In this document: piece after piece, positions 1 through 64,000 of the stretch
How positions within the stretch are numbered: the first letter of the stretch is position 1
Layout of the letters: every line of letters begins with the position of its first letter
IMG/VR virus record: IMGVR_UViG_3300035698_012970
Coordinates: 24,152-88,151 of that record
Strand: one strand, 5' to 3'
Length of the DNA stretch: 64,000 nt
Source of the DNA: a virus
Notes under the pieces: generated by a model
Told to the model about the DNA's origin: nothing
Databases searched by the model: none
Seen by the model: only the letters and a program-made list of their open reading frames with translations
Translations under genes and position numbers: made by a program

Positions 1-1
1 A

Positions 2-2722
2 CTATACTTTGGTATATTAGCACCTGGAGAAATAGTAGAACATACATTTGCTCAATCTATAGATATGACAGCAGCAGGTGATTATGAATTAACTTTCCAT
101 GCTAATATCTTAAACGATACATTACAAGTTCAGAATAATACTTTAAATGTAATTGTGACAAGTATTAATATGATAGAAAACTTTCCTTGGGTTGAGCCTT
201 TTGATAGTTTTCCTATTCCTGGGTGGTTTGCCAATACTATATCTGTATGGGTGCCAAATGTAGGACAATCGCCAAGTAATACTTGGTTATCATACGCAAA
301 CACAGCTGTATTTGCTAATATGTATTTTTGGCCTAATGGATGGGCAGATTATAGATCACCTCCAATATTATTAACAGAACATTCAACTTTATTATTTGAT
401 TGGTCAAGTGCATTTAGTCCATTAGGATTAGAAGATGCATTTGAGGTACAAATATCGACAGACTTAGGTGTTACTTGGACAACATTATGGTATCGTCAAG
501 GTATTGATTTACAATCAGAAGATGGCGGAACAAGTCAAGCTCCTGGAACTTATGCTACAGAAAGTTTTGACCTTACACCTTATACTGGTGAAATTGTTTA
601 CATTAATTTTAAAGCAATTACTGGTCATGGTGCTAATATATATGTAGATAATGTGTCGGTGTTACATAAAAACACACTTGATATAGAATTACTAGATATA
701 TACGCAAGTAATGAATGTGAATTAACAAATACTGAACATATTAATTTCTTAATTGATAATGATGGGTTACTACCTATCAATGAGTTTATGATCGTATACC
801 AAGTTAATGGTACATCATATCTTGAGAATGTAAACGCAACAATATTACCAACAGATTCACCATTTGTATACACATCAACTAATGTATTTGATATGTCAAT
901 TGCTGGTGATTATATAATAAGTGCTAACCTTATTTTGGTTGGTGATAATGAAGTAGATAATAAAGTTGAAACAATTCAAAGTATTTATACAATCGATACA
1001 TTCCCGTTTACTGAAGATTTTGAATTAGGGTATACAAACTACTTTTACTTTGGTGAGAATAAACATTCAGAGGTTGAAGTCTTTCAGATTGATACAACAT
1101 TAGCTCAAAGCTGGTATGAATTACAAGCGAACACATATTATAATGGTAACGTTGGTCACTTCGTTAAGATGTCAGCACAAGATGCTGGTGCATTTGGTTG
1201 GGCTGGTAATACATATGAACTAGCTTGGTCTTCAGAGAAACGTATCTCTGAAATATATAGTTGTCCTATTGATGCAACATCATTAACAACACTAGAATTA
1301 AAGGTAGACTTAAAACAATTCTTTAAATATCATACATACTATACTTGGTTTAGAGTATTAGTTAATGATAGTGTAATTGGTGACCTTGGTGGTAATACAA
1401 CGTACCAACCAGGAACTGAATACAGTGACGATCTTATACAGATCACATATAATCTAAACGAACATGCTGGAACAGTATTTAATCTTAAATTTCAAGCTGT
1501 AAATAAGTATGACGAGGACATATACCCAATGGGTAATATGACAACAATAGATAATATCACACTACAAGAGGTACCATTAGTAACTCAAGAACTTGATCTT
1601 AAAACGGGTTGGGGAATGATGTCAACCTACATTGAACCATTAGAACCTAGTTTTGATACCCTATTTGCAAATACAGCATCTGATATAATGTTAATCAAAG
1701 ATGATAATGGTATGGTTTATTGGCCATTATATAGTTTAAATATGATTGGTGATATTAGTATATTTGAAGGTTATCAAATAAAAACATATCATCAAATGAT
1801 GTATGATATGGTAGGTTATGCTGCTATCCCAGAAGAAAATGAATTTACAATTCCTTCAGGTTGGAGTATTATACCTTATATGAGAGATAATCCTGGTGCT
1901 GTTGATTTAGTATTAGCATCAATCACAAATGATATTATATTAGTTGGTGATGAGAATGGAATGGTTTATTGGCCATATTATGGTGTTAACCAAGTTGGTA
2001 ATATGCTTGATGGTGAAGGATATAAGATGAATACATTAAATTCAATTACGTTTACATTCCCATCAAATACAGACCCAGTGATTCTTGCTGGTTCAGGTAG
2101 TAATAAAACAGTAGTGAAGGATATGGTGAACTATGATAAAGTTGAACCGACTAGCAGTAATATGTATATCGCTATTGAATCTGATAAAATGCATTATGGT
2201 GATGAATTAGCGGTGTATTCAAACGATAAATTAATTGGTAGTACTGTTGTTCAGAAAAATGGTGTGGGTATTATAACAGTGTGGGGTAACGATGCTGATA
2301 TAAATGACCAGAAAGTAGCAAATGAAGGCGAAATTTACACGATAGAGCTATTCAGTTATGATGATGGTGCAACAAGTAAACTATCAAATTTGGTCTTTAA
2401 AATAGGTTCTGATGTATATGAAACAAATTCAATTGTAATCATTACAGATTTTTCAATTGAATTCGAAGCCAAACTATATCAAAGCTACCCAAACCCAACA
2501 AATGGTTTAACAACAGTTAAGTTTAGTATAACAAATAAAGACTTTGTTGTTATACAACTTTATGATAATTTAGGTAAAAATGTTTATACAATAGCACATG
2601 GCATGTATACTGAAGGTACACATACTATTGACATTAATATCTCATCACTTAAGCCTGGAAATTATCATTATATTATGACAACTCCTAGCGTTAAGTTACA
2701 GAAACAATTAACAATCATATGA
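2..2722 (+). CDS. Large secreted protein with T9SS (Por) C-terminal sorting domain; 5'-partial
   Basis: Frame is open from position 2 to the ORF-track ATG at 65. C-terminus LYQSYPNPTNG...LKPGNYHYIM...KQLTII fits the T9SS type-A CTD. MAM/cleaved-adhesin-like beta modules (IYVDNVSV, TTIDNITL). Confidence 0.8.
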   Translation, partial: LYFGILAPGEIVEHTFAQSIDMTAAGDYELTFHANILNDTLQVQNNTLNVIVTSINMIENFPWVEPFDSFPIPGWFANTISVWVPNVGQSPSNTWLSYANTAVFANMYFWPNGWADYRSPPILLTEHSTLLFDWSSAFSPLGLEDAFEVQISTDLGVTWTTLWYRQGIDLQSEDGGTSQAPGTYATESFDLTPYTGEIVYINFKAITGHGANIYVDNVSVLHKNTLDIELLDIYASNECELTNTEHINFLIDNDGLLPINEFMIVYQVNGTSYLENVNATILPTDSPFVYTSTNVFDMSIAGDYIISANLILVGDNEVDNKVETIQSIYTIDTFPFTEDFELGYTNYFYFGENKHSEVEVFQIDTTLAQSWYELQANTYYNGNVGHFVKMSAQDAGAFGWAGNTYELAWSSEKRISEIYSCPIDATSLTTLELKVDLKQFFKYHTYYTWFRVLVNDSVIGDLGGNTTYQPGTEYSDDLIQITYNLNEHAGTVFNLKFQAVNKYDEDIYPMGNMTTIDNITLQEVPLVTQELDLKTGWGMMSTYIEPLEPSFDTLFANTASDIMLIKDDNGMVYWPLYSLNMIGDISIFEGYQIKTYHQMMYDMVGYAAIPEENEFTIPSGWSIIPYMRDNPGAVDLVLASITNDIILVGDENGMVYWPYYGVNQVGNMLDGEGYKMNTLNSITFTFPSNTDPVILAGSGSNKTVVKDMVNYDKVEPTSSNMYIAIESDKMHYGDELAVYSNDKLIGSTVVQKNGVGIITVWGNDADINDQKVANEGEIYTIELFSYDDGATSKLSNLVFKIGSDVYETNSIVIITDFSIEFEAKLYQSYPNPTNGLTTVKFSITNKDFVVIQLYDNLGKNVYTIAHGMYTEGTHTIDINISSLKPGNYHYIMTTPSVKLQKQLTII

Positions 2723-2781
2723 TAGGAAGGGGATAGTGAAACCGAAGCGTTTAACTATTCTATGGTCTAACATATAGCAAT

Positions 2782-2813
2782 AAAAAAGGTGAGATTAACG
2801 TCTCACCTTTTTT
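2782..2813. terminator. Bidirectional intrinsic terminator
   Basis: AAAAAAGGTGAGA-TTAACG-TCTCACCTTTTTT between convergent genes. Confidence 0.9.
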
Positions 2814-2988
2814 ATTCAGTATATTTACTTATCTAGTTTTCACCTTTCGTTTTTCTTTCTTCCTTAGCGATATTCATTGCTTTATATGCACCTTTCTTAG
2901 TTCTATGTAAGCTCATTGTTGCATATGCGCTTTCATAAATACAAGTTGTATATAGAAATTCAAAAATCTCAGTTTTCTCCGTCATAAA

Positions 2989-3654
2989 TTATTTATCGTC
3001 TTCTTCAGTTTTAATAAAGATCTTATCAAACTTATAAGCCAAATGCTCATATAAAGGTTTTCCAGTATAAGAGAATCTAGTTAATAAAATTCTAAATTCA
3101 TAGGCATCAAAAATAGTATATGTAAAACCATCCCTGTAATTACCGTTTGAAGATTCTAGTAACTCATCCCACTTAACACCTCTTGCTTCAAAATCCTCGT
3201 CACTAACGCCTTCCGGTGTATCAGTTTGATTCTGATAATGGTAATCCTCAAGTTCTAAGGTTTCCACTATTTTATCAATGATCGTATATTGGTTTCTTTC
3301 ATTAGTAAAGAATTTAATATACCAATAATCAGCATCATAAAAGATCGAACAAGATAAATATGCACTAATATTAATCTTTGATGTTGAGGTTTGATTTTTT
3401 TCAAGCATTGATTCAATCCAAAAATCATCTACGTTACCTTTTTTATGTTCATCAATTGTATATTGAGCCATTGAATTCTTAGGATTATCACTAAGATCTT
3501 TTAACGCTTTTGCAATACTCATTGAATGAACTAAGCGTAGATATGATTCGTCATTAGCTATGACTTCTATTGCGATTTCCTTGCATTTTTTTAATAATGC
3601 TAGAATATCTCTATCCTTTTTAATTCGGTATGCACTATAGATTTTTGTACTCAT
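2989..3654 (-). CDS. Hypothetical phage protein
   Basis: 221-aa ORF with ATGA coupling to the upstream gene. Confidence 0.7.
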   Translation of the reverse strand: MSTKIYSAYRIKKDRDILALLKKCKEIAIEVIANDESYLRLVHSMSIAKALKDLSDNPKNSMAQYTIDEHKKGNVDDFWIESMLEKNQTSTSKINISAYLSCSIFYDADYWYIKFFTNERNQYTIIDKIVETLELEDYHYQNQTDTPEGVSDEDFEARGVKWDELLESSNGNYRDGFTYTIFDAYEFRILLTRFSYTGKPLYEHLAYKFDKIFIKTEEDDK

Positions 3655-4136
3655 TTATTATAATTTACGATTGTTACTCTACAATCTTTTAGCTCGTATT
3701 TTATAATGTTTTCGATTTTTGTCCAGTTTCCACCGGCCAAACCTGCACCAATTCTAGGTAATCCAATGTGTTTACCCTTAAATTCTACATTCATTTTTCT
3801 CATACAAAGAATAAGAGCTTCATAATCGATCGGTGAGATGTTATTATTTCGCTTATAATCATATTGAGTATAAGCATTAACTACATAAAAAATTCCACCC
3901 TCATGAGTATAGCCACTTCCATAGTCGATACACCCAAGTTTAAAAATTGATGGCCCACTTTTTTCCATTGGGTATTCGTCACAACCAAAAGCTTTAGCCA
4001 TTTGTGGTGCAAGGCCTTTACCCATTCTGGATAAACAATTGCATCCATGTACAATCACATCGAACTCACCATTTAAGGCGAGTTCGATTAGGTTTCCTGT
4101 TATAGTTGAAAAATTCAGCATTTTTTTAATTATCAT
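3651..4136 (-). CDS. Macrodomain (ADP-ribose/Appr-1-p processing) protein
   Basis: IVHGCNC..MGKGLA, VVNAYTQY and PRIGAGLAGGNW motifs. Confidence 0.9.
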   Translation of the reverse strand: MIIKKMLNFSTITGNLIELALNGEFDVIVHGCNCLSRMGKGLAPQMAKAFGCDEYPMEKSGPSIFKLGCIDYGSGYTHEGGIFYVVNAYTQYDYKRNNNISPIDYEALILCMRKMNVEFKGKHIGLPRIGAGLAGGNWTKIENIIKYELKDCRVTIVNYNK

Positions 4137-4416
4137 AGTTCCACGTATCTATTCTCTAAAAATTTCTTACTATAAACTCCAAGAACATGCTGATTCTCGT
4201 TATCAAGAATTACATACTCACCTGTGTTAACATATAATTCACGGCTTCCACTACCCATATTATTGGTAATACACATGCAACTTTCGTCATATTGGGTTAA
4301 AGCAACTGAAAGATCTCCATTATAACCTTCTATGGCTTTTTTGATCTCGTCTAACATAGATATAGATCCATCCCATACCCATACTAAAGTTTCTTCTTTT
4401 CTTCTGTATTTTTTCA

Positions 4417-5787
4417 TTAGTGGTCGTGTATTTCATTAGTTGAAACCCACATATTAAGACCAAATGAGATAAACAAAGCCAATATGTAAACTAAGACAAT
4501 GTGCCATGTCTTAGGACTTGTTTTTACATAAGAGAATTCTTCGATGAATTGTCTACGTTCAAATCGATGTAGGTTCTTTCCAAGATAATCAGCGTATGCT
4601 TGCCAAGTCTTATCAGTCAATATAGGAGTTTTAGATTTGGTTACCTTCTTAATTTCTTGACCGCCAAGTGGAATAGGTATAATACCTTTAAGATCTACCT
4701 TAACTCCTGTTTGTGCTGTTATATCAGCTAATACTTCATCAGGCATAACAATTGGTGTAATTTTCCTTCCATCAGTTGTTTCTAATGTATACTGATACAT
4801 TTCTAATACCTTAGATGCGGCTTCAGCAGTTAATGCTCCAGACATTGCCCATGAGAATGAATGTGCCCATTGGATTTCGTTACCTTTCTTACCGATACAA
4901 ACAACCAATTCATTTTGGTTACCTTTGACCCAATAGTTTTCTTGGTATTTAGCTATTAAAGGATCTTTATCCTCGAATACTAATATCCACAATCTTAAAT
5001 GTTTACTTACACCAAATTTAGCATTTAGATTTCTAAATATTTCTTGAGTCTCGTGTGATACTTTCGCACCAAGTATTGTAGGACAGTTATACTTATCAAT
5101 CCTGTACTCATATTCAAATAGACCCATACTGTCCGCTTCTTCTTCAGTTACGACTGGTATATTAAAAACCGATAAGTCAGAAGCTTTTACACGATTTTCA
5201 TATCGATGTTCAGTAAAAACTCCTTTTCTACTTTTTTCTACTTTTGGCCAGGTTGTCTTAAATACTCTGGATGTTGGACCTACCCGGGAATTTTGAAACT
5301 TAGTACCAGATGAATACACTGCACCATCTCTTGTTGAGTGATTTTTTCTAGTCTTAGTAACTTTTTTACCAGTTCCATAAATACCTACTAATGAATCATG
5401 TAGATGTTCATTCATACCATATCTATTACCTAAGTCTGTAATACAATACCAACTAGGTCCGTGGTCATCTTGGTAGGAGCAGTCATAGTAACGAGTACAG
5501 TATGTAGTATTACCATCACCATCAGTTCCACACGCATAACTTTCGCTACACGTTTCACTAATCCACTCATTCCAAGGTTCTTCTTCATGAACAGAAACTA
5601 TAGATTCACCCCAATATTCTGTGAATTTTACAGATGCATTGTCCATGATTGCCTTTGCTCCGATGATCAGTAACAAAGTAACAACTAGTGGGACTCCAAA
5701 TTCCCACCACTTATACTCCTTTGGATTTCTTAGATAGAAAACCAAGGTTACTATCAAAACTACTATTAATGCTCCAAATATGATCAT
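4417..5787 (-). CDS. Conserved phage membrane protein
   Basis: Two N-terminal and one C-terminal hydrophobic helices; Cys-rich loop; sits in a cassette with the SPFH gene. Confidence 0.7.
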   Translation of the reverse strand: MIIFGALIVVLIVTLVFYLRNPKEYKWWEFGVPLVVTLLLIIGAKAIMDNASVKFTEYWGESIVSVHEEEPWNEWISETCSESYACGTDGDGNTTYCTRYYDCSYQDDHGPSWYCITDLGNRYGMNEHLHDSLVGIYGTGKKVTKTRKNHSTRDGAVYSSGTKFQNSRVGPTSRVFKTTWPKVEKSRKGVFTEHRYENRVKASDLSVFNIPVVTEEEADSMGLFEYEYRIDKYNCPTILGAKVSHETQEIFRNLNAKFGVSKHLRLWILVFEDKDPLIAKYQENYWVKGNQNELVVCIGKKGNEIQWAHSFSWAMSGALTAEAASKVLEMYQYTLETTDGRKITPIVMPDEVLADITAQTGVKVDLKGIIPIPLGGQEIKKVTKSKTPILTDKTWQAYADYLGKNLHRFERRQFIEEFSYVKTSPKTWHIVLVYILALFISFGLNMWVSTNEIHDH

Positions 5788-5789
5788 AA

Positions 5790-6317
5790 TTAAAATAAAT
5801 CAGGTGAACTATCTACACCGCTTTCAAAAGCTTTTGTAGTAGCATGATTCTTGATAATATTAACCTGCATTGGTTCCCTACTTCCAACAATCATTTTCTT
5901 AGGGAATGTAAGCAACATGTCACGATGCATTTTCTGCATATCCAGCAACTTCTTTTGTTCAATAAAGAATCCATTTCGCTCTCCTTCGATAGAGTTCATC
6001 AACTTTTTATAAAGAGATGAATCAAAATCCGGGTTTGCTTCTTGTATCCATTTCATCATTTCACCACCGGTTGAATAACGACCTTCCATGATACCAAATT
6101 GAATTTCCTTGAATTGCTTAGCATACTCGTTAGTAACACCAGCTTGAGACTTTAGAATCTCCCAAAGCTTAGTATAGAAGAGTTCAGAAACTTCTTGTTG
6201 AGCTTCAACTTTGTTTCGGAGTCTAACTTCATCGTTCGAAACTCCAATTCCTCAGAATATAGAAATTCCGGCAAAAATAGCAACCACTGCTACGATAATT
6301 AAAACTGTCTTTTTCAT
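5790..6317 (-). pseudogene. Membrane-anchored protein (about 175 aa) interrupted by an in-frame TGA at codon 22
   Basis: MKKTVLIIVAVVAIFAGISIF*GIGVSNDEVRLRNK... continues in frame into the 5790..6089 ORF. TGA at 6252-6254 is probably from TGG. Confidence 0.75.
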
Positions 6318-6332
6318 CTTTTCGAATTTATA

Positions 6333-6602
6333 TTAAATTATAGTTTTACTTTTCTTAGGAATCCAAATCTTTATCCCAATGATAACCAAGATAAGACTAA
6401 CTCCGTAATAGATATAATTAAACATCCTATTTACTCCGGATTGAGTTTTCAGTTCAGTGTAAGCAGCATCATCGTTTAATTGATCAGCAGCTCTAATTGC
6501 ATATTCCTGAGATACTTCATAATTTGCAACGTCCAGTAGGAGAATTCCCCCAGCCACTATGGCCAGGAGTATTAACACTGTATAGATAATTTTTTTATTC
6601 AT
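6333..6602 (-). CDS. Small two-TM membrane protein
   Basis: Two hydrophobic segments; adjacent to the SPFH gene. Confidence 0.7.
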   Translation of the reverse strand: MNKKIIYTVLILLAIVAGGILLLDVANYEVSQEYAIRAADQLNDDAAYTELKTQSGVNRMFNYIYYGVSLILVIIGIKIWIPKKSKTII

Positions 6603-6603
6603 A

Positions 6604-7560
6604 TTATTCGGTTTTTAATCCAAACATTCCTTCTAACATACTTGGTGCCATAACTTTAGGTAAAGTTAATGTTCCTTTTCTAAATCCTTCGGCCATACCG
6701 TTATTAAGATTAGCTTGTGATAGTTTGAGTTCAATATCTACATCAAGTTCTTTCTGAGCTTTAATAGCACTTCTAGCTTCGTTAAATTTATTAGCAGCTT
6801 TCACTTCATTAGATGCGGTAGTAAATTTCATTTCAGATGCAAACTTCTCATTAATAGCAATCTGAATCTTTTCATCAATATAATTAAATCCTCCAGCAGC
6901 ACCAACATTCATAATCTTTACACCCATAGTTTCAAAATATGCGATTGTTCTTACACGCATCGTATCAAAAATGGCTTTTCTATTTGACTGACATCCCGAT
7001 AAATCCAGCACTCCAAATTCACTTGTTAGAATATTTTGAATATAAGCTCTAACGTCATTATCCATTACTTGTGCCAAGGTACGTCCACTATTTAGATATA
7101 AGAATCGTGAAGTCCACTCTTCTGGGATATTACCCGTGGCGGTGATTCCAATACCAAAACCAATTGATTCTTTACTTTCTACTTCAATATCTTCTTTCTT
7201 ATTACCAGATGTTCCTGTTCCATTAGCGGCAGTCCATTCTCTTGTAACTGGAGCACGATTAACTTTAATCACTTTAACTGATGGGATCCATTTACCATCG
7301 TTACTCAATCGACCTTCTTGGTGCCATTGTGTCGGGATTAAAACTCTCTTAGACGCTACTTTCTTACTCTCTAAGTAATCAGCAGATTTAAGTACTTTTT
7401 GTCCAGCTTTATTACCCTGCTCTAATGGAATTACATAAGCAGTCTCATTTGGCTCAACATTTGCGTATATTTGTTCTTGATAAGGTTTACGACAAGATGT
7501 GAAATTGAGTGCTAGTAATGTTACTAGTGCAATCATTAATAATTTTGACATTTTCTTCAT
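6604..7560 (-). CDS. SPFH/band-7-like lipoprotein
   Basis: Lipoprotein signal (FTSC), band-7-like core and coiled-coil tail. Confidence 0.7.
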   Translation of the reverse strand: MKKMSKLLMIALVTLLALNFTSCRKPYQEQIYANVEPNETAYVIPLEQGNKAGQKVLKSADYLESKKVASKRVLIPTQWHQEGRLSNDGKWIPSVKVIKVNRAPVTREWTAANGTGTSGNKKEDIEVESKESIGFGIGITATGNIPEEWTSRFLYLNSGRTLAQVMDNDVRAYIQNILTSEFGVLDLSGCQSNRKAIFDTMRVRTIAYFETMGVKIMNVGAAGGFNYIDEKIQIAINEKFASEMKFTTASNEVKAANKFNEARSAIKAQKELDVDIELKLSQANLNNGMAEGFRKGTLTLPKVMAPSMLEGMFGLKTE

Positions 7561-7597
7561 TTTTCTTTTTATTAGTTATTACTTTTAAATTGAGTTT

Positions 7598-7629
7598 GCA
7601 ATATAGAATTAATTTTCGTAGTAAAAAAA
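7598..7629 (-). promoter_or_regulatory. Early-type promoter (T7-N4-CG-N11-TAnnTTnn)
   Basis: One of 12 copies with identical spacing; -7 box here TATATTGC. Confidence 0.75.
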
Positions 7630-7869
7630 TTATTACTGATAAATTAAATATTATTCCTCATAATCATCAAGTCCAACATGTGATTCTTCGTTATCAGTTA
7701 AATACCGATCATATTCATGAAGTAAATCATCATCTTTCCACCTTGATTTATCATTTGGATGCATACCATCGTCGGTAAATGTCCACGTATAATAATTATG
7801 ATCATCGTCTTTTTCGAAGTACTTGTCCAACCATTCGTCGAACATTAATTTGTTAGTTTTTTCCATATT

Positions 7870-8265
7870 TTAGTAAATTATTTGATATGCACCCCACATT
7901 AAAAGAAGATGCATCGTATTATCTGTTACTGCATAAACAAATGTAGTAAACCCACCCTTTAATATATGATAGTTATCGGCTTCCCATGATTCTTTAACAA
8001 AACGTTTTAGATTCCTACCTCTGATAAATTCAATATAAATATTAGCTAAACCAAATTTATCAATGAAAAAATGTGATGCAAAGACTGCACCTATCCAAAT
8101 AGGATCAAAATTCCACATAATAAGACAAACACTTGCTGTATATAAAACACAATGTATAATTGCAGCTAACCAACCCATTTTAGTATTTTTACTCTTCATT
8201 AGTGCCATCCACTTATTTTGAAGTAAATAATCACCAACTAAATGTCCTAATAGCATTTCAAACAT
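7870..8265 (-). CDS. DUF3307-like membrane protein
   Basis: LLGHLVGDYLLQ, H..ID and D..MH motifs. Confidence 0.8.
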   Translation of the reverse strand: MFEMLLGHLVGDYLLQNKWMALMKSKNTKMGWLAAIIHCVLYTASVCLIMWNFDPIWIGAVFASHFFIDKFGLANIYIEFIRGRNLKRFVKESWEADNYHILKGGFTTFVYAVTDNTMHLLLMWGAYQIIY

Positions 8266-8514
8266 TGTATTTTATTTTAATCTAAATAACCATCACCATC
8301 ACCTTCATAGATCTTACCATTTTCTTTAGCTAATTCCTTAGCATAATCGATAGCACCATCATGATCGTTCCAAAATTCTTTTCTTGATGCTAGAGCATAA
8401 TCAGTGATTTCATATAACATATGCGGAGTTAAACCAACAACTGATATTCGACTTCTGTCGCCTTGCGGATATATGATGAAATAAGTTTCTGTGTCCATAA
8501 TTTATTTTAGAATA

Positions 8515-8546
8515 TAAAGATATAAAAAAATAACGTAATAAAAAAA
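8515..8546 (-). promoter_or_regulatory. Early-type promoter
   Basis: TTTTTTTATTACG-N11-TATCTTTA. Confidence 0.7.
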
Positions 8547-8580
8547 TAAAACCAATATTAATTAAAATATTGGTTTTATT
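8547..8580. terminator. Hairpin/terminator
   Basis: TAAAACCAATATT-loop-AATATTGGTTTTA directly after the 8593 stop codon. Confidence 0.6.
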
Positions 8581-8592
8581 TCATTTGTGTGT

Positions 8593-9407
8593 TTATTGTT
8601 TGGCTATACACTTCATATATTCTAGATATTTCATGGCGTCATCGGCTTTTAATTCCTCGTCATAAATATATAAGCGTATATCTGTAATCTGATGGGTTGA
8701 TAACTTCAATACATCAGATTTGTTTAATCTGACGAAGACACTATATTCATATCCTCGATTATCCCAATCCCCACAATCTACTTCTGTTGTTGGCCATTCT
8801 AGTTTTTCATCATTTTCGAATAATATGATAGCGCCTTTTTCATATAAATTAACCGTACTTCCATATGTAGTAATTCTCATATAAATAGTAGTATCAGATA
8901 CTGTAACGTACTTACTAAATTTTATAGTTTCTAATATCGGACTTCCATATGCGGTCTCGTTTTTGAATTTATCAACCGATTTTTTGATATCTTTACATAA
9001 ATAATCTTCAGGTAATACTAAACCACCAAGTATAGTAAATTCGAATTGTGTTTATATTTAGAATTATATTTAAAGTATAAAACCCCAATCTCATTATTTT
9101 CCAATGTTAGTCTATAATAATGTCCCCTTATAAATTCACATTTTATAACTTTGAAGACTTTATTAACCAGATAGTTATAATTACTTTCTGACTGATCATT
9201 TCCCTTTTTATATCGATCCCCATATTTCATTTCAGGAGTAGAATAGAATTCAGTATAACCTAATTTGTGTAATCCTTCAGAAAGTGTATTTACTTTTAAA
9301 TCCCTTTCTAATAACAAATCTACCGATTCACCAGGAAATTCGAGAGTTTGTGAATATGCCGTTATTGTTAACACCATTGCTAATAAAATAAAAATAATCC
9401 TTTTCAT
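8593..9407 (-). pseudogene. Single secreted protein (about 271 aa) split by a 1-nt frameshift
   Basis: Adding one T near 9043-9047 joins ORF 9018..9407 (signal peptide) through an open frame (FEFTILGGLVLPEDYLCKDIKK...) to ORF 8593..8880. Confidence 0.7.
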
Positions 9408-9438
9408 ATCTCTAAAATTTAGTTATTATTAATTTGTA

Positions 9439-9470
9439 CAAACATAGGGTTATCTTTCGTAATAAAAAAA
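9439..9470 (-). promoter_or_regulatory. Early-type promoter
   Basis: TTTTTTTATTACG-N11-TATGTTTG. Confidence 0.8.
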
Positions 9471-9533
9471 TGAATTCAATTTTTACCATGACAAACCTTA
9501 GGAAAACAGCAAATAATTTGATATATATAACAT

Positions 9534-10490
9534 ATGATAACAACAAAAACAGTAATGCTAAAAATATCAAGTAATCTTCTAAAATATTACAGAGAGAAGG
9601 GATATAATGTTTCAAACCAGAAATATTCGGAGATAAAAGTTAAAGATCTCACTAAAGGATCACACGTCAAAGTTAATGGTCTATGTGATGATTGTGATTG
9701 TGAATTTATAAGAGAATATCGTACAGTAAAGTACATAGATGGGAAGACCTACTGTAAAAAATGCCAAGCGTCGATAAGTGCAAAGAAAAGAATAAAAGAG
9801 GTTGGAAGTAATTTTGGTAAATCTAAAAGTACCCCGTTTTCAAACCCCGAAATACAGAGAAAAATAGCCACAAAGTATTCAAAGAATCCTAAAAAGTTAA
9901 AAGAAATACACAATAAAAGGAAAAAAACAAGATATGAAAAATATGGTGACGAGAACTGGAATAATCAGAAGAAGAAGAAAGAAACCTCTATGATAAAACA
10001 TGGTACTGAAAATTGGAATAATCCAGAAAAGAGAAAGGCAACATGTCTAAAGAAACATGGGAATAAAACATGGAATAACCAAGAAAAGAAAAAAGAAACA
10101 TGCTTAGAAAGATATGGTGTCGAACATACTCAGCATAATGAAGAAATTTTTAATAAAACGCTTAAAAGTGCACATAAGGTTAAAGAATATAAAAATGGAA
10201 TATTTTACCAAGGAAGTTATGAAATGGAATTTTTGGATTTATATTGGGATCGGATGCAAATATTGAATGGTAAAAAATTCATATATATTGGGTTTGATGG
10301 TAATCAGCATGTATATTTTTCAGATTTTTATATTCCATCATTAAACTTAATCGTTGAAATAAAATCCCAATATACCCTTGATTATGATTCAAATTCATAC
10401 TATAAACATACAACGGTTAAAAATAGTGATTATAACTTTATTTGTATTATAGATAAGATATATGACGAGTTTGAATCACTATTAAAATAA
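9534..10490 (+). CDS. Putative homing endonuclease (Zn ribbon, KKxTC..KYG repeats, C-terminal PD-(D/E)xK)
   Basis: QGSYE..F, YFSDFYI..LNLIVEIKS motifs; inserted opposite to its neighbours with GATATATA at 9520. Confidence 0.7.
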   Translation: MITTKTVMLKISSNLLKYYREKGYNVSNQKYSEIKVKDLTKGSHVKVNGLCDDCDCEFIREYRTVKYIDGKTYCKKCQASISAKKRIKEVGSNFGKSKSTPFSNPEIQRKIATKYSKNPKKLKEIHNKRKKTRYEKYGDENWNNQKKKKETSMIKHGTENWNNPEKRKATCLKKHGNKTWNNQEKKKETCLERYGVEHTQHNEEIFNKTLKSAHKVKEYKNGIFYQGSYEMEFLDLYWDRMQILNGKKFIYIGFDGNQHVYFSDFYIPSLNLIVEIKSQYTLDYDSNSYYKHTTVKNSDYNFICIIDKIYDEFESLLK

Positions 10491-10796
10491 TGCCTTTGGT
10501 AAATTAGCATACTTGAGTAGTATATCCCCGTGACATGATCCCTTGCCGTTAATATCTTTACACCAACATGCAAGTACTTTACCCCTTAGTTCAGGTAAAG
10601 CAGCCATAAGTTCTTCATTACCAAGTAGATATCCTTCATAATTGGCAATAGCTTCGTCTCTGGTTGCTACAATGTATTTAGCTGTAGTTCCTTCTTTGTG
10701 TGTATATGGGTTTCCCCATTTGGATCCACGTCCAATATAAACATCATATTCATCTTTTTTACAGTGTACTACTCTTGGTTTCGGCATCATCTCCAT
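10482..10796 (-). CDS. DUF4326-family protein
   Basis: VYIGRGSKWGNPY, LRGKVLACWC and CHGDIL motifs. Confidence 0.85.
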   Translation of the reverse strand: MEMMPKPRVVHCKKDEYDVYIGRGSKWGNPYTHKEGTTAKYIVATRDEAIANYEGYLLGNEELMAALPELRGKVLACWCKDINGKGSCHGDILLKYANLPKALF

Positions 10797-11313
10797 ATTT
10801 AAAATCTATGTAATGTAAAACCGGGCTTGGTGAAGATAGTGGTTTTACTTCGACCATATCCAAACTCACAGTTTTTGCAAATATCTGTTTAAATTCAGGC
10901 CCGGGCGTTATGGTACCATTTGCAACCCCTTCTTCATATTCTTTCTTTCGTTTTTCTCTCTCTTCTTCCTTAAGTCTAACGTGTTCATCAATCTCTGATT
11001 GTGGTGTATCCCACTCAAAAAGAACAGTTGTACCTTCCGCAGAAATCATCGCTGTCCAAGATTGGTCTTCATTTAATCTAAAATACTTATATCCGTTTTG
11101 TTCTCTTGCCCCGTACGATTTAATTAGACGAAAAAGATTCGTAGAACGTGCATTCTTAGCAAATATTATTTTTGGCTGAGATTTTGGTGAATAGAAACCA
11201 TCCCCATCCATTATATGCATCTCATGACCAACATACATCAAAACATCACCAGTCAAGGGACATTTCATATGGGTTTCTTCCGGTTCTTGTTTACCTCCGT
11301 CGTAATATCTCAT
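10759..11313 (-). CDS. Hypothetical protein with C-terminal segment resembling T4-like major capsid protein
   Basis: FKQIFAKTVSLDMVEVKPLSSPSPVLHYIDFKY. Confidence 0.5.
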   Translation of the reverse strand: MRYYDGGKQEPEETHMKCPLTGDVLMYVGHEMHIMDGDGFYSPKSQPKIIFAKNARSTNLFRLIKSYGAREQNGYKYFRLNEDQSWTAMISAEGTTVLFEWDTPQSEIDEHVRLKEEEREKRKKEYEEGVANGTITPGPEFKQIFAKTVSLDMVEVKPLSSPSPVLHYIDFKYGDDAETKSSTL

Positions 11314-12127
11314 ATCTTATTTTTTATACCAAAGTTTCTGTGTAACTGCCTCTTTGTGCCTATATTTTTCTCCGTAGTCACTAATTATCCATTTATCTAA
11401 TCTTTCTCTAGCCTCTTCAAAGCTTTTAAAATACTTGGTAAATATTATCGAATTCCTTATCTCGTGATCTTGTAGTGCATAAAAAGGTAACCCAAATTCA
11501 CTTTCTGCGTTATTCTCTTCCATAGTCGGATTACTTGCAAGTTTATTATGCTTAATAATACTATATCTTTTTCTTATCTTCTTTAATAGTTTAGCTTTCA
11601 TCAACTTCTATATTTCTGGTTAAATGTTTATACATTTCCTCTTTTACTCTTTGAGAAACGTACTCTGCTTTCTCTAAATCTGGTATGATTTCTTTAGGTT
11701 CACACATAAATTCTGGAGTCATTTTTACAATGACCTCAAAATTTGTACCTGTGCTATAAGAAAAATTGTCCTTTTGTATTATTACTACTGTTACTGCTTC
11801 ACTCATTATATTATTCTTTTGAATCTCTATATACTCTTTGGAAATCGTCTTTAAAAAGTTTTCCCATGAAATCTGCTGCATAATGACTTCCTAATGGAGT
11901 CATTATATCTTCACATAATAAAAACGGAACAAATACATTATGTTCTCCTATTTCTTTCATGGTAAACTTTACTTTACAGCCCAATTGTCCATTTGGATAA
12001 CCTTCCATTGGTTTTGTTCTGGATAACTTCTTATCTAAGATTTTACATTTCACAGGTAGCAACCAGTCATTATCCTTAAATGAAGTCTCAATTTTGTTCA
12101 TTGCTAACTTAACTATTTTTGGTATCA

Positions 12128-12988
12128 TTATTCTGCGTTATTTGGTACAAGGTTTCTGATATATTCACGATCCTGTGTGAATGTTGGGGTATCTAGATCT
12201 GTTATCCATTTAGTTCTAGTGCTACCCTCTCCTCTAGTACCAATATTCCCGTCTGGCATTAGACTTGCACTGATTAGCTTATAGTCAATAACCTCAGTCA
12301 CTTTTCTAATAACAGCTCCTCTTTTCTTTCTAATTTCAGCCTTATCCCAATTAACACCCTTTTGAAACATCATTTCCTGCATCTCGTCTGTTTTCTTGCC
12401 ATTTAATTCTTTGTGTGAATATAAACATTGTGCACATGACGAGATTGAATTTCTAACCGCATCTTGTTGTCTCCAAACTAGATAATTTATAACCTCAGTT
12501 AATGTAGGGAGTTGGAAAACCCTTGCATCAAACATAGCTATCTTTTTACTCATATCTTCCATCTCGACCCATTCAAAATTTGGACGCATTGTCTTTTCAT
12601 CAATATGCGCAATCTCTTTTAGCCCTCTAATAAATCTTAGCTGATTAAATTTCGCTGTTGCTAAAGATGCAGCGACAGATGTTATCTTCTGTATAGTCCC
12701 ATCAAACCATGCTTCGGTATTAAGATTATCAAAATCAGTAAGAATTACTGAAATCTCGTCTGATTGGACATAAGCAAGTTTAGCTCCCATGATTTCTTTA
12801 CATAGATATTCAGCAGTTGAATTCATATCTTCTATGAATCCATGATCAAAAGGTCTTATTAAACCTCTTGTATATGTGTGGAATGCTTTACCGTCAATTC
12901 TAATGACAGTATAACTTCTTCTCATTAATTTTTGTTTAGTACGACTTTCGTAGTACGATTTCATTCTATCTCCTAAGTTGTCTTTCAT
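12128..12988 (-). CDS. thg1: tRNA(His) guanylyltransferase / Thg1-like protein
   Basis: RIDGKAFHTYT, YVQSDEIS, FDARVF and WRQQDAVRNSI motifs. Confidence 0.95.
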   Translation of the reverse strand: MKDNLGDRMKSYYESRTKQKLMRRSYTVIRIDGKAFHTYTRGLIRPFDHGFIEDMNSTAEYLCKEIMGAKLAYVQSDEISVILTDFDNLNTEAWFDGTIQKITSVAASLATAKFNQLRFIRGLKEIAHIDEKTMRPNFEWVEMEDMSKKIAMFDARVFQLPTLTEVINYLVWRQQDAVRNSISSCAQCLYSHKELNGKKTDEMQEMMFQKGVNWDKAEIRKKRGAVIRKVTEVIDYKLISASLMPDGNIGTRGEGSTRTKWITDLDTPTFTQDREYIRNLVPNNAE

Positions 12989-13115
12989 TTTATTTACTAG
13001 TTATTTATATCTATTCTTATGCTTTCCCTTGGGTTGTTTATATTCGCCCATTTTATCAAGTTTTTTAACTACCAGAAAAGCTACCCCGATTGCTATTATT
13101 CCAAACATGTCTATT

Positions 13116-15746
13116 TTATTTAATTATTTCATCTACGTAATCAAACATAATTAATACTCCAATTAGCCAATATATGTTTATATTTTTACTATACATCGCA
13201 TCACCATTATTATTTGCAACTGCATAATAAGCCTCGGTTATATCCCCATGATGTTGTATAGTAATACTACATCTATCATTCACGAAGTGGTTTTCTTCAA
13301 TCATTTCGAATCCATTCTTTTCTAAAAATGGTTTTATCTCCTTTAATATCATTATTTTGCTCGCTTTAATTCATTAATGATTTCATTAATTGTTAGTTTT
13401 TCATATATTAAACACCCAGTGATAATATCAGTACTGTCACCCTCCAGAATTCTCAAAATATCACTCAGTGCACTTATAACTGTTTCTAAGTACACTTCTT
13501 TCACGGTAAAACTATGAAGAGGTTCGGTTTTCTCTCTTGCTATAATCATTGCATCAGCAACTTTATATGCCATTTCAACTTTTTCTCGCAGTAATTCTTC
13601 ACTTGCCTTCTCGGCAGTAAGTTGAATCCATTCTTCCTTTTCTCCCTCCTTAGCAATGTTCTTTCGCTGTCCACCAGTATAAAATGTACTTAATTTATTT
13701 GCACTAATGATCTGTCCTGCTAAATAATCTCTTAGTTTTATATTTTCCATTATATTGTAAATAATCCTATTAAAATACTAATCACTCCAATTATCTCAAT
13801 CCACCATATATGATCCTTCCATTTCCAGATAAGTGCACCAATATAAAATAGTGCAGAGAGCCCACCAAATATAGACAAAGCATACCACGCATCATAATCT
13901 ATACCAAGACCTAATAGCGCTGCGCCTATGCCAATTGCAGCCCCCGTAAAATGAATTATAGGCACTGGTCCTTTCCTAGGTAAGAACTGTGTAGCTCCAC
14001 CAACGAAAATCAATCCCATACCCGATGCAAAAAGCCAAACTGAACTACTATCCCCATTGAAGGTCATGAGTGAACCCAACGCATACATAACTAATGTAAA
14101 AATCCATTGTAAATGAAATGGTTTCAATTTATACCAACTATCCGAGATGGAAGGTAATGGTCTTTTAAATTTTATCAACAAAAATGTGATATAAACAACA
14201 AATATTGTTGTTTGTATTAATGTAATTATCATAATATTCTTTATTTCATTCTCTCTATACTATCTCCGTAATTCTTTATTCTCAAAATTGTTAATTCTCC
14301 ATTCTTTTTGGACTTACCTATCTTAAATTCAAAGTCGTCACTTATACTACAACCATCGCCATCCCAATCATATCTTTTTCCTAATCCAGTTCTCATGTTA
14401 TAAACAAGCTTTTCACTTTCTTCCATTTTAATTGTAACGTTACCAGTTAATAAATTAAATCTAGGTTTAACATTCCAGTATTTTCCAATATGAGTTTGCT
14501 CTCTAAAGATTTGCTTGACTTTACTAACTGTTACTTTCATATTAGTTATTATTAAGTAAATTCTTTTCTTTGCAATGATTTAAACAGTCATCAGTACTAC
14601 CTTCAATCCAAGTTTTAACCATTTCTAGTCCACCTGCTCCCTCACACATACATAATGGACAAAATTCATTTCCATTTGTATCTTTACCAAGCATACCAAC
14701 TCCACCAGCTTTTAAACCAGCAGACCATATTGCATTATTTGCAGCCATTAGTGGATCAAATATTACTAATTCTTCATCCTCTAATTCTTTTACCACGCGA
14801 TTCATTGCATCTTCACCACTTTTGGCCACTAAATGACCCATACCCTTTCTGTCAACCGCTTCTCTGAGCTGTTCCCAGTGTTTAGTACAAATTTTCATAA
14901 TTATATTTTAAGCGTCCATCATTTTTTTATAACCAGCAAAGTAATACTCAAGCCGATAAACTTCTCCTGTACTAGGATCTTTCTTATAAGTACTACCAGA
15001 CGGATATGCATGCACCCATTTAGCCATTATCAGCAGTTTTTAGTTATTTTCTTTTTCTTTATTTGGCTTTTACCATTTTGTCTTAGTTTTAAAATATTAT
15101 ATTCTAATTTCCTAATTTCGACAAAATCTGAACTTCTTCTTGGTGATATATCTAGTTCATCATTATTAACATCCCAATATTGAATATTACTATAATAGTC
15201 ATCATAATTATCTTCTGCTGTTACTGTAATAGCATCTCCAGTTTTAGAGTCCTTTTTATACCTAATCATTTTTGGTAACTTTTAATTGTTTCTTTTTCTC
15301 CCTGGTATACTTCTTTTCTGAAATTTCAACAAATCCTATTAAATCTGGAACTATATCTTCATCGCCATCACCGATCTCTTTACCATGAATATTATAATAA
15401 TGATCAGGAAAATCAATTCTGGTATTATGTTCAAAGATTGATCTTAATATCAATTCTCCAGTATTAGAGTTCTTATAATGTTTTTTAATATGATTTCCCA
15501 TTATACTTGTGTTAATATTAGATTTCTAAGAAGATTTGCTTTTGTTAAAACAGCTCTACCTGTGATATCTGTTCCCTCGTGTTCATTCCCAATATGAGAT
15601 AATCCATCATCTCTCGATCCTTTCCAAAAATTATAAATGAGTTCTTTTAGTTCTTCATGCGAAATCACATCAAGAGCTAATTTAACTATTTCATTTTCTT
15701 TTCTAATCATTTCATTTTCTGCAGTACTAGACATATTCGTAAGCAA
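13116..15746 (-). other. Array of short hypothetical phage genes, including a multi-TM protein at 13750..14232
   Basis: Tightly packed, co-oriented ORFs with overlapping stop/start codons. Confidence 0.7.
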
Positions 15747-16530
15747 GGTTAAATAGTTCCTTATTGATTTGAATATCTTTGTTGAAATTCATAATCTTTC
15801 TGGCATTTCTTAGTTTACCATTCTTAGTATAATGAAAATTCCCATTAATAAACTTTTCCTGGATTATATTGTAAAGTGCCCATAGGGTATCAGCTTTATC
15901 CTCATCCCTTGTTGGTTTAATAAGCTCATCATAGTCTATACTAATGGATAACATTTCATCTTTTTCAAATCTAATATTAAGTGCTTTCTTTACGAAAGTA
16001 AAAGTAGTCTTAGAATCCATTTTAACATCTTTCATTCTTTCCATTGCTTCGATAGTCACTGAAAGATTTTCGACCATATATTTGATTTTCTCCTGTAGAT
16101 CTTCAAAGTTATATCCCATATGGCGGATCTTAATACTCTTAAATTCCTGGGTCGATATTATTAATCCATTTTCACAGATCATTCTGAATAAACCAGCAAT
16201 AAAAGTAAAACTGCTTCTTCCGTCGTGTGAGTTGACTAATAAAATCTGAGGATAAACCTCTTCACCATCATTTTGTATGATTTTAAGATCCTCGTTCATA
16301 AAAACAATCAAGTGCTTCTGAAATCCAATAGTGTTTCCTTTTCTTGCTTTGACCTGTCTTGCATCAGCAGCATACCAACCTAATGATCTCATATCATTAA
16401 TAAGTGTGGATGTAGTAATGTGTTTGTATAATCGAGAAACAACCTCAGAAGATTCTTCAGTAAAAGCAGAGGGAACAAGTTCCATCAATTCTTCATCGGT
16501 CAATCCTTCGGTAGCAGTTAATCGTAGCAT
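15727..16530 (-). CDS. DUF932/DUF945-family protein
   Basis: PQILLVNSHDGRSSF..AGLFRMICENGL, IRHMG. Confidence 0.9.
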   Translation of the reverse strand: MLRLTATEGLTDEELMELVPSAFTEESSEVVSRLYKHITTSTLINDMRSLGWYAADARQVKARKGNTIGFQKHLIVFMNEDLKIIQNDGEEVYPQILLVNSHDGRSSFTFIAGLFRMICENGLIISTQEFKSIKIRHMGYNFEDLQEKIKYMVENLSVTIEAMERMKDVKMDSKTTFTFVKKALNIRFEKDEMLSISIDYDELIKPTRDEDKADTLWALYNIIQEKFINGNFHYTKNGKLRNARKIMNFNKDIQINKELFNLAYEYV

Positions 16531-16553
16531 AATTCTAATTTTAGTTTATACGT

Positions 16554-16585
16554 TAAAAGTAATAATACTTTTCGTAATAAAAAAA
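16554..16585 (-). promoter_or_regulatory. Early-type promoter
   Basis: TTTTTTTATTACG-N11-TACTTTTA. Confidence 0.7.
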
Positions 16586-17695
16586 TTATGGGTAATCAAA
16601 AGTTATAGCAAATTCCATATCAAGGAAATCTTTGATATCCTTAACGAATTCAGTTTCTGTTTTGGGTCTATAAACTACACCATTTTTAGTGTAAGCCCAA
16701 TTATCTCTAACAAGATCTAAACATGTTATAACAATTGTTCTTCTCTTTGCATTTCTAATATAAGGATCTTTATTTACAGCGTGTTTTAATAAATCAAGAT
16801 CCAACATAGTTCTTCTGAACTCGCCTTGAAATTTATTACGTATATTTGTTTCGTATGGATTTTTCTTTATATCATATTTAATATGTTCATTTGTCATTGG
16901 TCCATTACCATGACGAGTTTGATACGCTCTTGTAACAAGATATAAATTAACATCACTATCATCACCTTCTAATATTTCAAGAACGTTAGTCATGCCAACG
17001 TTAGATCTAGTAACATGTGGAAAAAATCCATAATGTTGATCAAGTAATAATCCTTGTGAACTTTCAAAAATTAAGTTATTATATTCTTTATGAACATTAT
17101 CTCTAATTTCTATATAAGGACTATCTAACATTTCCTGTACTGCATTCAAGAACATAGTTACTCGATTATCCCTCATGTGAGGTGGCATATTATTATCTAT
17201 GTAATAATATTCCCTAAATAGTTTTATTTTAGTTTCAAGGACATCCCTATTTAATAAATCTCCTGCAGTCAACGAGAAGAATTTTTCTTCTCGTTCAAAT
17301 GTATTACCAACTCCTGTTCCGCATGTTCCATGTTTGGAATTCTCATAATCTATTACCTTATCTAATGGTAAAGTAACAGGAGCATCCGGGCTGATGTATA
17401 ACATAGGTTTAACCCCTTTTTCTAAGAGTAGATGTAGTTCCCTTATAAGACCCATTGGATCTACAGTACAATACTTAGTCCAATAAGTTGGGAGTCCTTG
17501 AAAACTACCAGAACCGAAGTTAGAAAAGATATGATATTCTTCTCCGTCTCTTACTCCGTGCCCAGCTTGTTGTCCCCCAGAGAATCTAATTACAATAGTA
17601 GATCCTTTATAAGCTGCAAGTGCGAGGGCATTGACAGTTCTGCCTTTGCCCTCGTCTCCAAATATTAACCCAATTACAACATCCCTTGTTCTCAT
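16586..17695 (-). CDS. purA: Adenylosuccinate synthetase-like protein
   Basis: FGDEGKG, RFSGGQQAGH, FESSQGLLLD, FPHVTRS and TRHGNGP motifs. Confidence 0.85.
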   Translation of the reverse strand: MRTRDVVIGLIFGDEGKGRTVNALALAAYKGSTIVIRFSGGQQAGHGVRDGEEYHIFSNFGSGSFQGLPTYWTKYCTVDPMGLIRELHLLLEKGVKPMLYISPDAPVTLPLDKVIDYENSKHGTCGTGVGNTFEREEKFFSLTAGDLLNRDVLETKIKLFREYYYIDNNMPPHMRDNRVTMFLNAVQEMLDSPYIEIRDNVHKEYNNLIFESSQGLLLDQHYGFFPHVTRSNVGMTNVLEILEGDDSDVNLYLVTRAYQTRHGNGPMTNEHIKYDIKKNPYETNIRNKFQGEFRRTMLDLDLLKHAVNKDPYIRNAKRRTIVITCLDLVRDNWAYTKNGVVYRPKTETEFVKDIKDFLDMEFAITFDYP

Positions 17696-18595
17696 CTAAA
17701 GCATTGTTGGTGCATCAGTAGGAATAACATCAGTATTAGTATCAAGAACCTCTTCTTGCGGTTCAGTATTTATCGTTGTTGATTCGGGTGCATTAGATGC
17801 TCCTTTAGCAACAATTGTTGAGATTATACCAGATACTTCGGTATGAGATTGTGCAACAATTAGGTTGTCTCCTAAAACTTGTTTCCAACCATTCGAAGTA
17901 GTCTCATTTTTCCCTTGCCAGGTTTCTCCTATGTGAATATGATAAACATCATATTTCTTCATTGCCATTGCTAGCAAACTATCAGCAGTTTCGTCTGAGT
18001 ATTGACCTTCTTCGCCCATAAGTTCTTTTTGAGTCGAAGCAGGTAAAGTCTCTAAGTTTGGCTCATCACCAATTGTAAATAAGAAACCTTTTTTACCTCT
18101 CTTGTCAGCTGCATCATGCTCAGTGTATCGAGCAGCAAAGAACCAAGCAAGTAAATAACTTTCTCCTCCGTTTGCGCCTCCACCTTTTTCAAGGTATGTG
18201 TGTGTTAACCATTTATCCATAAGCTCATCGCTTGATTCAAATTGACCAACCTGAAGCGGTGCATTGTCAGTTTCATGATCTCCAATTCCAACAAAAAGAA
18301 TTTGCGGATCAGGAATTCCAGCTTTTATAACTGAGTCGACAATATGTGGTAGTCCATTTTTTACCAATTGCCCTGGTACAGCTCCCATAGAACCTGTTAG
18401 GTCAAGATTGATAATAATAGGTACAGAATTTGGATGCTCCTTTGAATCTCTCGATTCTCTAAGTGCTATCCCAAGTGGACGCATGTCCTTGTGTATTTCA
18501 CGTTGTGAAAACGTTTTGTGAATCGGTTGATCGTAATAACCAGCGCTCTTAGCTCTGACTGTACGACTCGTGCTATCATATCCTCCGTGTCCCAT
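17696..18595 (-). CDS. vWA-domain protein
   Basis: MIDAS motif DLTGSMG; GGGANGGESY; FTIGDE. Confidence 0.85.
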   Translation of the reverse strand: MGHGGYDSTSRTVRAKSAGYYDQPIHKTFSQREIHKDMRPLGIALRESRDSKEHPNSVPIIINLDLTGSMGAVPGQLVKNGLPHIVDSVIKAGIPDPQILFVGIGDHETDNAPLQVGQFESSDELMDKWLTHTYLEKGGGANGGESYLLAWFFAARYTEHDAADKRGKKGFLFTIGDEPNLETLPASTQKELMGEEGQYSDETADSLLAMAMKKYDVYHIHIGETWQGKNETTSNGWKQVLGDNLIVAQSHTEVSGIISTIVAKGASNAPESTTINTEPQEEVLDTNTDVIPTDAPTML

Positions 18596-18597
18596 AA

Positions 18598-18966
18598 TTA
18601 TGCAGTTGCTGTTTCTGCTACTTCTTCAAACAAATGTTCGAATCTTTCTTTAGCAACATCTAATCTGATTCTTTCGTTGCGAATCTTAACTGCAACTTCT
18701 AAATCTTTTCCGATATAATCATCAGCATTGAAATCACTTGCTAACGTAAGCGATTGAGCGTTAGTCGGAGATAAATCTAGCATGTTTTCCAACTCTCTTT
18801 CCATTTCGACGATCTTTAATTCAAGATCTTCAACTTTTCTGCGATACTTAAGTTCCGCAGTAGTAACGATAGCCATTGCTCTATCGTCTCTGATTTGCTT
18901 ATTGTTTCTCTTCAGAGAAGCTATAAACGCACCATTCTTTGCATTGTTTAGTTTTGTTGTTTCCAT
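18598..18966 (-). CDS. Coiled-coil hypothetical protein
   Basis: 122-aa ORF at the head of the vWA-PurA cassette. Confidence 0.7.
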   Translation of the reverse strand: METTKLNNAKNGAFIASLKRNNKQIRDDRAMAIVTTAELKYRRKVEDLELKIVEMERELENMLDLSPTNAQSLTLASDFNADDYIGKDLEVAVKIRNERIRLDVAKERFEHLFEEVAETATA

Positions 18967-19820
18967 TTTTAAATTTTTAATGGTTAATATTAATATTTTG
19001 CCTCATAGAGGCATCTTTATTTACTAATTAAAATATAAATATACTTGCAATCACAGCAATCTGTCCAATTATAAGTGACCATATTTGAATGCGCCAGACT
19101 AAACGATAATCCTTAAAATCTCCATCACTCCATTCACTAGCTGGTTCCCTGTCCATATGCCAAATCCCTAGAAGTGGAACATATCTCAATTTACTTTTTT
19201 TCATAGTTATTCTTTTGGTATAAAATTATATCTAAAATAAGGTTTATCGTAATAACATCTAGTCGCTACTATACCTTTTTCGTTTATTTCTTTAACCATA
19301 TCATATGTTAATTTACTTCTTACCTGTAAACCTAGTGTTCTATTATTCCCGTAATACATACTGACCTTATCATCACCCTCAGATATCAATTCATGCGCTG
19401 GAGGTTGATCTGTACCGCCAACTAAGCATTTTCTATTAATACACCAAATGCATACAGATGGGTTTACCGTAGTTGTAATTTTCCCTGGATCCACACCAAA
19501 ATCATGATATCTTTTTAGTAACTCATTTTCTGGTTCATATTTGGGTTCCATATAACCTATTGACCCACATCCTTTAATAGATGGACTTCCTTTAATAGAT
19601 GGGCTACCTTTTACAATTGGTTCATTAATATATTTTGGTTTATGGTTTTGATAGTGTGTAAAATCCTTTTTAGTTGGAGCTTTATTAACAAAAATAATGA
19701 TTGCAACAAAGATCCCACACATTAAACATGTCCATATAGGATACTCCAATAAAAATTGTATAACATCAGACATATTATTTTAATTTTACATTCTATATTA
19801 ATACTCGGTTTAGTTTCATA

Positions 19821-20513
19821 TTACTTCTGGTCTGATTCTTTTCTTTGAACCTCATTAAAGTTTAAACTACTATCAAGCTCATCTGTGTTAACTTTACCCT
19901 TACTCTTACTTGCACTAAGTTTAGACGATCTGTAACTCTTTATATTTTTACTTGTTGAGCCAAATGATGCACTAACTCCTCTTGTATTAGCACCATAAGT
20001 CATCGAATTTTGTGAATTAATACCCATACTTCCACCAGTGGTAACTGCATCTTGGTTTGCTCCAAGGAATAAGAATTTCCATCCTTTCTTTTCCATTTCA
20101 GGGATAATTTTTTTGATTGCCTCTCCTGTGTATTCCCGACTTGCATTCTCACATCCATCAGTGATAATAACACAAACAACATCACGATCTGTTTCAAGTT
20201 CGTTGATAGTTTTTCCAATCGCATCATACATCGCAGTCATTCCCCTTGGTACAAAAGTCTCTCTGTAAACAAGATCCTGTACTTCGTTCATTGGAACTGA
20301 TTTGTAATCCATTTGATATTTAGTATCAAATTGTACTAAGGTAAGGAATGCCTCCCCATCAGAGTTTCTCTGTTCATTTAAGAACTCATTAAATCCATCA
20401 ACTGTTACTTGACCAATGGTGGACATAGATCCTGAACGATCTAAGATAATGATAACTTCTGTTTCAACTAATTTTTCTTTAGTTAATTTTTCTTCTTTTT
20501 CTGGTATAATCAT
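19821..20513 (-). CDS. vWA-domain protein
   Basis: ILDRSGSM, TAMYDAIG, IITDGCENAS, FLFLGANQDA. Confidence 0.9.
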   Translation of the reverse strand: MIIPEKEEKLTKEKLVETEVIIILDRSGSMSTIGQVTVDGFNEFLNEQRNSDGEAFLTLVQFDTKYQMDYKSVPMNEVQDLVYRETFVPRGMTAMYDAIGKTINELETDRDVVCVIITDGCENASREYTGEAIKKIIPEMEKKGWKFLFLGANQDAVTTGGSMGINSQNSMTYGANTRGVSASFGSTSKNIKSYRSSKLSASKSKGKVNTDELDSSLNFNEVQRKESDQK

Positions 20514-20528
20514 AATTTCTATTTTGGT

Positions 20529-22861
20529 TTAATTTTTTCCTTTTAGTACCCAGTAATCAGGGCCACTTCTGTTTGGACCATCAAGTCCGTCATCAAAATG
20601 CGTTTCTACTACCCAACCAGCTTTAATATATCTTTTTTCTAACTCTTTTTGCATTATAGCTAACCTTGCTGATTTGTGTTTTTGTATTCCGGTTTCGCCT
20701 GGCAAATCATATTGAAAAGTTGCGTAACCTAATTCAATACTAACTTCATTAAAGTAACCAGTACCGAAATTACTTTTAATCTTTTCATCAATAAAATCTT
20801 CTCTCGACTTAATTAAAGCTAATTCTTCTTCGTTCAAAGGATCAGTTTCGATCTTTTTCTTGAGTTTTTTGTATCCTATAGCCATATCTTCATATTTTAC
20901 TGCCATGATTATTTTATATCATAAAAAGTATCTTTGTTTCGCTGATTAACTAATTCTAAACTCTTTAAATTTTACTAAACTAGTACATCCGCCAACTGAT
21001 GTTGCCCATTCAGGAGCATCCCATGCTTTCTCGTCATCTTCATCGAGTTCACACCATTCATTCCACTCCTTTTGTTTCTCTAACGGTACTACATACCAAT
21101 GGCTCGATTGATCCTGTGATAAATAATATTCTTTACTCATTTTTAAACACTGGTTCATTTGTTTGTTTACTTAAAAACATTACCTCTCTCATTGGTCTTA
21201 CCCATCCCAGCTTACCTTGTAGTCTGGTTGCATAACATTTATCACAAATTGTGTATGGATTTGTAAAACGCTCAACCTGCTTTAATTTACCATCTTCGCA
21301 ATGTGGGCAATCTTGATCTACCCCATAATCACCATTCTTAATTTTAATATACTGTTCTTCAGTAACATCAACTTCTGTTTGATTAAGATTTTCACAAAAG
21401 GTATCAAAATTTAGAAACGGTTCATCTTCATCTTCTCCGATTATAAATCCATCAGCTCCACCACAGTCTAAATCATATTCCTTTTTAAGAAAATCTATCC
21501 AGTTTTGTTCTGGTATCTTTTCAACTTCTTCTATTGTAATTTTCATCTAATGCTTTAATTAATGTTTCTAATTTTTCTTCTGTCATATAGCCATCATAAT
21601 CGTAATTATGTAAACAAATAAGATCATCGCAATCCTTTGGACTGTTTGGATTCATCTGACAAATCCATAGCGTTTCATTTGGTGTACCAACACAACCAGC
21701 ACTCAAATGTCTATCTCTACCGATTTGATATAATAGCGCATCTCCTACTGTAAAATGTCCAATTGGTTCGAATCCTAATCTTATGTAATCGTCTCTAATC
21801 ATATTAAATATCGTCAAATTTTGTTGGTGTAGGACCTACTGTTTCCATGATTTTAATATTTCTTCTCTTAGATTATCAATAAAATCTTTTCTCTGTTTCA
21901 ATAAATGTTTATCATATTCATTAGCTAAATACCTATCAAATGCCCATTGAATTTTATCTTTGATTTCAGTAAGAAATTTTTTCGGTAAAATCAATTCAGC
22001 TGAAAATCTTACGCCCTTTCTATGCCCATCAAAATTATCACCTTCATGAATTACAACATTACAATATAATAACTTATCTTGAATATGAAAATATAAATCT
22101 ACGCATCCATCATAAGTACTCCACGTATTAAGTTCTGATAAATTCAATGGATAGTACTCAGGATGTTCATTTTTCCAACGATCATTCCATTCCTTTTTAA
22201 CTATCTTAACTGAACCGAAATTCTTAACGATAGCACAAACATCACTCCAACGAGAACTGTTAACGCCATCTACTAATTTTAGTAATTTATACAATTCCTT
22301 TGCTTCCATATTTATTTTTTAATATAATCCTTAAAAATCAATACCCATTCTTTATAATATACTGTTTTTGTTACGTCAAAAAATATACTAAGAGGTTCTT
22401 CTTTTTCAACGTTTTGGTATTCGTAGACTTTTTCATATCTTTCCCACCAGACTCTGTGTTTATCATCTAACCTTACTGGGAATAATGCAAACCTGATTAC
22501 AGTTTTTTTATCTCCAATCTTAGTTTTTTCTTTTTTATTCCATCTCATATTAATCAAATATTGGATCCTGGTGAAATGGTGATTTATAATCTCCTTTTTT
22601 AGCTTTCTTAATCTTTAATTCTTCTGGTAGAAAATCACCAAATTCTCTAACCATGTTTGTTTTAGCGAGAATGTGATACTTCTCTTTTAAATCAAAACCC
22701 TTTGTTAGGATATTCCAAGAAGTACCTTTAGTCATACCCTTATTAACTGAGCTTATTTTTCCCCAGTCCTTAATACCAACCTTAGCTGCTCCAAACATAA
22801 AAGCTATTTGTTCATTGGTTATGGTCTCTGCTATTTTTCTTGCGTCTTTTCTATTCATCAT
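20529..22861 (-). other. Array of short hypothetical phage genes
   Basis: Co-oriented packed ORFs. Confidence 0.7.
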
Positions 22862-24369
22862 ACAACTTTTGCGATTTCTTTATATCTAAACTTATAATTT
22901 TTTATCATAAACTTAAGCATTTCCAAACTTGAAGCACAGATTATAAATCCATGATTTTTGAGGTTCATAGCAAAACCACTAGTATGTAGGTAATTTCTAT
23001 CTTTAAACTCCCCTATGATAGCGTTATATTCCCTCATATCACCGCATGGATAGTAATCTTTCGTCGTAGGAGTATGAGAAAGATTAGCATGTCCGTGGAT
23101 CATATAATTGATTTTTGGGAAATGCTCATATAACGCTACTTGAATTGGTGTGTCAACAGATGGTTTCTTATCTCCATAATAACCAATTTTATCACCATCT
23201 TTTGTTACACAAACAAAGTCATCTGCTCCCAAATATTCTTTTGGTGCATTTCTTTTTGAAACCCAAATACCCCCTTGTTTTCCTCTTGCAGTAGGAAACA
23301 TTTTTTTACATCGGGTTGATGCATTACCAAAATATCTTCCACCTCTTTCGTTCTCGACTTTTTTAGCAACATTCTTTACAATCTCTGAGAAACTGTTTAA
23401 TGTTTTAGGTGGTTCTATTGGAGCTACGCCACCAAGGTGACTTGATCCTTTACGTATAGATCCTTTAGTCCATCCATAGAATTTAAGGATACTTTTACCC
23501 AATTTATCTATGTCACTAGTAAGTCCCCAACTGTTACCTAAAGCATCAATTAAATTAAATTTATATGGTTTTTGTGTTTTGTCTATTGCAATGACTGCGT
23601 TAGCACCCATTTTGAAGATCCTTGAAACTGCATCACCTAAGGCAGACTCCATTGATTCCATTGAAACCAATCCCTTCTCAGTCACAAGATTTCTTAAAAC
23701 CTTAGTTACTATCATGACTGAGCCTTTAGGTTTCTTTGGATAGATCTTATTAATCGAATTATCAACGTTTGCTCCCCAGATAATTAAATCCTGATCTAAA
23801 TTAGTAGCCAATCTTAATATATCTAGACTTCCGCCATTTACAACATCAGAATTTAACTGTAAACCAAGTTCATTAATTATATTTGATGAATGTGATTTAC
23901 TTAGATCATTATCGAATGTTCCGCCAACAATAATTGGATTTTCTGGTAGTGCATTAAAAACTTCATTACTCAAAGCTTTTTTCAATTCTTTTACTTTAGG
24001 TTTGATTTTCCAAGTATCAATCACTTTTATATTATCTGTCCAAAATTGGATTGCTTGTACCTCTTCCTCTAATCCAAATGCATACATTTTATACCCAATT
24101 TCATGATTAGTTATTATTTTATGTGATACTCTCCAAGCTCTTGGTAACTCTACATAATTAATAGCTAATGCTTGATCCCAAACTTTATACCCAACAAAGA
24201 TAGCTAAGATTGGTCTGCTGATTTCAGAATCATCTTTAATATGTCTAAATAGAATATAGTCACCAAATTTCCATTCAGTATCTACTTCTAGAAAATACTC
24301 AACATTTTCTTTTAATTTTTCATATTTATTAAACCAATGTCGTGCTTGATATATGGCGTCGAATGTCAT
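22858..24369 (-). CDS. Protein with C-terminal class II aldolase/adducin domain
   Basis: GNASTR, KPSVDTPIQ..LY, IHGH and LKNHG motifs. Confidence 0.75.
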   Translation of the reverse strand: MTFDAIYQARHWFNKYEKLKENVEYFLEVDTEWKFGDYILFRHIKDDSEISRPILAIFVGYKVWDQALAINYVELPRAWRVSHKIITNHEIGYKMYAFGLEEEVQAIQFWTDNIKVIDTWKIKPKVKELKKALSNEVFNALPENPIIVGGTFDNDLSKSHSSNIINELGLQLNSDVVNGGSLDILRLATNLDQDLIIWGANVDNSINKIYPKKPKGSVMIVTKVLRNLVTEKGLVSMESMESALGDAVSRIFKMGANAVIAIDKTQKPYKFNLIDALGNSWGLTSDIDKLGKSILKFYGWTKGSIRKGSSHLGGVAPIEPPKTLNSFSEIVKNVAKKVENERGGRYFGNASTRCKKMFPTARGKQGGIWVSKRNAPKEYLGADDFVCVTKDGDKIGYYGDKKPSVDTPIQVALYEHFPKINYMIHGHANLSHTPTTKDYYPCGDMREYNAIIGEFKDRNYLHTSGFAMNLKNHGFIICASSLEMLKFMIKNYKFRYKEIAKVV

Positions 24370-24653
24370 TACTTATTCATTTTAGTTCTTACGTAATCGA
24401 CCTTTTCTTCTTCAGTAAGATCTGAGAAAAATTGAACTGCAATTGCCTTTCCTTCAAGTACTAACTTAGCCATTTTTTCACGATCAGATTTACTTGTGTA
24501 TTCAGGATCATAATTAAGAGGCTTTGCAATTTGCCACCCTTCCATTGTAGTACCATCAACCTCAACTGTTATTTGTTCTGAGATGCTCCCATCTTCAGCC
24601 TGTTCTTTTATTAAATTATCAATTAGAATCGCTTTCATCATTTCTTTTATTAA

Positions 24654-25022
24654 TTATTTCAATAAATCTAGTCTACCATTCATAACTTTAGTAAGATTCG
24701 CTTTCTTCCCTGTCCTATGATCTATAACCTCGTTTCTTGGATAGTTATAGGTTTTAATTCTTTTATCACCTTGGATCTGAGATTTTCTTTCGTCGTTAGT
24801 TTCTTCAGCTTTCTTTGTTATTTTTTCCTCTTCTAATCTTTTCTCAATTCTCTCAAGTGCAATATTATAATTTTTAAGTTTACTCCTAGTTTCCTGACAG
24901 GTTTCAGTAAATCCGCTAGGTTTATGAGTGATGGTTACACAGGACTCAGTTTTGTTCTTGTGCTGTCCACCAGGACCACTCCCTTTAGTATAATGAACCT
25001 TTATATCTTTTTTGTTAATCAT
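24654..25022 (-). CDS. Stand-alone peptide chain release factor (RF-1/GGQ) domain protein
   Basis: GSGPGGQHKNKTES and IKTYNYP...DHRTG; no codon-recognition domain. Confidence 0.9.
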   Translation of the reverse strand: MINKKDIKVHYTKGSGPGGQHKNKTESCVTITHKPSGFTETCQETRSKLKNYNIALERIEKRLEEEKITKKAEETNDERKSQIQGDKRIKTYNYPRNEVIDHRTGKKANLTKVMNGRLDLLK

Positions 25023-25670
25023 TTTTCTGCCTTTATCATTTCAACATATTTTAATAATCTCTCTATCACCTCAGGTTCTAAAGCTACTACGTGATTCTCA
25101 TGATGATTTACTGCAACATTTATGTTGTAACCATCAAATGATACGTATACTCCATCTCCTAGATGCTGTTGATGTTGATCTTGATCTGCCATTATATGTC
25201 CTCCTGTCCTCTTAGTTTTCTTAGAAACGCCCTGTCTGCTTTGGTGAGTTGAATAGGGCTTATATACCAATATCGGAAACTAAATCCCCATGAATCTTTC
25301 CGTTCCTTTGCTTTACGATTGAATGCTTCCTTACATAAAGGATGTTCTTTAGCAAGTTTCAATTCTTTAGTTACAGTTTTCATAAGTCGCTTAGCAATTC
25401 GATCATAACCACGTTCGTTTGATGTCTCACTACTTTTAGCAGCATCAGAAAGTAATTTCCTATATTTCTTTATATTTCTAACCTCTTCTTCTTTCATTCC
25501 AGTTTCTGACATTATTCTCCTAAGAAGTTTACTTTCTTCTTGATTTGGTATATGCGGATCGTTTTTACCCATACCATATTTCAATTTTCTAGGATATTTT
25601 GTGTTTGAACGCGAACCTAACATTTGTTCCTCGTAATCCATAGTAAAATCATGATCTTCGTAACTCATAA

Positions 25671-26429
25671 TTATCTTTTTTCGAATGTTGGTTTTAACCA
25701 CATTCCATTTCCAAATACTAACTTAAGAAATCCAGGAATCATTGAATCAACAGTGCTAAGAAGCTCGATGGTTCCGATGGTATCATGCTTCATCATTTTA
25801 ATAACTTCTTCTCTGATTCTTTCACCACTTACTGTGTTCCCAAGCTTCTCTAAAATCTCTTCCTGTCTCATAGCGGCCCAAATGTCATCATGAATCATGA
25901 AACCTTTGGTGATTGAGAATCTAAGAGCTCTCAAAATTCTTAAAGGATCATCCATCATTGTTTGTTTTGCAGGTAGTGGTGTTCTTAAAACTCCTCTGCC
26001 ATTCTTAAGATCTCCAATCCCGTTGAATAAATCAATGATAGTTCCATCTTCTGCTTTTGCTAAAGCGTTTAGTGTGAAGTCCCTTCTAATAAGATCATCT
26101 TCTAATGTACCTAATACTAAGATAGGATGTCTTGTATTCTCGATATAGCCAACTTCTTTTCTGGCCATTACAAAGTCTGCAACCAAACCTTCATTCTTAT
26201 CTCCTTTTGGAAATTTTGCTCTGATCGTAAACATTTTAGGGGTTGATAAGAAGATTTCAAATCCTCTTTCTGTCATCCAGGTTTCCATGAAAGCAAATCC
26301 TTCTTCAACTGTTTTGTTTAAATCGTCCATCACAAAAGTGAAATCGATATCTTTGGAACTAATTCCTAAGATTCCATCTCTAATACATCCGCCAACGCGA
26401 TATAGTTTTGGCTCTTTGCTATCTGTCAT
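25671..26429 (-). CDS. cca: tRNA nucleotidyltransferase (CCA-adding)/poly(A) polymerase family
   Basis: VGGCIRD..LG...KDIDF, DLIRRDFTLNA, DDPLRILRALRF, SGERIREE. Confidence 0.9.
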   Translation of the reverse strand: MTDSKEPKLYRVGGCIRDGILGISSKDIDFTFVMDDLNKTVEEGFAFMETWMTERGFEIFLSTPKMFTIRAKFPKGDKNEGLVADFVMARKEVGYIENTRHPILVLGTLEDDLIRRDFTLNALAKAEDGTIIDLFNGIGDLKNGRGVLRTPLPAKQTMMDDPLRILRALRFSITKGFMIHDDIWAAMRQEEILEKLGNTVSGERIREEVIKMMKHDTIGTIELLSTVDSMIPGFLKLVFGNGMWLKPTFEKR

Positions 26430-26452
26430 TTTTGTTTATCTTTAATTAAATA

Positions 26453-26484
26453 CAAATATATTAAATCCATGCGTATTAAAAAAA
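26453..26484 (-). promoter_or_regulatory. Early-type promoter
   Basis: TTTTTTTAATACG-N11-TATATTTG. Confidence 0.8.
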
Positions 26485-26487
26485 TGT

Positions 26488-27228
26488 TTATATAGTTTTT
26501 AATTTACAATTATCAAAATGCCATCTATTCATATTACCAACATCACCAATTTTCCCACAATGTGGACAAGTTATTTTCTTTGTGTTTAACTTAATGTTTT
26601 CCCACCTTTCTATTGCGATCTTTCGTTTTATAGGATCTTTATGTTTTATACAGTTATCAAAATGCCTACCGTTCATAATATTTAAAGCACCAATTTTTCC
26701 ACAATGTGGACATTCAACTCTTTCCATGTTCTTGAGTGCAACACTTAGGTTTTTTCTTGCGGTTTCAGATTCCCATTTCTTTTTCATCAGTTTCCCATGC
26801 TCTTCTTTTTTCCCTATATTCCCCCACGTTTCTATATTTGAGTTTGTAACCTTTTTTCTATAGGAATCGTCCTCCCATAATTTTAAATTCCTTTTAGATG
26901 ATTTAATAAAAGCTTCTGGTGTACTTAAAGCTTTGCTAATATATGCCCCGGCTTCACCAATAGCACCCCCGGGTAAAATATTATACCCTATATCTGGATT
27001 CATTGAATTATAAAACTCTATCCAATAAACCTCAGCTTCATTTAATTCATCAGAGGAAGAGCACTCTTGTATAACTTCTTTTGTAAAGTTGCTTTTTGAG
27101 TGCTTATCGATAGCATGTTTAAGTTTTTTACCTGAGCCGATGTAGTTTTTCGTTGATTCAATAGATCTAGCACATTGACCTATGTAAATAAAGCCATTGG
27201 TTAGATCTGTAGTTTTATAGATATACAT
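26488..27228 (-). CDS. GIY-YIG homing endonuclease
   Basis: YIYKTTD...IYIGQ...YIGSG; two C-terminal CPHCGK..HFDNC modules. Confidence 0.9.
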   Translation of the reverse strand: MYIYKTTDLTNGFIYIGQCARSIESTKNYIGSGKKLKHAIDKHSKSNFTKEVIQECSSSDELNEAEVYWIEFYNSMNPDIGYNILPGGAIGEAGAYISKALSTPEAFIKSSKRNLKLWEDDSYRKKVTNSNIETWGNIGKKEEHGKLMKKKWESETARKNLSVALKNMERVECPHCGKIGALNIMNGRHFDNCIKHKDPIKRKIAIERWENIKLNTKKITCPHCGKIGDVGNMNRWHFDNCKLKTI

Positions 27229-27534
27229 AAAATGTTTTATTTTATATATCTATAAAGAGGCTGCGTTACCGACAGATCTAGAGGTTTATTTTCTACTTCT
27301 TAATTTATCACTTGATACTGCTGCTAGTGCGGATAAGAATATTAATGGACTAACCATTCCATAAAAAATTATCATCCAAACCCACCATAGAATATTATGG
27401 TTTTCATAGTGTGATCTTCGAACCTTATAAAGAATAAGAAATCCTATTAGACCACAGCCGAACCAGATAAATCTGGAAAGCATTAAATTTGCATTTATTA
27501 AATCAAGTAATCCTTGCATACATTTTAATTTTTA

Positions 27535-27566
27535 TAAAAGTAAGTATATTTTACGTAACAAAAAAA
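27535..27566 (-). promoter_or_regulatory. Early-type promoter
   Basis: TTTTTTTGTTACG-N11-TACTTTTA. Confidence 0.7.
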
Positions 27567-28234
27567 TTATATTAAATGAATTTCCAATGTTTTTTAATGA
27601 TATCCACATTCAGTACATCTCATTTTAATATAGGTTTTCTGAAATTAACATTGATTTTACTTCTCCTTCGATACCTAACCATTTATTTAATTCTGGATCA
27701 TCGTGATCTGATGCTTCCAAACCATAAAAGATTTGACCTCTTTCCTTAGCTATCTTCCAAGCTTCTTCTCGACCAATATATCTGTTAGTAGATGTTAGAA
27801 ATCCTTGTTTATCTCTATTAGGTAGCTTATCAGTGTCTATCTTACCAATTAAAGCTTCTAGTGTTTCGTAACAATCTCCATGTCTATGACCACAAACAAT
27901 AGTACCATTATAATCTATTGCAGCGCATAAAATAAATTCTTTTTGCATATTAGTATAATTTAACACCAGATATTTTAGCTAGTTTTACATCAATATCTCT
28001 ATAGTGAAGTTCACACACTACTCCAGTTTCACACCAAGTTACCTCAACAACCTCTAATTTTATTGGAAGTTTTTTATCCCTGAATATTTTAACAAAGTCA
28101 TCAGCTATTTTTATATTGTCACTTATTCTAGGTACTCCATCACGAGAACTTATATGAGGCCATCTAACTCCTTGGTAATGATCAATGTTTGTTCTAAATG
28201 TTATTGTCATATTCTATTATTTTTTAAGAATTTT

Positions 28235-28540
28235 TTAATAGCTTCTCTCGTGTAAGTCATCAACATTTTGGGTAACGATTTGAACATCGAAATGTTCTTC
28301 AAGCTCTGCTAATCCAATATGAGCTTTATTCGGTTCACAACCAGCAAGTTGCATTCTCCTTTCATTATAGAATTTCAAAACCAATTCTGGATCTTCGTTC
28401 CATCCTTGTGGTGTAGCTACTTTATTAACATCGTACTTTTCCCAAAGTCCTCCACTATCTCTGAATGTTTGTATTCCAGATTCAGCACTTATTCCAGCAC
28501 CGCTGAATACAACTATTTTCTTTTTATCTTGGTATATCAT
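28235..28540 (-). pseudogene. Truncated Sir2/CobB sirtuin (N-terminal half only)
   Basis: GAGISAESGIQTFR and TQNVDDLHER are present; it stops before the catalytic HG motif. Confidence 0.85.
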
Positions 28541-28559
28541 AAGGTCTACCTATATTTTT

Positions 28560-31045
28560 TTAAGAGTTTTCATTCTTCTTTTTAATTTGCCATGTATGTC
28601 CACCATATCCACTGAATGTTAGCCAGCCTTCTTCTCCAATACCACTTCCAATGCCACCAACGCTAACATCAAATCCGCAGTCAAAATCTTCACCAAGCAC
28701 ACTAAAGAATGCTGAGTCTTCGCCATTTGGTCTTAGTTCAATACCTTTGATTTTTGTGGACATTCCACCTTTACCAAACATTGCTCTGTCCATAGAATCA
28801 CCAGAATCATGTAATGTTCCACCAATCCATTCTTCTTGTCTTTCTATAAATTGTTCCCACATAGGGTACGTTTTTCCGTTAACTTCCATATTTTTTTATT
28901 TACATGGTTCTTCTGAATGATCAAATCCTACTCCTTGATTAGCTGGTAATTTCATCCACGCAACTACATCAAGGATCTCACAAGCATAATCTCTCATAAA
29001 CTTGCCCTTATAATAAAAACCAACAAATTCACCATATTTTCTGGTGCTTATCCATAATTGTTGGAAATGTGGCCACTCTTTTAATTCTTCTGGTTTTTCA
29101 AACCTTGCATCTATAAATTCCATTGTTAATCTTTTAATTTATGAATTACTGTTTTAATTGGTTTTTGTATATCAACCTTATGGTTATCGATTCTTCTCAT
29201 CGCGTCATCAAAACTACCAAATTTCTTCCTTATCCAATTACCATGCAACCAATGACCGAAATAGTCCCAACCTTCGTCGTCTGACGTGTTGGCTTCAAAT
29301 GTATGTTGGGCAAAAAACTCTGATGGACCATTAAACACATCTTCTACAATTCTATATTTATATGTCATTTTCTAAAAATTTATTAACCGCTTCCATTACT
29401 TGAAGCGGATCTATCATATGTCTATAATGTGGTGTTACACAACCCCAAGCATCACATGGGTCCTCTATTAATCTTGTTGGTAACTCTTCAAGAATTCCTG
29501 CAAGATCTTTTAGTTTAATCGTCGTTTTCTTCCCCATTGTTTATTTGTCTATGAATCTCATTACCATTTTCATCCACTGTCTTAATGCCATATGTTATTG
29601 GTCCAGGTGTTGAATCAAGGACAATTTTAGGCATTGGAATACCTTTTTTATCAAACTCTTCCTTAACTCCTTTCCACATCTCTTTGAACATATTACCCCA
29701 TTCTTCAACATCCTTCGGGTTATTTGGATCAAATCCTTTCAGATCTTGACCAATAGTTCTTGCTGCTATATTCTTTACAATAGGAAATTGAAACCCATTA
29801 AACACATTACTTTCTTCCGGCATATCTTTAATGTATTGGTGCTGATTTACTTTCTGCTCCTGGATCTTCTACTATTACCTCTGATTTTTCGACTGCACTA
29901 TCACCGATATTAACTCTTCCTTCATCAAGCCAAGCTCCTGTTCCAATAGCACCTTCTTTATTTACTTTCGGTGTAATCCATAATTGAGCACAACCATAAA
30001 GATCAAAGCTCACTGAAGTAACTACTCCTACGAAACCAGTAATTTTATCAGTTGCATTTTTTCCTAGTTTATCTAAAACTCTTTTTTCTTTTTCCATTAT
30101 TTTTTTATTTTTATTTTTGGTTTATCCATCGGGACCTCAACTAACTTAAACTTTCGGTTAGTACTATACTTTTGAGGTCTAACATAAGGTCCTTGGACCC
30201 AATCATCTTCGGTGTTACCATTACATACAAAATAGATAAATTCTGGTAAACCTTTAGCATATCTTCCACCACTCATTACTCTTTTCCGTTTATAGTTTCT
30301 ATTGTATACATTTCAAATAATAATCTTTCTGGTACATCATCATGTCCTGGAGTTTCTGCATAAGTTCTGGCTTCATCTTCAGAATAAAAAATACGTTTTA
30401 TAACTGTATCATAAGTTTTATTTCCAGCGTCACCTTTATAAACTGAACCTCTTGTTCCCTGATGAACCATAATATAATAAAGTGTTGGCTGTTCAAAACC
30501 AAGTTCCTCAAGACATTTGAAAGTGTAATCTAGCAATAAAGGATTTTTGTCTATACTTCTAATCTCTTTAAGAACCTCATTGGCTTTATCGCAACCATCT
30601 TCGTAGTGGTATTCCCAGAATTGTTCTTTATAAATCTTTTCTCCGAGATCTACTATTGCACATTTTACTGGTTCTTTATTTTTCATCTTCTTCAGTATAT
30701 AAAATGTAAATTATTCTTCCTCTACTAGTCAATGTAGCTCCAGTAGATATTATTTGTGAATCTGCTCTTTCAATTTTCCAACCTGCATCAAGTAATTCTT
30801 TGAGTTCCTCTGCATCACTAGTATCGTAATAGGGAAAAATGTGGTATACTCTATTTTTCATATTATTCCTTAAATTTCATTAAAACGTAAAACACTCCAC
30901 CTTCGACTTCCTGATTGTAATTATTTGCAGTAGCAACCATTTGACAATCGGATCTTTGGATTTCCCAACCAGCATTCAGAAGCCCCTCTAATTTACGCCC
31001 GTCTGAATCATCTTTCGCTAAAATAACCTTGTAATCATGTTGCAT
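28560..31045 (-). other. Array of short hypothetical genes, including tandem paralogs 30676..30861 and 30863..31045
   Basis: The paralogs share L..LL.AGW.I.R.D.Q...T...G...Y.L. Confidence 0.7.
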
Positions 31046-31071
31046 TATAAACCTTTTATTAAATTAATATA

Positions 31072-31794
31072 TTAGTCATCATAGAACCTATTTTCATGAT
31101 TCGGAATGGTGTAACTTCTTCTTATTAGATTCACGACATCCTTTGCATCATCTAAAGCATCATGGGTTACAATACCTTCAATACTAGCTCTTCTTTTGCA
31201 TTCTGCAAGGCCAGGAGGTGCTATATCGTTGTCCCAATCAACAAACAATATTGCAGGATCAATGATCCTTCTGCGTATCGCTATGACCTGCTTCCACCTT
31301 GGTAACTTCTCTAGAAATAACTGATCAAAAGAAGCAAAGTTTTTACCAGCAACAGTAATATATGTCTTTGGCATATTAGACGTAAGTGATGGATATTTTT
31401 CAGTTGATGGTGGATGTGTTACCCTGTTTTGGAAAGTATATTTCTTTCCATCCTCAGCTCTTATACCATTGTCATATAAGAATTGGAAAAATGCTTCAGT
31501 AACTTTATCTTCTCTAAGAAACTGATAACCCGTGGTGTCTTCCAGTGCTTCTTTTAGTGCTTTACTTTCTGTTGTTTGCCATTGAACCATACTTTCTATG
31601 ATATCTTTATTCATATTAATGGCAAAAGCACTACCTTTGAATCCTTCTCTCACTATAAGGGCATGAAAACTTGGTAATTCATTTATTGGTATTTCAGGGT
31701 GTAGTGTATCCTCAATTACCGCACCAATGGTAAGGACCTCGTGACTATTGTGATCCAAACCAGTGCATTCTATATCCACCGACACATATATCAT
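31072..31794 (-). CDS. DEDDh 3'-5' exonuclease
   Basis: VDIECTG, GKNFASFD and HDALDDA motifs. Confidence 0.85.
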   Translation of the reverse strand: MIYVSVDIECTGLDHNSHEVLTIGAVIEDTLHPEIPINELPSFHALIVREGFKGSAFAINMNKDIIESMVQWQTTESKALKEALEDTTGYQFLREDKVTEAFFQFLYDNGIRAEDGKKYTFQNRVTHPPSTEKYPSLTSNMPKTYITVAGKNFASFDQLFLEKLPRWKQVIAIRRRIIDPAILFVDWDNDIAPPGLAECKRRASIEGIVTHDALDDAKDVVNLIRRSYTIPNHENRFYDD

Positions 31795-31810
31795 CTTATT
31801 AACTTTTAGT

Positions 31811-32401
31811 TTATATTTTTCTTTCTGCCCACCATTTTTTAATAGCTTCGCTTTTTCTTTTTTTAACTTCTTCAGAATCAGGTTTTCTTATTTCCCAGGC
31901 TTTTCTTAATTTTTCTTTAGTTTCCTCAGTTGATTTAGAACCTCTCATAAAAGTATTACCTTTTTTACTTTCCCCTATTTTTTTACATCCATCAGGAGAT
32001 ACTTTTGTACCCTTTTTATTCGTATTTCCCATTTGAGCTTTTGACATCCTTTCCCTGGTTTTTTCACTAAACTCGTAACCATTATCAACTAAATCTCTAG
32101 AGTTTTTTAGATCACATGTTTTCCGATATTCAGCTATTAACTCCATTTCCCGATCTTTTATTATTTCCTTATTCTCATATTCATATAAGGTCTCTATAAT
32201 TTCCATTATTGGTTTAAGCTCTTTGTCTAACAAACTACAAATCCATGCTGCTTTTTGGTTCTTATGCCCATGTTTTCTTCCTGAATATATGTGTTGCTGG
32301 TATCTTTTTTTGGGTTGTACGGATCTACCAACATATTTTACATCTAAACTAATAGGATCCTTAAGTACGTAAAAATGAATAGGTTTTTTCATAAAAGACA
32401 T
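31811..32401 (-). CDS. GIY-YIG/NUMOD3-type homing endonuclease
   Basis: FYVLKDP...KYVGRS; NUMOD3-like SEKTRERMS and TEETKEKLR repeats. Confidence 0.8.
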   Translation of the reverse strand: MSFMKKPIHFYVLKDPISLDVKYVGRSVQPKKRYQQHIYSGRKHGHKNQKAAWICSLLDKELKPIMEIIETLYEYENKEIIKDREMELIAEYRKTCDLKNSRDLVDNGYEFSEKTRERMSKAQMGNTNKKGTKVSPDGCKKIGESKKGNTFMRGSKSTEETKEKLRKAWEIRKPDSEEVKKRKSEAIKKWWAERKI

Positions 32402-33592
32402 ATTTTAATCTATATATCTTTAATTTATTCATTTTTTCGATGGAAACGTACTTCATTACAGCATCTCGTTATCAGAGAATTTAATCTGGGTAGTACCCAT
32501 TCCTGATAGATTGTACATGGCACTATATTCACCTGATGATCCTGATGCTCCCTTTACTCCTGCAGATCCTGATGTACCATATGCTTGGTTACTCATATAT
32601 GAGTTTTGGAAAGAAGATTTCCAGTGCCATTCATCATTTACTAATTGGTTGAATTCATTATGATCTAATTCAATAACTTCTTCAATCGCCATTTCAAGCA
32701 TTTTAATCTTTAGGTCGTATTCTTTTAAATATGACTGTGGTTTATTAGCTTCGTAAAAATTTAGATCAAATTCTTTTCCATTAACTACATCATCCAATTT
32801 TTTTGCTAATAAATCAGCAGCTTTTATACGATAAGCTTTAATTGATTCTGAATACTCTTCAGCATGTTTAGCTCTGTTAGTTTTTAGGATTGCTAATAAT
32901 TCCTCTTTTTTTACTTTAATCGTGTCCATTTTATTATTTTTAATTTTTCTTTGGTTTAACGTGGGCGTGGATCATTCTTGGTGGTTGAGGTTCACAATTT
33001 TTACAATAATATACAATTTCAAAATGATCGTCATCTTTACCATTACAACAAGTACATTTGATATCATATCGATAATATTTTCTACCTATATGTACTCTTG
33101 GTGTTTTACATATGTCGCAATGACCTACTTCTATTTCTCCACTCATTATTTTACTACTTTCATTTGATCTGGATCCCAACCTTCTGGTCTACAGAACATA
33201 TTAGGTTTTCTATCCAATTTTTCTATGAAATCAACTTCCATTGGATATGTTTGTGCAAATTTACTCATACGGAACGCATCACCATAAGAATGTCTGTGTA
33301 TCTGTCCAGCTTGACAAATATACGCTTTTGTTACCATATGTCTTGCGGTTTCTTCGTCAAGTGCTTCAACTATTACTTCACCTTTGCCTGAGAATTCAAG
33401 CTCAACTCTAAATAGGAATGTTTCAGGTTCTTTTGGTGGTTTAGGAGGTTCTGGGATTAATGCTAAAGCATCTTTCAACTCTTTATAGGTTTCTTTACTT
33501 CTAGCTTTACCAGTATCTACCTTATCAATAAACTTCTCAGCAGCTAATTTGAGTGCTACATAAGCTTCGTTATTATTACCCATTTTATTCTT

Positions 33593-33931
33593 TTAGTTTA
33601 TGAATTCAGGATCTAAAATTAAGACCCCTATACATTCTTCTAAATTCTCTTCTATTGATTCTATTTCAATTTGACTATCATCAAAGTGTATATCAAATCC
33701 TGTTAAAAATTGCCATTTAGCAGCACCATTTGTTATTTGTATTCTTTCTCTTGGTATATTTAAGTCCTTTGCTACCCTATATAAATCTGCATTCCATTGT
33801 GGCCTACCTAATTCATCATCTACCCTACTAGTGGTTATCCAAATTTCATGCCCTTCTTGAATTAGCTTTTTAGCAAGCCTTTGTGTTCGTTCTTCTGCTA
33901 ATGTGCTATCGAAATCAAAACTTATTTTCAT
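33593..33931 (-). CDS. HAD-superfamily protein
   Basis: ISFDFDSTL, ITTSR and HFDD motifs. Confidence 0.8.
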   Translation of the reverse strand: MKISFDFDSTLAEERTQRLAKKLIQEGHEIWITTSRVDDELGRPQWNADLYRVAKDLNIPRERIQITNGAAKWQFLTGFDIHFDDSQIEIESIEENLEECIGVLILDPEFIN

Positions 33932-33967
33932 TTTAATTTATAGTAATGGTAACGAAATGGGTTTCGC

Positions 33968-34303
33968 TTATTTATTAGGATATCCATCCTCTAATTTCTT
34001 CAGATCTCCAGCAAGTCTTTTTACCAGACTTTCATCCCCGTCATCACCTGAAAGGAACTAATCTATCCTTTGTGCAAATATAGCTGCTCGTTTAAGTTGA
34101 TGTACAGCTTCTTGCATAACAATATTTATCTCTTTAGAATACTTAATATGAAACTTCTCTTCAGGATATTTTTCGTAATACTCGTCACTAGACCATAATT
34201 CATCCTTATCTTTCTCCCTACCTTGTTTGGTAATTACTCTTTCTATTTGGTCCGCAATCTCATCTATCTTATATTGACCATAATCAAAATATCCTCCGCT
34301 CAT
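33968..34303 (-). pseudogene. Conserved-looking phage protein interrupted by an in-frame TAG
   Basis: ...FAQRID*FLSGDDGDESLVKRLAGDLKKLEDGYPNK; TAG at 34058-34060 is probably from TGG. Confidence 0.65.
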
Positions 34304-35093
34304 AATATTTAAGTTTTATAATTATAATAACGTTTCTTATAATCTTCAAAAGCATTATATACAGTATCACCAATTCCATAATAATTTGGAAATACATTTT
34401 TATCTATCCATTTTTCCAAATCATAATGGGGTTCTTCAAGCTCCTGAAGATCTTGGATAACACTATTCTCAGCAATTGTATTAGCTATAACTATTTTACC
34501 ACCATATCTCATGCTAATAATAGTTAATGGATAAATATCCTCAATCTTTTCAACCTTAATCTTTTTATTCATCAATTTCACTTTGTAATAAGTCTATAAA
34601 ATCACTACCCGACCATTCTTCGCCTTCTGTATTACCATATAATAAAGAATCCAATTCTTCTTTAAATCTAGTAGCATCAAATGTCACATACCCACAATCA
34701 CCTATCCCAGGATCTGCCTGTACGTCATATTCTCTATCATCGACCTTTAAAATACAGCTACCAGTACATGATGAACACTCGTCTTTTTTATAACCTGATG
34801 TCTGAAGATATCCATCATTACTCAACCATTTATGCTTATAATATAAGCGATGTAAATTATCTATTTTACATAGTAGTTTTTTAGCTGATTTAGCATATTG
34901 TAAAGAAGGCATTTTAGGATTGGGTATTTCACTAATATCCATATCAAATAGGTCATCTACTTCCATAGTTTATAGATTTATATTAAACTATAGATAGGAA
35001 GTTTCGCTATTGTATAAGGAAAGTTGTTTCGCTACTATAGTAGCGAAAATTGATAGTTTATAGTGATTTTAGCTACTCTGGTAGCGAAAATTG

Positions 35094-35174
35094 AGGCAGC
35101 GGAGGGATTCGAACCCTCGAAGCTTTCGCAGTAGATTTGCAATCTACCCCCTTTGGCCACTCGAGAACACTGCC
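35094..35174 (-). tRNA. tRNA-Cys(GCA) with long variable arm
   Basis: GTAGA-TTGCAAA-TCTAC anticodon arm, U73, GTTCGAATC T-loop. Confidence 0.85.
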
Positions 35175-35261
35175 ATTTTAATAGATAAAGAGGATCTCGA
35201 CTTCTCTTTCCAATTCCTAAACAGAGTTTCACCCCTCGAAGTACACATTATCTATTATTTG

Positions 35262-35348
35262 AAGAGAGTAACGGATTCGAACCATCGAGCCCCGTGAAGG
35301 GCTACCTACTTTCCAGGCAGGTGCCTTAAGCCACTCGGCCAACTCTCT
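35262..35348 (-). tRNA. tRNA-Ser(GGA)
   Basis: CCTGC-CTGGAAA-GTAGG; long variable arm. Confidence 0.9.
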
Positions 35349-35365
35349 AGTTATCAATAAGTTAG

Positions 35366-35452
35366 CGGAAGATGAGGGATTCGAACCCTCGGGACGCTTT
35401 CGCGCCCACTGGTTTAGCAAACCAGCCATTTAAGCCACTCATGCAATCTTCC
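35366..35452 (-). tRNA. tRNA-Ser(GCT)
   Basis: CTGGT-TTGCTAA-ACCAG; long variable arm. Confidence 0.92.
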
Positions 35453-35457
35453 AGTTT

Positions 35458-35547
35458 TGGAGGAAGGAGGTGGTCTTGATCCACACCCGATCTAACGAGA
35501 CCTGGTTTTCAAGACCAGTCGGAGCACCCGCCCCTGCTTCACCTTCC
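35458..35547 (-). tRNA. tRNA-Ser(TGA), atypical 8/4-like fold, CCA encoded
   Basis: CTGGT-CTTGAAA-ACCAG; acceptor GGAAGGTG/CTCCTTCC; T-stem GTGG/CCAC. Confidence 0.8.
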
Positions 35548-35554
35548 AAATTTG

Positions 35555-35636
35555 TATCTCAGGTGGGACTCGAACCCACACTCCTTTCGGAACTAGGCCC
35601 TCGACCTAGCGCGTCTACCAATTCCGCCACTGAGAT
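35555..35636 (-). tRNA. tRNA-Leu(GAG)
   Basis: CTAGG-TCGAGGG-CCTAG; Leu-type D-loop. Confidence 0.9.
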
Positions 35637-35658
35637 ATATTTAATTTTAATGTTAAAA

Positions 35659-36330
35659 CTAATTATGTAAACTATGACAATTTGGACATAACATTTGTAA
35701 ATTATTTAACTTATGATTTCGGTTATTACCATCAATATGATGTAATTCTATACATAATTCTACCCTTTGCCATATACTTATTCCACATCTTTCACATTTA
35801 TTTTCTTTTATACCTTCCTTTAGCAATCTTTTCTTTAGTTTATGTGTTTGATAGTTTGGGTGTTTTCCTTCTAGAATTTCTTTCAGTTGAATTTTTCTGA
35901 AACTTTTCCTTCTAGTCCCCTTTAGTCCAACATTAGGTTGATAAACACCAAGATTCTTAGCTCTTTTTCTAAGAGTTAAAAAAGAAACCCCTAATGATTC
36001 TGCTGCTTGACCCATACTTAAACTTTCTTTACATGATTTGATTATTTCATCATCACTAACTTTCATATTATATTTTGCAACACACGTTTGACTACAAAAT
36101 TTGGGATTTTTGTTTGTTTTACTACCAGTAAAATATTCATTACAATATTTACACTTTACAGTTAGTCCTTCTTTAGTTATTCCTCTTTCTTTAAAGGTGT
36201 TACTTACTTTTTCGTTAATTTCCTTTCTGTTCTTTTTAGTCGAAAAGCATCTAGCACATTTTGTTGAACAAAATCTACCAGAGCCATATTCTCCCTCGTG
36301 CTCAATGCCACAATTTTCACAAATTCTCAT
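35659..36330 (-). CDS. HNH homing endonuclease with MRICENC N-terminal module
   Basis: CERCG...ELHHIDGNNRN.KLNNLQMLCPNCH. Confidence 0.9.
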   Translation of the reverse strand: MRICENCGIEHEGEYGSGRFCSTKCARCFSTKKNRKEINEKVSNTFKERGITKEGLTVKCKYCNEYFTGSKTNKNPKFCSQTCVAKYNMKVSDDEIIKSCKESLSMGQAAESLGVSFLTLRKRAKNLGVYQPNVGLKGTRRKSFRKIQLKEILEGKHPNYQTHKLKKRLLKEGIKENKCERCGISIWQRVELCIELHHIDGNNRNHKLNNLQMLCPNCHSLHN

Positions 36331-36420
36331 GATAATAGTTTTATTCTATATATCAATTCGAACTGTTGTTTTATGGTCCATTATTGATATACTTCAAAAA
36401 TGGACCATAAATTCATCATA

Positions 36421-36434
36421 ATTTCAAAGAACGC
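36421..36434 (-). promoter_or_regulatory. boxA-like antitermination motif
   Basis: GCGTTCTTTGAAAT, similar to the copies at 52100 and 61642. Confidence 0.55.
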
Positions 36435-36438
36435 ATCG

Positions 36439-36518
36439 TGATCCGGGAGGGACTCGAACCCTCAATCCGAAGAAATAGGGCTTAAACCTATCGTGTATGC
36501 CAATTTCACCACCGGACC
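36439..36518 (-). tRNA. tRNA-Leu(TAA)
   Basis: ATAGG-TTTAAGC-CCTAT. Confidence 0.9.
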
Positions 36519-36527
36519 TTTTAATCG

Positions 36528-36601
36528 TACTCCTGGAGGGACTCGAACCCTCAAAAACATGTGCCTAAAACATGCGCGTATACCAATTCCGCCACAGGAG
36601 C
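36528..36601 (-). tRNA. tRNA-Leu(TAG), short variable loop
   Basis: CATGT-TTTAGGC-ACATG. Confidence 0.88.
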
Positions 36602-36612
36602 TTTAATTTTTG

Positions 36613-36684
36613 GGTGTTATTTGGGAATTGAACCCAAATTACTTGGACCACAACCAAGCGTCTTACCATTAGACCAATAACACC
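36613..36684 (-). tRNA. tRNA-His(GTG) with encoded G-1
   Basis: CTTGG-TTGTGGT-CCAAG; G-1:C73 pair. Confidence 0.92.
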
Positions 36685-36691
36685 ATGTAAT

Positions 36692-36726
36692 AAAAAAGGT
36701 CCTTCGGAATTACCGAAGGACCTTTT
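36692..36726 (-). terminator. Attenuator terminator of tRNA operon 1
   Basis: GGTCCTTCGG-TAATT-CCGAAGGACC-TTTTTT, 7 nt upstream of tRNA-His. Confidence 0.9.
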
Positions 36727-36755
36727 AGTTATGTATTATTAACTTTAACTTAAGC

Positions 36756-36842
36756 TCAGCAAATCCTTATATCGTTCCTACCATGTAAATGGGAGAGCGA
36801 ACTTAGACAGCTTAATAGACTTATGTTAATTATGTTTTTCAT
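36756..36842 (-). CDS. Leader peptide 1 (MKNIINISLLSCLSSLSHLHGRNDIRIC)
   Basis: 28-codon ORF between promoter and terminator; codons 8-20 are all Ser/Leu/Cys/His. Confidence 0.85.
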   Translation of the reverse strand: MKNIINISLLSCLSSLSHLHGRNDIRIC

Positions 36843-36848
36843 TGTTTC

Positions 36849-36922
36849 TTATAGATTATATATCAATTTTGTTTCGTTTTTTATTTAATACAAATATAGA
36901 TCTTATTTACGTAATAAAAAAA
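36849..36922 (-). promoter_or_regulatory. Stacked promoters of tRNA operon 1
   Basis: Early-type motif at 36891-36922, GAAAC-N17-TATAA at 36849-36875, GATATATA at 36857-36864. Confidence 0.75.
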
Positions 36923-37672
36923 TTAAAAGCCAAGTTTTTCCAAATCAAAATAAATATCTAATCCTTCTCTATATTTTTCAGGTATTATTAATTTATTCTT
37001 CATTCTTTGGAAAAAAGCTTCATCCCATACATTTCTAAGTATTTTCATAGTTTGTAAAGGATTTTTTTCTATTTCACTATTAAAATAATCAGCATTTAAT
37101 ACTGTCATTGCTAGTTTCTTAGCTTCAATTCTACCTTTATACTTAAGTACATTTTTGAATCCTTTTGGATATGGATTATACCAGCCCCCACCTAATATCT
37201 CGAATTCACTACAATTAAAATAACTCTCTAATTTTTTAGGAGCCCCTTTTACACTAGTAAGCTCATTACCTAAAACATTATAAGAACCTGTAACCTCTTT
37301 TGGCCCGCCACGAAGATCCTTTAGTTTGTTTGACTGACATCTAAAATCGCCAGTTTTCTTTGGTCCTCCTTTAAGGGTAGTTAATATATTATGATCACAA
37401 TTAAATTCACGGGTAACTTCTTTAGGAGCACCTTCGAGTGTAGCTAAGATATTATGAGAACAATTGAAGTTACCAGTTACTTTATTAAAAACAATTCCAT
37501 TAAAATCACTTAATTCAGACTTAGAGCAATCAAAATCGCCTATAACGTCGATCATACCTTTTATGGTTTCCTTCCATTTACCAATAGTATACTCATTTAA
37601 GAAATCAACTTGCTCTTCGGTTATAGTACTTTCAGATTCATTTAGCTCGTTAAAATATTTTAGATGCTCCAT
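36923..37672 (-). CDS. LRR-like repeat protein, putative virion-internal
   Basis: FNCSHNILATLEGAPKEV-type repeats; MEHLKYFNELNE N-terminus. Confidence 0.7.
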   Translation of the reverse strand: MEHLKYFNELNESESTITEEQVDFLNEYTIGKWKETIKGMIDVIGDFDCSKSELSDFNGIVFNKVTGNFNCSHNILATLEGAPKEVTREFNCDHNILTTLKGGPKKTGDFRCQSNKLKDLRGGPKEVTGSYNVLGNELTSVKGAPKKLESYFNCSEFEILGGGWYNPYPKGFKNVLKYKGRIEAKKLAMTVLNADYFNSEIEKNPLQTMKILRNVWDEAFFQRMKNKLIIPEKYREGLDIYFDLEKLGF

Positions 37673-39101
37673 CTATTTTTTAAAATATTTATCGTACATC
37701 ATTTCACCAATATATCTAATTCTCTTTCCTTGTAACCAAATTTCGTTTGCTTCCTCACACATTGCTTCGGTCATATCATTTCTAACCATATTAATGACAT
37801 TATCATATGCATCAAATGCTTTCTCGCTTATTCCTTTCTCATCTGTAATGATCCCAATAATCTCATTCTCTATTCTTTTTCTGAAAGCTTCTACATGAGT
37901 AACTGCTCTACCAAAAAAATCTTCATAAGACATATCAGATTCATGGATTGGTCTTTTAATAGGATTACCAATACCTCTATCTCTATGTATGGTTTTAATA
38001 TATTGTGCTACGTGCTTGATACTTTCCAATGCAGATTTATCATCTACGTTAAATTGTGTCTTGATCTTAGCTATTAGGGCATCAAAGAGCTCATAAGTTT
38101 TATCATATACCTTTGTAGATGGTAAAATACTTAGTCCTACTCTTTCGTTCATGGATGAATCATATTCTTTTAAGTTTTCCATTATTTAATCTCCAAAAAA
38201 GATTTGTTAGGAACTACTGCTGAAATAGATCCTTCATCTTCTCCTATATTTTTATAATAATAACCACTTTTAGCATTACCCATTTTTAAATTCCTCATCA
38301 TCATGATATTTGCTTTTTCGTCAGTATGCGGATTATTTGTGGTATTAGTCATTTGACCTATGATTCTAACCGGGAATACTATTGGCTTAGAATCAAAAGG
38401 GATTTGATTATTATCAGAATAAACGGCTCTATAATTTCTATCTGTCGTATAGTAATCATCCTCGGGCACATCGCTTCCACAATTATATCCACTATCACAA
38501 TAGTACCCTAATTCATCTTTTTTCCTCTTTAGTGCTTCTTTGCCAGCTAATAATGTTTTCCCATATTCTCTAGTTCCATCCCATTCACCTTCGGCAGGAA
38601 CTCCAATTCTTGCTTGTAATGCTTGTGTTGCAGCTAATTTAGTTCCGATATGAATACCTTTCTTACCACTTAGATCCTTATTTGCCGAGCCGTGATAAAA
38701 TCCTCGACTTCCACTATAATTTTCATTTAAGAATTGTTCCCAATTATTGATCATCCTGTTGAATCTATAAATTTGATCTCCTTAGCGGTAATACCGTCTG
38801 GCTTTTCGTGGGATTTACTACGCCCACGGTGTGTATGTATAAAATATCCATTCTTGTCAATACCCATATCAAACCCATTTGGGTAATTGCCTTTACTGAT
38901 TTTCTTTTTAAGGTCTGGGTGTAGATTAAGTCCTGAGATTATTCCATTTTTGGCTCTTGAATATTCCTTACATAAAGAAACAGCAACCTCTTTAAGTTCT
39001 TTGGAAATTCCTTTTAGATATTTAATTGATTTTTCGATTGGTACGCTATCGTCAATCTGCTTAAAATTTTCGTAAAGTTCTAAATGTTCCATATAATGCA
39101 A
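37673..39101 (-). other. Three late-type genes (37673..38182; 38182..38754 ART-like FYHGS; 38751..39101)
   Basis: Coupled ORFs with capsid-targeting-like N-termini, downstream of GATATATA at 39109. Confidence 0.6.
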
Positions 39102-39107
39102 TTTGCA

Positions 39108-42100
39108 CTATATATCTTTTTCCTTTAGTACCTTTATTGCTTTTATATAGCTCTTGATTTTCTCATTCGCCTCATCAATCCATTTTTGGTATCGATCTTT
39201 AGCATACTTAGGGTCATCTTCTTGTAGTTTTTCAGTAAAAATTTTTGCTGTTCTAATTTCCTCTTTCAAGTAATCCATCAATAACTCAATCGAATGTCTC
39301 ATAATTTTATTTTTTGATAATAGAAGAATTTGGTATATCATCTAAGTTAATATCCTTATTGACATATTCATCTATGAATGGCGGAATGTGACTTATAGTA
39401 CCGATCTTTCTATTGTCGAACCAAATACTCTTAAGACTGTCAATCCTACAGATCTTTTTTATTCTTTCAATCTCGCCAGGAATAGGTAATGGTTTCCATT
39501 CAAGTCTTATCCCCTTAAAACGATCTACTAATTCACGATTAATGAGATATATGGTTTTACTGTTGTTAGTAGTTTCTTTATAAAAAACCTCATAATACCA
39601 TAAAATATTGGATAGATGTTGATGGTCTATATCATTAATAGGCTTTCTTTCGCCCATACTAGTTTGCCAAATTAATGTCATAATTTAATCCTCGATTATC
39701 CAACGATTAAGTTCTTGACCTGGCATCTTAGGACCAAAATCAGCTTCTCCCATATCAGTAACGGGAACACAAAATTCAACTCTATCCTTAGCTAAATCTG
39801 CATAATAATATGCATTGCCCATTCTAATAAATCTAAAATGTGCTAATGGCTTCTGTCTGTATAATTCTTTTTTAGTTTCTGTTGTTGTCATTTTTCCTTT
39901 ATTTGATGCGTTATTTCTTCTATATCTACACTAAAACATTCTGCAAACCATTCTATACGCTTTACTGCTGCTCCATAAGTCTCGGATGGAGTACTCATTA
40001 ATCCTGAAGTATGCACACAATTCCATCCATGATTACAAGCAGTTTGGTTGTCACAATACCATTCAGGAGCAAACTCTGATTTACTTTTATTTTCAACTAT
40101 TCTAAAATTCATGGTTTTATGTTTCTTACAATTATATTACTTGTTTTCTTTCTTCCATTCTTCAGGTTCGTAATAATTAAGTGACTCATAATAGTCATCC
40201 ATTACAGTATCCATTAATTCATTGAAGTAATTCTTTTTAAGAAGTCCTCTGGCATTTTGTATACATACTTCTTCTCCGTTATCACTTACTTCAATGATTT
40301 TTATGTTTTCTGGTTTTATATTAAATCTTTTAGCTAGATCTTTTGGTAAATCAGGATTTTTCATTACTATATTTCTTGCAACTAAATTATTTGCATAATA
40401 AGTTAAGAATTCAGTAGCGTTTCTAATGGTTATATCCTTTTCTTTTAAAACTAACTCCATCATCCTACATTCATCGGAATAATTATCAAGATAATGATGA
40501 TTAAGATAATCTACTGTTTTAAAATCTGGGTTTTTCCCAATTTTTATTATTATTTCCATGTTAATTTTTAAAATCTATCTTATAGTTAAACCTGACTTAA
40601 AGTATATTTTATGATATGCTCATTAACAACATGTTTAGTAATAATTACATTTTTTCCAAAAGCATAATCATTAAAACCTTTTTCAAATAACATTAACTCA
40701 GCTAAAGATCCTATGTGATTTAAATTAAGATAAAGTGTGCTCATATTTGTCCTCATATTAGATGTATTTGGAGTACTATTGTACGCATCTATTTGAGATT
40801 TATAATTATCTTTAGTTACTTTATTCATGATTTTATGATATTTAGTTTTTTATACACTCAATGCTAATTTCTGAATATTTGCTTTAAACATTTTTCTGTT
40901 AAAAAGATATAGCATTGATTCCCACCAGACACTCATGAATACATATGCATAATGAACTATAATTATAAGTAATATAAATACCCAACCAATAACTTTAGTT
41001 ACACCTTTGAATTCAGTCCACATTCTTCCCATTCTTTTCCAATGTGTAATCTCTTTTTTCCAGACTATTTGTGCAAGTGTCATATGTTATAAGGATATTA
41101 AATTAGGATTAACTGTTAATATATAATATTCAGCAATAGTTGGGTATGATGCATCGAAAACCCAATTACCATTACTGGCGCATACAGTAGATACCATTTC
41201 GTATGTATTGGCTTCTCCTGTATATGCAATTGCAGTTAGTTCTATTTCTAGTAGTTCTCTTTCTTCATTCCAGAAATATATTATAGTATCATTATCTGTA
41301 ATATAACTATATAATACTATAGTAGAATCTTCTAATGTTAATTCATTTATTAAATTAGCAAAAAGATCTTGTTCAGTTGTATCAAATTCAATCGGTCCTA
41401 ATATAGGAGGTTGTATGGAATTGAGATTTATCCAGGTTTTCTGATCTACATCAAAGACGAAAGTTTTATCATCACCATTTGAAATAGTATCATTTATAGA
41501 AACTCTATAAATACCTCCAGTTTCGGTTATTAAATTCACTGTTCCAACACTAGTGTAAGTTACTAATGCAAGAGTAAAATAACCTGCAAATGAAACACCA
41601 ATGAATATTAAGAGTACTGCGATTCTGTTTTCCCATAGCTTCTTACCGTAGAGACATGTTCCTACAATAAAAGCTAAAATTGCTGATAATATGAATGTAT
41701 ACATCTTTATATGATTTAAGTTAATATTTAATCTTATTTTATTCTACGTCTGTCCATTCAAGACCTGGACAATAGTCTTTCTTACTTGCACTAAAGTATT
41801 CACCAAATATACCAAAACTACTACCAAGTATATTTAATATTGCAAGTCCAATGAAGCCTAAAAATATTCCAGTTGGTCTTAATATAATAAGATAAAGGCA
41901 TGTGTAAATGATAAACTCTAAAGGTTTATATAATCCATATAATACACTATAATAAATTCCTTTACCAAGAAGAACTAATGGAGTCCAGAAAATGTTGATA
42001 ATTAAAGTTAGATACCAAACAGGTTTACCTTCCTTATATTGCTTTAATCCTACTTCTACCTTATTATAAATTACTATAACAAGTATAACAGCTAAGCCTG

Positions 42101-44144
42101 CAGCTAATATAACTAAAGCACCAATACCAATTTCAGTACCATAATTTATAAACAATTCTTTAATTGCGCCTATAAGATAGATAAGACCCCTTGTTAATAT
42201 AATAATAAACCCTGATGTAACACCAAGAATAGCAGTACTTATTAAGAATCCCAAAAAGTTTTTTGTACCTTTGATTAATTTAGTTGTATCAAAACGTAAA
42301 CCATCAACAAAGTTTCCCATAGCATTAAAGAATGGTTCCATTTTAAGCGCGATTCTTTCATTTCTAGCATCAATTTTTGCTTCTCTTTCATTTCTTTTTC
42401 TACGTTCTTCTAAAGATTTTTCTGCTAATTGGAGTTCTAACTTATTTCTTTTTTGACGAAGTAAATCTTGTTTTTTTATATATACATCTCTTATTGCTTC
42501 TTTCTTTGCCTGATATATTACATTTTCCTTATCACTAAGATGCCAATAATTGGTTGGTATTTTATATTTCTTAGTAATATAATAATCAAGACCATTTAAA
42601 TTTTTATTTTTTAGGTATTTCCTAGTAATATAAGGGATTTTATGATTTGACATATCATATGCCTTATAATCATCTAAATCATCAAAGTAATTATTTACTA
42701 TTGATTCCATCCATAGATGTATACCATTTGGAATAAGCATAAAGATAAATCCAATAGCTTGTGCTAATAATTTGAATGGTATAAACAATAAACAGAAAAT
42801 AAGTAACCAAGCATATGGACACCCATTTTGCATTGTTTTAGGGGTTGGTGTACTATCAACCAAAACATATCTCATTAACCTATAATGCCAGGATTTCATG
42901 CTCACCTTCATAAGTTTAGGTGTTTCAGCATATTTAATGTGCTTATTAGCATTAGTATTAAGATCGAATCTACGCTCTTCTAATGCTTCTTCCTTTGTGC
43001 CTTTGAAAACTGCAATTGGTTTAATATAAAAGACACTAGAATCATGGTCATCATTAAATAGATAACCTTTTAAGTGAATCTTCCCGTTATTAAACTCAAC
43101 CAATTTGTTAACTAGTGCAATAAGTTTGTCATTTTTCATTATTAATAATTTAATTAATTATCTTGAATTGCAAATATAGATCTAAAAATCGTAGTAAAAA
43201 AATATTTTAGTGTAAATTTCCTTTTTTCTTTCGTTAACCAGCGAGTAGTTCTAATTAAAGTCTTCTGATCATCATTGAATTGTACTTTTTCGCCATCCCA
43301 AGTACCTACTAATTTAATGACAACTTTTTTCTTATCAATCCTTCGTGGATCAAGATAACTTACCAGATCACCTTTTTTGATGTCTGGCCAAGGTATTGAT
43401 TTTAATACCCCATAGTCGTCATAGGCGTTAATTGTTATCATGTTTCTCCTTAATTTCTAAGTTAACTAAATCGATAATTTTTTTTACTGGTTCTTTTAGT
43501 TCACGAAACCAAATATCCTTTTTGTTGGTAATTACAGGACTTATTTCATAATTCCTTAGCTCTTCATAGTCGCCCTCTGGGTTCTTAATATATAGCGAAT
43601 CAAATATAATTCCATCCCACCATATTGATTGGTTTGGATGACATTTAGCGTTATCATCAAATTGGTGATGTGTTGCCATGTCCCTATAACCAAACTTAAG
43701 AGCATATTTTGCATATTTTCCTTTAAGGTTATCTAATACCTTTTGTTGGAATATTCGATATGCTGAGTTTTTCATAGCAACTAATTCATCATAATCCTTA
43801 TACTTCCATGACGCATTTTGCGCCCAGAAAGGCATAGAATCTTCCCCGTACATAAATCTAACCCTGAAATGATATCTGTTGCTAACTGAATCTACAGATT
43901 CTTGGAATCTTCCCATTGACGGGTGGAAATTAAGATCTCTACCATCGAAATATGCACTTAATTGAGTGTCATCAGCATTTTTAAATTCTGCTTTATCTAT
44001 ATCACAAATCTCAAGATATAGTAAATAAGCTCCTTTTATCTGATTTGTAAATGTAAAAAGCGTATTCTTAGATATTGAATATCCATCTTCTAGCCCGAAC
44101 ATTTCCTTAAATTCTGCTTCTGTTATTACATATTTTTCTATCAT
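39108..44144 (-). other. Array of hypothetical genes, including membrane proteins 41087..41704 and 41739..43139
   Basis: Packed, co-oriented ORFs with hydrophobic segments. Confidence 0.7.
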
Positions 44145-44148
44145 GATC

Positions 44149-44180
44149 CAAATGTAATTAAAACAACCGAGATAAAAAAA
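44149..44180 (-). promoter_or_regulatory. Early-type promoter
   Basis: TTTTTTTATCTCG-N11-TACATTTG. Confidence 0.75.
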
Positions 44181-45131
44181 TTATCTATATGCGTAAATAA
44201 ATCCAATATCTACTATTTCCTTTTCGTCGTGAATGCTCAATCCACAATTTTTAAATTTCTCAGTTAAAAATAAACCAATAACTTTTGTGTGGTATTGCAC
44301 AAAGATCTTTTGTATCTTAGCTATATTGGAATTTGTTATAGTAGCAAACAAATTTAATTCACCTCCCTCACAATTAATTTTCATAAAATCAACAATATCT
44401 ATTGATTTTTCTTCGAAAAGAGTATTTATATTAATAGTTTCAACCTCACTAGTATCTGCTGGAAGTCCCATAGTTGCGAATGTTTCTATTGATTCGAGTC
44501 TATTTGCTATCGAAGTACCAGGATAAGATAAAAATGTTTCTTTACCATCAATATAACCTATCGCCTTATTGATAATTTCTATGTTTTCTGTGTTTTCTAT
44601 ATTCACAACCAAACATGCATAGACCTCTGGTGATGGTTCTACTGCTATGATCCTTTTAGCCCCTATTTCGTTTGCATGAATACTAAAAAATCCATAACTC
44701 GCTCCAATATCCAATATTACATCACCAGGAAAAATATCAAGTGGTCCTTTTTTATATTCTTCTAATACTCTTATTAGTAAAAAATCACCAAATTCACCTT
44801 CACCTTCTATTATAAGGGGTTTAAAAATAGCACCATTTACAAGGAATGGAGTCGATTTACCATTCATTGGGATTTCATATTCACCCAAATCACTATCAGA
44901 AAAACAAAGAATAAGCTTCTCCAAATTCAAAGAAGCATTTTTATAAATTGAAATCCACCAACCACAATTGGGTACTAAATCCCATTTTGCACTATTTGCG
45001 ATTAGCCCTGTCAATGGATCCTTTAGGTAAGCGTATGTATTTTTTCTAATCTCTTCTCCGTGATAAGAAAAATTTACAATAAACCCCTTATCATTTTCCT
45101 CTAGTTCATTTACGTTAATTAGCATATCCAT
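44181..45131 (-). CDS. FkbM-family methyltransferase
   Basis: ILDIGASYGFFS, IAVEPSP, DFMKINCEGGE. Confidence 0.85.
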   Translation of the reverse strand: MDMLINVNELEENDKGFIVNFSYHGEEIRKNTYAYLKDPLTGLIANSAKWDLVPNCGWWISIYKNASLNLEKLILCFSDSDLGEYEIPMNGKSTPFLVNGAIFKPLIIEGEGEFGDFLLIRVLEEYKKGPLDIFPGDVILDIGASYGFFSIHANEIGAKRIIAVEPSPEVYACLVVNIENTENIEIINKAIGYIDGKETFLSYPGTSIANRLESIETFATMGLPADTSEVETININTLFEEKSIDIVDFMKINCEGGELNLFATITNSNIAKIQKIFVQYHTKVIGLFLTEKFKNCGLSIHDEKEIVDIGFIYAYR

Positions 45132-45485
45132 ATTACTAAAAAAATCATTTATTGTTTCGATTTATTTCATTTTTGTCTTCGGAAATTATTCTTACCCACA
45201 TGATATCCTTCACAATGTGCACATTTATATGCTCTGAAAATACCCTCATATTTTTTCTCCATACTTACTGCAGCTCTTACTGCAGATTTTCTGGTGTTAT
45301 ATTTTACCTTTTCCTTTCCGTTATCTGCTCTCCTATGAGAATTCTTGTGAAATAATCCCCATGCGTTCCTGGTAATAACAAAATTACGGAATGCTCGCTT
45401 AAAGGGTCCTTGATCCTTTAAAGCTAAATATAGATTTCTCAGTTTCATAATATAATTACTTTAGTAATCATGTTGGTAATTAAAA

Positions 45486-45614
45486 TAAGATCCTACTCGG
45501 CGATAACGTCGCATCGGCATGGTATTTTTGCATTTTAAAATTCCGCCTCACCCCACGGCGCGAGTACTTGTCCGAAATTATACCAGCGTCCTGGTTTAAC
45601 TACATAGGATCTTA
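45486..45614 (-). ncRNA. Unidentified structured RNA
   Basis: GC-rich island closed by a TAAGATCCTA/TAGGATCTTA terminal stem. Confidence 0.5.
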
Positions 45615-45617
45615 TAG

Positions 45618-45728
45618 CGACCAGAGAGTGATTCGAACACCCCACGCAGCAGGGGCTTCCTGCCTCATTGTCCACGGTATCAATCAAGTGTGCACTACTT
45701 AAAAGGTCCCTTGTTCCATGTCAAGGCC
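45618..45728 (-). ncRNA. tRNA-like RNA (T-arm present, no canonical cloverleaf)
   Basis: GGGTG-TTCGAAT-CACTC T-arm; partial acceptor stem. Confidence 0.45.
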
Positions 45729-45740
45729 ATTTTTTAAAAA

Positions 45741-45985
45741 GAAGAATAATAGCCAGAATCCTGTATTTAACTAATCATTTGTCTTATTGCCTCACACCAC
45801 ACTATCTTTGAGCTGTTCATCCTCTAAGTGAATTTGAGTTGCATCCTCGACAGTACAAAGGTGAGTGCCATGGTGGATCTAATCCTTTAATAAATGGCAT
45901 TGGCCGTTTAACCATTTCCTACCTTCTCCTGTCTTAAACAGTAATGTTCTGAGCTTCCTCTCCGTAGAGCGATTAGCTGTTCTTC
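45741..45985 (-). ncRNA. rnpB: Minimal RNase P RNA-like ribozyme
   Basis: P1 GAAGAA/TTCTTC; P2 CTAATCG/TGATTAG; CR-I GAGGAAGCTCAGAA pairs with CR-V TTCTGGCT leaving a bulged U (P4); CR-IV AGACAAATGATT; ACAGGA. Confidence 0.8.
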
Positions 45986-46458
45986 TTTTGTGCTTTCTTA
46001 TAAGCATTATTAGCTCTTTGTCTCCTGACCCCATTGTCTATTAGGACAAGACGATCTAGAAATGTGAATCTATATACATCAAAGTATACGTCATCCTTTT
46101 TGTAGTTTGAATATCCATTATCATACGTGGCCTGAGCTAATACTTGGCCAAGTCCATTTCTGGTATTCCTACAATCATTAGCTTTATATACAGAATCTAG
46201 TTTTTGTTTCCCAGAATCTAACCAATGTGCTTTACCGTACTTCTTAGTTAAAGTGTATCTTTTAGCAGCAAATCTATCTCTAGATAATGAACCAAATGAA
46301 TCTGTGCTATATCCAACTGTAAAACCTTTAACGTGTTGTAATCTTAAACTTCTGGTTCTGGCGAAGAAATCATAAAATGCACCTCCATACCAATCCCAGC
46401 GAAACTTATGCTTCAATCTATGAAACGAAAAGCCCCTTTTTCTTTTCTTTGTTCTCAT
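45973..46458 (-). CDS. Basic hypothetical protein
   Basis: 161-aa ORF whose stop overlaps the 5' end of the RNase P-like RNA. Confidence 0.6.
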   Translation of the reverse strand: MRTKKRKRGFSFHRLKHKFRWDWYGGAFYDFFARTRSLRLQHVKGFTVGYSTDSFGSLSRDRFAAKRYTLTKKYGKAHWLDSGKQKLDSVYKANDCRNTRNGLGQVLAQATYDNGYSNYKKDDVYFDVYRFTFLDRLVLIDNGVRRQRANNAYKKAQKKNS

Positions 46459-46700
46459 TTTCTTAAATTTTAAAAAGTGATAGGGCTTGTGCCCAATTAC
46501 GAAAGTTACCTTTTCCTAATTCGGGTCATTGAGGTATAACAATGACAATTACATCGGTTCCATAATCATAATTCCTATGTTTTAAGTTAAAAAATATCCC
46601 TACTTTACTACACAACTAAACGTACGTTAAATTAGCCTAATGTCGATCGTTAAATCGCTGCTTTCTAGATAGGCAAGCCCACGGACATTTCAGAATATTG

Positions 46701-46825
46701 CGGAAGTAGATGGACTCGAACCAACAAGCAACTAAGTGTTCCCTTACTCCTAGAATAATCGATTGGTTGCACAACTGAAAATCCCGTGCTCTGATTAGAT
46801 CTCGCACTTTAGGGCTAATACTTCC
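46701..46825 (-). ncRNA. 125-nt tRNA-like RNA with expanded interior
   Basis: Perfect acceptor GGAAGTA/TACTTCC and T-loop TGG-TTCGAGT-CCA. Confidence 0.6.
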
Positions 46826-46943
46826 ATATTAAAAAAATCAAGGGTAGCGTCTTATAAGAGTCGATCATCTACCAGCTTCTCCCAGCTATTAACGAGTCAG
46901 CTTAACTCACTGTTAATCTTGATCCAGATTGTTTAAAAATAAA

Positions 46944-47154
46944 TTGGAGTTACTTACCAGCCTTATACTGGAAAAACACAATAGAACCTAATCTATATTC
47001 CCTACTTCCAAGGTTGTGTACGTCTCGGAGAGAATTTTTTTGATAAACTACAATAAAAATACTGCATTGCACGTCGCTCATCGAGATTCTCCAAAAGATG
47101 GTTTTTACCCATCTACAGAACGTAAGTTGTCTGTTCCCATCCCATAATAACTCC
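46944..47154 (-). ncRNA. Unidentified structured RNA of about 210 nt
   Basis: Terminal stem GGAGTTATT/AGTAACTCC; internal hairpins such as AGATGG/CCATCT and CCAGT/GCTGG. Confidence 0.5.
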
Positions 47155-48244
47155 TGATCATTCGTGGATGGCAATCCTAAATGATCATTTAAAGTTTCTC
47201 TGATCTTGCCAGCATTGAGAAAACTAGTAAAAATATATGCTTATATTTTAAAATTCAAGTACATTATCGAAGCATTCATTTTCTACACATAATTTCTTTG
47301 CTTCTGTAAATGTGTAGCATCTATCAACATGATCTTGATTTTTGTTATTCTTAAAAACCTCATACTTACCTACAAGTTGTGGGTGTTCTGATTCTTGGAT
47401 AAAACAACCTTTATAAAGCCATTCACCAACTTCTATTTGTTTTGGTTTTTCTTTAGCCATGATCTATAGTTTAGTTTTATTTCTTATAAAATCAAAGATC
47501 GCTAATGTATCACCTCTTGAGTATTCATATTTATGTAGCATCTCAACTGCATCTCCTATGATTGCTCTTTTCTTTCTGTGCTTAAATCTTTCTTTTGTTG
47601 TCCTTATTCTTTTTTCGTGCTCTTTTTCAAGCAATTCTAATGCAATTTTTTTACATCTGACACACTCTATATACTCTAAAGTGATGCCATGCGAATTCCA
47701 CTGGAATTTTTTATCTTTCGAAATATAACAACCACACATTGGCTTACTATAACTATCAACTAAATGAACCTTAGTATCTGTCTTTGTATCTGCGAAATAT
47801 CCTGTTTGCATATCTTTATTTTGTTCGTTTTGAAATAAAATAACCTTTTCTTGATAAAATTTTTATATTATTGACTGCTTCATTAAAATTACAATCAAAT
47901 ACTCTTGCAAATCCATGGGGTGAAATTCTTGAATCAAACAAGCTATTTTTCACAGTTAAAAAAGCAACTTGAATACTATCATTAATTATCACTGTATATC
48001 TTTTCCTACCTTTTTTACTTTTAAGTATTTTCATAACCTTATTTGATATAATTATCTATCGGTTTCTCTAAATCTTTTTTCAATCCTGTTGGTTCTTCTA
48101 TACTATAAACTTGCTGTATAGTATACCCAAACTCATCGACTAACGCCCATAATGGCATCTCGAACTTCTTACCTTTATTCTCAAAGGTAAGTGTGTGTTT
48201 CATTTTTATGATTGTGACTTTCATTGTATTATTATTTTATTTAG

Positions 48245-48276
48245 CTAATATAAGGTTATCTTTCGTAGTAAAAAAA
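48245..48276 (-). promoter_or_regulatory. Early-type promoter
   Basis: TTTTTTTACTACG-N11-TATATTAG. Confidence 0.75.
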
Positions 48277-48287
48277 TAATACTACAT

Positions 48288-48320
48288 AAAAAAGGTTCTT
48301 TAACAAACTAAAGAACCTTC
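48288..48320 (-). terminator. Intrinsic terminator
   Basis: AAGGTTCTTTA-loop-TAAAGAACC-TTTTTT after ORF 48341..48811. Confidence 0.8.
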
Positions 48321-48844
48321 TATTATCGAATTGAATATTATTAGTTATAATATTCATTATATCGATCAATAAAAGTTTCATATGAAAAATCCTCATCCTC
48401 ATAATCCGAATATATTAATTCCCAGATATTCGGATCCCTTTTATATAATTCAAGATTTGTAACATGAGGTGCTAAAACATTAAATACAAAATCATCTAAT
48501 ATTCGTGGATTACTGTCAACCTGAGATTTTTGAAATAGTTTTAGAAATTTTTCCTTCTCAATATCGGAAATCGGAAATTTATCAACTTCTTCTTTTGTGA
48601 AATCTTGATCTAAAACATGAAATTCTTCCTCGTCTCCAACGAACCAACATCTAATCATATAATCAATTGTATTGTCATCATTAGTAAAGTTTTTTACCAT
48701 TTCTGTAAATTCACCTTTAAGTAATGGTATATCAAACCCTACATTTCTCAGATCCTTTACTAAATCGGAATTCTCATCTTCAAAGATTTCATAGCTGTCT
48801 ATATGTTCCATTAACTATTGTTTTTTATATATATATCTTATCTG

Positions 48845-48920
48845 TAGCGAGAGTGGGAATCGAACCCACGACCTCAGCATTATGAGTGCTGCGCTCTTAA
48901 ACCAACTGAGCTACCTCGCC
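48845..48920 (-). tRNA. tRNA-Met(CAT), elongator-type
   Basis: CAGCA-CTCATAA-TGCTG; Ile2 not excluded. Confidence 0.85.
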
Positions 48921-49457
48921 ATCACTTCCATTGGGTTTTTCTATTATGTTTCCAAGTTCGGTACATACGTATTTGGTAACTGTATATCTGTTTTCTAGGA
49001 GGTTTAGCTCCTCTTGTTTTCAATCTAGGATATAGATTGATACACTCATCCCAATATAAGGGAAATTCTATTTTTAACCAGATTTTCTTATATTCCTGGT
49101 TGTTGTTTGCTTTGTTCAGTTTTCCTCTGTATCTATTTATGCTCATAATTTTAGGTTTAGTTTTAACTATACCTAATGAGCGTCAAATTTCTTTTTCATT
49201 TTATTAAGATTTTACTAATTCATTCCACCATTGTATTTTTGGTCTTATATACGATCTATGAAAGTGAACCCTATTAAGAGTAACCAAAAAATATGGGAAA
49301 GCATATTTAGGATTCCCATTATGCTTTTCTTTGTATTCTTCATACAATTTAGAATATGATTTTTCCATAATTAATTTTAAAGATCATTTAGTTTGTAAAT
49401 AGAGATCAAAATCCATGAAATATGATCCACAAAACATGGATTGATGATCTACAAATG

Positions 49458-49533
49458 TTGGAAGAGGGGGACTTGAACCCCCGAAACCTCTACATTATCA
49501 GTGTAGCGCTCTAACCAACTGAGCTACCTTCCA
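49458..49533 (-). tRNA. tRNA-Ile(GAT)
   Basis: CTACA-CTGATAA-TGTAG. Confidence 0.92.
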
Positions 49534-50179
49534 AAGTGTTTATTATATTAGTAATTGATTCTATGATATTATCATCTGGCCATTTTATTCGATAAACTTT
49601 CCATCCTTGTGATTTCAATTTGGAATCTTTTTCTATATCAACTTTTTTTCTTTCTGGTTTATTGTGTTGTTGTCCATCAATTTCAATGACAATCTTATCT
49701 TCATGTAGTGCAAAATCAGCAAAATATTTACCAAATTTCCATTCATATTCATATTCTATACCCAAGCTATCTAACGTTCTAATTGCTATAGATTCTGGAT
49801 AAGACGGCTCTAGTTTTTTTCGAGTTTTCCAACCAAAAGAGACGTCACCATCAGCATGTCTTTTCTTAGCCATTATTGAATTCTTTTCTGCAATTTTTTC
49901 TTTGTAACCTGGTGTTTTCCATTTCAATTCAGCCGAACATGATCTAGAGCAAGTTTTCTGATTTTTTTTTCTCCATTTTACTTCAAACTCTTCCTTACAG
50001 TTCTGACAAATTAACTTTATTTTACCAGGTCCTTTATTAAACAACGTATCGGATACTTTCTTATTGAGATCTTCTCGATTTACTTTAGTAGCAAACCCTC
50101 TAGCGCATTTTATAGAACAAAATCTTCCGGAACCATAAGATCCATCATGTTTAACCCCGCAATTTTCACAAATCATCAT
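49511..50179 (-). CDS. DUF559/Vsr-like homing endonuclease with MICENC N-terminal module
   Basis: YFADF...IVIEIDGQQH...D..L...GWKVYRI; the stop codon lies inside tRNA-Ile. Confidence 0.85.
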   Translation of the reverse strand: MMICENCGVKHDGSYGSGRFCSIKCARGFATKVNREDLNKKVSDTLFNKGPGKIKLICQNCKEEFEVKWRKKNQKTCSRSCSAELKWKTPGYKEKIAEKNSIMAKKRHADGDVSFGWKTRKKLEPSYPESIAIRTLDSLGIEYEYEWKFGKYFADFALHEDKIVIEIDGQQHNKPERKKVDIEKDSKLKSQGWKVYRIKWPDDNIIESITNIINTLEGSSVG

Positions 50180-50232
50180 ATTTTAGATACTTTCTTCTAT
50201 ATATCATTTGAACCTGTGACTTTTTAGTTATG

Positions 50233-50309
50233 TCGGCAAAGAGGGATTTGAACCCCCGTGTGACCAGCTAACCTTTCTACCGGATATCAGCCGGAGGGTA
50301 TACTTGCCG
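50233..50309 (-). ncRNA. D-armless tRNA-like RNA with GAT loop
   Basis: Acceptor CGGCAAG/TTTGCCG, CCGG-CTGATAT-CCGG, T-arm GGGGG-TTCAAAT-CCCTC. Confidence 0.65.
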
Positions 50310-50310
50310 A

Positions 50311-50372
50311 TGGTCCAGGGGATTTGATGCTGTCAAACTATCAAACTCTAAGGAGTGACGTTATCGCCCCGG
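50311..50372 (-). ncRNA. Short CCA-ending RNA with G3.U70/A73 acceptor-like stem
   Basis: CCGGGG...CCCTGG-A-CCA. Confidence 0.45.
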
Positions 50373-50441
50373 ATGTTTTCTTTGTGCTTTTGTCGATGTT
50401 GGGGCACTGCCAAAACAGTAAAAACCTTACTATAACCCATG

Positions 50442-50529
50442 CTCTTGGGGTAGGATTCGAACCTACGATGGAACTTTCGCTCACCGGATTAACAGTCCGG
50501 ACCGTTCGGCCAACTACGGCAACCCAAGA
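50442..50529 (-). tRNA. tRNA-Asn(GTT) with long variable arm
   Basis: CCGGA-CTGTTAA-TCCGG; G73. Confidence 0.85.
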
Positions 50530-50541
50530 ATTTTATTTTAG

Positions 50542-50614
50542 CGCTCATAGAGGGATTCGAACCCCCAACCCTTACGTTAACAGCGTAGCGCTCTACCATT
50601 GGAGCTATATGAGC
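50542..50614 (-). tRNA. tRNA-Asn(GTT)
   Basis: TACG-CTGTTAA-CGTA. Confidence 0.9.
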
Positions 50615-51291
50615 TAGTGTATAAACTTATATGCTTCTTGTATCCAATATTTCGGATTATTAAACATATCTTTCCATTTTATTCTCAAAATTTGCCAACC
50701 TTCTTCTATTAAAGATTGGTCTTTTCTTTTGTCTCGTTCAATATACTCTTCGAATCTTTGATGCTGTTCCCCATCAATCTCTATAGCTTTCTTTTTGTTA
50801 ACCCAAGCAAAATCTATAGCATATATTGAAACTGGATATTCAGTTTCGTACTCTTTATCCAGGAAATTATTTTCTATTACTCTTTCAAAAAATTCTTCTG
50901 GGTATGATTTTTCGTTATTCCACCTACTTTTACCTATATTCCAAGCCCTTCCATCTTTATGAGCTTTTTCCATTGATTCGCTAATCAAACTTTTACTAAA
51001 TTCACTATGTTTTCTCCCAATTCCAGATTTAGCAATTTTTGCTAGCCTTTCTTCTCTCTTTGGGTTCATCTTACATAACGTCTTATGTCCTCCTAGTTTC
51101 CACCCATTACTAAATTCATTTCCACAGTATTCACAAATCCAAGGACCTTCAGACTTTTTCCTAATCCTCTTTGATTTACCTTTACTTCTACCTTTCTTAT
51201 AACTTTCTCCTCTGTTGTGTGATGATACATGACCACCTAAAGATTCTTTCTTATCAAACTTTTTACCACAAATTTTACATTGATGTTTCAT
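50614..51291 (-). CDS. C2H2 zinc-finger plus DUF559-like homing endonuclease
   Basis: CKICGKKF...LGGH; YAIDFA...AIEIDGEQH...GWQILRI. Confidence 0.85.
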   Translation of the reverse strand: MKHQCKICGKKFDKKESLGGHVSSHNRGESYKKGRSKGKSKRIRKKSEGPWICEYCGNEFSNGWKLGGHKTLCKMNPKREERLAKIAKSGIGRKHSEFSKSLISESMEKAHKDGRAWNIGKSRWNNEKSYPEEFFERVIENNFLDKEYETEYPVSIYAIDFAWVNKKKAIEIDGEQHQRFEEYIERDKRKDQSLIEEGWQILRIKWKDMFNNPKYWIQEAYKFIH

Positions 51292-51360
51292 ATGTTATAT
51301 ATCACCTCAATGTCGCGAAACCAGCGAACTGTGTGAATAAAGTACGAAAATGCGTCATTG

Positions 51361-51434
51361 CACGCCTGGTAGGATTCGAACCCACGACACCTGGTGTTGG
51401 AGACCAGTGCTCTAGCCAGCTGAGCTACAGACGT
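51361..51434 (-). tRNA. tRNA-Trp(CCA)
   Basis: CTGGT-CTCCAAC-ACCAG. Confidence 0.92.
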
Positions 51435-51533
51435 GTATATTTTCCGATTCACCGATTACCCCAATTACGGTGTCTACCGGCTTCATCGCCGGAATGCTAT
51501 TTTTGCTCGAGGATTACATTAAATCGGGAGCAG

Positions 51534-51607
51534 CAACTATGACCGGACTCGAACCGGCGACCTCCTGGGTGACAGCCAGGGATTCTAACCAACTGAACTA
51601 CATAGTT
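51534..51607 (-). tRNA. tRNA-Asp(GTC)
   Basis: CCTGG-CTGTCAC-CCAGG. Confidence 0.92.
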
Positions 51608-51819
51608 GTATATTTTATAATGTAGAAATTAATTCTTGATAACTATAATAGGATCTCCATTTATGATTGCTTGTGGATTTTCTATGTGTTTATTAAGAAA
51701 ATATAAATTATTTTTATTATAGCAATTATCTATAGAAAAAATGTATTTTTCCCCTATCTTATTTATTCTATATATCTAACTCGAACTTGGATTTTATCAA
51801 ATCTCTCGTTTAAAACTAG

Positions 51820-52094
51820 TACCCCCGGAGAGACTCGAACTCTCAACCTACGGCTTAGCTTACCAGCTACAGTTTTCACTGCCACATATGTGTTTGTGGT
51901 CTGGACTATCCCTTCATCATATTAATTTAACTTAGATGACCGCCGTCTAGTCTCTACACCTTCCTATCGCTAGGCTTGGCTCGGGATTACCATTTTAAAG
52001 GCTTCCCCGAATTTGACGGTTTACATTTTATAAATTTCTCTATAAAAGCTCCTATTCGAAGGCCGTTGCTCTTAATCCATTGAGCTACAGGAGC
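51820..52094 (-). tRNA. tRNA-Arg(TCT) interrupted by a group I intron
   Basis: Exons join as ACGGC-CTT|CTAA-GCCGT. Confidence 0.88.
51859..52058 (-). mobile_element. Group I intron (200 nt, no ORF)
   Basis: P AATTCGGGGAA, Q AATCCCGAGC, R TAGAGACTAGA, S AAGGGATAGTCC; follows a U and ends in G. Confidence 0.9.
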
Positions 52095-52099
52095 AAATT

Positions 52100-52118
52100 A
52101 CCAACATGTCAAAGAACT
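52100..52118 (-). promoter_or_regulatory. boxA-like antitermination motif
   Basis: AGTTCTTTGACATGTTGGT, identical to 61642-61660. Confidence 0.75.
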
Positions 52119-52160
52119 TGTCAATTTTTGTTTTGGTTGACATTCCAAAAGTTTACTTAT

Positions 52161-52192
52161 AAAAAAATAGGTTCCATTTCTGAAACCTATTT
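52161..52192 (-). terminator. Attenuator terminator of tRNA operon 2
   Basis: AATAGGTTTC-AGAAAT-GGAACCTA-TTTTTTT. Confidence 0.85.
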
Positions 52193-52217
52193 GTATATTA
52201 TCGTTACTGTTTTAAAG

Positions 52218-52304
52218 TCACGTTTGATGCAATAGGTTACATGGATTCATATCCCAGATAAAATCTGATCTAAAATTATTAATATTTCTTCCTTGTTCTA
52301 ACAT
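52218..52304 (-). CDS. Leader peptide 2 (MLEQGRNINNFRSDFIWDMNPCNLLHQT)
   Basis: 28-codon ORF between promoter and terminator; core rich in Arg/Asn/Ile/Asp/Trp/Met. Confidence 0.8.
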   Translation of the reverse strand: MLEQGRNINNFRSDFIWDMNPCNLLHQT

Positions 52305-52324
52305 TGTACTTTAAATTTGTTACC

Positions 52325-52413
52325 TTATATATACTTTTAAATTTCAAAAAGTTTCGTTTTTTGTATTTTATTTTGATAATGTAAGAATATATCTTTTATA
52401 CGTAATAAAAAAA
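52325..52413 (-). promoter_or_regulatory. Stacked promoters of tRNA operon 2
   Basis: Early-type motif at 52382-52413, GAAAC at 52351-52355, GTATATATA at 52326-52334. Confidence 0.7.
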
Positions 52414-52434
52414 TGAAATATGATTTATTTTTTA

Positions 52435-52800
52435 TTACTTACGCATTTTTTCAAGTTCCTTAATAGACTTTCCTTTTAATACTTCACCTTGTTTTTCAGC
52501 AATCAATTCATCAATATGATTGTTATGACGCTTTATCTCAGAAGCATTTGATAACTTCTCAGCCTCATCTACTTTACTGTTAAGTATGTCAAGAACTATA
52601 TCAAATCTTAGCTTCAAGTCTGCATCTTTTTTAGATTTTTTAACTAAGAAAGATTTCCGTCCACTTACTTCATACTCAGCTTCAAGACTTATTGCTAATA
52701 CATCTAAATCAGCTTGGGATAAGTCCCATAATTGTTCTACGGAAAGGTTACCTCTGTTTGTTGTAATTCTTAATTTTTGTTTACTTGCTTTTTTGTACAT
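52435..52800 (-). CDS. Conserved phage hypothetical protein
   Basis: LRITTNRGNLSVEQLWDL motif; partner of the upstream 708-aa gene. Confidence 0.7.
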   Translation of the reverse strand: MYKKASKQKLRITTNRGNLSVEQLWDLSQADLDVLAISLEAEYEVSGRKSFLVKKSKKDADLKLRFDIVLDILNSKVDEAEKLSNASEIKRHNNHIDELIAEKQGEVLKGKSIKELEKMRK

Positions 52801-52818
52801 AATATTATTTTTTAATGT

Positions 52819-54945
52819 TTAAAATTTAATCTTTACTACTCTCTTAAAATTACCTGTAAGCTTAACTATTACCTCGTCACGTACAGTCGAATTGAAACCC
52901 AATCCTGTTAATTGCTTATCTACAGGTTCCAGCATAGAACTATTTCCTAGTACTTCCATTACCTTTTTATGTTTCAATAAATCTTGTATTAGATTCTCAT
53001 TATGGAAACCCCTTATTTTGTTTGGAGTTTTACAATTATCAAGCATAAACATATAATGCTTATTACCAACCTGATTCTCACCCCAATGATTTGGTGAAAG
53101 ACACATAAGATTTACTTTGTGGAATTGGTTAGTTTCAAGTCCATATATCTCTTTAGATGATGCAGTTTCCGGTAATTTATGATTGATTGAAAACTCACCA
53201 TTCTTTAGTGTTACTTCTGCTATTGGAACATTTCCTTTTACCGCATTGTTATATTCATATGAATATAATTCACCACCAAATTCAATTTCAGCTCTAAATC
53301 CTTTAGAACCACGGGAAGCAAATTGGTTTATCCAAAACTTATATACACCATCTGGCATTCTAGATAAAGTACCCCATGTGATGTTTTCCACAATATCTCT
53401 ATTATTGAATCTATTTGGAGTTGTGATATCAACATCTAAATTACCTAATGTGTTAGGATCACGTTTATTTGAATATCCTATAGATTTACAGTTTGGTTGC
53501 ATACACCAAGCATCCAAATCTGAATTATCGCTAGGATCATTCTCTCCCCACATTATACTAAACCTAAGTACTCCATCGACTTTTCCACCCTTGGTTTTAA
53601 CTGCTTCCTTAATCTGGCTTTTACCAGCTAGGTTACCATTAAACGTCCACGAGTAATTGTTATTCCATTTAAAAATAGGTTTACTTTCCCCATTTTTAGT
53701 GGTTGTCATTGTAACCAGGTTATTTTCGTGAGAGTTCTTTAACAATACCTCTATTGAACTACATCCTGGTAAAATATCTTTCATGAACTTATCAATTTGA
53801 ACTTCCTCAACATTATCAAATTCATTTCTTTTATGGCGTGATTTAGAGGATTTAACATTGTCAAATATAGATACTTTTTTAACCTCACCATCCCCGACAT
53901 TACTATGTAAAATTTCAGATACCTTAATGTCATCAATCGTAGCAAACCTTCTATCAAATGATTCAAGGAAATTGTTATCCTCGACGAATTTTTGTGCCTC
54001 TTCTATTTGTCTCTTAGTAATAGGAGCAACTGCTTTATGATAATTTGCAGGATCTACTCGTTTGTTCCAACTAAGACAAGCTTTATTAAGTTCTTCTCCT
54101 TCTGCTAACTCTGTGCATAGTACACCAATAAGATTGTTCTTAAACTTAGCAATAGTTTCTGGCATTTCATAGGTAGATACCCAAAGCCAATTATCTCTTT
54201 TGGCATTAGTTAGTAAAGTATATTCTTTCTTTGATTTGATTGCAGCATCAACGGAATGTAAATGTGATGTTCCATTAAGTAAGCTATCTTGATTAATAAG
54301 ATCTTTTACTAATTCCAAAGTATCTAATGGTATTTCGACCATAGCTCTTTGGAATACGTTTTTCTTATCCCTATAATCAGCCATAATAGCTTCAACTGAT
54401 CTTCCAGAATTACTTACAAATTTCTTTGGTAAATCTAAATGGAAATGGTCAAAAGTTCTTATCTCGTTTGGTTTTACTACTCCATATAATTCTGCTTCGT
54501 CTTTAGTATACCTTTTAACGTTTCTTGCTGTTCCAAGTCTAAACACTTTGTTATTCTTAGTACAAGATTCATAAGGTAAACTGTTTAACTCATTATATGT
54601 TTCAAAAAATACTTCTTTTATCTTAGAAGTTTTGATTCCGATAGAAAGAGCTTTTGCTGAATCCATATACTCTATATCAGTTTCAACATCAAATAATGAA
54701 ATAGTATTGTAATCGGAATCGATTGCTACTATATTACCATATCTCCTGATGAAATTTTTACAGTGATTACAATTATGAGTACTGCTTTCTGGGTCTCTAA
54801 AAATTGGGTTATTTTCTTTACTGAATGAAGAAATGTATAAATCCCACACTTCCCTACCTGTCAGTTCTACTCTGAATAGTTTACCTGTTTTTAACATTTT
54901 AGTAAACTGTTTTTGTATTACATCATTAAATTTTGATATTCCCAT
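52819..54945 (-). CDS. Large conserved phage protein (CxxC; YfaP-like DLDAW...LDVD segment)
   Basis: 708-aa ORF downstream of an early-type promoter. Confidence 0.7.
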   Translation of the reverse strand: MGISKFNDVIQKQFTKMLKTGKLFRVELTGREVWDLYISSFSKENNPIFRDPESSTHNCNHCKNFIRRYGNIVAIDSDYNTISLFDVETDIEYMDSAKALSIGIKTSKIKEVFFETYNELNSLPYESCTKNNKVFRLGTARNVKRYTKDEAELYGVVKPNEIRTFDHFHLDLPKKFVSNSGRSVEAIMADYRDKKNVFQRAMVEIPLDTLELVKDLINQDSLLNGTSHLHSVDAAIKSKKEYTLLTNAKRDNWLWVSTYEMPETIAKFKNNLIGVLCTELAEGEELNKACLSWNKRVDPANYHKAVAPITKRQIEEAQKFVEDNNFLESFDRRFATIDDIKVSEILHSNVGDGEVKKVSIFDNVKSSKSRHKRNEFDNVEEVQIDKFMKDILPGCSSIEVLLKNSHENNLVTMTTTKNGESKPIFKWNNNYSWTFNGNLAGKSQIKEAVKTKGGKVDGVLRFSIMWGENDPSDNSDLDAWCMQPNCKSIGYSNKRDPNTLGNLDVDITTPNRFNNRDIVENITWGTLSRMPDGVYKFWINQFASRGSKGFRAEIEFGGELYSYEYNNAVKGNVPIAEVTLKNGEFSINHKLPETASSKEIYGLETNQFHKVNLMCLSPNHWGENQVGNKHYMFMLDNCKTPNKIRGFHNENLIQDLLKHKKVMEVLGNSSMLEPVDKQLTGLGFNSTVRDEVIVKLTGNFKRVVKIKF

Positions 54946-54977
54946 TTGAAATTATTTAAGATTAACTTATTAGAATG

Positions 54978-55009
54978 CAAATATAGATTTAATATACGGG
55001 ATAAAAAAA
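54978..55009 (-). promoter_or_regulatory. Early-type promoter
   Basis: TTTTTTTATCCCG-N11-TATATTTG. Confidence 0.8.
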
Positions 55010-56028
55010 TGAAATGTGATTTTATTATGAATACCTTTCTATAAAAGCCTCAAATGAATCGTAATATCTTTCCCAGTTATTGGTGTCATATGTACCCCAA
55101 TCAGGATCTACGTTACATGGACTCCATCCGCTTTGTCTGATTCTTCCATCTTCTAGTTTTTGTGTACTAAAACCAGAAAAATCACCATATCCAGAAAGCT
55201 TAATATTCTTTCTCTCGATAAGCCATTCTTCAGTTTTAGTAAATGGTATAGATTTAGGAATTGTTCTTCCTCCTTCCGGTTCTCTGTACGCATCCGGAGG
55301 TTGTCCACTATCTAATTCTGACATAATTACTCCTTTCTATTTTTATGTGAATCCCTAGCTTTAACTATCATATCAACTACATCATCTACCCTAAATATAT
55401 CCCAAGTAATTTTATTATGAATCATTTTAAATCCGCATTTAGAATCTGCTACTTCAGGATTTGGTATACTACCAATAAGTTCTATATCATGGGAATTAAG
55501 TTTATTTACTATCTTTGCATATTTATTGAAACTTTCAAGAAAAGTTGAATTGTCAGTGAGCCTTTCTGAAACGCTATCGTAATTATCCAATGACATAATT
55601 ACTCTCCTACCTTTCCTATAAAATCAAGTACAGATCTAATGTTTCTTTGTTGGTTAGAAAGTTCTTCGATGTCCATTTTATACTCAGAAACAACTTTTTG
55701 TATAGCATTATACTCCTCTTTACGATTATGAAGTTCTTCATTACTATCTGACATTTCCATAAATGCAGCCTTTCTTGCAGTGTCGTTTGAATATAATTTT
55801 TTCCCATTCTCTCCAATCTCAGCATCAATCTCAGATTTAATTACTGATTCTAATGCTTGGGTCTTGTTTAAAACCTCTTGTGCTTGCTCACTATAATTAA
55901 GTAACTCTAGTTGTAAATTTTTAACTTCTTCTGGCATACGTAATAACTCGTCTGCCAATTCTCTAAATTTTTCCATTCTTTAATTTATTGGTTTAAAGTT
56001 CTTATAGAGGGCAGATGACGAATTGTTT

Positions 56029-56748
56029 CTAAAGTCTATTTGCTAATTCAATTCTTAGTTCGTCTGTGATTTTATTAAGTTCTTCTCCATCTATCGATGA
56101 AAAAATACCATTTTCATGTATCCTATAAATCCCTCCAGGAAAATCTAGATATTTTATTGGTCCATATTTAGAGATCTTGAAGTTCATGCACCAATCAAAA
56201 TATAATTTATCCATCATCCACTCTTCTATAATACCATCCATGTTTCTGAAAACTCTACCATATGTAGCCCAATTACTATTTAATAGATCCTGTTGTGTTA
56301 TATCATTATCTATAAATTTATTAGGTAAGCAAAGCCAACTATACGAAGAATCTGGGTTGTACATACCATTGAGCTTTTTCATCCAATGCCCAGTAAATGT
56401 CATGGAATAACTAGGATTTGTATCTAAAAAATCTACTTGTTTCTGTAGTTTATATGGATCTAACCAATAATCATCACCATCTAAATATGCTATGTATTCA
56501 CCATTTGCCCTTTCTGTAAGGAACTTTATGTTTTTATTAGCACCAAGATTTTTATCATGTTTAAAAACTTTTAGATCTTTATAGATGTGTGCAACCCTTT
56601 CTATGTTATCAACTGACCGATCGGTTGATGAGTCATCACCTATTAGTATTTCAATTTCGAAATTTGTTTTCTGTCCTATTGCAGATAATATTGATTGTTC
56701 AATATAGGTTTCGAAATTATAACATGGTATAATTACACTAACTTTCAT
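56029..56748 (-). CDS. Glycosyltransferase family 2
   Basis: VSVIIPCYN, GDDSSTD, YLDGDDYW. Confidence 0.92.
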   Translation of the reverse strand: MKVSVIIPCYNFETYIEQSILSAIGQKTNFEIEILIGDDSSTDRSVDNIERVAHIYKDLKVFKHDKNLGANKNIKFLTERANGEYIAYLDGDDYWLDPYKLQKQVDFLDTNPSYSMTFTGHWMKKLNGMYNPDSSYSWLCLPNKFIDNDITQQDLLNSNWATYGRVFRNMDGIIEEWMMDKLYFDWCMNFKISKYGPIKYLDFPGGIYRIHENGIFSSIDGEELNKITDELRIELANRL

Positions 56749-57359
56749 ATTTCTTCTATTCTTGTTATCTTAGCAAAAATATTACCAATAATTTTAGGTG
56801 GTGTACCTACATATGTTCCTCCTGGGATCATTAAATGCCTAATTACTCCGGAATTCATACCAATTGTAACATCTCTAGTTATTTCTATTTTTTCTTTTAT
56901 GTTTGCCGCACTTCCTAGATAAACTCTATCTCCAATATTTACATTTCCTCCAACTATTGCTCCCGGCATTGCGCTAAAAAAATCACCTATTCTGCAATCA
57001 TGTCCTATTTGGTTTGCTCTATTTAAAATAGCATGTTTTCCTATCTGAATATTTGTTGTTAATATTGAATATGCTCCGATAAAAGAACCTTCACCTATTT
57101 CTATATTATCCATTAATAATGATGTGGAGTGAACGAAAGTAAAAAATTTAATATCTTTCGGTAACCTTTTGGTAATTTCACTTCTTTTTTGAGGATCTGC
57201 AATTGCTACCATTACCTCATATTTTTTATGATCTAATTCTGAAATTGGTTTAGTGTGTTCATTAACATATTCATCATCAACAAAGAATGTAACGGGTGTA
57301 CCCATTTGAGCTGCTACTTCTCTAGCATGCCCACCATAACCAATTATTGCTTTTTTCAT
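56745..57359 (-). CDS. Sugar acetyltransferase (PglD/NeuD-like)
   Basis: IIGYGGHAREV, hexapeptide repeats, IGHDC, YVGTP. Confidence 0.9.
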   Translation of the reverse strand: MKKAIIGYGGHAREVAAQMGTPVTFFVDDEYVNEHTKPISELDHKKYEVMVAIADPQKRSEITKRLPKDIKFFTFVHSTSLLMDNIEIGEGSFIGAYSILTTNIQIGKHAILNRANQIGHDCRIGDFFSAMPGAIVGGNVNIGDRVYLGSAANIKEKIEITRDVTIGMNSGVIRHLMIPGGTYVGTPPKIIGNIFAKITRIEEI

Positions 57360-57985
57360 TTCTTGTATATTTCAAAGTTTGATAAATCAGGATATGGGAT
57401 TTCCAAATCTTTATTAGTTTTCTTAGTACCATCAATGTTATAAAATTGATTCATCAATAATAATCCTCTAGCAGCTAATTCTGGCATCATATAGAAATTC
57501 CAACCGAGCATATCAAAATGATCGTCGTGATAAGAGGTCTCACGTCTACCACTATATCTTGCTCGCTTAAACCATAGATATGCCTGATAATTATCAGTTA
57601 GTATTGCTCCGCCCTTGCTCAATTTAAAGTGCTTATATGGACCAGTAAATGAGACACACATGTGGGTATTTGGTTTATACATATCTGCAGTAAACATTAA
57701 TGCTGAATCCCACACCTTAGTTGGTTCTAATTGATATGCACCCTTTAGTGTTTTTCCTTTTGTTGGCTTGAATTTAACTTTACCCCCTGCGTGTATTATC
57801 TCACAGGGTACAGATGGATATGTTCTAGAAGGTATAGTTACTTCTGAATCTTTAATGTTTTCATACATAAGGGATAAAAAAATAGCATTAGATGCATTAT
57901 CTACCGTTACTACGTATGGTGCTCCTGTATAATCACTTAAAGCTTTTTCAAAATTCTCAGTTATCTGGTATACCCCGTTCGCCAT
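57356..57985 (-). CDS. DegT/DnrJ/EryC1/StrS aminotransferase (short form)
   Basis: FEKALSDYTGA, VWDSA, SFTGPYKH, GGAILT, GWNFYM; likely start MANGVY at 57985. Confidence 0.85.
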   Translation of the reverse strand: MANGVYQITENFEKALSDYTGAPYVVTVDNASNAIFLSLMYENIKDSEVTIPSRTYPSVPCEIIHAGGKVKFKPTKGKTLKGAYQLEPTKVWDSALMFTADMYKPNTHMCVSFTGPYKHFKLSKGGAILTDNYQAYLWFKRARYSGRRETSYHDDHFDMLGWNFYMMPELAARGLLLMNQFYNIDGTKKTNKDLEIPYPDLSNFEIYKK

Positions 57986-58417
57986 TTTTAATTTCCTCGT
58001 CTGTTGCAAGTCTTATTGGTACGAATAGTGCAAAACCATCGTCATCCTCAAAGTGATTGCAAGTATCAATAAATGTGTTTCCAAACTTATAGCGGGTATA
58101 TTTGAATTGTTTCTCCTTGTTATCCCATTTTGCAATGGTTGCAATTCTATGCTCTCCATAGTAATGTTGACCATCAATAAGATCAACCTTAGGAACTGCT
58201 CCAGCATTGATTAATCTGGGCACATAGAAGCTTTTCCAAACCTCCGGTTCGGCTTGTGGTAAATTAGGAACATCAACGGTTTTTACAAACTTAGGTAAGT
58301 TATCCCAAGCTTCTTCTTGTTTTTTAACACGAGCTTCTTTATCCTTTCGTATAACAGCTCTAAATTCCGCTATTTGTTCTTCTGTTGGTTTCTTCTTTTC
58401 CATAAGCAAAAGTTTAG

Positions 58418-58489
58418 TACGTCTAAGAAGATTCGAACTCCCATCTCCCGGGCCGTAACCGGGTGTTCTATCCGTTGAACTATAGACGC
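58418..58489 (-). tRNA. tRNA-Arg(ACG)
   Basis: CCCGG-TTACGGC-CCGGG. Confidence 0.9.
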
Positions 58490-59146
58490 TTATGTTTTAT
58501 ATATTATAAATGATCCAGTATACTCATTAGTAACTGTTCCTGTTAGATCGTGTTCTTCACAGAATTCATCAACTGCAGGATTAACTCCAAATACTCCAGT
58601 ATAATTATAATCTCCATCCGGTTTATTATTATCTCTAAACCACATATGTTTATCTATACCATTTTCATGCATTGGATTTGTTGAATCATACCAATCCAGA
58701 CTTAAATAATCATGTCCCATTAATAAACCTCCTTGTTTTATCTTAGGGTACCAAAGTTCGATGTCCTCTTTGACGTATTTATATGTATGATTTCCATAAA
58801 TATAAACAAAATCTAGAGATTCATCGGAAAACAAATCGACTAATTCATTACTTAGTCCTCTTAACATAAAAGCTCTATTTTCAAAACCTTTTATATTATC
58901 TATTGCTTCTTGATAAGCATTAAGATGATTCTTATGATTTGATGCATCCATATATTCATTACCTAAAGGTCTCCAAGGATCTATCATATAAAGTTTACCA
59001 TCCCAGTTTTCCATTATATGTTTACTAAACTGACCTTTGAAAACCCCAATCTCAACTCCTACCTTAGCATTTTCTCTATTTAAGATCCTAGGTATCTCAG
59101 AATCTCTATCAGCATCAATTGATGTAAGCATTTTTCTTTTTATCAT
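58490..59146 (-). CDS. Class I SAM methyltransferase (Methyltransf_24-like)
   Basis: GVEIGVFKG, IDPW, GGLLMGHDY; reads DFVYIYGNH where IDGNH is usual. Confidence 0.85.
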   Translation of the reverse strand: MIKRKMLTSIDADRDSEIPRILNRENAKVGVEIGVFKGQFSKHIMENWDGKLYMIDPWRPLGNEYMDASNHKNHLNAYQEAIDNIKGFENRAFMLRGLSNELVDLFSDESLDFVYIYGNHTYKYVKEDIELWYPKIKQGGLLMGHDYLSLDWYDSTNPMHENGIDKHMWFRDNNKPDGDYNYTGVFGVNPAVDEFCEEHDLTGTVTNEYTGSFIIYKT

Positions 59147-59169
59147 ATTATCTATAGATTACATAAAAG

Positions 59170-59248
59170 TGGGAGTGGAGGGATTCGAACCCCCAATGCC
59201 GAAGCCATAGATTTACAGTCTACTAGGCGACCATTGCCCAACACTCCC
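59170..59248 (-). tRNA. tRNA-Tyr(GTA)
   Basis: GTAGA-CTGTAAA-TCTAT with variable arm. Confidence 0.9.
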
Positions 59249-59567
59249 TTATTGTTTTATATATTTGGATTTTTCATTAATGAAAATACCTTTTTATCCC
59301 TTTCTTCCCTTACATAGAAATCATTAAAAGGTGCATTAATTGCTTTAATCCTATTATCATCCTCTAAATACCATTCTGCTAATTCTAAAGCTGCATACAT
59401 TACATCACCAAATTCACCAAATTCATGATTGTCTCCATACCAACCAGTTTGTTCACCATAGTCTCTAAACTCTATAGAAAAACAAGCATTGCTGCCGTTT
59501 TTATAATGTTCTGGCTCTATATGTATGAAAACATTCTTTAATTGTAATTTATTAAGTCTTTCTCTCA

Positions 59568-60209
59568 TTATGAAATATATTCATGTTTATTAATTAGTTC
59601 CAATTCGTCAGAATTAATTTCCTTCCCTTCCCATTTTATAGAATCTATAATTAATTTAGTGTTTTTAAATAACCTAATTTCTTTTTCTTCATTAAAAGAT
59701 TCATGCTCTAGGTTCAATCTAAGGGTTTCTATCCAATCGATATGTTCTTGTTTAACTGTGGTTTCGAATAATATTATAGCTGTTTTATTGTCTTGATTGT
59801 GTCCCCAATGTGCTTCCGCAGAATCTTCATCATATGTCCAATATCTGCCAATTCTTTTTACCTTACCAGATTTTAATTTTTCCAAATAATCATCACCAAC
59901 TTTCATTTCTCGATAAAGAGTAATTTGGCTACCTAAGTGAGTAAACATATCTTTTAAATTATCAAACCTGTTTTCTAATTCATACTTAAGCCATTCTTTA
60001 AAATCCTCAGATTGGGTAATTTTATAAACCTCATCTTCATCATCAGGATCTAAATTTTCTCTATGTTCCTCCCAACTATATTGAGCTGCATACGGATCAA
60101 GAAATCCTTTTTCATCTTGTAGTTCGATAAATTTTTTATTTATAACCTCTGATGCACTAATGAAAGATAAACTTTTTTCGAATAAACGAAATGTATTAAT
60201 ATTAATCAT
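59568..60209 (-). CDS. Putative ADP-ribosyltransferase-fold protein
   Basis: TLYRE, GRYWT and EKEIRL spacing resembles R-S-E clade ARTs. Confidence 0.45.
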   Translation of the reverse strand: MININTFRLFEKSLSFISASEVINKKFIELQDEKGFLDPYAAQYSWEEHRENLDPDDEDEVYKITQSEDFKEWLKYELENRFDNLKDMFTHLGSQITLYREMKVGDDYLEKLKSGKVKRIGRYWTYDEDSAEAHWGHNQDNKTAIILFETTVKQEHIDWIETLRLNLEHESFNEEKEIRLFKNTKLIIDSIKWEGKEINSDELELINKHEYIS

Positions 60210-60212
60210 AAA

Positions 60213-60935
60213 CTATATATTTGAAATTATCTTATTTTTAAATTCTTTCAGTGTATAAATTACGCTGAAATTAAGGTTTAATTCCTTATATAAATCTAAT
60301 TTATTGAGCCAATATTCATAATCCTTGCCCAACCACTTCTTCCTTTTCTCCCTGTTAATACCATCCAATTCGATCCACTCATCGCTTTCTAACAAATATA
60401 CATCAGATACCTTAGCAGATTCTGGGATTGGTTTATGTGCTTCGAATAGAATCTGATTATCTTCCAATAGTTCATAACATTCTTTTTCCAGAATGGATTC
60501 ATACCTAGTTCCACCCTTTGTTATCCCTTTAGTTCCAAATCCTCCCTTTCTTCCAATCTCTCTTAACCTTTTTCTTTCTTCTATATTCTCACACTGCTTT
60601 TTCTTAGCGATTGATATTTTTTCTCTAGTCTCTGGTAGTATCTCTCTATTCTTCATAAACTTGGAGATATCTTTTCTACGTTCATCAGTAAAGGAGTTTA
60701 ACACGCTATTCTTTATTTTCTCCCTGACCTCTTGTCTATGTGATCCATTATTTATAGACATCCTCTCTTTCTGACTTTCGGTAAGTGGTCTACCCTTTAA
60801 ACTTTTGCTAACTTTTTGGTTAATCTCCTTTCTTTTAGATTTAGTGCTAAACCCTCTAGCACACTTTGGTGAACAGAATCTACCAGATCCATATTCTCCA
60901 CTATGTTCGCTTTCACAATTTTCACAAATTCTCAT
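60213..60935 (-). CDS. PD-(D/E)xK homing endonuclease with MRICENC N-terminal module
   Basis: ESILE, VSDVYL...WIELDG; NUMOD3-like linker. Confidence 0.75.
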   Translation of the reverse strand: MRICENCESEHSGEYGSGRFCSPKCARGFSTKSKRKEINQKVSKSLKGRPLTESQKERMSINNGSHRQEVREKIKNSVLNSFTDERRKDISKFMKNREILPETREKISIAKKKQCENIEERKRLREIGRKGGFGTKGITKGGTRYESILEKECYELLEDNQILFEAHKPIPESAKVSDVYLLESDEWIELDGINREKRKKWLGKDYEYWLNKLDLYKELNLNFSVIYTLKEFKNKIISNI

Positions 60936-60985
60936 GATTGTTTTATTTTATATATCATTCGAACTCATGACTTTTTGTTTGCTTG

Positions 60986-61071
60986 TAGGACCACCCGGAC
61001 TCGAACCGGGATTATACTTCTCGTCTCCACCATGTAAAAGTGGGATGTTTATCCAGTTACACCATGGTCCT
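60986..61071 (-). tRNA. tRNA-Val(TAC) with long variable region
   Basis: CCACT-TTTACAT-GGTGG. Confidence 0.85.
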
Positions 61072-61102
61072 ATATAATAACAAAAGTGATTTCTTGCAAC
61101 CA

Positions 61103-61180
61103 TGCCCATCACGGAGTCGAACCGCTCTGGTTGGGGTCCTGACCCCCGCTTCACTCACCCCCTACTACCACTTCAGGAAC
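61103..61180 (-). ncRNA. Degenerate tRNA-like element
   Basis: T-arm GCGG-TTCGACT-CCGT and a GGGGTC/GACCCC hairpin. Confidence 0.4.
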
Positions 61181-61197
61181 TTTTGTATTTGTTATTG

Positions 61198-61267
61198 TGG
61201 GATAGGAGAGACTCGAACTCTCCAAGGCTGAGGGTTTACAATCCTGGCCAGTATCCTTTCACATCCC
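61198..61267 (-). ncRNA. D-stem-less tRNA-like RNA with GTA loop
   Basis: GGGATG/TATCCC acceptor; GAGAG-TTCGAGT-CTCTC T-arm. Confidence 0.55.
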
Positions 61268-61273
61268 ATATTA

Positions 61274-61384
61274 CTAAGATTTGCCTTTGTGTTTGGCTTT
61301 CCTAGTATACTTCTTCTTGTTGCGTTGGATATTAGGCTTAACTGCCGCCCAGATATCCTGCATTGTCATTTCTACTTTTTTCAT
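61274..61384 (-). CDS. 36-aa basic peptide (MKKVEMTMQDIWAAVKPNIQRNKKKYTRKAKHKGKS)
   Basis: Clean small ORF filling an inter-tRNA spacer. Confidence 0.55.
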   Translation of the reverse strand: MKKVEMTMQDIWAAVKPNIQRNKKKYTRKAKHKGKS

Positions 61385-61400
61385 GATTTCTAATAATTTG

Positions 61401-61495
61401 TGACCCCTCTGGGGCTCGAACCCAGGACCCCCTGATTAAATCTTGATATTTCTTAACTAAAGTCAGGTGCTCTAAGCCAACTGAGCTAAGAGGTC
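61401..61495 (-). tRNA. tRNA-Lys(TTT) with a 20-nt anticodon-loop insertion
   Basis: CCTGA-CTTT[insert]TAA-TCAGG; other arms canonical. Confidence 0.8.
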
Positions 61496-61561
61496 AATCC
61501 TACTAACTTGTTTCCATTGAAGCAAGTTTTTCTAATTTTTTTCTTTCTCTATATGCTTTAG

Positions 61562-61635
61562 TACCCTGTGCCGGAATCGAACCGAGCATTTGGGGAGTGA
61601 AAGTCCCCCGTACTGAACCGTTATACGAACAGGGT
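61562..61635 (-). tRNA. tRNA-Glu(TTC)
   Basis: GGGGA-CTTTCAC-TCCCC. Confidence 0.92.
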
Positions 61636-61641
61636 ATAGTA

Positions 61642-61660
61642 ACCAACATGTCAAAGAACT
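61642..61660 (-). promoter_or_regulatory. boxA-like antitermination motif
   Basis: AGTTCTTTGACATGTTGGT, preceded by a TGTAAAT/ATTTACA hairpin. Confidence 0.75.
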
Positions 61661-61694
61661 GTAAATTTGAGGTATTTACAAAACCTATATCAAC

Positions 61695-61726
61695 AAAAAA
61701 GCCTAAATCTTTTGGATTTAGGCTTT
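61695..61726 (-). terminator. Attenuator terminator of tRNA operon 3
   Basis: GCCTAAATC-CAAAA-GATTTAGGC-TTTTTT. Confidence 0.9.
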
Positions 61727-61745
61727 ATCATTATAGTAATTATTA

Positions 61746-61856
61746 TTACATGATATTATGTAAAGCCCAAAATCCTCCCTCTTCATACTTCTTATAGTAT
61801 GCTACCACGACAGAGCGTGAAGAGTTGTTTACAGTATTTAAGCTATTCAAATTCAT
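61746..61856 (-). CDS. Leader peptide 3 (MNLNSLNTVNNSSRSVVVAYYKKYEEGGFWALHNIM)
   Basis: 36-codon ORF between promoter and terminator; core of Arg/Val/Tyr/Lys/Glu codons. Confidence 0.85.
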   Translation of the reverse strand: MNLNSLNTVNNSSRSVVVAYYKKYEEGGFWALHNIM

Positions 61857-61876
61857 TATTTCTATTTGTTTGAGTA

Positions 61877-61937
61877 TTATATATCTTTTCCTTTTAAAGT
61901 TTCACCAAATATAGGAAACTTTTACGTTATAAAAAAA
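61877..61937 (-). promoter_or_regulatory. Stacked promoters of tRNA operon 3
   Basis: Early-type motif at 61906-61937, GAAAC-N17-TATAA at 61877-61903, GATATATA at 61878-61885. Confidence 0.75.
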
Positions 61938-62162
61938 TTTATTTAATGTTATTTTAAAATTTTTTCTGCTTTTGCATATTCTCGGTATACATCTTTATCT
62001 TTTTCTGCATTGTTTTTGATTGCTTTTTCTATCGCATCTTCTTTACTTAGTGCAAAAAATGTACCTAATTCTTTTACCCCTTCTTCCTCTGTACCCCATT
62101 GGAAGAATACCCGAAATTTAATTCCTTTATTCATATTTTTAATTTGATGGATTAAAATATTA

Positions 62163-62498
62163 TTATTTCTTATTCATCTTCTTTATGATAGCAGCTTGTA
62201 ACGCTTCAGGCAATTTCTTTTGCTTAGCACTTAAACCATTAGGTTTATCGTCCTTCTTATCAGCACATTTGCATTTATCAGCACATTTACATTTACCTTT
62301 ACCAGTACACTTACATTTCTTAGCACATTCACATTTGCTAGCAGCTTTAGCATCAGCTTTACTGTCCTTCTTAGCAGGTTTCTCGCCTTGCTTCTTTAGA
62401 ATAGCATCTTGTAAAGCTTCTGGTAATTTTTTCTGCTTAGCACTTAATTCTTCATTAAGGAATTCATCATATGTGTATACTTTTCTTACTTTTGTCAT
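62163..62498 (-). CDS. Small basic protein with duplicated LSAKQKKLPEALQ motif and Cys-rich core
   Basis: Internal repeat; KCxC repeats; GATATATA upstream. Confidence 0.75.
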   Translation of the reverse strand: MTKVRKVYTYDEFLNEELSAKQKKLPEALQDAILKKQGEKPAKKDSKADAKAASKCECAKKCKCTGKGKCKCADKCKCADKKDDKPNGLSAKQKKLPEALQAAIIKKMNKK

Positions 62499-62529
62499 AA
62501 TTTCAAAATAATATATTTACTATATATAT

Positions 62530-63330
62530 CTAAATTGGGGTTTCAATTTTATTTAGAAGATCACAACTTACATGTGTGTATATTTCAGTAGTTTTACTTG
62601 ATTTGTGACCAGCAATACTTTGTATAATCCTTAAATTAACACCAGACTCAACCATTGAGGTAAAACAACTATGTCTTAATAAATGCATATGATATTGTTC
62701 TCCTAAATGTTTTTTAACTATTCTATTACATGACGAAGCTGTATATTGTTTTTTCGTTTGTCCATTAAATAGAAAATTCACTGGACGATATTCACTAAAA
62801 TATTCACGTAATAATTTTAATACATAATTTGATAGTGGAACAATTCTATCTTTCCGTCCTTTCCCATTTTTGATATAAATAACCATTCGATTCGAATCAA
62901 TATCAATGATTTTTAAGTTTATTAGTTCAGAAACCCTTATCCCAGTAGAATAACATAATGTAATTATTGACTTGTGTTTTAGATTTTTAATTTTAGCTAT
63001 GGTTGTTAAAATATGCTTCCTAGAAATAACCCGTGGAAGTTTACTTTCTCCCTTTGGTCGATCGAATTTTAACTTATTGTATTTTTTATTTAGAACCTTA
63101 TTATAAAAAAATTTAATTGCACTTATGATTTGGTTCTGTTGTGAAATTGATGTGAAATTATATTCATCAAGATATTTCTGAAAATCCAAAGAAATGATAT
63201 GTTGCGGATATTTATTAGTATTAATCAGAAATTTTTTAATGTAATGCAAATATATTTCTATAGACCGATTTGAATAATTATAATATTTAAGTTTTTGTTT
63301 AGAGATCTCTAAAATTCTATCGTGCTTCAT
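62530..63330 (-). CDS. Tyrosine recombinase (integron-integrase-like)
   Basis: YSTGIRVSE, GKGRKDR, HLLRHS, GHKSSKTTEIY; N-terminal SAM-like domain. Confidence 0.92.
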   Translation of the reverse strand: MKHDRILEISKQKLKYYNYSNRSIEIYLHYIKKFLINTNKYPQHIISLDFQKYLDEYNFTSISQQNQIISAIKFFYNKVLNKKYNKLKFDRPKGESKLPRVISRKHILTTIAKIKNLKHKSIITLCYSTGIRVSELINLKIIDIDSNRMVIYIKNGKGRKDRIVPLSNYVLKLLREYFSEYRPVNFLFNGQTKKQYTASSCNRIVKKHLGEQYHMHLLRHSCFTSMVESGVNLRIIQSIAGHKSSKTTEIYTHVSCDLLNKIETPI

Positions 63331-63471
63331 GTTAATAATGAATGAATTATGTTAGGTGTCTTATATATGATAGTTATAGTTAATGATGTATATCATTTAT
63401 ATTAATCATTAGTGGTTCTCCACATTTTTCACACTTACCAATTTCAATTAGTGGTTCAATAACATCACTAA

Positions 63472-63602
63472 CTATAACACCAGATAAACTGAATTTTTTC
63501 AGTTCCTCTTTGGTAGGTGTCTTTAATTTTACTTCTATTCCACTTGGTAATTTCATATCTTTTAATTTAGTTAAAAACTCAGCTTATCTGTAATCGTTAT
63601 AC
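63472..63602. repeat. attC-like imperfect inverted repeat
   Basis: CTATAAC-AC-CAGATAA ... TTATCTG-TAATC-GTTATAC. Confidence 0.5.
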
Positions 63603-63673
63603 TCCATGCCTTAGTTCAGTTCTTCGATTTAACATTTGTGATGAAAAACAAAAAGATTTTTTCCAACGCACAT

Positions 63674-64000
63674 TTAATATAGATTTTCAATATCATCATC
63701 ATTGAATTTATTAAATAAATCACTTGCATCCATAACACTTACAATGCAATCATCACTAATTGGATAATCAACATAAATTCCATGAACAAATAAAGTGTCT
63801 TCTTCATATCCAGCATCAACACAATTTGATTTTACCTTTAAAATAGAGTATTCTTCATTATCTTTATAAGAACCAAAGTTTACTGATAAATCATAAGCAG
63901 CAATTAATGATGTTGCAAAATATAATCGGTTTTTAAACGGTTTATTATTTATCGCAATACCATCTTTAGGTACAAATCCATTTTTCTTTATTTGTGAAAC
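63674..64000 (-). pseudogene. 5'-partial ART/Tpt1-like gene with an apparent +1 frameshift near 63945
   Basis: ..IKKNGFVPKDGIAI/NNKPFKNRLYFATS.. joins if one A is removed from a homopolymer. Confidence 0.45.

Follow-up and report, generated by a model that had tools for sequence, protein, structure and literature searches.

Leader-peptide attenuators of the enterobacteria can be multivalent—the ilvGMEDA leader answers to Ile, Leu and Val, and the thr leader to Thr and Ile—and trpL is a further system of this kind. The E. coli pheST attenuator, with its pheM leader, controls an aminoacyl-tRNA synthetase, senses one amino acid and belongs to a cellular gene, and in Bacteroidota the Bacteroid-trp leader motif (Rfam) represents leader-peptide attenuation limited to trp biosynthesis and to Trp codons. 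T-box riboswitches bind uncharged tRNA directly, without translation, and carry a conserved Stem I and T-box sequence. The targets of the known attenuators—genes for amino-acid biosynthesis, transport and aminoacyl-tRNA synthetases—are a habit of the members rather than a part of the mechanism. Phage tRNA arrays are commonly regarded as a constitutive supplement to codon usage, or as a reserve against defences that cleave tRNAs, and to our knowledge little is understood of how their genes are controlled. As reference systems we used the pheL and hisL leader-peptide attenuators of enterobacterial amino-acid operons (PMC3082878, PMC4046918), together with rrn antitermination (boxB-boxA-boxC, with NusB-NusE/S10, NusA, NusG and SuhB) and the lambda nut sites (PMC10931766). 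Full-text literature searches returned no description of leader-peptide control of tRNA genes, in agreement with the original prediction, whose author knew of no leader-peptide attenuation of phage tRNA arrays.

The window analysed here is a 64,000-nucleotide stretch of the 88-kb contig of a Bacteroidota phage from a salt lake (IMG/VR record IMGVR_UViG_3300035698_012970). ARAGORN and Rfam placed three minus-strand tRNA clusters in it, and the order of elements upstream is common to all three—a promoter-like motif, a short ORF and a strong hairpin with a T-run, followed by the tRNAs (Table 1). This layout had been predicted with leader ORFs of 28, 28 and 36 codons; every part could be located in three of three cassettes, the promoters as motif matches, and the ORFs have exactly these lengths. 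We consider it likely that ribosome-mediated transcription attenuation controls each tRNA cluster, by way of a leader peptide written in codons that the downstream tRNAs read; the phage would then probably make a tRNA block only when ribosomes read that block's codons slowly.

Table 1. Elements of the three tRNA cassettes; positions are counted from the first letter of the window
Feature	Position	Strand	Description
Cassette 1 promoter-like motif	36891..36920	-	TTTTTATTACGTAAAT ... TATATTTG; consensus match only
Leader ORF 1	36756..36842	-	28 codons, MKNIINISLLSCLSSLSHLHGRNDIRIC
Regulatory run of leader 1	36783..36821	-	codons 8-20 (SLLSCLSSLSHLH), 13/13 cognate to His/Leu x3/Ser x3/Cys
Candidate antiterminator strand, leader 1	36761..36768	-	AAGGATTT, 8 bp with 2 G-U; z -0.6, not significant
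Terminator 1	36692..36726	-	13-14 bp stem + T6, dG -21.7 kcal/mol; ends 8 nt before G-1 of tRNA-His
tRNA cluster 1	35093..36683	-	His(GUG), Leu(UAG), Leu(UAA), HNH ORF, Leu(GAG), Ser(UGA)-like (35462-35547), Ser(GCU), Ser(GGA), Cys(GCA)
Cassette 2 promoter-like motif	52382..52411	-	-7 box degenerate: TATTCTTA
Leader ORF 2	52218..52304	-	28 codons, MLEQGRNINNFRSDFIWDMNPCNLLHQT; also chosen by the automatic leader-picking rule
Regulatory run of leader 2	52245..52289	-	codons 6-20, 12/15 cognate to Arg(UCU)/Asp/Trp/Asn/Ile/Met; both Arg codons AGA
Antiterminator strand, leader 2	52230..52240	-	GTAACCTATTG; z -2.3 versus shuffles; repeats terminator 3' arm
Terminator 2	52161..52192	-	hairpin + T-run, dG -12.8 kcal/mol
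Hairpin just 5' of boxA (boxB-like position), cassette 2	52119..52142	-	structure prediction only
boxA-type element, cassette 2	52101..52117	-	17-mer GTTCTTTGACATGTTGG
tRNA cluster 2	48844..52094	-	Arg(UCU) with intron, Asp, Trp, endonuclease ORF, Asn, Asn (long-arm), endonuclease ORF, Ile(GAU), Met(CAU)
Cassette 3 promoter-like motif	61906..61935	-	TTTTTATAACGTAAAA ... TATATTTG
Leader ORF 3	61746..61856	-	36 codons, MNLNSLNTVNNSSRSVVVAYYKKYEEGGFWALHNIM; also chosen by the automatic leader-picking rule
Regulatory run of leader 3	61779..61817	-	codons 14-26, 10/13 cognate to Glu/Lys/Val/Tyr/Arg(ACG); Arg codon CGC
Antiterminator strand, leader 3	61761..61775	-	GGATTTTGGGCTTTA; z -4.0 versus shuffles
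Terminator 3	61695..61726	-	hairpin + T-run, dG -14.2 kcal/mol
Hairpin just 5' of boxA (boxB-like position), cassette 3	61660..61680	-	
boxA-type element, cassette 3	61643..61659	-	same sequence as cassette 2 copy
tRNA cluster 3	58417..61635	-	Glu(UUC), Lys(UUU, 20-nt insert), Val(UAC), three ORFs, Tyr(GUA), methyltransferase ORF, Arg(ACG)

The promoter-like motif—a T-run or TTACGTAAA, a spacer of 15-16 nt and TAnnTTTG—has six minus-strand copies, each 5' of an ORF. Cassettes 1 and 3 carry an exact copy of its -7 box, which we take to match the Bacteroidota consensus TAnnTTTG, and cassette 2 a degenerate one; the three cassettes' putative promoters were assigned from this motif. The leader ORFs start 11-20 nt 3' of a common GATATATAAT-like box and end 19-30 nt 5' of the terminator arm. 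The earlier statement that the leaders share no obvious sequence holds for the ORFs; it does not hold for the cassettes, which have the promoter motif and the GATATATAAT-like box in common, with an 18-mer shared by cassettes 2 and 3. No Shine-Dalgarno sequence is visible before the leader ORFs of the three cassettes, as expected for Bacteroidota, so that initiation of leader translation would depend on the ATG by itself. Exact matches to the window occur among DNA contigs of four salt-lake metagenomes at about 4x depth, and no variant falls inside leaders 2 or 3 among the listed differences to these contigs (240 further differences are unlisted). No RNA run is listed among the sequencing runs that contain the sequence.

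Scored codon by codon with standard wobble, each leader contains the central run of codons for its own operon that had been claimed, at the fractions given in Table 1, and the match is specific to the reading frame: own-cluster codon matches in frames 0, +1 and +2 number 14, 2 and 7 for leader 1, 13, 6 and 7 for leader 2, and 11, 3 and 8 for leader 3. The run of leader 3 rises to 11 of 13 cognate codons if U34 of tRNA-Val also reads GUC. The run codons that lack a cognate tRNA in the contig are two Phe codons and one Ser codon in leader 2, and one Ser and one Ala codon in leader 3. Among 176,226 six-frame windows of the 88-kb contig, runs 1 and 2 are unique, each directly upstream of the matching cluster; windows such as run 3 are found at four places in the scan.

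We extended the comparison to 14 leader families, comprising 11 from IMG/VR loci—selected by a picking rule blind to tRNA identity—and the three from the window. The predicted co-variation of leader codons with downstream anticodons was recovered: the cognate fraction summed over the leaders' own arrays reached 7.70, against 4.46 +/- 0.45 with permuted arrays (0 of 200,000 permutations as high), and the own array ranked first for 13 of the 14 leaders. Cognate codons make up 53.6% of codons in frame versus 22-24% out of frame. Arg codons follow the isoacceptor, with AGR to CGN at 5 to 1 where the array holds Arg(UCU) and CGN to AGR at 4 to 2 where it holds Arg(ACG); isoacceptor tracking at the codon level is a trend for Arg only, the numbers for Ile, Ser and Leu being too small to judge. 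Cognate codons are most frequent 9-24 codons upstream of the stop (about 0.7) and depleted in the last four codons (0.27), a distribution to be expected if the antiterminator has to be blocked by a ribosome close to the stop. Within the family whose leader codes for D/E/V/L/A/W, covariation was uninformative, with arms that are nearly invariant. An analogous cassette is present in LR756500.1, the nearest relative whose genome is published; its peptide differs but covers the same amino-acid set, and the order is MINLVNIIDNRRDDNNIIQSSWA, terminator, boxA, and the tRNAs Asn, Asp, Arg(UCU) and Met. In syntenic relatives reached through a 708-aa protein (L008-L025, 50-67% identity), the tRNAs directly follow a 121-aa gene, with no promoter, leader or terminator, and the cassette is therefore not universal. 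A search through the 249-aa protein upstream of cassette 1 found no relatives, megablast found no match to 25 kb of the window among GenBank phages, and blastn with one IMG/VR cassette found no match among cultured phages; no cultured model system was identified.

Between each leader ORF and its tRNA genes lies a terminator with a stem of 12-14 bp followed by T6-T7, and a simple scan from leader to cluster end detected no other minus-strand terminator-like site, save one inside the tRNA-His gene. The 3' end of each leader had been described as complementary to the 5' arm of its terminator, a claim that stands for leaders 2 and 3; in leader 1 the complementarity is present and no better than chance. 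Across the 14 families, duplexes between leader and own terminator arm sum to -173 kcal/mol, versus -119 +/- 9 for permuted pairs (0 of 100,000), and in 12 of 14 the leader segment that pairs has its end no more than 15 nt from the stop codon. The proposed folding with a ribosome mask, applied to transcripts cut before the terminator 3' arm, predicts a trp-type switch in which the antiterminator is free to form with a ribosome in the run and is blocked with one at the stop codon: the 5' arm is paired at about 0.6, 0.77 and 0.99 in leaders 1, 2 and 3 in the former state and at 0.10, 0.13 and 0.03 in the latter. Only RNA 3' of the ribosome was folded here, as pairs spanning the bound ribosome are an artefact for leader 3 at the stop codon. 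In leaders 2 and 3 the switch point coincides with the end of the run (codons 19/20 in leader 2). In full-transcript equilibrium folds of leaders 1 and 2 the terminator wins at every ribosome position, and the model consequently depends on co-transcriptional kinetics, as for trp. Untranslated leader 1 is predicted to fold into a long hairpin (nt 14-98) in which the antiterminator strand is buried, leaving the arm paired at only 0.25. For leaders 2 and 3 the folds predict no protector hairpin and an antiterminator that forms by default when they are untranslated (0.73 and 0.99); without any translation they are thus predicted to read through, unlike trp.

These features place the cassettes close to the enterobacterial leaders in several respects: a short leader, presumably translated here, with a regulatory codon run that would sense several amino acids, and a terminator opposed to an antiterminator that excludes it and has its 5' strand at the ORF end (weakly so in leader 1). 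Unlike those systems, the element is phage-encoded, tRNA genes take the place of biosynthetic genes, two of the three phage leaders are predicted to lack a protector (1:2) hairpin, and an rRNA-type boxA follows the terminator. Where enterobacterial leaders repeat one to three amino acids, the phage run samples up to 18 tRNA species with 1-3 codons each. Bacteroid-trp shows attenuation in use within the same phylum, there limited to trp biosynthesis and Trp codons.

The 18-mer identical in cassettes 2 and 3 lies between terminator and first tRNA, 6-10 nt from the latter, and includes the hexamer TTGACA. Its boxA-type element sits 6-7 nt from the first tRNA of clusters 2 and 3 and has no counterpart at cluster 1. 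At least 19 rrn loci—all of them from Bacteroidota—contain the exact 16-nt core, TTCTTTGACATGTTGG, downstream of the spacer tRNAs and 30-100 nt upstream of 23S rRNA. The same core recurs in IMG/VR phage contigs, where a tRNA follows within 45 nt in 56 of 116 occurrences; it often lies 12-20 nt after a terminator T-run, too short a distance to accommodate a separate promoter. We discarded the 16-mer as a sigma-70 or Bacteroidota promoter because of its misfitting spacing and its position inside rrn operons, and a boxA candidate in Cellulophaga phage phi17:2_18 as a three-mismatch look-alike with no tRNA nearby. As in rrn operons, the nascent transcript would carry the element in front of long RNA genes that are not translated; unlike there, it is placed behind a putatively regulated terminator in a tRNA array. 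Its putative function—binding of NusB-S10 and a termination-resistant RNA polymerase—is taken from the E. coli system (PMC10931766).

In the mechanism we propose, host RNA polymerase would start at the Bacteroidota-type promoter and transcribe the short ORF, the 3' part of which, paired with the 5' arm of the strong intrinsic terminator, would constitute the antiterminator. Were the run read fast, the ribosome at the last codons or the stop would cover the antiterminator strand, the terminator would form and the tRNA genes would stay off; were a decoding tRNA scarce, the ribosome would stall anywhere in the run, the antiterminator would form first and the polymerase would read through. In clusters 2 and 3 the rRNA-type boxA would then be transcribed and probably load a Nus antitermination complex that persists over the more than 3 kb which the tRNA genes and the inserted endonuclease ORFs occupy. 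The new phage tRNAs would relieve the stall directly—a property that the enterobacterial leader systems do not have—and each tRNA block would thereby have its own homeostat of decoding capacity, working by negative feedback. The core of the original prediction, that slow decoding of a cluster's own codons opens its terminator, is supported by the co-variation, the frame specificity, the arm pairing, the mask folds and the cassette of LR756500.1, and it came through each of the computational checks that had been suggested. The triggers named along with it, amino-acid starvation or tRNA cleavage of the PrrC, RloC or PARIS type, are hypothetical. Like pheST, such a circuit would put leader-peptide attenuation on a component of the translation apparatus and sense the supply of charged tRNA; it differs in acting on phage tRNA genes and on several amino acids, rather than on a cellular synthetase and a single one. 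A bolder extension, which we hold to be possible rather than likely, is that in Bacteroidota phages each tRNA block is a self-correcting decoding homeostat, with a leader that indexes every tRNA by codon, and also an inducible counter-defence that supplies replacement tRNAs once host anticodon nucleases, or phage-induced tRNA turnover, have depleted those of the host.

The leaders could instead serve as a general gate on translation status, reporting whether ribosomes load and finish (through supply, host shut-off or infection timing) with codon identity secondary. The predicted read-through of untranslated leaders 2 and 3 would make them sensitive to any loss of translation, and boxA ties the arrays to rRNA-type control of the translation apparatus; such a gate, however, leaves unexplained why leader codons track anticodons across 14 families and why leaders 2 and 3 use different Arg codons, and we judge it improbable. 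Another reading takes the codon run as a series of specifier triplets to which tRNA anticodons would bind directly, as in a T-box, with no need for translation. The run triplets are indeed complementary to the anticodons of the downstream tRNAs, and the cassettes resemble T-box riboswitches in an antitermination that would answer tRNA status and in a specificity written as codons in the leader. The phage triplets, unlike those of a T-box, sit in an ORF, in frame with its ATG and stop, and the in-frame excess of cognate codons (rounded, 54%) as well as the placement of the stop, where in 12 of 14 families a ribosome that terminates would lie over the antiterminator strand, argue against this reading. 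An Rfam scan of 34000-64000 at E <= 0.1 gave neither a T-box nor any other known cis-regulatory family, and no acceptor-end binding element is evident; direct sensing by RNA appears very unlikely.

Equally, ORF and hairpin might have nothing to do with the tRNAs—a tiny gene or the end of an upstream operon, with the tRNAs transcribed from a promoter of their own in the 18-mer and a coincidental codon match. TTGACA just 5' of the first tRNA would suit such a promoter, and a terminator in front of a tRNA block would also insulate it. Against this arrangement, the 16-nt core between tRNA-Ala and 23S rRNA in rrn operons marks a boxA position and not a promoter, cassette 1 has no 18-mer and its tRNA-His begins 8 nt after the T-run, and coincidence is excluded by the permutation and window statistics; we accord it only a slight probability. 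Finally, the peptides themselves might be functional micro-proteins, for example membrane peptides, with a composition selected for their own activity, and some leader families are in fact hydrophobic (MKNLLDILMVALVAVLW...). Within and between families, however, the residue order shifts while the amino-acid set follows the tRNA array, the conserved parts of the ORFs are those that form the RNA switch, and the three window peptides have no sequence in common, which leaves this explanation with hardly any probability.

An attenuator in front of tRNA genes would, if true, be the first case of the classic mechanism regulating the very molecules that it senses, closing a direct feedback loop on decoding capacity. 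With three cassettes for separate amino-acid sets in one genome the design is modular, and it is widespread in uncultured Bacteroidota phages. It also leads to clear predictions from the sequence: the tRNAs that share a transcription unit, even where 3 kb and inserted endonuclease genes separate them, and the codons by which each tRNA block should be induced. Should the homeostat and counter-defence reading hold, the leaders would reveal transcription-unit membership as well as the decoding steps that limit infection. The rRNA-type boxA behind the terminator would be a second layer borrowed from the host, and it indicates the host phylum.

Additional observations concern the tRNA clusters themselves. 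No tRNA-repair enzyme was detected among the neighbouring ORFs scanned against Pfam. The Ser(UGA)-like tRNA of cluster 1, missed by ARAGORN, explains the TCG codon of leader 1. The Arg(UCU) tRNA of cluster 2 is split by a group I intron (Rfam RF00028, 81.5 bits) into exons at 52094-52059 and 51858-51820.

Ahead of each of the three tRNA clusters of the window, the same elements recur in order: a promoter-like motif (a T-run/TTACGTAAA, a 15–16-nt spacer and TAnnTTTG), a GATATATAAT-like box, a short ATG-initiated ORF (28, 28 and 36 codons in cassettes 1, 2 and 3, respectively) and a strong hairpin followed by a T-run. The order of promoter, leader ORF, terminator and first tRNA put forward in the original prediction was recovered in each cassette, with the promoter identified as a motif match of which the minus strand has six, each followed by an ORF. 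In cassette 1, only 8 nt separate the T-run from the tRNA-His gene, in which G-1 is encoded; cassettes 2 and 3 have, between terminator and first tRNA, a small hairpin and an 18-mer, GTTCTTTGACATGTTGGT, that is the same in both. The leaders had also been proposed to carry central runs of codons for the amino acids of their own operons, and this was borne out when cognate codons were scored by standard wobble rules: codons 8–20 of leader 1 are all cognate to cluster 1 tRNAs (13/13), as are 12 of the 15 codons at positions 6–20 of leader 2 and 10 of the 13 at positions 14–26 of leader 3 to those of clusters 2 and 3. A six-frame scan of the 88-kb contig (176,000 windows) reached the scores of runs 1 and 2 nowhere else, and that of run 3 at four places, leader 3 being one of them. 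Own-cluster matches collapse out of frame (frames 0/+1/+2: 14/2/7, 13/6/7 and 11/3/8 for leaders 1, 2 and 3), and the arginine isoacceptors are kept apart, leader 2 using AGA (two codons) and leader 3 using CGC.

Features of the three tRNA clusters and their surroundings (window coordinates)
Feature	Position	Strand	Details
Leader ORF 1	36842-36756	minus
Terminator hairpin 1	36726-36692	minus
Cluster 1	36683-35093	minus	His, Leu(UAG), Leu(UAA), Leu(GAG), Ser(UGA), Ser(GCU), Ser(GGA), Cys
Ser(UGA)-like class II tRNA	35462-35547	minus	anticodon loop CUUGAAA; missed by ARAGORN
Leader ORF 2	52304-52218	minus
Terminator hairpin 2	52192-52161	minus
Cluster 2	52094-48844	minus	Arg(UCU), Asp, Trp, Asn, Asn, Ile(GAU), Met
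tRNA-Arg(UCU)	51820-52094	minus	exons 52094-52059 and 51858-51820; group I intron RF00028, 81.5 bits
89-nt tRNA	50441-50529	minus	anticodon GUU (Asn)
Leader ORF 3	61856-61746	minus
Terminator hairpin 3	61726-61695	minus
Cluster 3	61635-58417	minus	Glu, Lys(UUU), Val, Tyr, Arg(ACG)
tRNA-Lys(UUU)	61401-61495	minus	20-nt insert in anticodon loop
Endonuclease ORFs between tRNA genes	35659-36330, 49511-50179, 50614-51291	minus	one HNH, two DUF559/MTES_1575
Methyltransferase ORF (Methyltransf_24)	58490-59146	minus	between tRNA-Tyr and tRNA-Arg, cluster 3
Sugar-modification set	56029-58409	minus	just 3' of cluster 3
Overlapping aminotransferase ORFs	57356-58009, 57957-58409	minus	DegT match limited to 57356-58009, about one quarter of the domain model, from its start
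Tyrosine recombinase	62530-63330	minus	just upstream of cassette 3
ORF-poor stretch	45486-47230

To gain a broader view of these leaders, we used the 16-nt core of the 18-mer as a query, which retrieved more than 115 loci in IMG/VR. Of 116 occurrences, 56 are followed on the same strand by a tRNA that starts no more than 45 nt away, and 45 are preceded by a T-run at a distance of up to 60 nt; the 16-mer in phage loci is not a chance sequence. Small ORFs 5' of the terminators in these loci have compositions that track the tRNA array: an Asp/Glu/Val/Leu/Ala/Trp array follows the leader MKNLLDILMVALVAVLWAADEDRLYSVG, a Phe/Ile/Gln/Lys/Val/Tyr/Cys/His/Arg/Trp/Leu/Asn array follows MKLVNKQIVKHVIQFCQNWYIRLF..., a Ser(UGA)/Arg(UCU)/Pro/Ile(UAU)/Met/Leu(UAA) array follows MKTIFNISPSILRPSIRRS (with codons ATA, TCA, AGA and TTA), and a Pro/Gln/Tyr/Thr/Gly/Lys array follows MRTTGTTYQPKQYTQGGKP.... 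Leaders were then picked by a rule blind to tRNA identity—the first ORF of 15 codons or more that opens with ATG, starting 100–240 nt and ending 25–135 nt upstream of the motif, with a hairpin and T-run obligatory—and merged at 60% peptide identity, giving 14 families that include the three window leaders, two of which (2 and 3) were also selected by the blind rule itself. Leader codons co-vary with the downstream anticodons across these families: the summed cognate fraction for own arrays was 7.70 against 4.46 ± 0.45 for permuted ones, with none of 200,000 permutations as high, and after normalisation for array size the own array ranked top for 13 of the 14 leaders. Cognate codons made up 53.6% in frame as opposed to 22% and 24% out of frame, and their density peaked at about 0.7 between 9 and 24 codons before the stop, being low in the last four codons (0.27) and the first three (0.38).

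Judged by the 708-aa marker protein, the uncultured phage LR756500.1 is the closest relative; it carries a leader MINLVNIIDNRRDDNNIIQSSWA, a terminator and a boxA with one mismatch, followed by Asn, Asp, Arg(UCU) and Met; the amino-acid set is that of window cluster 2, and both the peptide and the terminator sequence differ. In the relatives found via the marker protein, the tRNAs directly follow the neighbouring gene and a leader is absent at that site. We also observed a phage-type cassette in a contig filed as a bacterial genome (L268, genome_contigs), with a leader MRTSMVHISSFKQQEICSWYRYV..., a terminator and boxA preceding Val and Glu; this contig represents either a prophage or phage sequence that was binned. 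In the Asp/Glu/Val/Leu/Ala/Trp leader family, a conserved A(A/C)C(C/A)TCCTTTCTTA element, which we take to resemble the 3' end of 16S rRNA, lies between leader stop and terminator (loci L069, L074, L087, L098, L117, L135, L143 and L150); it is absent from the window's cassettes.

From a structural perspective, each window leader contains a segment near the 3' end of its ORF that resembles the 3' arm of the terminator and can therefore pair with the 5' arm. The predicted complementarity between leader 3' end and terminator 5' arm held for leader 2 (GTAACCTATTG, z of -2.3 against shuffled leaders) and leader 3 (GGATTTTGGGCTTTA, z of -4.0), but for leader 1 (AAGGATTT, z of -0.6) it was not significant when taken alone. 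Over all 14 families, own leader-arm duplexes summed to -173 kcal/mol compared with -119 ± 9 for permuted pairs (0/100,000), even as the arm sequences themselves vary among families (CCCGAC, CCCGAAC, GGACCTT, AAGCCCGGC and others); in 12 of the 14, the pairing segment ends no more than 15 nt from the stop codon. Since equilibrium folds of the complete leaders 1 and 2 favour the terminator, as they likewise do for trp, we folded transcripts truncated before the 3' arm, using only RNA 3' of the ribosome footprint (A-site -15 to +12). With the ribosome in the run, the 5' arm was sequestered at approximately 0.6, 0.77 and 0.99 in leaders 1, 2 and 3, dropping to 0.10, 0.13 and 0.03 with the ribosome at the last codons or the stop, and the switch point fell at I25, M19/N20 and E25–G27, respectively. 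When no ribosome was placed, a long hairpin concealed the antiterminator strand of leader 1 (arm paired 0.25), and the antiterminator formed in leaders 2 and 3 (0.73 and 0.99). On the basis of these folds, the outcome is predicted to follow decoding speed, such that fast decoding would lead to termination and a slow codon anywhere in the run to read-through; in leaders 2 and 3, an untranslated leader would also be read through.

The best-supported reading is a trp-type, ribosome-mediated attenuation that is adapted to tRNA genes and multivalent. Each leader would sample one to three codons per tRNA of its own block, a ribosome stalled at any sampled codon would open the terminator, and the tRNAs made by read-through would relieve the stall; we infer leader translation, termination at the hairpin and the sign of the response. 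The trigger may be a phage codon usage that the host tRNA pool does not match, a loss of host tRNAs as infection proceeds, or a defence based on anticodon nucleases. The cassettes would be induced by amino-acid starvation as well, yet extra tRNA would not cure that. Full-text literature searches turned up leader-peptide attenuation of amino-acid, synthetase and resistance genes, but none of tRNA genes or phage tRNA arrays, in agreement with the earlier claim that it had not been described for the latter. The proposed mechanism is that of classical attenuators; what is new here is the regulated class, tRNA genes, together with a leader that indexes its block and the combination with a boxA-type motif.

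As regards this motif, a search of 596 Gb of bacterial and archaeal genomes matched the exact 16-mer in 120 stretches, many of them expected by chance in a search of that size. In every locus holding rRNA genes, it lies after the spacer tRNAs and 30–100 nt before the 23S rRNA, and these loci (at least 19) all belong to Bacteroidota (Flavobacteriales, Bacteroidales, Cytophagales and Prolixibacteraceae); the host is therefore very probably a member of this phylum. The position in rrn loci is that of the spacer boxA, and we take the 16-mer to resemble the boxA consensus of E. coli and B. subtilis. In many phage loci, 12–20 nt separate the T-run from the start of the motif, whose RNA must therefore come from upstream, through the terminator. 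Clusters 2 and 3, which carry the motif, are the longer two of the three, at 3.2 kb each and with ORFs inserted, and processive antitermination by the candidate boxA would be useful there, with Nus factors presumably loading at the phage motif. The rrn boxA is a NusB-S10 site through which the polymerase becomes able to withstand premature termination, chiefly of the Rho-dependent kind (PMC10931766). In phages, roughly half of the boxA copies have no tRNA downstream (L049, L052, L064, L066, L071 and similar IMG/VR loci), and one recurrent family among them reads ...GCGTTCTTTGACATGTTGGTAATAATTTCGTAATCGG....

ARAGORN detected 18 tRNA genes in the window, all on the minus strand and grouped in three clusters, to which Rfam and manual reading added an Arg(UCU) and a Ser(UGA)-like tRNA. 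The former, misread by ARAGORN, contains a 200-nt group I intron that separates anticodon positions 34 and 35; its splice sites were deduced from a U at the 5' site, a G ending the intron and the restored 7-nt loop CTTCTAA. The Ser(UGA)-like tRNA would decode the TCG codon of leader 1. Its acceptor stem is long and its T loop unusual, and its best match is the tRNA-Sec model, at 38.1 bits against a gathering score of 47. The insert in tRNA-Lys(UUU) is smaller than a self-splicing intron, and the 89-nt tRNA has an Asn anticodon, yet a class II-type long variable arm, and adjoins an ordinary 74-nt tRNA-Asn(GUU). The clusters are broken up by ORFs that include the methyltransferase and the three endonucleases, which are likely homing endonucleases; one of the three (50614-51291, DUF559/MTES_1575) gave a clear C2H2 zinc-finger match.

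The window covers positions 24152-88151 of an 88-kb IMG/VR viral contig, 38% complete by CheckV; it is AT-rich (G+C of ~32%), with nearly all long ORFs on the minus strand, and identical DNA contigs occur in salt-lake metagenomes of 2017–2019. The marker protein shares 61% identity with its homologue in LR756500.1 (462 kb) and ~52% with those in Cellulophaga phages phi17:2 and phi4:1. No Rfam family matched the ORF-poor stretch (scan of 34000-64000, E <= 0.1), and a tRNA-repair gene was absent among the neighbouring ORFs scanned against Pfam. The phage is large and apparently of lytic type; the recombinase near cassette 3 combines Phage_integrase and SAM-like N-terminal domains. The sugar-modification set comprises a GT2 glycosyltransferase, a PglD-like hexapeptide acetyltransferase and a DegT-type aminotransferase, whose two overlapping ORFs may reflect a frameshift.

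Follow-up and report, generated by a model that had tools for sequence, protein, structure and literature searches.

The window analysed here is a 64,000-nucleotide stretch of phage DNA, the last 64 kb of the 88,151-base IMG/VR virus record IMGVR_UViG_3300035698_012970, for which the completeness is estimated at 38% (CheckV). It has a G+C content of 32% and carries nearly all of its genes on the minus strand. Salt-lake metagenomes from two studies contain DNA of this phage, and a search for RNA runs that contain it found none. One phage protein has a type IX secretion sorting domain (Por_Secre_tail); because this protein occurs together with TATATTTG promoter-like blocks and with an element that is common to Bacteroidales rRNA operons (see below), the host of the phage is most likely a member of the Bacteroidota.

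On the minus strand, a cluster of tRNA genes for His, Leu, Ser and Cys (operon 1) is preceded by a short open reading frame (leader 1) and an intrinsic terminator, an arrangement that we refer to as unit 1 (Table 1). A preliminary description of this DNA listed eight tRNAs in the operon. Seven of them are detected by both ARAGORN and Rfam, but the eighth, Ser-TGA, is represented by a sub-threshold Rfam score only, with no ARAGORN call at 35547..35462; we treat it as a probable, atypical tRNA with the anticodon loop CTTGAAA. The endonuclease-like ORF that splits the cluster has no Pfam match at E ≤ 0.001. It carries its own copy of GATATATA, a motif found at gene starts, and because of this start motif the second half of operon 1 may also be transcribed independently of the putative attenuator described below.

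Table 1 Features of unit 1, tRNA operon 1 and the two sister units (positions in the window)
Feature	Position	Strand	Basis and remarks
Promoter-like block	36891..36923	-	T-rich stretch with ATTACGTAAA, then TATATTTG at 36898-36891; conserved in an alignment of the three leader regions
GATATATA gene-start or promoter-like motif	36857..36864	-	22 nt upstream of the leader 1 ATG
Leader ORF 1	36756..36842	-	28 codons plus TGA, MKNIINISLLSCLSSLSHLHGRNDIRIC; ATG at 36842, TGA at 36758-36756; strand reading and ORF list
Regulatory run, codons 8-20	36783..36821	-	13 consecutive Ser/Leu/His/Cys codons
Candidate region 2 (5' half of anti-terminator)	36752..36768	-	Either AAGGATTT at 36768-36761 or UUUGCUGAGCUU at 36762-36752 (spans the stop codon)
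Intrinsic terminator	36692..36726	-	13-14-bp stem, 5-nt loop, six T at 36697-36692; hairpin 36724..36696 with 13 pairs
tRNA-His(GTG)	36612..36684	-	ARAGORN, Rfam; G-1 encoded at 36684
tRNA-Leu(TAG)	36527..36601	-	ARAGORN, Rfam
tRNA-Leu(TAA)	36438..36518	-	ARAGORN, Rfam
boxA-like element GTTCTTTGAAAT	36421..36432	-	Inside operon 1, past the third tRNA
HNH-type homing-endonuclease-like ORF	35659..36330	-	Splits the cluster; DNA resembles HNH/homing endonuclease genes of T4-like phages
tRNA-Leu(GAG)	35554..35636	-	ARAGORN, Rfam
Probable tRNA-Ser(TGA), atypical	35462..35547	-	Rfam tRNA-Sec model, 38.1 bits, E = 3.4 × 10−5, below the gathering score
tRNA-Ser(GCT)	35365..35452	-	ARAGORN, Rfam
tRNA-Ser(GGA)	35261..35348	-	ARAGORN, Rfam
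tRNA-Cys(GCA)	35093..35174	-	ARAGORN, Rfam
Sister unit 2	52160..52304	-	28-codon leader 52304..52218; core RNINNFRSDFIWDMN at 52289..52245; region 2 AACCTATT; terminator 52191..52166
Sister unit 3	61693..61856	-	36-codon leader 61856..61746; core RSVVVAYYKKYEE; anti-terminator GGATTTTGGGCTTT; terminator 61725..61699

Codons 8-20 of leader 1 read AGT CTA TTA AGC TGT CTA AGT TCG CTC TCC CAT TTA CAT, exactly as first reported when compared with the minus strand and the ORF list, and specify the peptide S L L S C L S S L S H L H. By standard wobble rules, the tRNAs encoded downstream can read every one of the 13 codons, and none of the eight goes without a codon in the run if the sub-threshold Ser-TGA is counted; the original claim that every tRNA is represented holds on these terms. 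The chance of such a 13/13 match, a calculation proposed together with that claim, is very small. Ser, Leu, His and Cys make up 17.3% of the codons in long ORFs, which gives a probability of 1.3 × 10−10 per position for a 13-codon run; on the basis of minus-strand base composition, the corresponding value is 1.2 × 10−9 per position, and 2 × 10−4 runs are expected in the whole record. Across all six frames of the 88-kb record, the unit 1 run is the sole run of Ser/Leu/His/Cys codons of at least 11, and the next-longest runs comprise 10 codons and are both on the non-coding strand. The run is also the top-scoring segment of the record under stringent scoring. Given 13 such codons drawn by genome usage, coverage of all eight tRNAs has a probability of 0.09. 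The cluster directly downstream of leader 1 is the only one that encodes all four of the identities His, Leu, Ser and Cys.

The sequence upstream of leader 1 resembles that found before genes of this phage. Further copies of the promoter-like block are present elsewhere in the record, and TATATTTG agrees with the consensus of the Bacteroidota −7 box, TAnnTTTG. Copies of GATATATA are concentrated on the coding strand (15 compared with 2 on the other strand), and 13 of these 15 sit 12-32 nt 5' of the ATG start of an ORF, with sORF1 (+22) and sORF3 (+29) among these ORFs. As the motif precedes the ATG of leader 1 in the same way as it does that of real genes, the phage appears to treat this short frame like a gene. 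DNA contigs from two salt-lake runs are identical across the leader; that is, they display zero natural variation. A blastn search of 50,697 phage records for relatives of unit 1 returned matches only to the tRNA and endonuclease pieces, and neither a 25-mer from tRNA-His nor a 22-mer from the promoter block has an exact match in IMG/VR. The 249-amino-acid repeat protein encoded upstream of unit 1 has homologues; a search for related loci by way of this protein found none. Unit 1 matches no leader, riboswitch or T-box family in Rfam (positions 34000-38000 at E ≤ 1 yielded tRNAs and chance hits), and at the gathering threshold the whole window contains tRNAs and one group I intron and nothing else.

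The terminator starts 31 nt past the stop codon of leader 1 and ends 7 nt before G-1 of tRNA-His. Because a 7-nt gap is too short for a promoter, tRNA-His should be reachable solely by read-through of the terminator. No other clean terminator on the coding strand of the record is as strong as this one (−20.7 kcal/mol). Region 2 overlaps or abuts the stop codon and lies 15 nt beyond the end of the regulatory run (36783). A ribosome positioned at that stop codon would mask both region 2 candidates, and one stalled within the run would leave region 2 free.

The alternative pairing on which a switch of this kind would depend is less clear in unit 1. The preliminary description held that AAGGATTT can pair with the 5' arm of the terminator. 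This pairing is possible (8 pairs, two of them G-U; −8.6 kcal/mol including an extension) but weak, and 24% of shuffled leaders match or beat this duplex. In a local fold in which the segment covered by a stalled ribosome is masked and the polymerase has moved only past the loop, region 2 does pair with the terminator 5' arm, at −9.4 kcal/mol. In the minimum-energy fold of the whole of leader 1, the 3:4 terminator forms and the end of the ORF is base-paired to the regulatory region as a 1:2 hairpin; with a z-score of −0.9 relative to shuffles, this hairpin is not significant. The anti-terminator of unit 1 is weak and indistinguishable from chance. Competition with the terminator had been named at the outset as a point on which the proposal could fail; the 2:3 pairing forms in the masked fold, but its −8.6 to −9.4 kcal/mol stand against −20.7 kcal/mol for the terminator. 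In the trp attenuator, the 2:3 pairing has about −12 kcal/mol and the 3:4 pairing about −20 kcal/mol. Because this classical attenuator has a similar imbalance, a weak 2:3 and a strong 3:4 pairing do not by themselves disqualify unit 1.

Two other tRNA clusters in the window are preceded by units that share the promoter block, spacing and logic of unit 1, with a different set of amino acids in each. Unit 2 precedes the genes for tRNA-Arg(TCT), Asp, Trp, Asn (two copies), Ile and Met; the tRNA-Arg gene holds the group I intron (Rfam, 81.5 bits), and splicing by hand after U34 yields the anticodon TCT. The core of leader 2, R N I N N F R S D F I W D M N, matches its own cluster at 12 of 15 codons. 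Unit 3 precedes the genes for tRNA-Glu, Lys, Val, Tyr and Arg(ACG), and the core of leader 3, R S V V V A Y Y K K Y E E, does so at 11 of 13. When all six-frame segments of the record were ranked for the respective codon sets, the cores of units 2 and 3 came 2nd and about 3rd-5th, and of the six ways of assigning leaders to clusters in the 3 × 3 table for the window, the correct one scores best. In both units, the anti-terminator outperforms shuffled sequence (at 0.05 for unit 2 and 0.02 for unit 3). Region 2 of unit 2, AACCTATT, is a copy of the 3' arm of its terminator; the anti-terminator of unit 3 is strong, and its whole fold has a z-score of −4.5. Unit 1 differs from units 2 and 3 in its much stronger hairpin, which lies 7 nt from tRNA-His, and in having no boxA-like element before the first tRNA. 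We also observed tRNA-like pieces between the Lys and Val genes of operon 3 and at 50233-50309, which are not assignable as tRNAs.

In units 2 and 3, the terminator is followed by a boxA-like 19-mer, ahead of the first tRNA. Exact matches to GTTCTTTGAMAT occur three times in the window, all on the minus strand and one per tRNA operon, with a 12-nt variant in operon 1. The same 19-mer is found 27 to 34 nt upstream of the 23S rRNA gene, in the 16S-23S spacer, of two Bacteroidales genomes, and it resembles the rrn boxA consensus. We infer that it is an rrn-type antitermination signal that makes the polymerase processive past the attenuator. An alternative assignment of the TTGACA inside the 19-mer as a sigma-70 −35 box was rejected, given that the 19-mer is a Bacteroidales pre-23S element and that the promoters look Bacteroidota-type. 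The units resemble rrn-type boxA antitermination leaders in the 19-mer of units 2 and 3 and the 12-nt variant of operon 1. They differ from them in that the phage boxA would be an accessory downstream of the attenuator rather than the sensor; NusB/NusE are predicted to bind it.

To place the three units in a wider context, we used the 19-mer between the terminator and first tRNA of units 2 and 3 to retrieve 27 IMG/VR contigs, most of which carry it beside tRNA clusters. A blind script then searched for a terminator with an ORF of 12-60 codons that ends less than 70 nt upstream and a tRNA at most 260 nt downstream. In these fetched loci, tRNAs were called by ARAGORN only and cluster borders were set by rule, as the next unit or a 3-kb gap. 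The script identified 12 further units with the layout of unit 1 in 8 IMG/VR contigs, with distances of 20-32 nt from stop codon to terminator. The match between leader and cluster is evident by eye: in phage L020, for example, one leader (MKTNKQHMVINVKSQFSNCWYPRISH...) precedes genes for Pro, Ile, Lys, Cys, Trp, Asn, Tyr, Gln, Met, Val, Phe, His, Ser and Arg tRNAs, and another (MKNLNIILLGGTEADTLTRTAMV) precedes those for Asp, Ala, Met, Gly, Leu, Thr and Glu.

Across these 15 units, leader residues with a tRNA in their own cluster are far more frequent than under permuted pairings of leaders and clusters (z = 6.1, P ≤ 5 × 10−6, n = 15), and the codon-level match to the own cluster also beats the permuted pairings (n = 15). 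The amino acids of a cluster are covered by its own leader to 0.97, compared with 0.75 after permutation (P ≤ 1 × 10−5, n = 15); 13 of the 15 leaders contain every amino acid of their own cluster, and the true pairing scores highest in each of the five genomes with more than one unit. Units of related phages lack full independence, and the own-cluster result is unchanged when the set is reduced to 12 units. The complementarity of region 2 to the terminator 5' arm beats about 94% or more of shuffles in 12 of the 15 units. Both sister units, and 10 of the 12 found on other contigs, have an anti-terminator at or beyond the 6% shuffle level. Most of the other units have a clear copy of the terminator 3' arm within the end of the leader ORF. 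The match of leaders to their own clusters (z of about 6, 15 units) thus lends good support to the class-level interpretation, in which a ribosome-mediated attenuator senses decoding speed. The original proposal of a leader-peptide attenuator with codons for its own tRNAs before a tRNA operon has accordingly gained strong support from the statistics of the record, the two sister units and the 12 further units.

A finer question is whether the leaders distinguish individual isoacceptors, as had been suggested on the basis of the GC-rich codons TCG, CTC and TCC in unit 1. Among leader codons that are read by tRNAs with U34, G-ending codons are in excess (42 of 97, with 19.8 expected from the usage of each locus; P = 3 × 10−7), and TCG, CCG, GCG, ACG and GTG recur. 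This preference is what codons chosen for sensitivity would show. For tRNAs with G34, there is no excess of C-ending leader codons across the units. The TCG of unit 1 thus fits a general habit of G-ending codons, but CTC and TCC fall outside any general pattern. Among arginine codons, leader 2 contains AGA and is followed by Arg-TCT, and leader 3 contains CGC and is followed by Arg-ACG. Before clusters with Arg-ACG alone, 5 of the 6 leader Arg codons are in the CGN box, for which the backgrounds are 0.17-0.43. When Arg, Ser and Leu were pooled, the codon-level excess was marginal (P = 0.03 with strict and P = 0.12 with loose criteria). Sensing at the level of isoacceptors is a reasonable but unproven refinement: the Arg codons that track their own isoacceptor and the place of TCG in the G-ending bias are suggestive, whereas the pooled result is marginal.

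We consider it fairly probable (about 0.7) that unit 1 controls a phage tRNA operon as a transcription attenuator of the ribosome-mediated, leader-peptide type and feeds back on decoding capacity. Transcription would start at a phage or Bacteroidota-type promoter that lies approximately 20-60 nt 5' of the leader start codon, and the 28 codons would be translated by a ribosome. If the 13 codons of the run were read quickly, the ribosome would reach the stop codon and cover region 2 (36768-36752), the 13-bp terminator would form and the polymerase would stop 7 nt before tRNA-His. If any of them were read slowly, owing to matching tRNAs that are scarce, cleaved or uncharged, the ribosome would stall within the run; the stall would open the leader hairpin and free region 2 to pair with the terminator 5' arm. 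Such an anti-terminator would permit read-through into the genes for tRNA-His, three tRNA-Leu, three tRNA-Ser and tRNA-Cys. These products are the tRNAs that the test codons need, and the loop would therefore exert negative feedback on decoding capacity. The phage probably makes the unit 1 tRNAs only when ribosomes read the matching codons slowly. Here we infer, from sequence, the translation of the leader, the stalling, the switch in RNA structure and the supply of tRNA as the signal.

More tentatively, phages of Bacteroidota may run a homeostat of tRNA supply with near-isoacceptor resolution. Each block would be switched on only during stalls at test codons for its own tRNAs, preferentially G-ending codons that are read by wobble and codons that belong to a single isoacceptor, and the phage would thereby detect and repair losses of particular host tRNAs (for example through anticodon nucleases, or through decay during infection) without overproduction. 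We regard this extended form as possible, although clearly less probable than the attenuator itself.

One competing explanation is that the match is a coincidence: the frame would be spurious, or would specify a small hydrophobic peptide with no bearing on tRNAs, and the hairpin would simply end the upstream transcription unit. Stretches of low complexity that are rich in Ser and Leu do occur, the 10-codon runs on the non-coding strand being examples, and translation of the leader is a prediction. Yet a run of 13 codons is expected only about 2 × 10−4 times in the record and lies directly before the matching tRNAs, and the same coincidence would have to be repeated at two other clusters of the window and in 12 units of other phages; we consider this explanation highly improbable. 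Somewhat less improbable, but still unlikely, is that leaders of this type report decoding speed and the unit 1 hairpin is nonetheless not regulated. It would then be a constitutive terminator or insulator, or a stem for 5' processing or stability of the tRNA precursor, and the codon run would act in some other way, such as through access of Rho or RNase or through transcript stability, or the peptide would itself be the product. The chance-level anti-terminator and 1:2 hairpin of unit 1 fit such a role, as do the features that set it apart from units 2 and 3: the absence of a boxA-like element before the tRNA, the stronger hairpin and its position 7 nt from tRNA-His. Against it, unit 1 is built like units 2 and 3 in spacing, promoter block and logic and shares its layout with the 12 others, most of which have a copy of the terminator 3' arm; no other promoter for tRNA-His is visible; and the classical trp attenuator likewise combines a weak 2:3 with a strong 3:4 pairing.

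A similarly low probability attaches to the idea that anatomy and switch are as we propose but that the signal is amino-acid supply, read as tRNA charging, such that the tRNA genes are raised when the host is starved of Ser, Leu, His or Cys. Uncharged and missing tRNAs are inseparable by sequence alone, and all leader-peptide attenuators known to us respond to levels of charged tRNA. However, extra tRNA would leave amino-acid starvation unrelieved and the loop would stay open, and what the leaders mirror is the set of tRNAs in their own cluster, as far as the Arg isoacceptor, rather than any biosynthetic pathway. For these two reasons we prefer tRNA supply as the signal.

Leader-peptide attenuation is a textbook mechanism that is known for amino-acid operons and a few others, in which it reports amino-acid supply. 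The nearest relatives of unit 1 in mechanism are the enterobacterial attenuators, both the multivalent thrL (Thr and Ile), ilvL and ivbL (Leu, Val and Ile) and those with a run of one codon type, hisL (seven His codons), pheL, leuL and trpL. In these, a short translated leader with regulatory codons is followed by an intrinsic terminator, and an alternative pairing is unmasked by a stalled ribosome and masked by a ribosome at the stop codon, as proposed for unit 1. They control biosynthetic enzymes, whereas the phage units sit before tRNA genes, in a phage of Bacteroidota. The enterobacterial leaders have no sequence similarity to unit 1, which matches no Rfam leader family, and the unit 1 leader differs from them in reading four amino acids and eight isoacceptors, with up to about 14 amino acids in the leaders of other phages. 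In target, the nearest relative is the pheM leader of Escherichia coli pheST, an attenuator on a component of the translation machinery that responds to the decoding of cognate codons; it differs in that it controls an aminoacyl-tRNA synthetase, reads one amino acid and is located on a bacterial chromosome. In what is sensed, the nearest are T-box riboswitches, in which the status of a tRNA selects between terminator and anti-terminator ahead of genes with functions in translation. A T-box contacts uncharged tRNA itself, without translation, and no T-box match was found at unit 1. In full-text searches of the literature, we found no description of tRNA genes being controlled by a leader peptide.

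A textbook device appears here to have been wired to tRNA genes, with the ribosome gauging decoding capacity and the transcribed tRNAs replenishing it. One leader can sample many codons simultaneously, and several leaders can split the genetic code among the operons of one genome. If correct, this arrangement would provide compact natural sensors for the supply of individual tRNAs and would link phage tRNAs to the tRNA-targeting defences of their hosts. It would also give a direct answer to the question of when large phages express their tRNA arsenals.

Two tRNA operons of the window, operon 2 (Arg(TCT), Asp, Trp, Asn, Ile and Met) and operon 3 (Glu, Lys, Val, Tyr and Arg(ACG)), carry the 19-mer AGTTCTTTGACATGTTGGT 3′ of the attenuator terminator and 5′ of the first tRNA, in each case with a small hairpin before it. 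An identical 19-mer occurs in 27 IMG/VR contigs, mostly adjoining tRNA clusters, and in Bacteroidales genomes it precedes 23S rRNA by 27 to 34 nt (covering the window and loci L007-L033, L035 and L043, fetched from other records). Phage tRNA operons have probably taken over the 19-mer as an antitermination signal of the rrn boxA type. The coding strand has few other clean intrinsic terminators; one of them follows tRNA-Met and a 156-amino-acid ORF and is probably where operon 2 ends.

Features of the window, with positions and strand where assigned
Feature	Position	Strand	Remark
AGTTCTTTGACATGTTGGT, operon 2	52100-52118	minus	identical to operon 3 copy
AGTTCTTTGACATGTTGGT, operon 3	61642-61660	minus	identical to operon 2 copy
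Variant of AGTTCTTTGACATGTTGGT	36421-36432	minus	
Clean intrinsic terminator	48292-48319	minus	
Intron-split tRNA	51819-52094	minus	first gene downstream of attenuator 2
Group I intron	51882-52069		Rfam Intron_gpI
tRNA-Lys(TTT)	61400-61495	minus	ARAGORN, introns allowed
Atypical tRNA-like genes	50441-50529, 50233-50309, 61198-61245	minus	
ORFs of 222-240 amino acids	35659-36330, 49511-50179, 50614-51291, 60213-60935	minus	
Examples of GATATATA	36857-36864, 36347-36354, 60949-60956		
Pfam-matched proteins	12128-12988, 16586-17695, 65-2722		

Codon choice was examined in 15 leaders, the short ORFs of the proposed attenuators (three from the window, the others from loci within L008-L033). Among codons for tRNAs with U at the wobble position (U34), those ending in G account for 42 of 97, about twice the 19.8 expected (P = 3 × 10−7); TCG, for Ser-TGA, is a prominent case. 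This excess suggests that test codons have been selected for slow decoding by wobble. Leaders and endonuclease genes are also among the ORFs preceded by GATATATA, which has 15 copies on the coding strand versus 2 on the other strand across the whole record; an ATG opening an ORF lies 12-32 nt downstream of 13 of the 15. The motif is likely to be a phage-specific promoter or gene-start signal.

The first tRNA of operon 2 is interrupted by a group I intron (81.5 bits). Spliced after U34, it would have the anticodon TCT (Arg), in agreement with leader 2, where AGA occurs twice; the ARAGORN call for this gene differs, giving Thr(cgt) and an intron of 185 nt. The anticodon-loop insertion of tRNA-Lys(TTT), at 20 nt, is too short to be a self-splicing intron. 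Three atypical tRNA-like genes also lie within the clusters: one combines an Asn anticodon (GTT) with a long variable arm, one lacks the D-arm and has a GAU anticodon loop (26.7 bits), and one is a minihelix of acceptor and T arms only (13.9 bits). Scattered between tRNA genes are four ORFs of similar size, at least three of which share the N-terminus M(R/M)ICENCG; the first (35659-36330) has an HNH-like C-terminus, and its DNA resembles genes of T4-like phages that are annotated as HNH or homing endonucleases. All four are probably homing endonucleases that split the tRNA operons.

Elsewhere in the window, Pfam identifies a member of the Thg1-like tRNA-His guanylyltransferase family (12128-12988), an adenylosuccinate synthetase (16586-17695) and a large protein (65-2722) with a C-terminal sorting domain for type IX secretion. 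The sorting domain points to Bacteroidota as the phage host.

Follow-up and report, generated by a model that had tools for sequence, protein, structure and literature searches.

A probable phage-borne miniature RNase P RNA with a re-spelled but fully paired P4 helix

The minus strand of a 64,000-nt stretch of viral DNA (the window) is likely to carry, at positions 45737-45988, a genuine and probably functional phage-borne miniature RNase P RNA derived from the bacterial type A, as judged from its sequence. RNase P RNA, the ribozyme that trims new tRNAs, is generally considered to be universal among cells. The window comes from an IMG/VR virus record of 88 kb (IMGVR_UViG_3300035698_012970, positions 24,152 to 88,151), which is ~38% complete by the CheckV estimate, and a search of the whole record found a single copy of the RNA. 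Identical sequence, with no variants at the site, was recovered in four salt-lake runs from 2017-2019; the sequencing runs that hold the stretch are salt-lake DNA contigs only, with no RNA run listed.

Results

An independent covariance model detects the RNA

The homology of the candidate was assessed with a covariance model, R1, built from only two phage miniature RNase P RNAs (L119 and L134), with the candidate itself excluded. Both parent sequences, which are the closest relatives of the candidate, match the bacterial type A family RF00010 over its full length at E-values of about 1e-17 (2e-17 for L119). In R1 the P4 helix was entered as base pairs, P2 was left unpaired and P6 was not included. 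With the filters off, the model matched positions 45751-45959 of the minus strand with 52.3 bits (E 4.7e-13), and with default filters it gave a full-length match at 45737-45988 on the same strand (66.1 bits, E 6e-16); these E-values are rough because the calibration was shortened, and the robust figure is the gap of 40-plus bits to the next best site, which reached 10.5 bits in the 128 kb searched with the filters off. The score of the candidate, which at the family level rests on this two-sequence model, exceeds that of many miniature RNAs with a canonical P4. Furthermore, a motif pattern independent of P4 matched once in the window and not at all in 100 shuffles of it.

The catalytic core is complete and the specificity domain is replaced by a stub

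The gene (45737..45988) is about 245-252 nt long, and the RNA from P1 to P1' covers positions 45985-45741 of the minus strand, to which all coordinates in this section refer. The initial annotation had described an RNA of about 245 nt with P1, P2, a short P3 and a P4 with its bulged U, and this description proved correct on that strand, where all 13 proposed helices pair perfectly. P1 is formed by GAAGAA (45985-45980) and UUCUUC (45746-45741), and P2, which is pseudoknotted with P4, by CUAAUC (45976-45971) and GAUUAG (45776-45771), with 6/6 pairs in each. The short P3 (45969-45960) reads CUC-UACG-GAG, that is, 3 bp and a UNCG-type tetraloop. The following tract (45947..45959) comprises J3/4, AGGA(A), and the 5' strand of P4, AGC-U-CAGAA (45955-45947), in which the U at 45952 is bulged; the 3' strand of P4, UUCUG-GCU, lies at 45751-45758 and completes all eight pairs.

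This P4, made of 3 bp, the bulged U and 5 bp, has the same geometry as in the family alignments, and its strands are in register with the P4 strands of the RF00010 consensus. The consensus reads GAGGAAAG at J3/4 and GAGGAAAGUCC across J3/4 and P4; the candidate has AGGA(A) at the former. J2/4 of the candidate, UUAAAUACAGGA (45759-45770), contains ACAGGA where the consensus has ACAGAA. When the candidate was compared with the consensus J3/4-P4 tract and with the consensus J2/4-P4 tract (ACAGAA...GGCUUA), the AGGAA, the bulged U, the C that follows it and the trailing A were found to be retained, and four of the eight P4 pairs were re-spelled with compensation.

P5 joins CAUU (45943..45946) to GAUG (45842-45845) by 4/4 pairs, and its cells are 100% paired across the family. 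The J5/7 segment, ACUGUUUAAG, provides CUGUU (45937..45941) for the P6 pseudoknot with AACAG (45813-45817) of the P17 loop. The specificity domain (P8-P14, with CR-II/CR-III) is absent, and a stub of ~85 nt (45849..45933) is found instead, consisting of a P7-like helix (GACAG/CUGUC) around three short helices; the conserved GAG comes next and is followed by GAUGCAA. The stub gave no match to the S-domain models in Rfam and aligns as an insertion, and the spacing between the P5 strands is 97 nt in the candidate and 41-122 nt in its relatives.

The P15-P17 region (45791..45838) contains P15 (CUC/GAG), J15/16 (AAAUU), P16 (CACU/AGUG) and P17 (GAG/CUC). The 3' side of L15, UGGUGU (45794-45799), carries the GGU that in type A enzymes pairs with the CCA of the tRNA, and the AAAUU lies on the opposite side of the internal loop. 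P18 is absent, as it is in L119, L134 and L145. The J15/2 tract, GCAAUAAGACAAAU (45777..45790), is equivalent to J18/2, for which the RF00010 consensus has AGAUgAAUG, and after it come P2', J2/4, P4' and P1', in that order.

Rfam misses the candidate and its relatives

No RNase P family was reported by Rfam 15 at the gathering threshold in the whole window, nor was any RNase P match obtained at E<=10 in the 1.2 kb, 1.0 kb and 276 nt around the site. The candidate did not reach the gathering threshold of RF00010 (100 bits), and the archaeal type T model RF02357 gave no match to the candidate region at E<=10. The initial annotation had held that the lack of a covariance-model hit would speak against an RNase P RNA, and the Infernal search with the Rfam models formally gave exactly that result. 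This silence is a false negative. Because P4 is a pseudoknot, both of its strands stand in the RF00010 alignment as unpaired conserved letters, and since they are scored as such, an RNA with a re-spelled P4 loses score on both strands. When nine relatives were scanned with Rfam, none reached a gathering score and six had no RNase P match at all; the three others matched RF00010 with 46.8 bits or the archaeal RF00373 with 38.6 and 35.6 bits, the sub-threshold archaeal matches being those of L197 and L185. Rfam-based annotation therefore systematically misses these phage RNAs, and the same blind spot conceals the candidate. The folding energy of the 245-nt single strand (MFE z-score of -1.0) is likewise uninformative, because the fold cannot represent the three pseudoknotted helices.

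The candidate belongs to a covarying family of phage RNAs

Related RNAs were found with two patterns. In the first one, which required a canonical P4, the 5' and 3' strands of P4 had to be 125-180 nt apart, a spacing that a full-size bacterial RNA cannot match. Matches were obtained at 11 loci in viral contigs and at 55 in metagenomes. Four of these viral loci, located among tRNA genes on contigs of 39-190 kb, were scanned with Rfam and matched RF00010 end to end (63-118 bits, E 1e-17 to 1e-36), and in the RF00010 alignment of the viral miniature RNAs the catalytic domain is kept and the specificity domain is deleted. Since such short viral loci match the model from end to end, phages do carry miniature RNase P RNAs. 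The second pattern was agnostic to P4 and used single-stranded motifs only, with no letters of P4, P2, P6 or P1. It matched 18 viral contigs of 13-405 kb, which yielded 17 new relatives, and R1 scored all but one of these at 84-171 bits.

Covariation was counted in an alignment (A5) of 19 distinct sequences. In total, 95.4% of the cells pair and 34 of the 49 pairs change on both sides; when the partners were slid, only 35-40% paired, and none of 500 shuffles reached the observed values. P4 is paired in 98.7% of its cells and seven of its eight pairs covary. P2 reaches 98.2%, with 5/6 pairs covarying, and P6 reaches 98.7% with the compensatory spellings CGCU/AGCG, UGCU/AGCA, AGCU/AGCU and UGUU/AACA, the last one being that of the candidate and of L187. 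The alignment was not fitted to P2 and P6, because neither of them is in R1.

At the two P4 pairs that precede the bulge, the spellings AG, GG, AC, AU, GC, CU, GU and CC occur, always with matching partners, and L192 and L197 share the P4 spelling of the candidate, AGGAAGCUCA. The earlier statement that P4 diverges yet keeps its pairing was thus confirmed, both here (8/8 pairs) and among the 19 relatives, and by the alignment a divergent P4 is a normal trait of the phage subgroup. The subgroup has further signatures, namely a J5/7 of the form AYUGYUUAAG that pairs as P6 with the P17 loop, P7 and then GAG, GAUGCAAC.CAAA, the absence of P18 and a P4 that is variable and compensated; all of them were found in the candidate. 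Taken with the homology and the anatomy, this covariation bears out the proposal of a phage-encoded minimal RNase P RNA.

The candidate also shows oddities of its own. At position five of the J2/4 motif ACAGAA it has a G that is found in no other member, the 19 relatives (19/19) having an A; the pattern permitted either letter. Its J15/16 strand and its P17 loop depart from those of the relatives, and none of the 20 subgroup members scores lower with R1 (66 bits, vs 84-234 for the others).

Other probes did not extend the family. A pattern with the specific P4 of the candidate gave 0 matches in viral contigs, and blastn with either the 2.1 kb around the site or the L119 RNA as the query found nothing among 50,697 records of cultured phages. 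The neighbouring proteins, used as probes for related phages, found no loci, and nine window proteins had no tblastn match in the flanks of the relatives. Two tools were discarded: the exact 14-mer of J3/4 and the P4 5' strand, which had at least 115 chance matches in viral contigs, and a MAFFT alignment of four heterogeneous miniature RNAs (A1), whose middle was too poor for a model.

Additionally, other contigs from the same lakes (runs X1-X4) were 85-87% identical to the core at window positions 45817-45859 and 45933-45971, so that related phage RNase P RNAs co-occur in this habitat. One of these contigs was ~5-fold deeper, and its flank resembles the L119-type stub. In the metagenome set, the contigs L159, L163 and L178 show three tandem copies, with a period of ~460-470 nt, of a short, GC-rich RNase P-like RNA with a canonical P4; the arrangement resembles a eukaryotic nuclear-type gene array.

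The RNA lies in a tRNA-rich region

ARAGORN called 18 tRNA genes in the window, where a group I intron is also present, all on the minus strand; the total is at least 18 genes plus one intron-bearing tRNA (roughly 19). None of the tRNA genes (35093-61635) encodes CCA, and 18/18 have a C after the discriminator base. This is not due to chance, because the C content is ~17-20%, and the C may be a determinant of processing or of CCA repair. A CCA-adding tRNA nucleotidyltransferase is encoded at 25671-26429 (minus strand; phrog_24229, E 7.5e-60) and a tRNA-His guanylyltransferase-like (Thg1-like) protein at 12128-12988 (minus strand; phrog_4717, E 3.8e-85). The RNase P RNA and these two genes fit a tRNA-maturation toolkit.

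The RNase P RNA gene itself is outside the tRNA arrays, within a mostly non-coding island of 1.8 kb that also carries tRNA-like sequences accepted by neither ARAGORN nor Rfam. Whereas the relatives are located directly among tRNAs, here the record has at least 18 tRNA genes and the nearest called one is 2.9 kb off. A tRNA-like RNA of ~125 nt at window positions 46701-46825 (minus strand), in which an acceptor stem of 7 bp (GGAAGUA/UACUUCC) and a T-loop-like motif, GGUUCGAGUCC, are recognised, was called by neither ARAGORN nor Rfam; it may represent a tRNA that is interrupted or degenerate, or else a signal for processing. Directly 3' of the RNase P RNA (45600-45736, minus strand), a small hairpin followed by a U-run resembles a terminator, and the same segment contains a T-arm-like GGGUG-UUCGAAU-CACUC with no recognisable acceptor stem. 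An FkbM-type methyltransferase gene is found just downstream of the island.

Between the tRNA genes there are two ORFs of the DUF559/MTES_1575 type (Vsr-like endonuclease), at 49511-50179 and 50614-51291 (both minus strand), of which one has a C2H2 zinc finger; both probably encode homing endonucleases. At the start of the window (65-2722, plus strand), a protein of 885 aa carries at its end a type IX secretion C-terminal sorting domain (PF18962), which suggests a Bacteroidota host.

The adjacent basic ORF is an orphan

An ORF of 161 aa (ORF161; 45973..46458, minus strand; pI 10.4) adjoins the RNA and has the same orientation, its last 13 nt and stop codon overlapping P1/P2 at the 5' end of the RNA. 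Its in-frame coding potential is positive, though below that of most genes here. The protein has 23% Lys+Arg, no Glu and a single Ile, compared with averages of 7.5% Glu and 8.3% Ile in the proteins of this genome, and its composition looks foreign. No family match was found in Pfam and PHROGs, a word search of 5.8 billion clustered proteins returned only the protein itself, and a full HMMER search of 1.84 billion representative proteins gave no homologue. The structure predictions were unusable (pLDDT of 0.36 in the ESM Atlas, and of 49 with AlphaFold2, too poor for a fold search).

The initial annotation had put this ORF forward as a speculative protein partner of the RNA. No ORF161-like protein was found beside 83 other RNase P loci, and since a dedicated cofactor is expected to travel with its RNA, the partner role did not find support in these searches. 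A phage-made holoenzyme, in which the miniature RNA would act on CCA-less pre-tRNAs with ORF161 replacing the host RnpA, is considered very improbable because no relative has such a gene; if it were true, ORF161 would represent a novel type of protein subunit for RNase P. RnpA (PF00825) was not found in this record, at its ~38% completeness, nor in the genomes of five large relatives, two of which are complete with terminal repeats. The simplest assumption is therefore that the RNA uses the RnpA of the host.

Discussion

The candidate shares with type A RNAs (RF00010; E. coli M1 RNA/rnpB) the pseudoknotted P1-P2-P3-P4 core with its bulged U, J3/4 AGGAA, J2/4 ACAG.A, P5, P6, P15 with the L15 GGU, P16/17 and a J18/2 tract of the form AGA.AAAUG. 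Unlike them, it is phage-encoded, lacks P18 and has no RF00010 match, and its length of ~250 nt, against ~370 nt, agrees with the earlier remark that it is much shorter than bacterial type A RNAs. The specificity domain of type A comprises 180-200 nt and reads the tRNA elbow; in the candidate the 85-nt stub replaces P8-P14, and in addition four of the eight P4 pairs are re-spelled and one A of J2/4 is a G. The architecture is the same as that of the canonical-P4 phage RNAs (L117, L118 and L120, and the L119/L134/L145 subgroup), which measure 193-296 nt and were recovered on large viral contigs with many tRNA genes; the variable P4, the long stub insertion, the G in J2/4 and the location outside a tRNA array, next to the orphan ORF, set the candidate apart from them.

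The nearly complete loss of the specificity domain is also known, as an independent natural case, from type T of the Thermoproteaceae (RF02357), an RNA that remains a pre-tRNA 5' endonuclease in spite of it. This likeness is an analogy and not a membership, type T being archaeal, with several proteins and another spelling of the core. The closest case in the literature searched is that of Mycobacterium austroafricanum and M. sp. YC-RL4, for which additional RNase P RNA homologues have been described (PMC9569102); their specificity domain is altered, they adjoin an endonuclease gene and they are suggested to have been acquired. They lie on the chromosome, standard tools annotate them and their origin is uncertain, and they are likened to the candidate by description only. 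What is new here is a phage-borne RNase P RNA with no specificity domain and with a freely varying P4. A viral RNase P RNA was not found in the jumbo-phage reviews examined, which make no mention of RNase P, in a review of the history of RNase P or in the open-access literature searched.

Several other readings of the locus were weighed. That the resemblance to RNase P RNA is due to chance, the region being merely the 3' UTR or terminator of ORF 45973-46458, would agree with the silence of Rfam, the MFE z-score of -1.0 and the overlap of the RNA with the stop codon of the ORF; this reading is refuted by the R1 scores and the family covariation, and we regard its probability as close to nil. 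The gap over the best background match was 42-56 bits with an independent model, no match to the multi-motif pattern is expected in shuffled sequence, and the site falls into a strongly covarying family. Another reading is a true homologue that has become a decaying or inactive relic, left behind among the degenerate tRNA-like elements of a non-coding island. The unique G of J2/4, the deviant letters of J15/16 and the P17 loop, the lowest R1 score of the 20 members, the position outside the tRNA arrays and beside tRNA-like sequences that were not accepted, and the end of an ORF overlapping the gene would all suit such a relic. However, every helix is perfectly paired, including the P4 and P6 pseudoknots, a C-to-U change in P6 is matched by a G-to-A change, the L15 GGU, the bulged U and J3/4 AGGAA are intact, and the identical sequence recurred over the four salt-lake runs. 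Decay is thus rated as unlikely, and it is the foremost of these alternatives.

An RNA derived from RNase P with a changed job is a less probable reading still. It might, for example, cleave another substrate, or it might sequester the host RnpA, in which case host tRNA maturation would be shut down because RnpA is captured. Recognition of the tRNA elbow is removed with the specificity domain, several P4 positions with conserved (upper-case) letters in the RF00010 consensus are freed in the subgroup, and, no phage rnpA having been found, the RNA must compete for the host RnpA. On the other hand, the parts best conserved across the family are precisely the CCA-binding GGU, J18/2, J2/4 and the bulged U, the family members lie inside tRNA arrays, and RNase P RNAs reduced to the catalytic domain, as well as those of type T, cleave pre-tRNA. 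These observations speak against a changed job.

As to how a functional RNA of this kind would work, we infer its expression, its protein partner and its catalysis from this genomic setting. The RNA would be transcribed during infection and would assemble with the host RnpA protein, and the resulting enzyme would remove the 5' leaders from pre-tRNAs that the phage itself encodes, alongside the CCA-adding enzyme and the Thg1-like enzyme of the phage. The most likely substrates, on the gene content, would be the ~19 CCA-less phage pre-tRNAs, and processing of the nearby tRNAs by the RNA may reasonably be supposed. Classic work on T4, as cited in PMC11143913, showed that the cleavage of phage precursors by RNase P can be preceded and promoted by CCA addition.

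These results indicated that large phages, represented by the candidate and 19 relatives, carry a natural RNase P RNA that consists of the catalytic domain only. At P4, letters that the RF00010 consensus gives in upper case, as conserved, vary freely in these phages, provided that the pairing and the bulged U are kept. The RNA also offers a small natural ribozyme for the study of minimal substrate recognition. Finally, as a hypothesis, phages may assume the 5' maturation of tRNAs along with the addition of CCA and of G-1.

What the first reader, a model, noticed from the sequence alone, without database searches (positions are those of the whole stretch)
52161..52304. Attenuator 2: Arg/Asn/Ile/Asp/Trp/Met leader
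Codons 6-20 read R N I N N F R S D F I W D M N. Twelve of 15 match downstream Arg-TCT (both Arg codons are AGA), Asp, Trp, Asn x2, Ile and Met. AACCTATT (52231-52238) duplicates the terminator 3' arm and can sequester the 5' arm AATAGGTT. Two Phe codons have no cognate tRNA in this window, which may point to a lost tRNA-Phe.
Basis: partly seen in the sequence, partly recalled or inferred. Interest (0 to 1): 0.85.

Follow-up and report, generated by a model that had tools for sequence, protein, structure and literature searches.

The report
Leader-peptide attenuator gating phage tRNAs
A tiny 28-codon gene written mostly in the codons read by the seven phage tRNA genes just downstream, and wired to a switchable transcription stop, probably lets this phage make those tRNAs only when ribosomes decode their codons slowly; I found no published account of this control for tRNA genes.

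Summary
ORF 52304..52218(-) has 12 of 15 central codons readable by the downstream tRNAs: Arg-UCU, Asp, Trp, Asn x2, Ile and Met. It is the only one of 72,430 stop-free 15-codon windows in the 88-kb genome to reach 12. A strong intrinsic terminator (52192..52165 plus U-run) follows 25 nt after the stop.

A copy of its 3' arm (52238..52231) lies in the last codons of the ORF. In folds of the RNA cut before the terminator 3' arm (nascent RNA), this copy pairs with the terminator 5' arm.

Two sister units in the same genome match their own, different tRNA sets. At least seven further unrelated phage leaders from IMG/VR do the same. Own-versus-other matching gave a diagonal of 147.5 against 49.5±11.9, reached by none of 100,000 permutations.

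In most of them the antiterminator sits in the same place.

The best reading is a multivalent ribosome-mediated attenuator that gates a tRNA operon and is followed by an rrn-type boxA. Nothing is experimental. Leader 2 has no orthologue in the collections, and its antiterminator is weak. The "lost tRNA-Phe" idea has no support.

This scan has noted the same class before on other phage DNA. I found no paper describing it.

The parts
52384..52412 (-). Promoter-like composite motif: a T-run, a near-palindrome of TTACGTAA type, and a TATATTCT box resembling the Bacteroidota -7 element
   Evidence: The composite motif occurs only 3 times in the 88-kb genome, each time upstream of one of the three leaders. 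The transcription start is not known.
52323..52333 (-). GTATATATAAG box 18 nt before the leader ATG, shared with leaders 1 and 3. It may be a second promoter -10 or a translation element.
   Evidence: There are nine copies in the genome, all on the coding strand, and three of them precede the leaders.
52218..52304 (-). Leader ORF, 28 codons plus stop: MLEQGRNINNFRSDFIWDMNPCNLLHQT
   Evidence: No Shine-Dalgarno sequence precedes the ATG of this leader or of its two sisters, nor that of the neighbouring 121-aa gene (read by eye).
52245..52289 (-). Regulatory run, codons 6-20. Twelve of 15 can be read by the operon's own tRNAs, and all six tRNA specificities are represented.
52229..52241 (-). Antiterminator strand (core AACCUAUU, 52238..52231), lying in codons 22-26, 10-22 nt before the stop codon
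   Evidence: Duplex with the terminator 5' arm is -9.0 kcal/mol, p = 0.03 against shuffles. It is the minimum-energy pairing of RNA truncated at 52177.
52161..52192 (-). Intrinsic terminator: 12-bp stem (52192..52181 pairs with 52176..52165), 4-nt loop, and a U-run to 52161
   Evidence: hairpin -12.7 kcal/mol.
52120..52141 (-). Small hairpin (GUCAA/UUGAC) just before the boxA-like element, in a boxB-like position
   Evidence: Read. Leader 3 has a hairpin in the same place.
52100..52117 (-). boxA-like 18-mer, 5 nt before tRNA-Arg
   Evidence: Identical in operon 3. It has 56 exact IMG/VR hits, mostly 26-35 nt before the first tRNA of phage arrays. In a Bacteroidales genome it sits 28 nt before 23S rRNA in the 16S-23S spacer.
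51820..52094 (-). tRNA-Arg(UCU): exon 1 at 52094..52059, group I intron at 52058..51859, exon 2 at 51858..51820
   Evidence: Rfam RF00028, 81.5 bits; ARAGORN with introns; splice-site reasoning.
48844..51607 (-). Rest of operon 2: tRNA-Asp (51607..51533), Trp (51434..51360), a 225-aa endonuclease ORF, Asn (50614..50541), Asn-like with a long variable arm (50529..50441), a 222-aa endonuclease ORF, Ile-GAU (49533..49457) and Met-CAU (48920..48844)

Best explanation
Leader 2 is a ribosome-mediated (leader-peptide) transcription attenuator that gates tRNA operon 2 of a phage that probably infects Bacteroidota.

Transcription starts at a promoter region found only in front of the three leaders. The 28-codon ORF is translated while RNA polymerase moves towards the terminator.

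If the codons for Arg(AGA), Asn, Ile(AUU/AUC), Asp and Trp are decoded quickly, the ribosome reaches the stop codon. There it covers the antiterminator strand (52238..52231). The terminator (52192..52165) then forms and transcription ends at the U-run.

If decoding of any of those codons is slow, because the matching charged tRNA is scarce, the ribosome stalls at about codons 6-17. The antiterminator strand is then free to pair with the terminator 5' arm as soon as that arm is made. Polymerase reads through, passes the boxA-like element and transcribes the tRNAs. The result is negative feedback on the supply of exactly the tRNAs that the operon encodes.

Shown here: the anatomy, the statistics, the alternative pairings in silico, and the recurrence of the design with co-varying codon sets.

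Inferred: translation of the leader, stalling, coupling of ribosome and polymerase, and the direction of the response.
For: 1. Codon match. 12 of 15 codons match, the only such window among 72,430 in the genome. The operon-2 codon set makes up only 25% of codons in this phage's long ORFs.

2. Specificity. The three leaders of this genome each score high only with their own operon's set. L1 (SLLSCLSSLSHLH) matches His/Leu x3/Ser x2/Cys. L3 (VVVAYYKKYEE plus CGC) matches Glu/Lys/Val/Tyr/Arg-ACG. Cross scores are near zero in the runs. Leader 3 uses CGC (1% of Arg codons). Leader 1 uses CTC (3% of Leu codons) and TCC (4% of Ser codons), each of which one of its operon's tRNAs reads.

3. Co-variation across phages. 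In a 12 x 12 leader-by-array matrix the own set ranks first for 9 leaders. The diagonal sum is 147.5 against 49.5±11.9, and none of 100,000 permutations reaches it. An automated census without trimming gave at least 10 independent leaders with p<=0.01 for their own whole array. Overlapping ORFs in other frames gave p>0.4.

4. Terminators. Every leader is followed 18-33 nt after its stop by a strong intrinsic terminator.

5. Antiterminator. A strand complementary to the terminator 5' arm lies inside the last 3-8 codons in W2 (p = 0.03), W3, L050a, L049, L050b, L062 and L031. In L092 it lies further upstream (27-36 nt before the stop), and in L040 it lies just after the stop. For W2 it is the minimum-energy fold of RNA truncated before the terminator 3' arm.

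6. Frame conservation. Orthologous leaders L050/L082/L075/L049 differ by many substitutions but have no indel inside the ORF. Indels occur only in the UTR and after the stop. The antiterminator and terminator are invariant.

7. Promoters. In many loci there is no room for a promoter between the terminator and the boxA-like 18-mer. In W2 no sigma-70-type site lies there.

8. The promoter motif occurs only before the three leaders.
Against: - No RNA or ribosome data exist. No RNA run holds this DNA.
- Leader 2 has no orthologue. The nearest relatives, at 57-67% identity in the neighbouring 708-aa protein, carry tRNAs directly behind the upstream gene with no leader or terminator. The unit is therefore dispensable, and its frame conservation cannot be tested.
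- The antiterminator is weak: an 8-bp core, with the terminator state at -17.7 against -12.2 kcal/mol when the antiterminator is enforced. Read-through would have to be kinetically controlled.
- Three of the 15 codons (TTT x2, TCA) have no cognate phage tRNA.
- By standard ribosome-footprint geometry, codons 18-20 lie so close to the antiterminator that a ribosome stalled there would mask it.
- The transcription start is unknown. A degenerate -7-like box right after the terminator cannot be excluded as a promoter.
- Some leader-like ORFs elsewhere (the L048/L062 type, L092) match their arrays poorly. L048 and L062 also have a canonical promoter after the terminator.
Confidence: 0.7

Rival explanations
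1. The unit is a real tRNA-supply sensor but works by a different route. Translation of the leader could control Rho access, RNA processing or transcript stability. Alternatively, a pairing other than 52238..52231 with 52191..52184 could be the switch.
For: The W2 antiterminator is weak and only modestly significant (p = 0.03). In full-length RNA the terminator is 5.5 kcal/mol more stable. W1, L058 and L060 show no significant antiterminator by the same test. An untranslated tRNA transcript is a natural Rho target, and a boxA-like element follows.
Against: The antiterminator strand sits at the same place, in the last codons of the ORF, in most independent leaders. It is invariant in the L050 family. 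Every unit has a canonical intrinsic terminator.
Confidence: 0.13
2. The ORF is a chance one and the terminator is an ordinary one. The hairpin simply ends the upstream transcription unit, and the tRNAs are made from their own promoter downstream of it.
For: ORFs of 20-30 codons are very common in this 32% GC DNA: 87 of at least 20 aa in 6.5 kb. The nearest relatives make do without the unit. The L048-type loci do have a promoter after the terminator.
Against: The codon match is unique genome-wide. It is repeated with different sets at the two sister units and in unrelated phages. Only the leader frame matches, and the overlapping frames do not. No sigma-70-type or exact Bacteroidota -7 box lies in 52098-52160 (sequence).
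Confidence: 0.07
3. The ORF encodes a small protein that acts in trans, and its composition only incidentally resembles the tRNA set.
For: Several leaders share an N-terminal MK(T/N)I..NI-like start, which could hint at a peptide family.
Against: The central runs differ completely between leaders and track each array's tRNA content. Substitutions between orthologues mostly swap residues within the array's set rather than conserving a peptide.
Confidence: 0.05
4. The element is a T-box-like or other RNA that binds tRNA directly.
For: It lies upstream of translation-related genes and contains a terminator/antiterminator pair.
Against: No Rfam family matches, either at gathering score in the window or at E<=1 in 48700-52450 apart from the tRNAs and the intron. 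The region is too short (about 145 nt) and has no conserved T-box-like structure. A specifier-codon model cannot explain a run of 12 cognate codons for six tRNAs in one reading frame.
Confidence: 0.02

Closest known systems
Multivalent leader-peptide attenuators of enterobacterial amino-acid operons (thrL for Thr/Ile; the ilvGMEDA leader for Ile/Val/Leu), and trpL, hisL, leuL, pheL. The comparison rests on textbook knowledge; pheL is also covered in PMC3082878.
   Same: A short translated ORF carries a run of regulatory codons. An intrinsic terminator lies before the first regulated gene. A mutually exclusive antiterminator forms depending on where the ribosome sits. Several amino acids are sensed in a single leader.
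   Different: The regulated genes are tRNA genes, not biosynthetic enzymes, so the sensed quantity and the product are the same molecules. Up to 12 specificities are sampled once or twice each, rather than a homopolymeric run. The layout has three segments (antiterminator strand inside the ORF end, then the terminator) with no clear 1:2 pause hairpin. There is no sequence or Rfam similarity. The context is a phage and probably Bacteroidota, without Shine-Dalgarno sequences.
Inducible long tRNA array (trn operon) of Anabaena sp. PCC 7120 (PMC8421152, PMC10272220)
   Same: A supernumerary tRNA array is kept off and switched on when translation is impaired.
   Different: There, control is at the promoter, by direct repeats bound by the repressor TrcR. 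Neither paper mentions a leader peptide, attenuation or a terminator.
T-box riboswitches
   Same: Transcription attenuation that reads the state of a specific tRNA.
   Different: A T-box binds uncharged tRNA directly through a specifier codon, needs no ribosome, senses one tRNA and regulates synthetase or amino-acid genes. No T-box match is present here.
rrn-type boxA (NusB/NusE) processive antitermination
   Same: An 18-mer resembling boxA lies at the head of the untranslated tRNA transcript. The same 18-mer lies just before 23S rRNA in a Bacteroidales rrn spacer.
   Different: It is a separate element downstream of the attenuator. Binding by Nus factors was not tested. The resemblance to E. 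coli boxA is from memory.

Membership tests
Ribosome-mediated (leader-peptide) transcription attenuators | Short ORF upstream of the regulated genes, with a run of codons cognate to what is regulated | tested here: met
   12 of 15 codons, unique among 72,430 windows; p = 0.00075 against pooled phage windows.
Ribosome-mediated (leader-peptide) transcription attenuators | Intrinsic terminator between the leader ORF and the first regulated gene | tested here: met
   12-bp stem plus U-run at 52192..52161, 25 nt after the stop and 66 nt before tRNA-Arg.
Ribosome-mediated (leader-peptide) transcription attenuators | Mutually exclusive antiterminator whose formation depends on ribosome position | tested here: met
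   In silico only. 52238..52231 pairs with 52191..52184; this is the minimum-energy fold of nascent RNA. p = 0.03 against shuffles, and the position is the same in most other leaders. The pairing is weaker than the terminator.
Ribosome-mediated (leader-peptide) transcription attenuators | Promoter upstream of the leader and none between the terminator and the genes | tested here: inconclusive
   A motif unique to the three leaders lies upstream. No sigma-70-type site lies in 52098-52160. No transcription start data are available.
Ribosome-mediated (leader-peptide) transcription attenuators | The leader is translated, and read-through rises when the cognate charged tRNA is scarce | not testable with these tools
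   No RNA holder is listed for this DNA. No cultured phage-host pair is available.
Ribosome-mediated (leader-peptide) transcription attenuators | Reading frame kept in relatives that keep the operon and terminator | tested here: inconclusive
   No orthologue of leader 2 was found in IMG/VR, the JGI metagenomes or the Logan contigs. An analogous family, L050/82/75/49, keeps its frame.
Rfam leader families (Trp, His, Leu, Thr and similar leaders) and T-box | Match to the covariance model | tested here: not met
   No such hit at gathering score in the window or at E<=1 in 48700-52450.
rrn boxA antitermination element (for the 18-mer at 52117..52100) | Conserved boxA-like sequence at the head of stable-RNA transcripts, also present in host rrn operons | tested here: met
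   56 phage loci carry it, mostly just before the first tRNA. Bacteroidota genomes also carry it, including 28 nt before 23S rRNA in L099. Binding by Nus factors was not tested.

The most novel reading that the evidence does not exclude
The three attenuators may form an on-demand counter-defence. Each would sense depletion of a particular subset of host tRNAs, for example by anticodon nucleases or other tRNA-cleaving defence systems. It would then switch on only the phage tRNA block that replaces that subset. The phage would in effect read which tRNAs the host is destroying.
Probability: 0.25. Interest if true: 0.9.

Novelty: new variant of a known kind. Interest (0 to 1): 0.8.

Why it matters
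Why phages carry tRNA genes has been debated for decades. The two main ideas are codon compensation and escape from tRNA-targeting defences (PMC10264068, PMC11555353, PMC11464382). How phage tRNA arrays are regulated is essentially undescribed.

A leader whose codons mirror the tRNAs behind it would mean that the phage measures decoding speed for exactly those codons and supplies tRNAs on demand. That gives a directly testable link between the state of the host tRNA pool and phage tRNA expression.

It would also extend classical attenuation to stable-RNA genes, to Bacteroidota-type hosts that lack Shine-Dalgarno sequences, and to sensing of up to a dozen specificities in one leader. The leader sequence also offers a practical read-out of which tRNAs belong to one transcription unit.

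Tried and rejected
**Orthologues of leader 2.**
- IMG/VR and JGI metagenome scans with the neighbouring 708-aa protein found relatives of at most 67% identity. None has the unit at this position.
- The phage GenBank collection gave only tRNA and intron matches.
- A scan with the 249-aa protein upstream of leader 1 found nothing.
- A scan with the 266-aa protein near operon 3 gave 80 loci but only 7 tRNA clusters and one candidate leader.

**Expression.** No RNA holder is listed. Contigs of four salt-lake DNA runs cover the leader only with identical sequence, so they offer no natural variants.

**Lost tRNA-Phe.** There is no tRNA-Phe in the 88-kb contig. Nothing tRNA-like with a Phe anticodon lies in the operon. 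The only extra tRNA-like signal (50309..50233, 26.7 bits) reads as a degenerate GAU-type. The idea is rejected as unsupported.

**pyrBI-type reading**, in which a close-following ribosome melts the terminator. I rejected it because the stop codon is 25 nt upstream of the 5' arm, out of reach of the ribosome by standard footprint geometry.

**Weaker statistics.**
- The whole-ORF binomial score is diluted by flanking codons and was replaced by a segment score.
- The test that every tRNA species is represented is less selective: 0.19% of windows pass.

**Technical.**
One was a script that located features by several typed motifs. I then took coordinates by position instead.

Full report
**What is there**

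The window is part of a single 88,151-bp contig with 32% GC. Nearly all genes lie on the minus strand. All 19 tRNA genes lie in three minus-strand clusters.

The finding sits at the head of the middle cluster. Reading the minus strand, the order is:

- a promoter-like region (52412..52384);
- a GTATATATAAG box (52333..52323);
- a 28-codon ORF (52304..52218, MLEQGRNINNFRSDFIWDMNPCNLLHQT);
- 25 nt of spacer;
- an intrinsic terminator (stem 52192..52165, U-run to 52161);
- a small hairpin (52141..52120);
- an 18-mer (52117..52100);
- 5 nt later, the first tRNA.

That first tRNA is Arg(UCU), interrupted by a 200-nt group I intron (Rfam RF00028, 81.5 bits). Only a split after U34 gives a U before the 5' splice site, a G before the 3' splice site and a 7-nt anticodon loop. 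ARAGORN's "Thr-cgt" call is therefore a mis-parse.

Asp, Trp, Asn, a second Asn-like tRNA, Ile(GAU) and Met(CAU) follow. Two zinc-finger plus DUF559/REase_MTES_1575 endonuclease genes are interspersed, probably homing endonucleases.

**Is the observation more than chance?**

Codons 6-20 are RNINNFRSDFIWDMN. Twelve of the 15 can be read by the anticodons downstream.

I scanned every stop-free 15-codon window in all six frames. This is the only window with at least 12 matches among 52,648 in the window and 72,430 in the genome. The same codon set makes up 25% of codons in the phage's long ORFs.

Against random stop-free windows from about 90 other phage loci, a segment log-odds score gives p = 0.00075. 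All six tRNA specificities are represented in the run.

The detail that both Arg codons are AGA is true but weak, because AGA is 65% of this phage's Arg codons.

**Sister units**

- Leader 1 (36842..36756) has the run SLLSCLSSLSHLH in front of His, Leu(UAG), Leu(UAA), Leu(GAG), Ser(GCU), Ser(GGA) and Cys. It ranks first of 79,819 windows.
- Leader 3 (61856..61746) has VVVAYYKKYEE plus one CGC in front of Glu, Lys, Val, Tyr and Arg(ACG).

In each central run, the other two operons' sets score close to zero.

The codon choices are telling. Leader 3 spells Arg as CGC, which is 1% of Arg codons in this phage. Leader 1 uses CTC (3% of Leu codons) and TCC (4% of Ser codons), each read by one of its operon's tRNAs. 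It also uses TCG (4% of Ser codons), for which ARAGORN found no cognate tRNA.

The upstream composite motif is a T-run, a TTACGTAA-like near-palindrome and a TATATT[TC][GT] box. It occurs exactly three times in 88 kb, once before each leader.

**Relatives and the wider class**

No orthologue of leader 2 exists in the collections I could search.

- Phages whose 708-aa neighbour protein is 57-67% identical carry tRNAs directly behind the upstream gene, with no leader or terminator.
- Contigs from salt-lake DNA runs cover the leader only with identical sequence.

A distant relative, L031, does have the design. Its ORF MKPIYNSYYTPTSNPSQ... is followed by a terminator and then Asn, Tyr, Thr and Pro tRNAs.

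The 18-mer gave 56 exact IMG/VR hits, mostly 26-35 nt before the first tRNA of large arrays. Promoters there are of the Bacteroidota type. Many of these loci have the order promoter, short ORF, terminator, 18-mer, tRNAs, with no room for a promoter after the terminator.

Their leaders match their own arrays:

- KLVNKQIVKHVIQFCQNWYIR before Phe, Ile, Gln, Lys, Val, Tyr, Cys, His, Arg, Trp, Leu, Asn;
- ISPSILRPSIR before Ser, Arg, Pro, Ile, Met, Leu;
- LLGGTEADTLTRTAM before Asp, Ala, Met, Gly, Leu, Thr, Glu.

In a 12 x 12 matrix of leaders against arrays, the own set ranks first for 9 leaders. The diagonal sum is 147.5 against 49.5±11.9, and none of 100,000 permutations reaches it. Four arrays were cut post hoc to their first block for that test.

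An automated census without any trimming looked for an ATG ORF of 12-60 codons plus a terminator within 130 nt of the first tRNA. It gave at least 10 independent leaders with p<=0.01. ORFs overlapping them in other frames gave p>0.4.

In the orthologous set L050/L082/L075/L049 there are many substitutions in the ORF but no indel. Indels occur only in the UTR and after the stop. Replacements mostly stay within the array's amino-acid set. The antiterminator and terminator are invariant.

It could not be run for leader 2 itself.

**Mechanism**

In most leaders a strand complementary to the terminator 5' arm lies inside the last 3-8 codons of the ORF, 2 to 24 nt before the stop. In L040 it lies just after the stop, and in L092 it lies 27-36 nt before it. 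Individual p values run from below 0.002 to 0.04.

For leader 2 this strand is 52238..52231. RNA truncated at 52177, before the terminator 3' arm exists, has this pairing as its minimum-energy fold (-10.1 kcal/mol). In full-length RNA the terminator state is -17.7, against -12.2 kcal/mol with the antiterminator enforced.

The geometry below uses standard ribosome-footprint sizes and is inference. A ribosome at the stop codon covers the antiterminator strand but cannot reach the terminator 25 nt downstream. A ribosome stalled at about codons 6-17 leaves the strand free. A stall at codons 18-20 would mask it.

Fast decoding should therefore give termination, and slow decoding of the operon's own codons should give read-through. 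That is negative feedback on tRNA supply.

The switch must be kinetic, because the terminator is the more stable state. Translation of the leader, the stall, and coupling with polymerase are all inferred.

**The 18-mer**

It is identical in operons 2 and 3, and a small hairpin precedes it in both. In genome contigs it occurs mainly in Bacteroidota. In a Bacteroidales genome it sits 28 nt before the 23S rRNA in the 16S-23S spacer, at both rrn copies.

This fits an rrn-type boxA that loads an antitermination complex onto read-through transcripts. The resemblance to E. coli boxA is from memory, and binding was not tested.

Together with the -7-like promoter boxes and the lack of Shine-Dalgarno sequences, it suggests a Bacteroidota host. 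The DNA occurs in salt-lake metagenomes.

**Rivals**

- Chance ORF plus ordinary terminator. This is contradicted by the genome-wide uniqueness, the two sister units and the cross-phage co-variation.
- A trans-acting micro-protein. This does not fit runs that differ completely between leaders and track tRNA content.
- A T-box-like RNA. There is no Rfam match, and it cannot explain a frame-specific run for six tRNAs.
- A different route from the same sensor, such as Rho, processing or another pairing. This remains possible, because leader 2's antiterminator is weak and three leaders show none by my test.

**tRNA-Phe**

No Phe tRNA exists in the contig. The one extra tRNA-like signal in the operon is a degenerate GAU-type. 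Other leaders also carry one to three non-cognate codons. The "lost tRNA-Phe" idea has no support.

**Novelty**

Seven full-text searches found no paper describing leader-peptide attenuation of tRNA genes.

The nearest case is the inducible tRNA array of Anabaena. It is controlled at its promoter by the repressor TrcR, and neither paper mentions a leader peptide, attenuation or a terminator.

This scan has noted the same class on other phage genomes since October 2026. Those are unchecked notes and not independent evidence.

I class the unit as a new variant of a known kind: ribosome-mediated attenuation applied to tRNA operons, with a leader that samples the operon's own tRNA set.

**Limits**

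- Nothing is experimental.
- The comparative sample was largely anchored on the 18-mer.

Noticed in passing
window 50441-50529 (-): The second 'tRNA-Asn(GUU)' is 89 nt long and has a long variable arm of about 17 nt, like class II tRNAs (Ser/Leu/Tyr). It scores only 44.7 bits. Which amino acid it carries is unclear. If it is charged through the long arm, it could mistranslate Asn codons.
   Followed up: partly
window 50233-50309 (-): A weak tRNA-like element (Rfam tRNA 26.7 bits, just under the cut-off, not called by ARAGORN). It has a good acceptor stem and T arm, a GAU-like anticodon loop, a degenerate D arm and a long extra region. It may be a decayed tRNA or a tRNA-like RNA.
   Followed up: partly
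window 51859-52058 (-): A 200-nt ORF-less group I intron inserted after U34 of tRNA-Arg(UCU). Many related intron variants are present in the same salt-lake metagenomes: contigs with 13-27 differences pile up on 51890-52016.
   Followed up: partly
window 52100-52117 and 61642-61659 (-); L038-L093; L099: An 18-mer resembling rrn boxA is conserved exactly in 56 IMG/VR loci, mostly just before the first tRNA of phage tRNA arrays. It also lies 28 nt before 23S rRNA in a Bacteroidales rrn spacer. Phage tRNA arrays seem to borrow the host's stable-RNA antitermination signal.
   Followed up: partly
window 49511-50179 and 50614-51291 (-): Two genes inside the tRNA array encode a zinc finger plus a DUF559/REase_MTES_1575 (PD-(D/E)XK) endonuclease. 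They are probably homing endonucleases, as in the T4 tRNA region.
   Followed up: partly
window 52397-52411, 36906-36920, 61921-61935 (-): A near-palindrome of TTACGTAA type inside a T-rich motif occurs only upstream of the three leaders in 88 kb. It may be a binding site for a dimeric regulator, which would add a second layer of control over the tRNA operons.
   Followed up: partly
window 51603-52101, contigs of runs X2 and X3: Short metagenomic contigs join the boxA-like region to tRNA-Asp through 39 unrelated letters, without tRNA-Arg and its intron. A related phage therefore has a different first tRNA behind the same signal.
   Followed up: no
window 61401-61495 (-): tRNA-Lys(UUU) with a 20-nt insertion in the anticodon loop. 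ARAGORN calls it only when introns are allowed.
   Followed up: no
L048, L053, L062, L073 and related loci: A leader-like ORF (MMNL..IQQ.SNNP.SGNGRG...) plus terminator is followed by a canonical Bacteroidota promoter and then boxA and tRNAs. It matches its array poorly. It may be a decayed or differently wired variant.
   Followed up: partly

Follow-up and report, generated by a model that had tools for sequence, protein, structure and literature searches.

Phage tRNA genes are mostly seen as aids to codon usage or as substitutes for host tRNAs that are destroyed in infection. The locus considered here raises the question of what an intrinsic terminator and a short ORF are doing directly ahead of a set of such genes. 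It belongs to an 88-kb phage contig of 32% G+C, from which a stretch of 64,000 nucleotides (hereafter the window) was analysed, and whose 19 tRNA genes all fall within three clusters. A scan of 57 kb recovered only three hairpins with at least 12 pairs, each fronting one of the three tRNA clusters, while the remaining terminator candidates in the scanned region had at most 9 pairs and occurred in numbers close to the shuffle expectation. All three clusters of this genome share the same layout of leader and terminator (Table 1). An earlier note on this DNA had described the third as a leader-peptide attenuator mirroring its own operon; its coordinates and codons for this attenuator are all correct, and the mirroring is backed by structure, by statistics, by the two sister operons and by the covariation of leader and tRNA set across 21 leader families. 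We favor the interpretation, to which we assign a probability of roughly 0.7, that the locus is a ribosome-mediated attenuator in the style of the trp and ilv operons, which senses the supply of the operon's own tRNAs. Translation of the leader, the role of stalling in deciding termination, the signal sensed and the extent of the transcript are the parts of this interpretation that we infer.

Table 1. Features of the proposed attenuator 3 and its operon, the two proposed sister attenuators and the shared upstream motif (coordinates of the window)
Feature	Coordinates	Strand	Remarks
Motif TTTTTTATAACGTAAAA	61920..61936	-	common to the three leaders (upstream-region alignment); promoter-associated
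Octamer TATATTTG	61906..61913	-	same octamer upstream of leader 1
Leader ORF 3, 36 codons + TAA	61746..61856	-	peptide MNLNSLNTVNNSSRSVVVAYYKKYEEGGFWALHNIM; ATG 61856, TAA 61748-61746
Regulatory run, codons 14-26	61779..61817	-	R S V V V A Y Y K K Y E E
Hairpin 1 over regulatory codons, then U-rich stretch	61779..61824	-	-15.4 kcal/mol
Antiterminator 5' arm GGATTTTGGGCTTTA	61761..61775	-	within codons 28-32, 12 nt before stop
Shared arm TAAAGCCTAAATCC	61714..61727	-	antiterminator 3' arm and terminator 5' arm
Intrinsic terminator	61692..61726	-	12-bp stem, loop CAAAA, then U-tract TTTTTTGTT; hairpin 61726-61698
boxA-like 19-mer AGTTCTTTGACATGTTGGT	61642..61660	-	6 nt before tRNA-Glu; identical at 52118-52100 (operon 2)
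tRNA-Glu(UUC)	61561..61635	-	first gene behind the attenuator
tRNA-Lys(UUU)	61400..61495	-	20-nt insert in anticodon loop
tRNA-Val(UAC)	60985..61071	-	86-87 nt
tRNA-Tyr(GUA)	59169..59248	-	8 nt after stop of ORF 59568-59257
tRNA-Arg(ACG)	58417..58489	-	abuts stop of methyltransferase ORF 59146-58490
Attenuator 2	52165..52304	-	leader MLEQGRNINNFRSDFIWDMNPCNLLHQT + terminator; before Arg(UCU, group I intron), Asp, Trp, Asn x2, Ile, Met
Attenuator 1	36694..36842	-	leader MKNIINISLLSCLSSLSHLHGRNDIRIC + terminator; before His, Leu x3, Ser x2, Cys
Copies of TTTTTTATWACGTAWAW	7612, 8529, 9453, 16568, 27549, 36905, 52396, 54992, 61920	-	
Copy of TTTTTTATWACGTAWAW	2808	+	

Leader ORF 3 is the sole minus-strand ORF of at least 25 amino acids at the locus and sits 111 nt upstream of tRNA-Glu. 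Its stop is followed by two extra in-frame TAA codons (to 61740), resulting in a triple TAA, and the sequence upstream of the ORF is A-rich and devoid of a Shine-Dalgarno element. Codons 14-26 read CGC TCT GTC GTG GTA GCA TAC TAT AAG AAG TAT GAA GAG. A recount upholds the claim that 11 of these 13 match the Glu, Lys, Val, Tyr and Arg tRNAs of the operon by amino acid; under strict wobble 10 of the 13 are read by the operon's anticodons (GTC needs a modified U34), and two, TCT and GCA, lack a cognate phage tRNA. The set of these five amino acids makes up a fraction of 0.306 of the phage's own long ORFs, and of 20,568 segments of 13 residues from these ORFs only 13 reached 11 or more hits; the run scores 11 against its own operon's set versus 6 and 6 against those of the other two operons. 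The arginine codon, as pointed out earlier, is CGC in leader 3 and AGA (twice) in leader 2, each fitting the tRNA-Arg of its own operon. Furthermore, the choice among synonymous codons within the run is biased towards rare ones (P=1e-4, sampling by genomic usage), with P=0.47 for the remainder of the ORF: CGC makes up 1% of genomic Arg codons, and the corresponding shares are 7% for GTC, 6% for GTG, 20% for TAC, 26% for AAG, which is used twice, and 22% for GAG. As these rare G/C-rich codons also form hairpin 1, structure rather than decoding speed could explain the bias. Outside the run, N, L and S predominate among residues 1-13, and these belong to the amino-acid sets of the other two operons. 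The N-termini of leaders from unrelated families (those of the window and of loci L024-L116) are alike, with a start resembling MKN(L/I)(L/I)(D/N)I(L/S).

The match of leader 1 to its operon is complete (13/13), a score that 0 of the 20,568 background segments reach. The operon behind leader 2 begins with an intron-containing tRNA, whose group I intron is recognized by Rfam with 81.5 bits. We prefer to read this predicted tRNA as Arg(UCU), because this is the only junction that follows a U, ends the intron with a G and keeps a 5-bp anticodon stem. Leader 1 shows no convincing antiterminator in the duplex test (z -0.3) and has a much stronger terminator (-21.6 kcal/mol); it may work differently.

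In leader 3 the terminator alone folds with -14.7 kcal/mol (z -5.3, 0/200 shuffles as good) and the antiterminator with -19.7 kcal/mol (z -4.2, 0/200 shuffles as good), such that the latter captures the terminator's 5' arm and outcompetes the terminator when both are possible. The minimum-energy fold of the whole leader is the antiterminated form, and it reproduces the pairing of 61761-61775 with the terminator arm that had been proposed as 14 bp with one bulge: GGATTTTGGGCTTTA and TAAAGCCTAAATCC form 14 pairs, including one G-U, with one bulged U. In the duplex test the leader 3 antiterminator (-14.8 kcal/mol, z -4.9, 0/200 shuffles) is among the strongest of the compared loci. Hairpin 1, which is less distinct (z -2.26, 5/200 shuffles as good), possibly constitutes a pause signal together with the U-rich stretch that follows it. 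No 1:2 pairing of the anti-antiterminator kind was seen in leader 3. As nothing pairs with the antiterminator arm when ribosomes are absent, an untranslated leader should read through. Codons 4-8 of the leader (ATAGCTTAAATA, 61835-61846, minus strand) repeat part of the 5' arm of the terminator and pair with the terminator's 3' arm in the whole-leader fold, which would reinforce the antiterminated state.

The spacing of these elements relates them to the positions a ribosome might take. Only 3 nt lie between the last regulatory codon and the antiterminator arm. The arm would stay free if a ribosome halted within codons 14-23; a halt at codons 24-26 would hide roughly half of the arm and spare the G/C-rich core GGGCUUUA. 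A ribosome at the stop codon would stand 12 nt past the arm, inside the loop that the antiterminator must close, which would favor the terminator. The 19 nt between stop codon and terminator stem leave the hairpin outside the terminating ribosome, which fits the distance dependence relating terminating ribosome and terminator hairpin that has been reported (PMC4824070). The 56 nt from the terminator to tRNA-Glu are occupied by a small hairpin and the 19-mer of Table 1, and the lone sigma-70-like match there (61665-61636) would start transcription inside tRNA-Glu. With no workable promoter in this interval, tRNA-Glu would be transcribed only by read-through. Rfam at gathering thresholds returned neither a leader-family nor a T-box match anywhere in the window; its best leader model, Thr_leader, scored 26.3 bits against the 55 needed (E 0.083) and essentially covered the terminator. 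The T-box model gave no match in 57000-62300 at E up to 1.

Comparable loci were fetched from other phages by the 17-mer core of the boxA-like element. This yielded 33 unique phage loci with terminator, boxA and tRNA array, 32 of which have a leader ORF, ending 21-40 nt before the terminator. These 32 and the three of the window fall into 21 leader families, of which one representative each was tested. The residues of these leaders belong to the set of their own operon in a fraction of 0.573, versus 0.345 for the sets of other operons; in the +1 and +2 frames of the same leaders the own-set fractions are 0.28 and 0.27, and 0 of 100,000 permutations reach the observed match of leader and tRNAs (p<1e-5). 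Thus, across families leader peptides track their own tRNA set, and the signal is frame-specific. Examples are the leaders MKNLLDILMAAVLMVDVLLWAAEEDKLCAVG (locus L029) before Asp, Glu, Val, Leu, Ala and Trp tRNAs, MRTTGTTYQPKQYTQGGKPSV.. (L003) before Pro, Gln, Tyr, Thr, Gly and Lys, MKTILNILPSILRPSIRRS (L116) before Ser, Arg, Pro, Ile, Met and Leu, and MKNLNIILLGGTEADTLTRTAMV (L085) before Asp, Ala, Met, Gly, Leu, Thr and Glu. The 3' end of the ORF also carries a segment complementary to the terminator 5' arm (mean z -2.9; 20 of 35 below -2). Within the largest family (A) the three arms change together in one member; the covariation is weak there, with 17 of 500 shuffles reaching the antiterminator's count, because the family is too conserved, and it is the test across families that carries the argument. 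In the family with Asp, Glu, Val, Leu, Ala and Trp tRNAs, an alignment of ten loci (L024, L029, L041, L050, L052, L054, L068, L091, L098 and L114) displays a conserved CCTCCTTTCTT between stop codon and terminator (columns ~120-135), whose letters we take to be those of the 3' tail of 16S rRNA (the anti-Shine-Dalgarno region).

The tRNA genes behind attenuator 3, called with ARAGORN and Rfam, come in the order Glu, Lys, Val, three ORFs, Tyr, methyltransferase gene and Arg. The Tyr and Arg genes had been placed about 2.5-3.3 kb downstream, past inserted ORFs, and the measured distances from the terminator are indeed 2.45 and 3.28 kb. Minus-strand terminator-like sites are absent from 61698 to 52192, except for a weak 6-bp one at 57306, no copy of the promoter motif lies between 61920 and 54992, and the tRNAs and ORFs around Tyr and Arg are spaced by 0-22 nt. 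In view of these features and of the boxA, a co-transcript of more than 3 kb appears plausible, and the gene arrangement is consistent with one that would reach Tyr and Arg, though promoters of other types inside the ORFs are possible. Also in keeping with such a co-transcript, the leader in all three operons holds codons for tRNAs lying beyond inserted ORFs. The variable region of tRNA-Val is extended, an uncommon feature among Val tRNAs.

Removal of the 20-nt insert from the tRNA-Lys gene leaves a 76-nt tRNA, whose anticodon is UUU (Lys) or UUA depending on the register of removal; the UUA form would be ochre-suppressor-like. No bacterial-type splicing signal is evident for the insert, and an ARAGORN trial of all splice junctions, for this gene and the intron-containing tRNA, gave many alternative anticodons. 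The two AAG codons of leader 3 favor Lys identity; as to a functional gene they are only suggestive. Directly after this gene lies an ORF of 36 codons, nine of them Lys (61274-61384, minus strand; MKKVEMTMQDIWAAVKPNIQRNKKKYTRKAKHKGKS). Two further tRNA-like elements are found on the same strand between tRNA-Lys and tRNA-Val: a degenerate tRNA-Tyr(GTA) with a weak D-arm at 61199-61271, detected only at relaxed ARAGORN thresholds, and an element at ~61100-61180 with a good T-arm and no clear acceptor stem. Neither has an Rfam tRNA match at E up to 1.

More than 120 stretches of bacterial genomes contain the 17-mer core of the 19-mer behind attenuators 2 and 3. Of 126 bacterial occurrences, 54 sit 41-146 nt upstream of the 5' motif of 23S rRNA, the listed record titles among these 23S-linked copies being mainly those of Bacteroidales, Prolixibacteraceae, Flavobacteriales and Cytophagales. 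Only one or two bacterial copies precede a tRNA; on phage contigs 67 of 117 copies have a tRNA within 100 nt downstream. Judged by sequence identity, the 19-mer is the boxA of Bacteroidota rRNA operons, and by analogy it would have a role in engaging Nus factors. The use by phages of the host rRNA antitermination signal for tRNA arrays seems to be undescribed. Given the position of boxA after the terminator, the attenuator would decide first, and a polymerase that passes would then be made termination-resistant.

The motif TTTTTTATWACGTAWAW contains the palindromic core TTACGTAA. The window holds 10 copies of the motif where 1.06 are expected; 9 lie on the minus strand, and the three copies that are exact stand in front of the three leaders. 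Its probable role is that of a phage promoter or regulator site. The octamer TATATTTG fits the Bacteroidota -7 element TAnnTTTG and would on that count function in a promoter. Sigma-70 promoter scans came out at or below the shuffle expectation, a model that may not suit the probable Bacteroidota host. The boxA identity, together with the absence of a Shine-Dalgarno sequence and the TAnnTTTG-like element, points to Bacteroidota as the host.

Fragments near-identical to the window are present in salt-lake metagenomes from several studies, and four salt-lake DNA runs yielded short low-depth contigs that were identical to it and held no informative leader variants. A search of viral contigs for orthologues of leader 3, with the 61-aa upstream protein as query, found no relatives, and the methyltransferase between Tyr and Arg recovered only proteins of 35-36% identity in unrelated contexts. 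The boxA with the start of tRNA-Glu gave no match, and the 14 matches of a back-translated YYKKYEEG pattern to metagenome contigs were all chance occurrences in unrelated sequence. Against GenBank phages the window region had only tRNA-sized matches, and the family-A leader matched in its tRNA segment only, in two uncultured huge phages. With no orthologue found, leader 3 is supported by its own anatomy, by its two sister leaders and by the families of analogous design.

Based on these observations we propose the following course of events. Transcription would start at the conserved promoter near 61936-61906, and a ribosome would translate the 36-codon leader. When the run is decoded fast, the ribosome would reach the triple TAA and occupy or sterically block the arm 61775-61761; the shared arm 61727-61714 would then pair with 61709-61698, and the polymerase would terminate at the U-tract before tRNA-Glu. 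In a shortage of charged Arg(ICG), Val, Tyr, Lys or Glu tRNAs, the ribosome would stall in the run with the downstream arm free, the more stable antiterminator would form and the polymerase would read through. It would thereby transcribe boxA and, by analogy with rRNA operons, be loaded with Nus factors, with which it could continue through the untranslated tRNAs and the interleaved genes. The net effect would be a negative feedback in which a shortage of tRNAs causes these tRNAs to be made; possible triggers are the depletion or cleavage of host tRNAs in infection, or a high demand of the phage for these codons.

Several other explanations of the same layout have to be considered. One is a general translation-stress or timing switch, opened by any slowing or loss of leader translation, as might follow from ribosome shortage, host shut-off, an abortive-infection toxin or amino-acid starvation, with the codons mattering little. 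The default of the naked RNA to the antiterminated form, by which an untranslated leader should read through, and the N-terminal third of the leader, whose N, L and S are amino acids of the other two operons, are both in keeping with it; however, it leaves unexplained the mirroring of the own set in three operons and 21 families as well as the confinement of the rare-codon bias to the run, and we consider it unlikely. That the hairpin is a constitutive leaky terminator of the upstream unit, followed from a short ORF that merely happens to be open in AT-rich DNA, appears highly improbable to us: short ORFs are indeed common in 32% G+C DNA and leader 3 is without a detectable orthologue, but a match of 11/13 in only 13 of 20,568 segments, an antiterminator equalled by no shuffle, the recurrence of the design ahead of all tRNA clusters of this genome and in other phages, the frame-specific signal and a conserved promoter motif of the leader's own all stand against it.

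Two further readings do without the sensing of tRNAs by translation. The codons of the run are complementary to the anticodons of the tRNAs that lie downstream, and the choice between terminator and antiterminator is as in T-boxes, so that one could imagine an RNA of this type binding the tRNAs directly through the codon run. Yet Rfam detects neither a T-box nor another riboswitch, every family keeps its codons in a single frame from ATG to stops with the signal gone in other frames, and a single RNA would have to bind at least five different tRNAs; we give this reading very little credence. The similarity of the N-termini across families, MKN(L/I)(L/I)(D/N)I-like, might alternatively point to a functional micropeptide whose place before tRNAs is incidental, but the peptides are wholly different between families apart from tracking the tRNA set, and the C-terminal residues are dictated by the antiterminator arm, which makes this barely credible as well. 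We accordingly retain the leader-peptide attenuator as the preferred interpretation. As a tentative extension of it, which we hold as possible rather than probable, Bacteroidota phages may test-translate codon by codon so as to gauge the host pool of the tRNAs they carry, and then open a boxA-protected transcript. In this phage the transcript would comprise five tRNAs (with the interrupted tRNA-Lys needing processing) and protein genes over at least 3.3 kb, perhaps 9.5 kb to the next attenuator, the likely purpose being to answer depletion or cleavage of tRNAs by host defences or shut-off. This would amount to a self-regulating circuit of tRNA supply that has not been described for any tRNA gene.

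Leader-peptide attenuation is textbook knowledge for amino-acid operons and pheST, and multivalent leaders are known from enterobacteria in ilvGMEDA (Ile/Val/Leu) and thrL (Thr/Ile), besides trpL, hisL, leuL and pheL. To our knowledge all described leader-peptide attenuators regulate genes for amino-acid biosynthesis or aminoacyl-tRNA synthetases; the genes behind terminator 3 are tRNAs, not genes of either kind. Leader 3 shares with the enterobacterial leaders the short leader ORF, the run of regulatory codons, the terminator with an overlapping antiterminator, the use of several amino acids and of rare codons, and, as proposed, read-through upon stalling. It differs from them in that tRNA genes would be regulated, in that the five amino acids of the run equal the operon's tRNA set, and in its setting, a phage of probably Shine-Dalgarno-poor Bacteroidota; unlike in trp, an untranslated leader 3 is expected to read through rather than super-attenuate. 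The pheM leader of pheST likewise applies leader-peptide attenuation to a component of translation on which decoding of the sensed codon depends, but it controls phenylalanyl-tRNA synthetase, with a single amino acid, on the chromosome. T-box riboswitches, too, respond to the state of a given tRNA by selecting either terminator or antiterminator, but they bind the tRNA directly and need no translation, unlike leader 3 as read here. The rRNA-operon boxA with Nus antitermination is matched in that the phage 17-mer is letter-for-letter the pre-23S element; unlike it, the phage copy heads tRNA arrays and lies after a putatively conditional terminator. The nearest published conditionally expressed tRNA array is the long, silent trn operon of Anabaena PCC 7120, which is induced under translational stress (PMC8421152, PMC10272220). 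There too accessory tRNAs are kept off and switched on when translation is impaired, but control is by a protein, the repressor TrcR acting at the promoter, and a leader, attenuator or terminator is not mentioned (PMC8421152, PMC10272220). No report of leader-peptide attenuation acting on tRNA genes turned up in full-text searches of the literature.

If our interpretation is true, the attenuation logic known from amino-acid operons has come to serve tRNA genes, which would thus receive direct feedback from the speed of decoding, and phages would measure the tRNA pool instead of expressing their tRNAs blindly. The decision on the tRNA pool would furthermore be coupled to the rRNA antitermination signal of the host. 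For annotation it would furnish the rule that a leader predicts the tRNAs of one transcription unit, even across inserted genes, and the leader itself would be a compact natural sensor of the availability of specific tRNAs, which could be reused.
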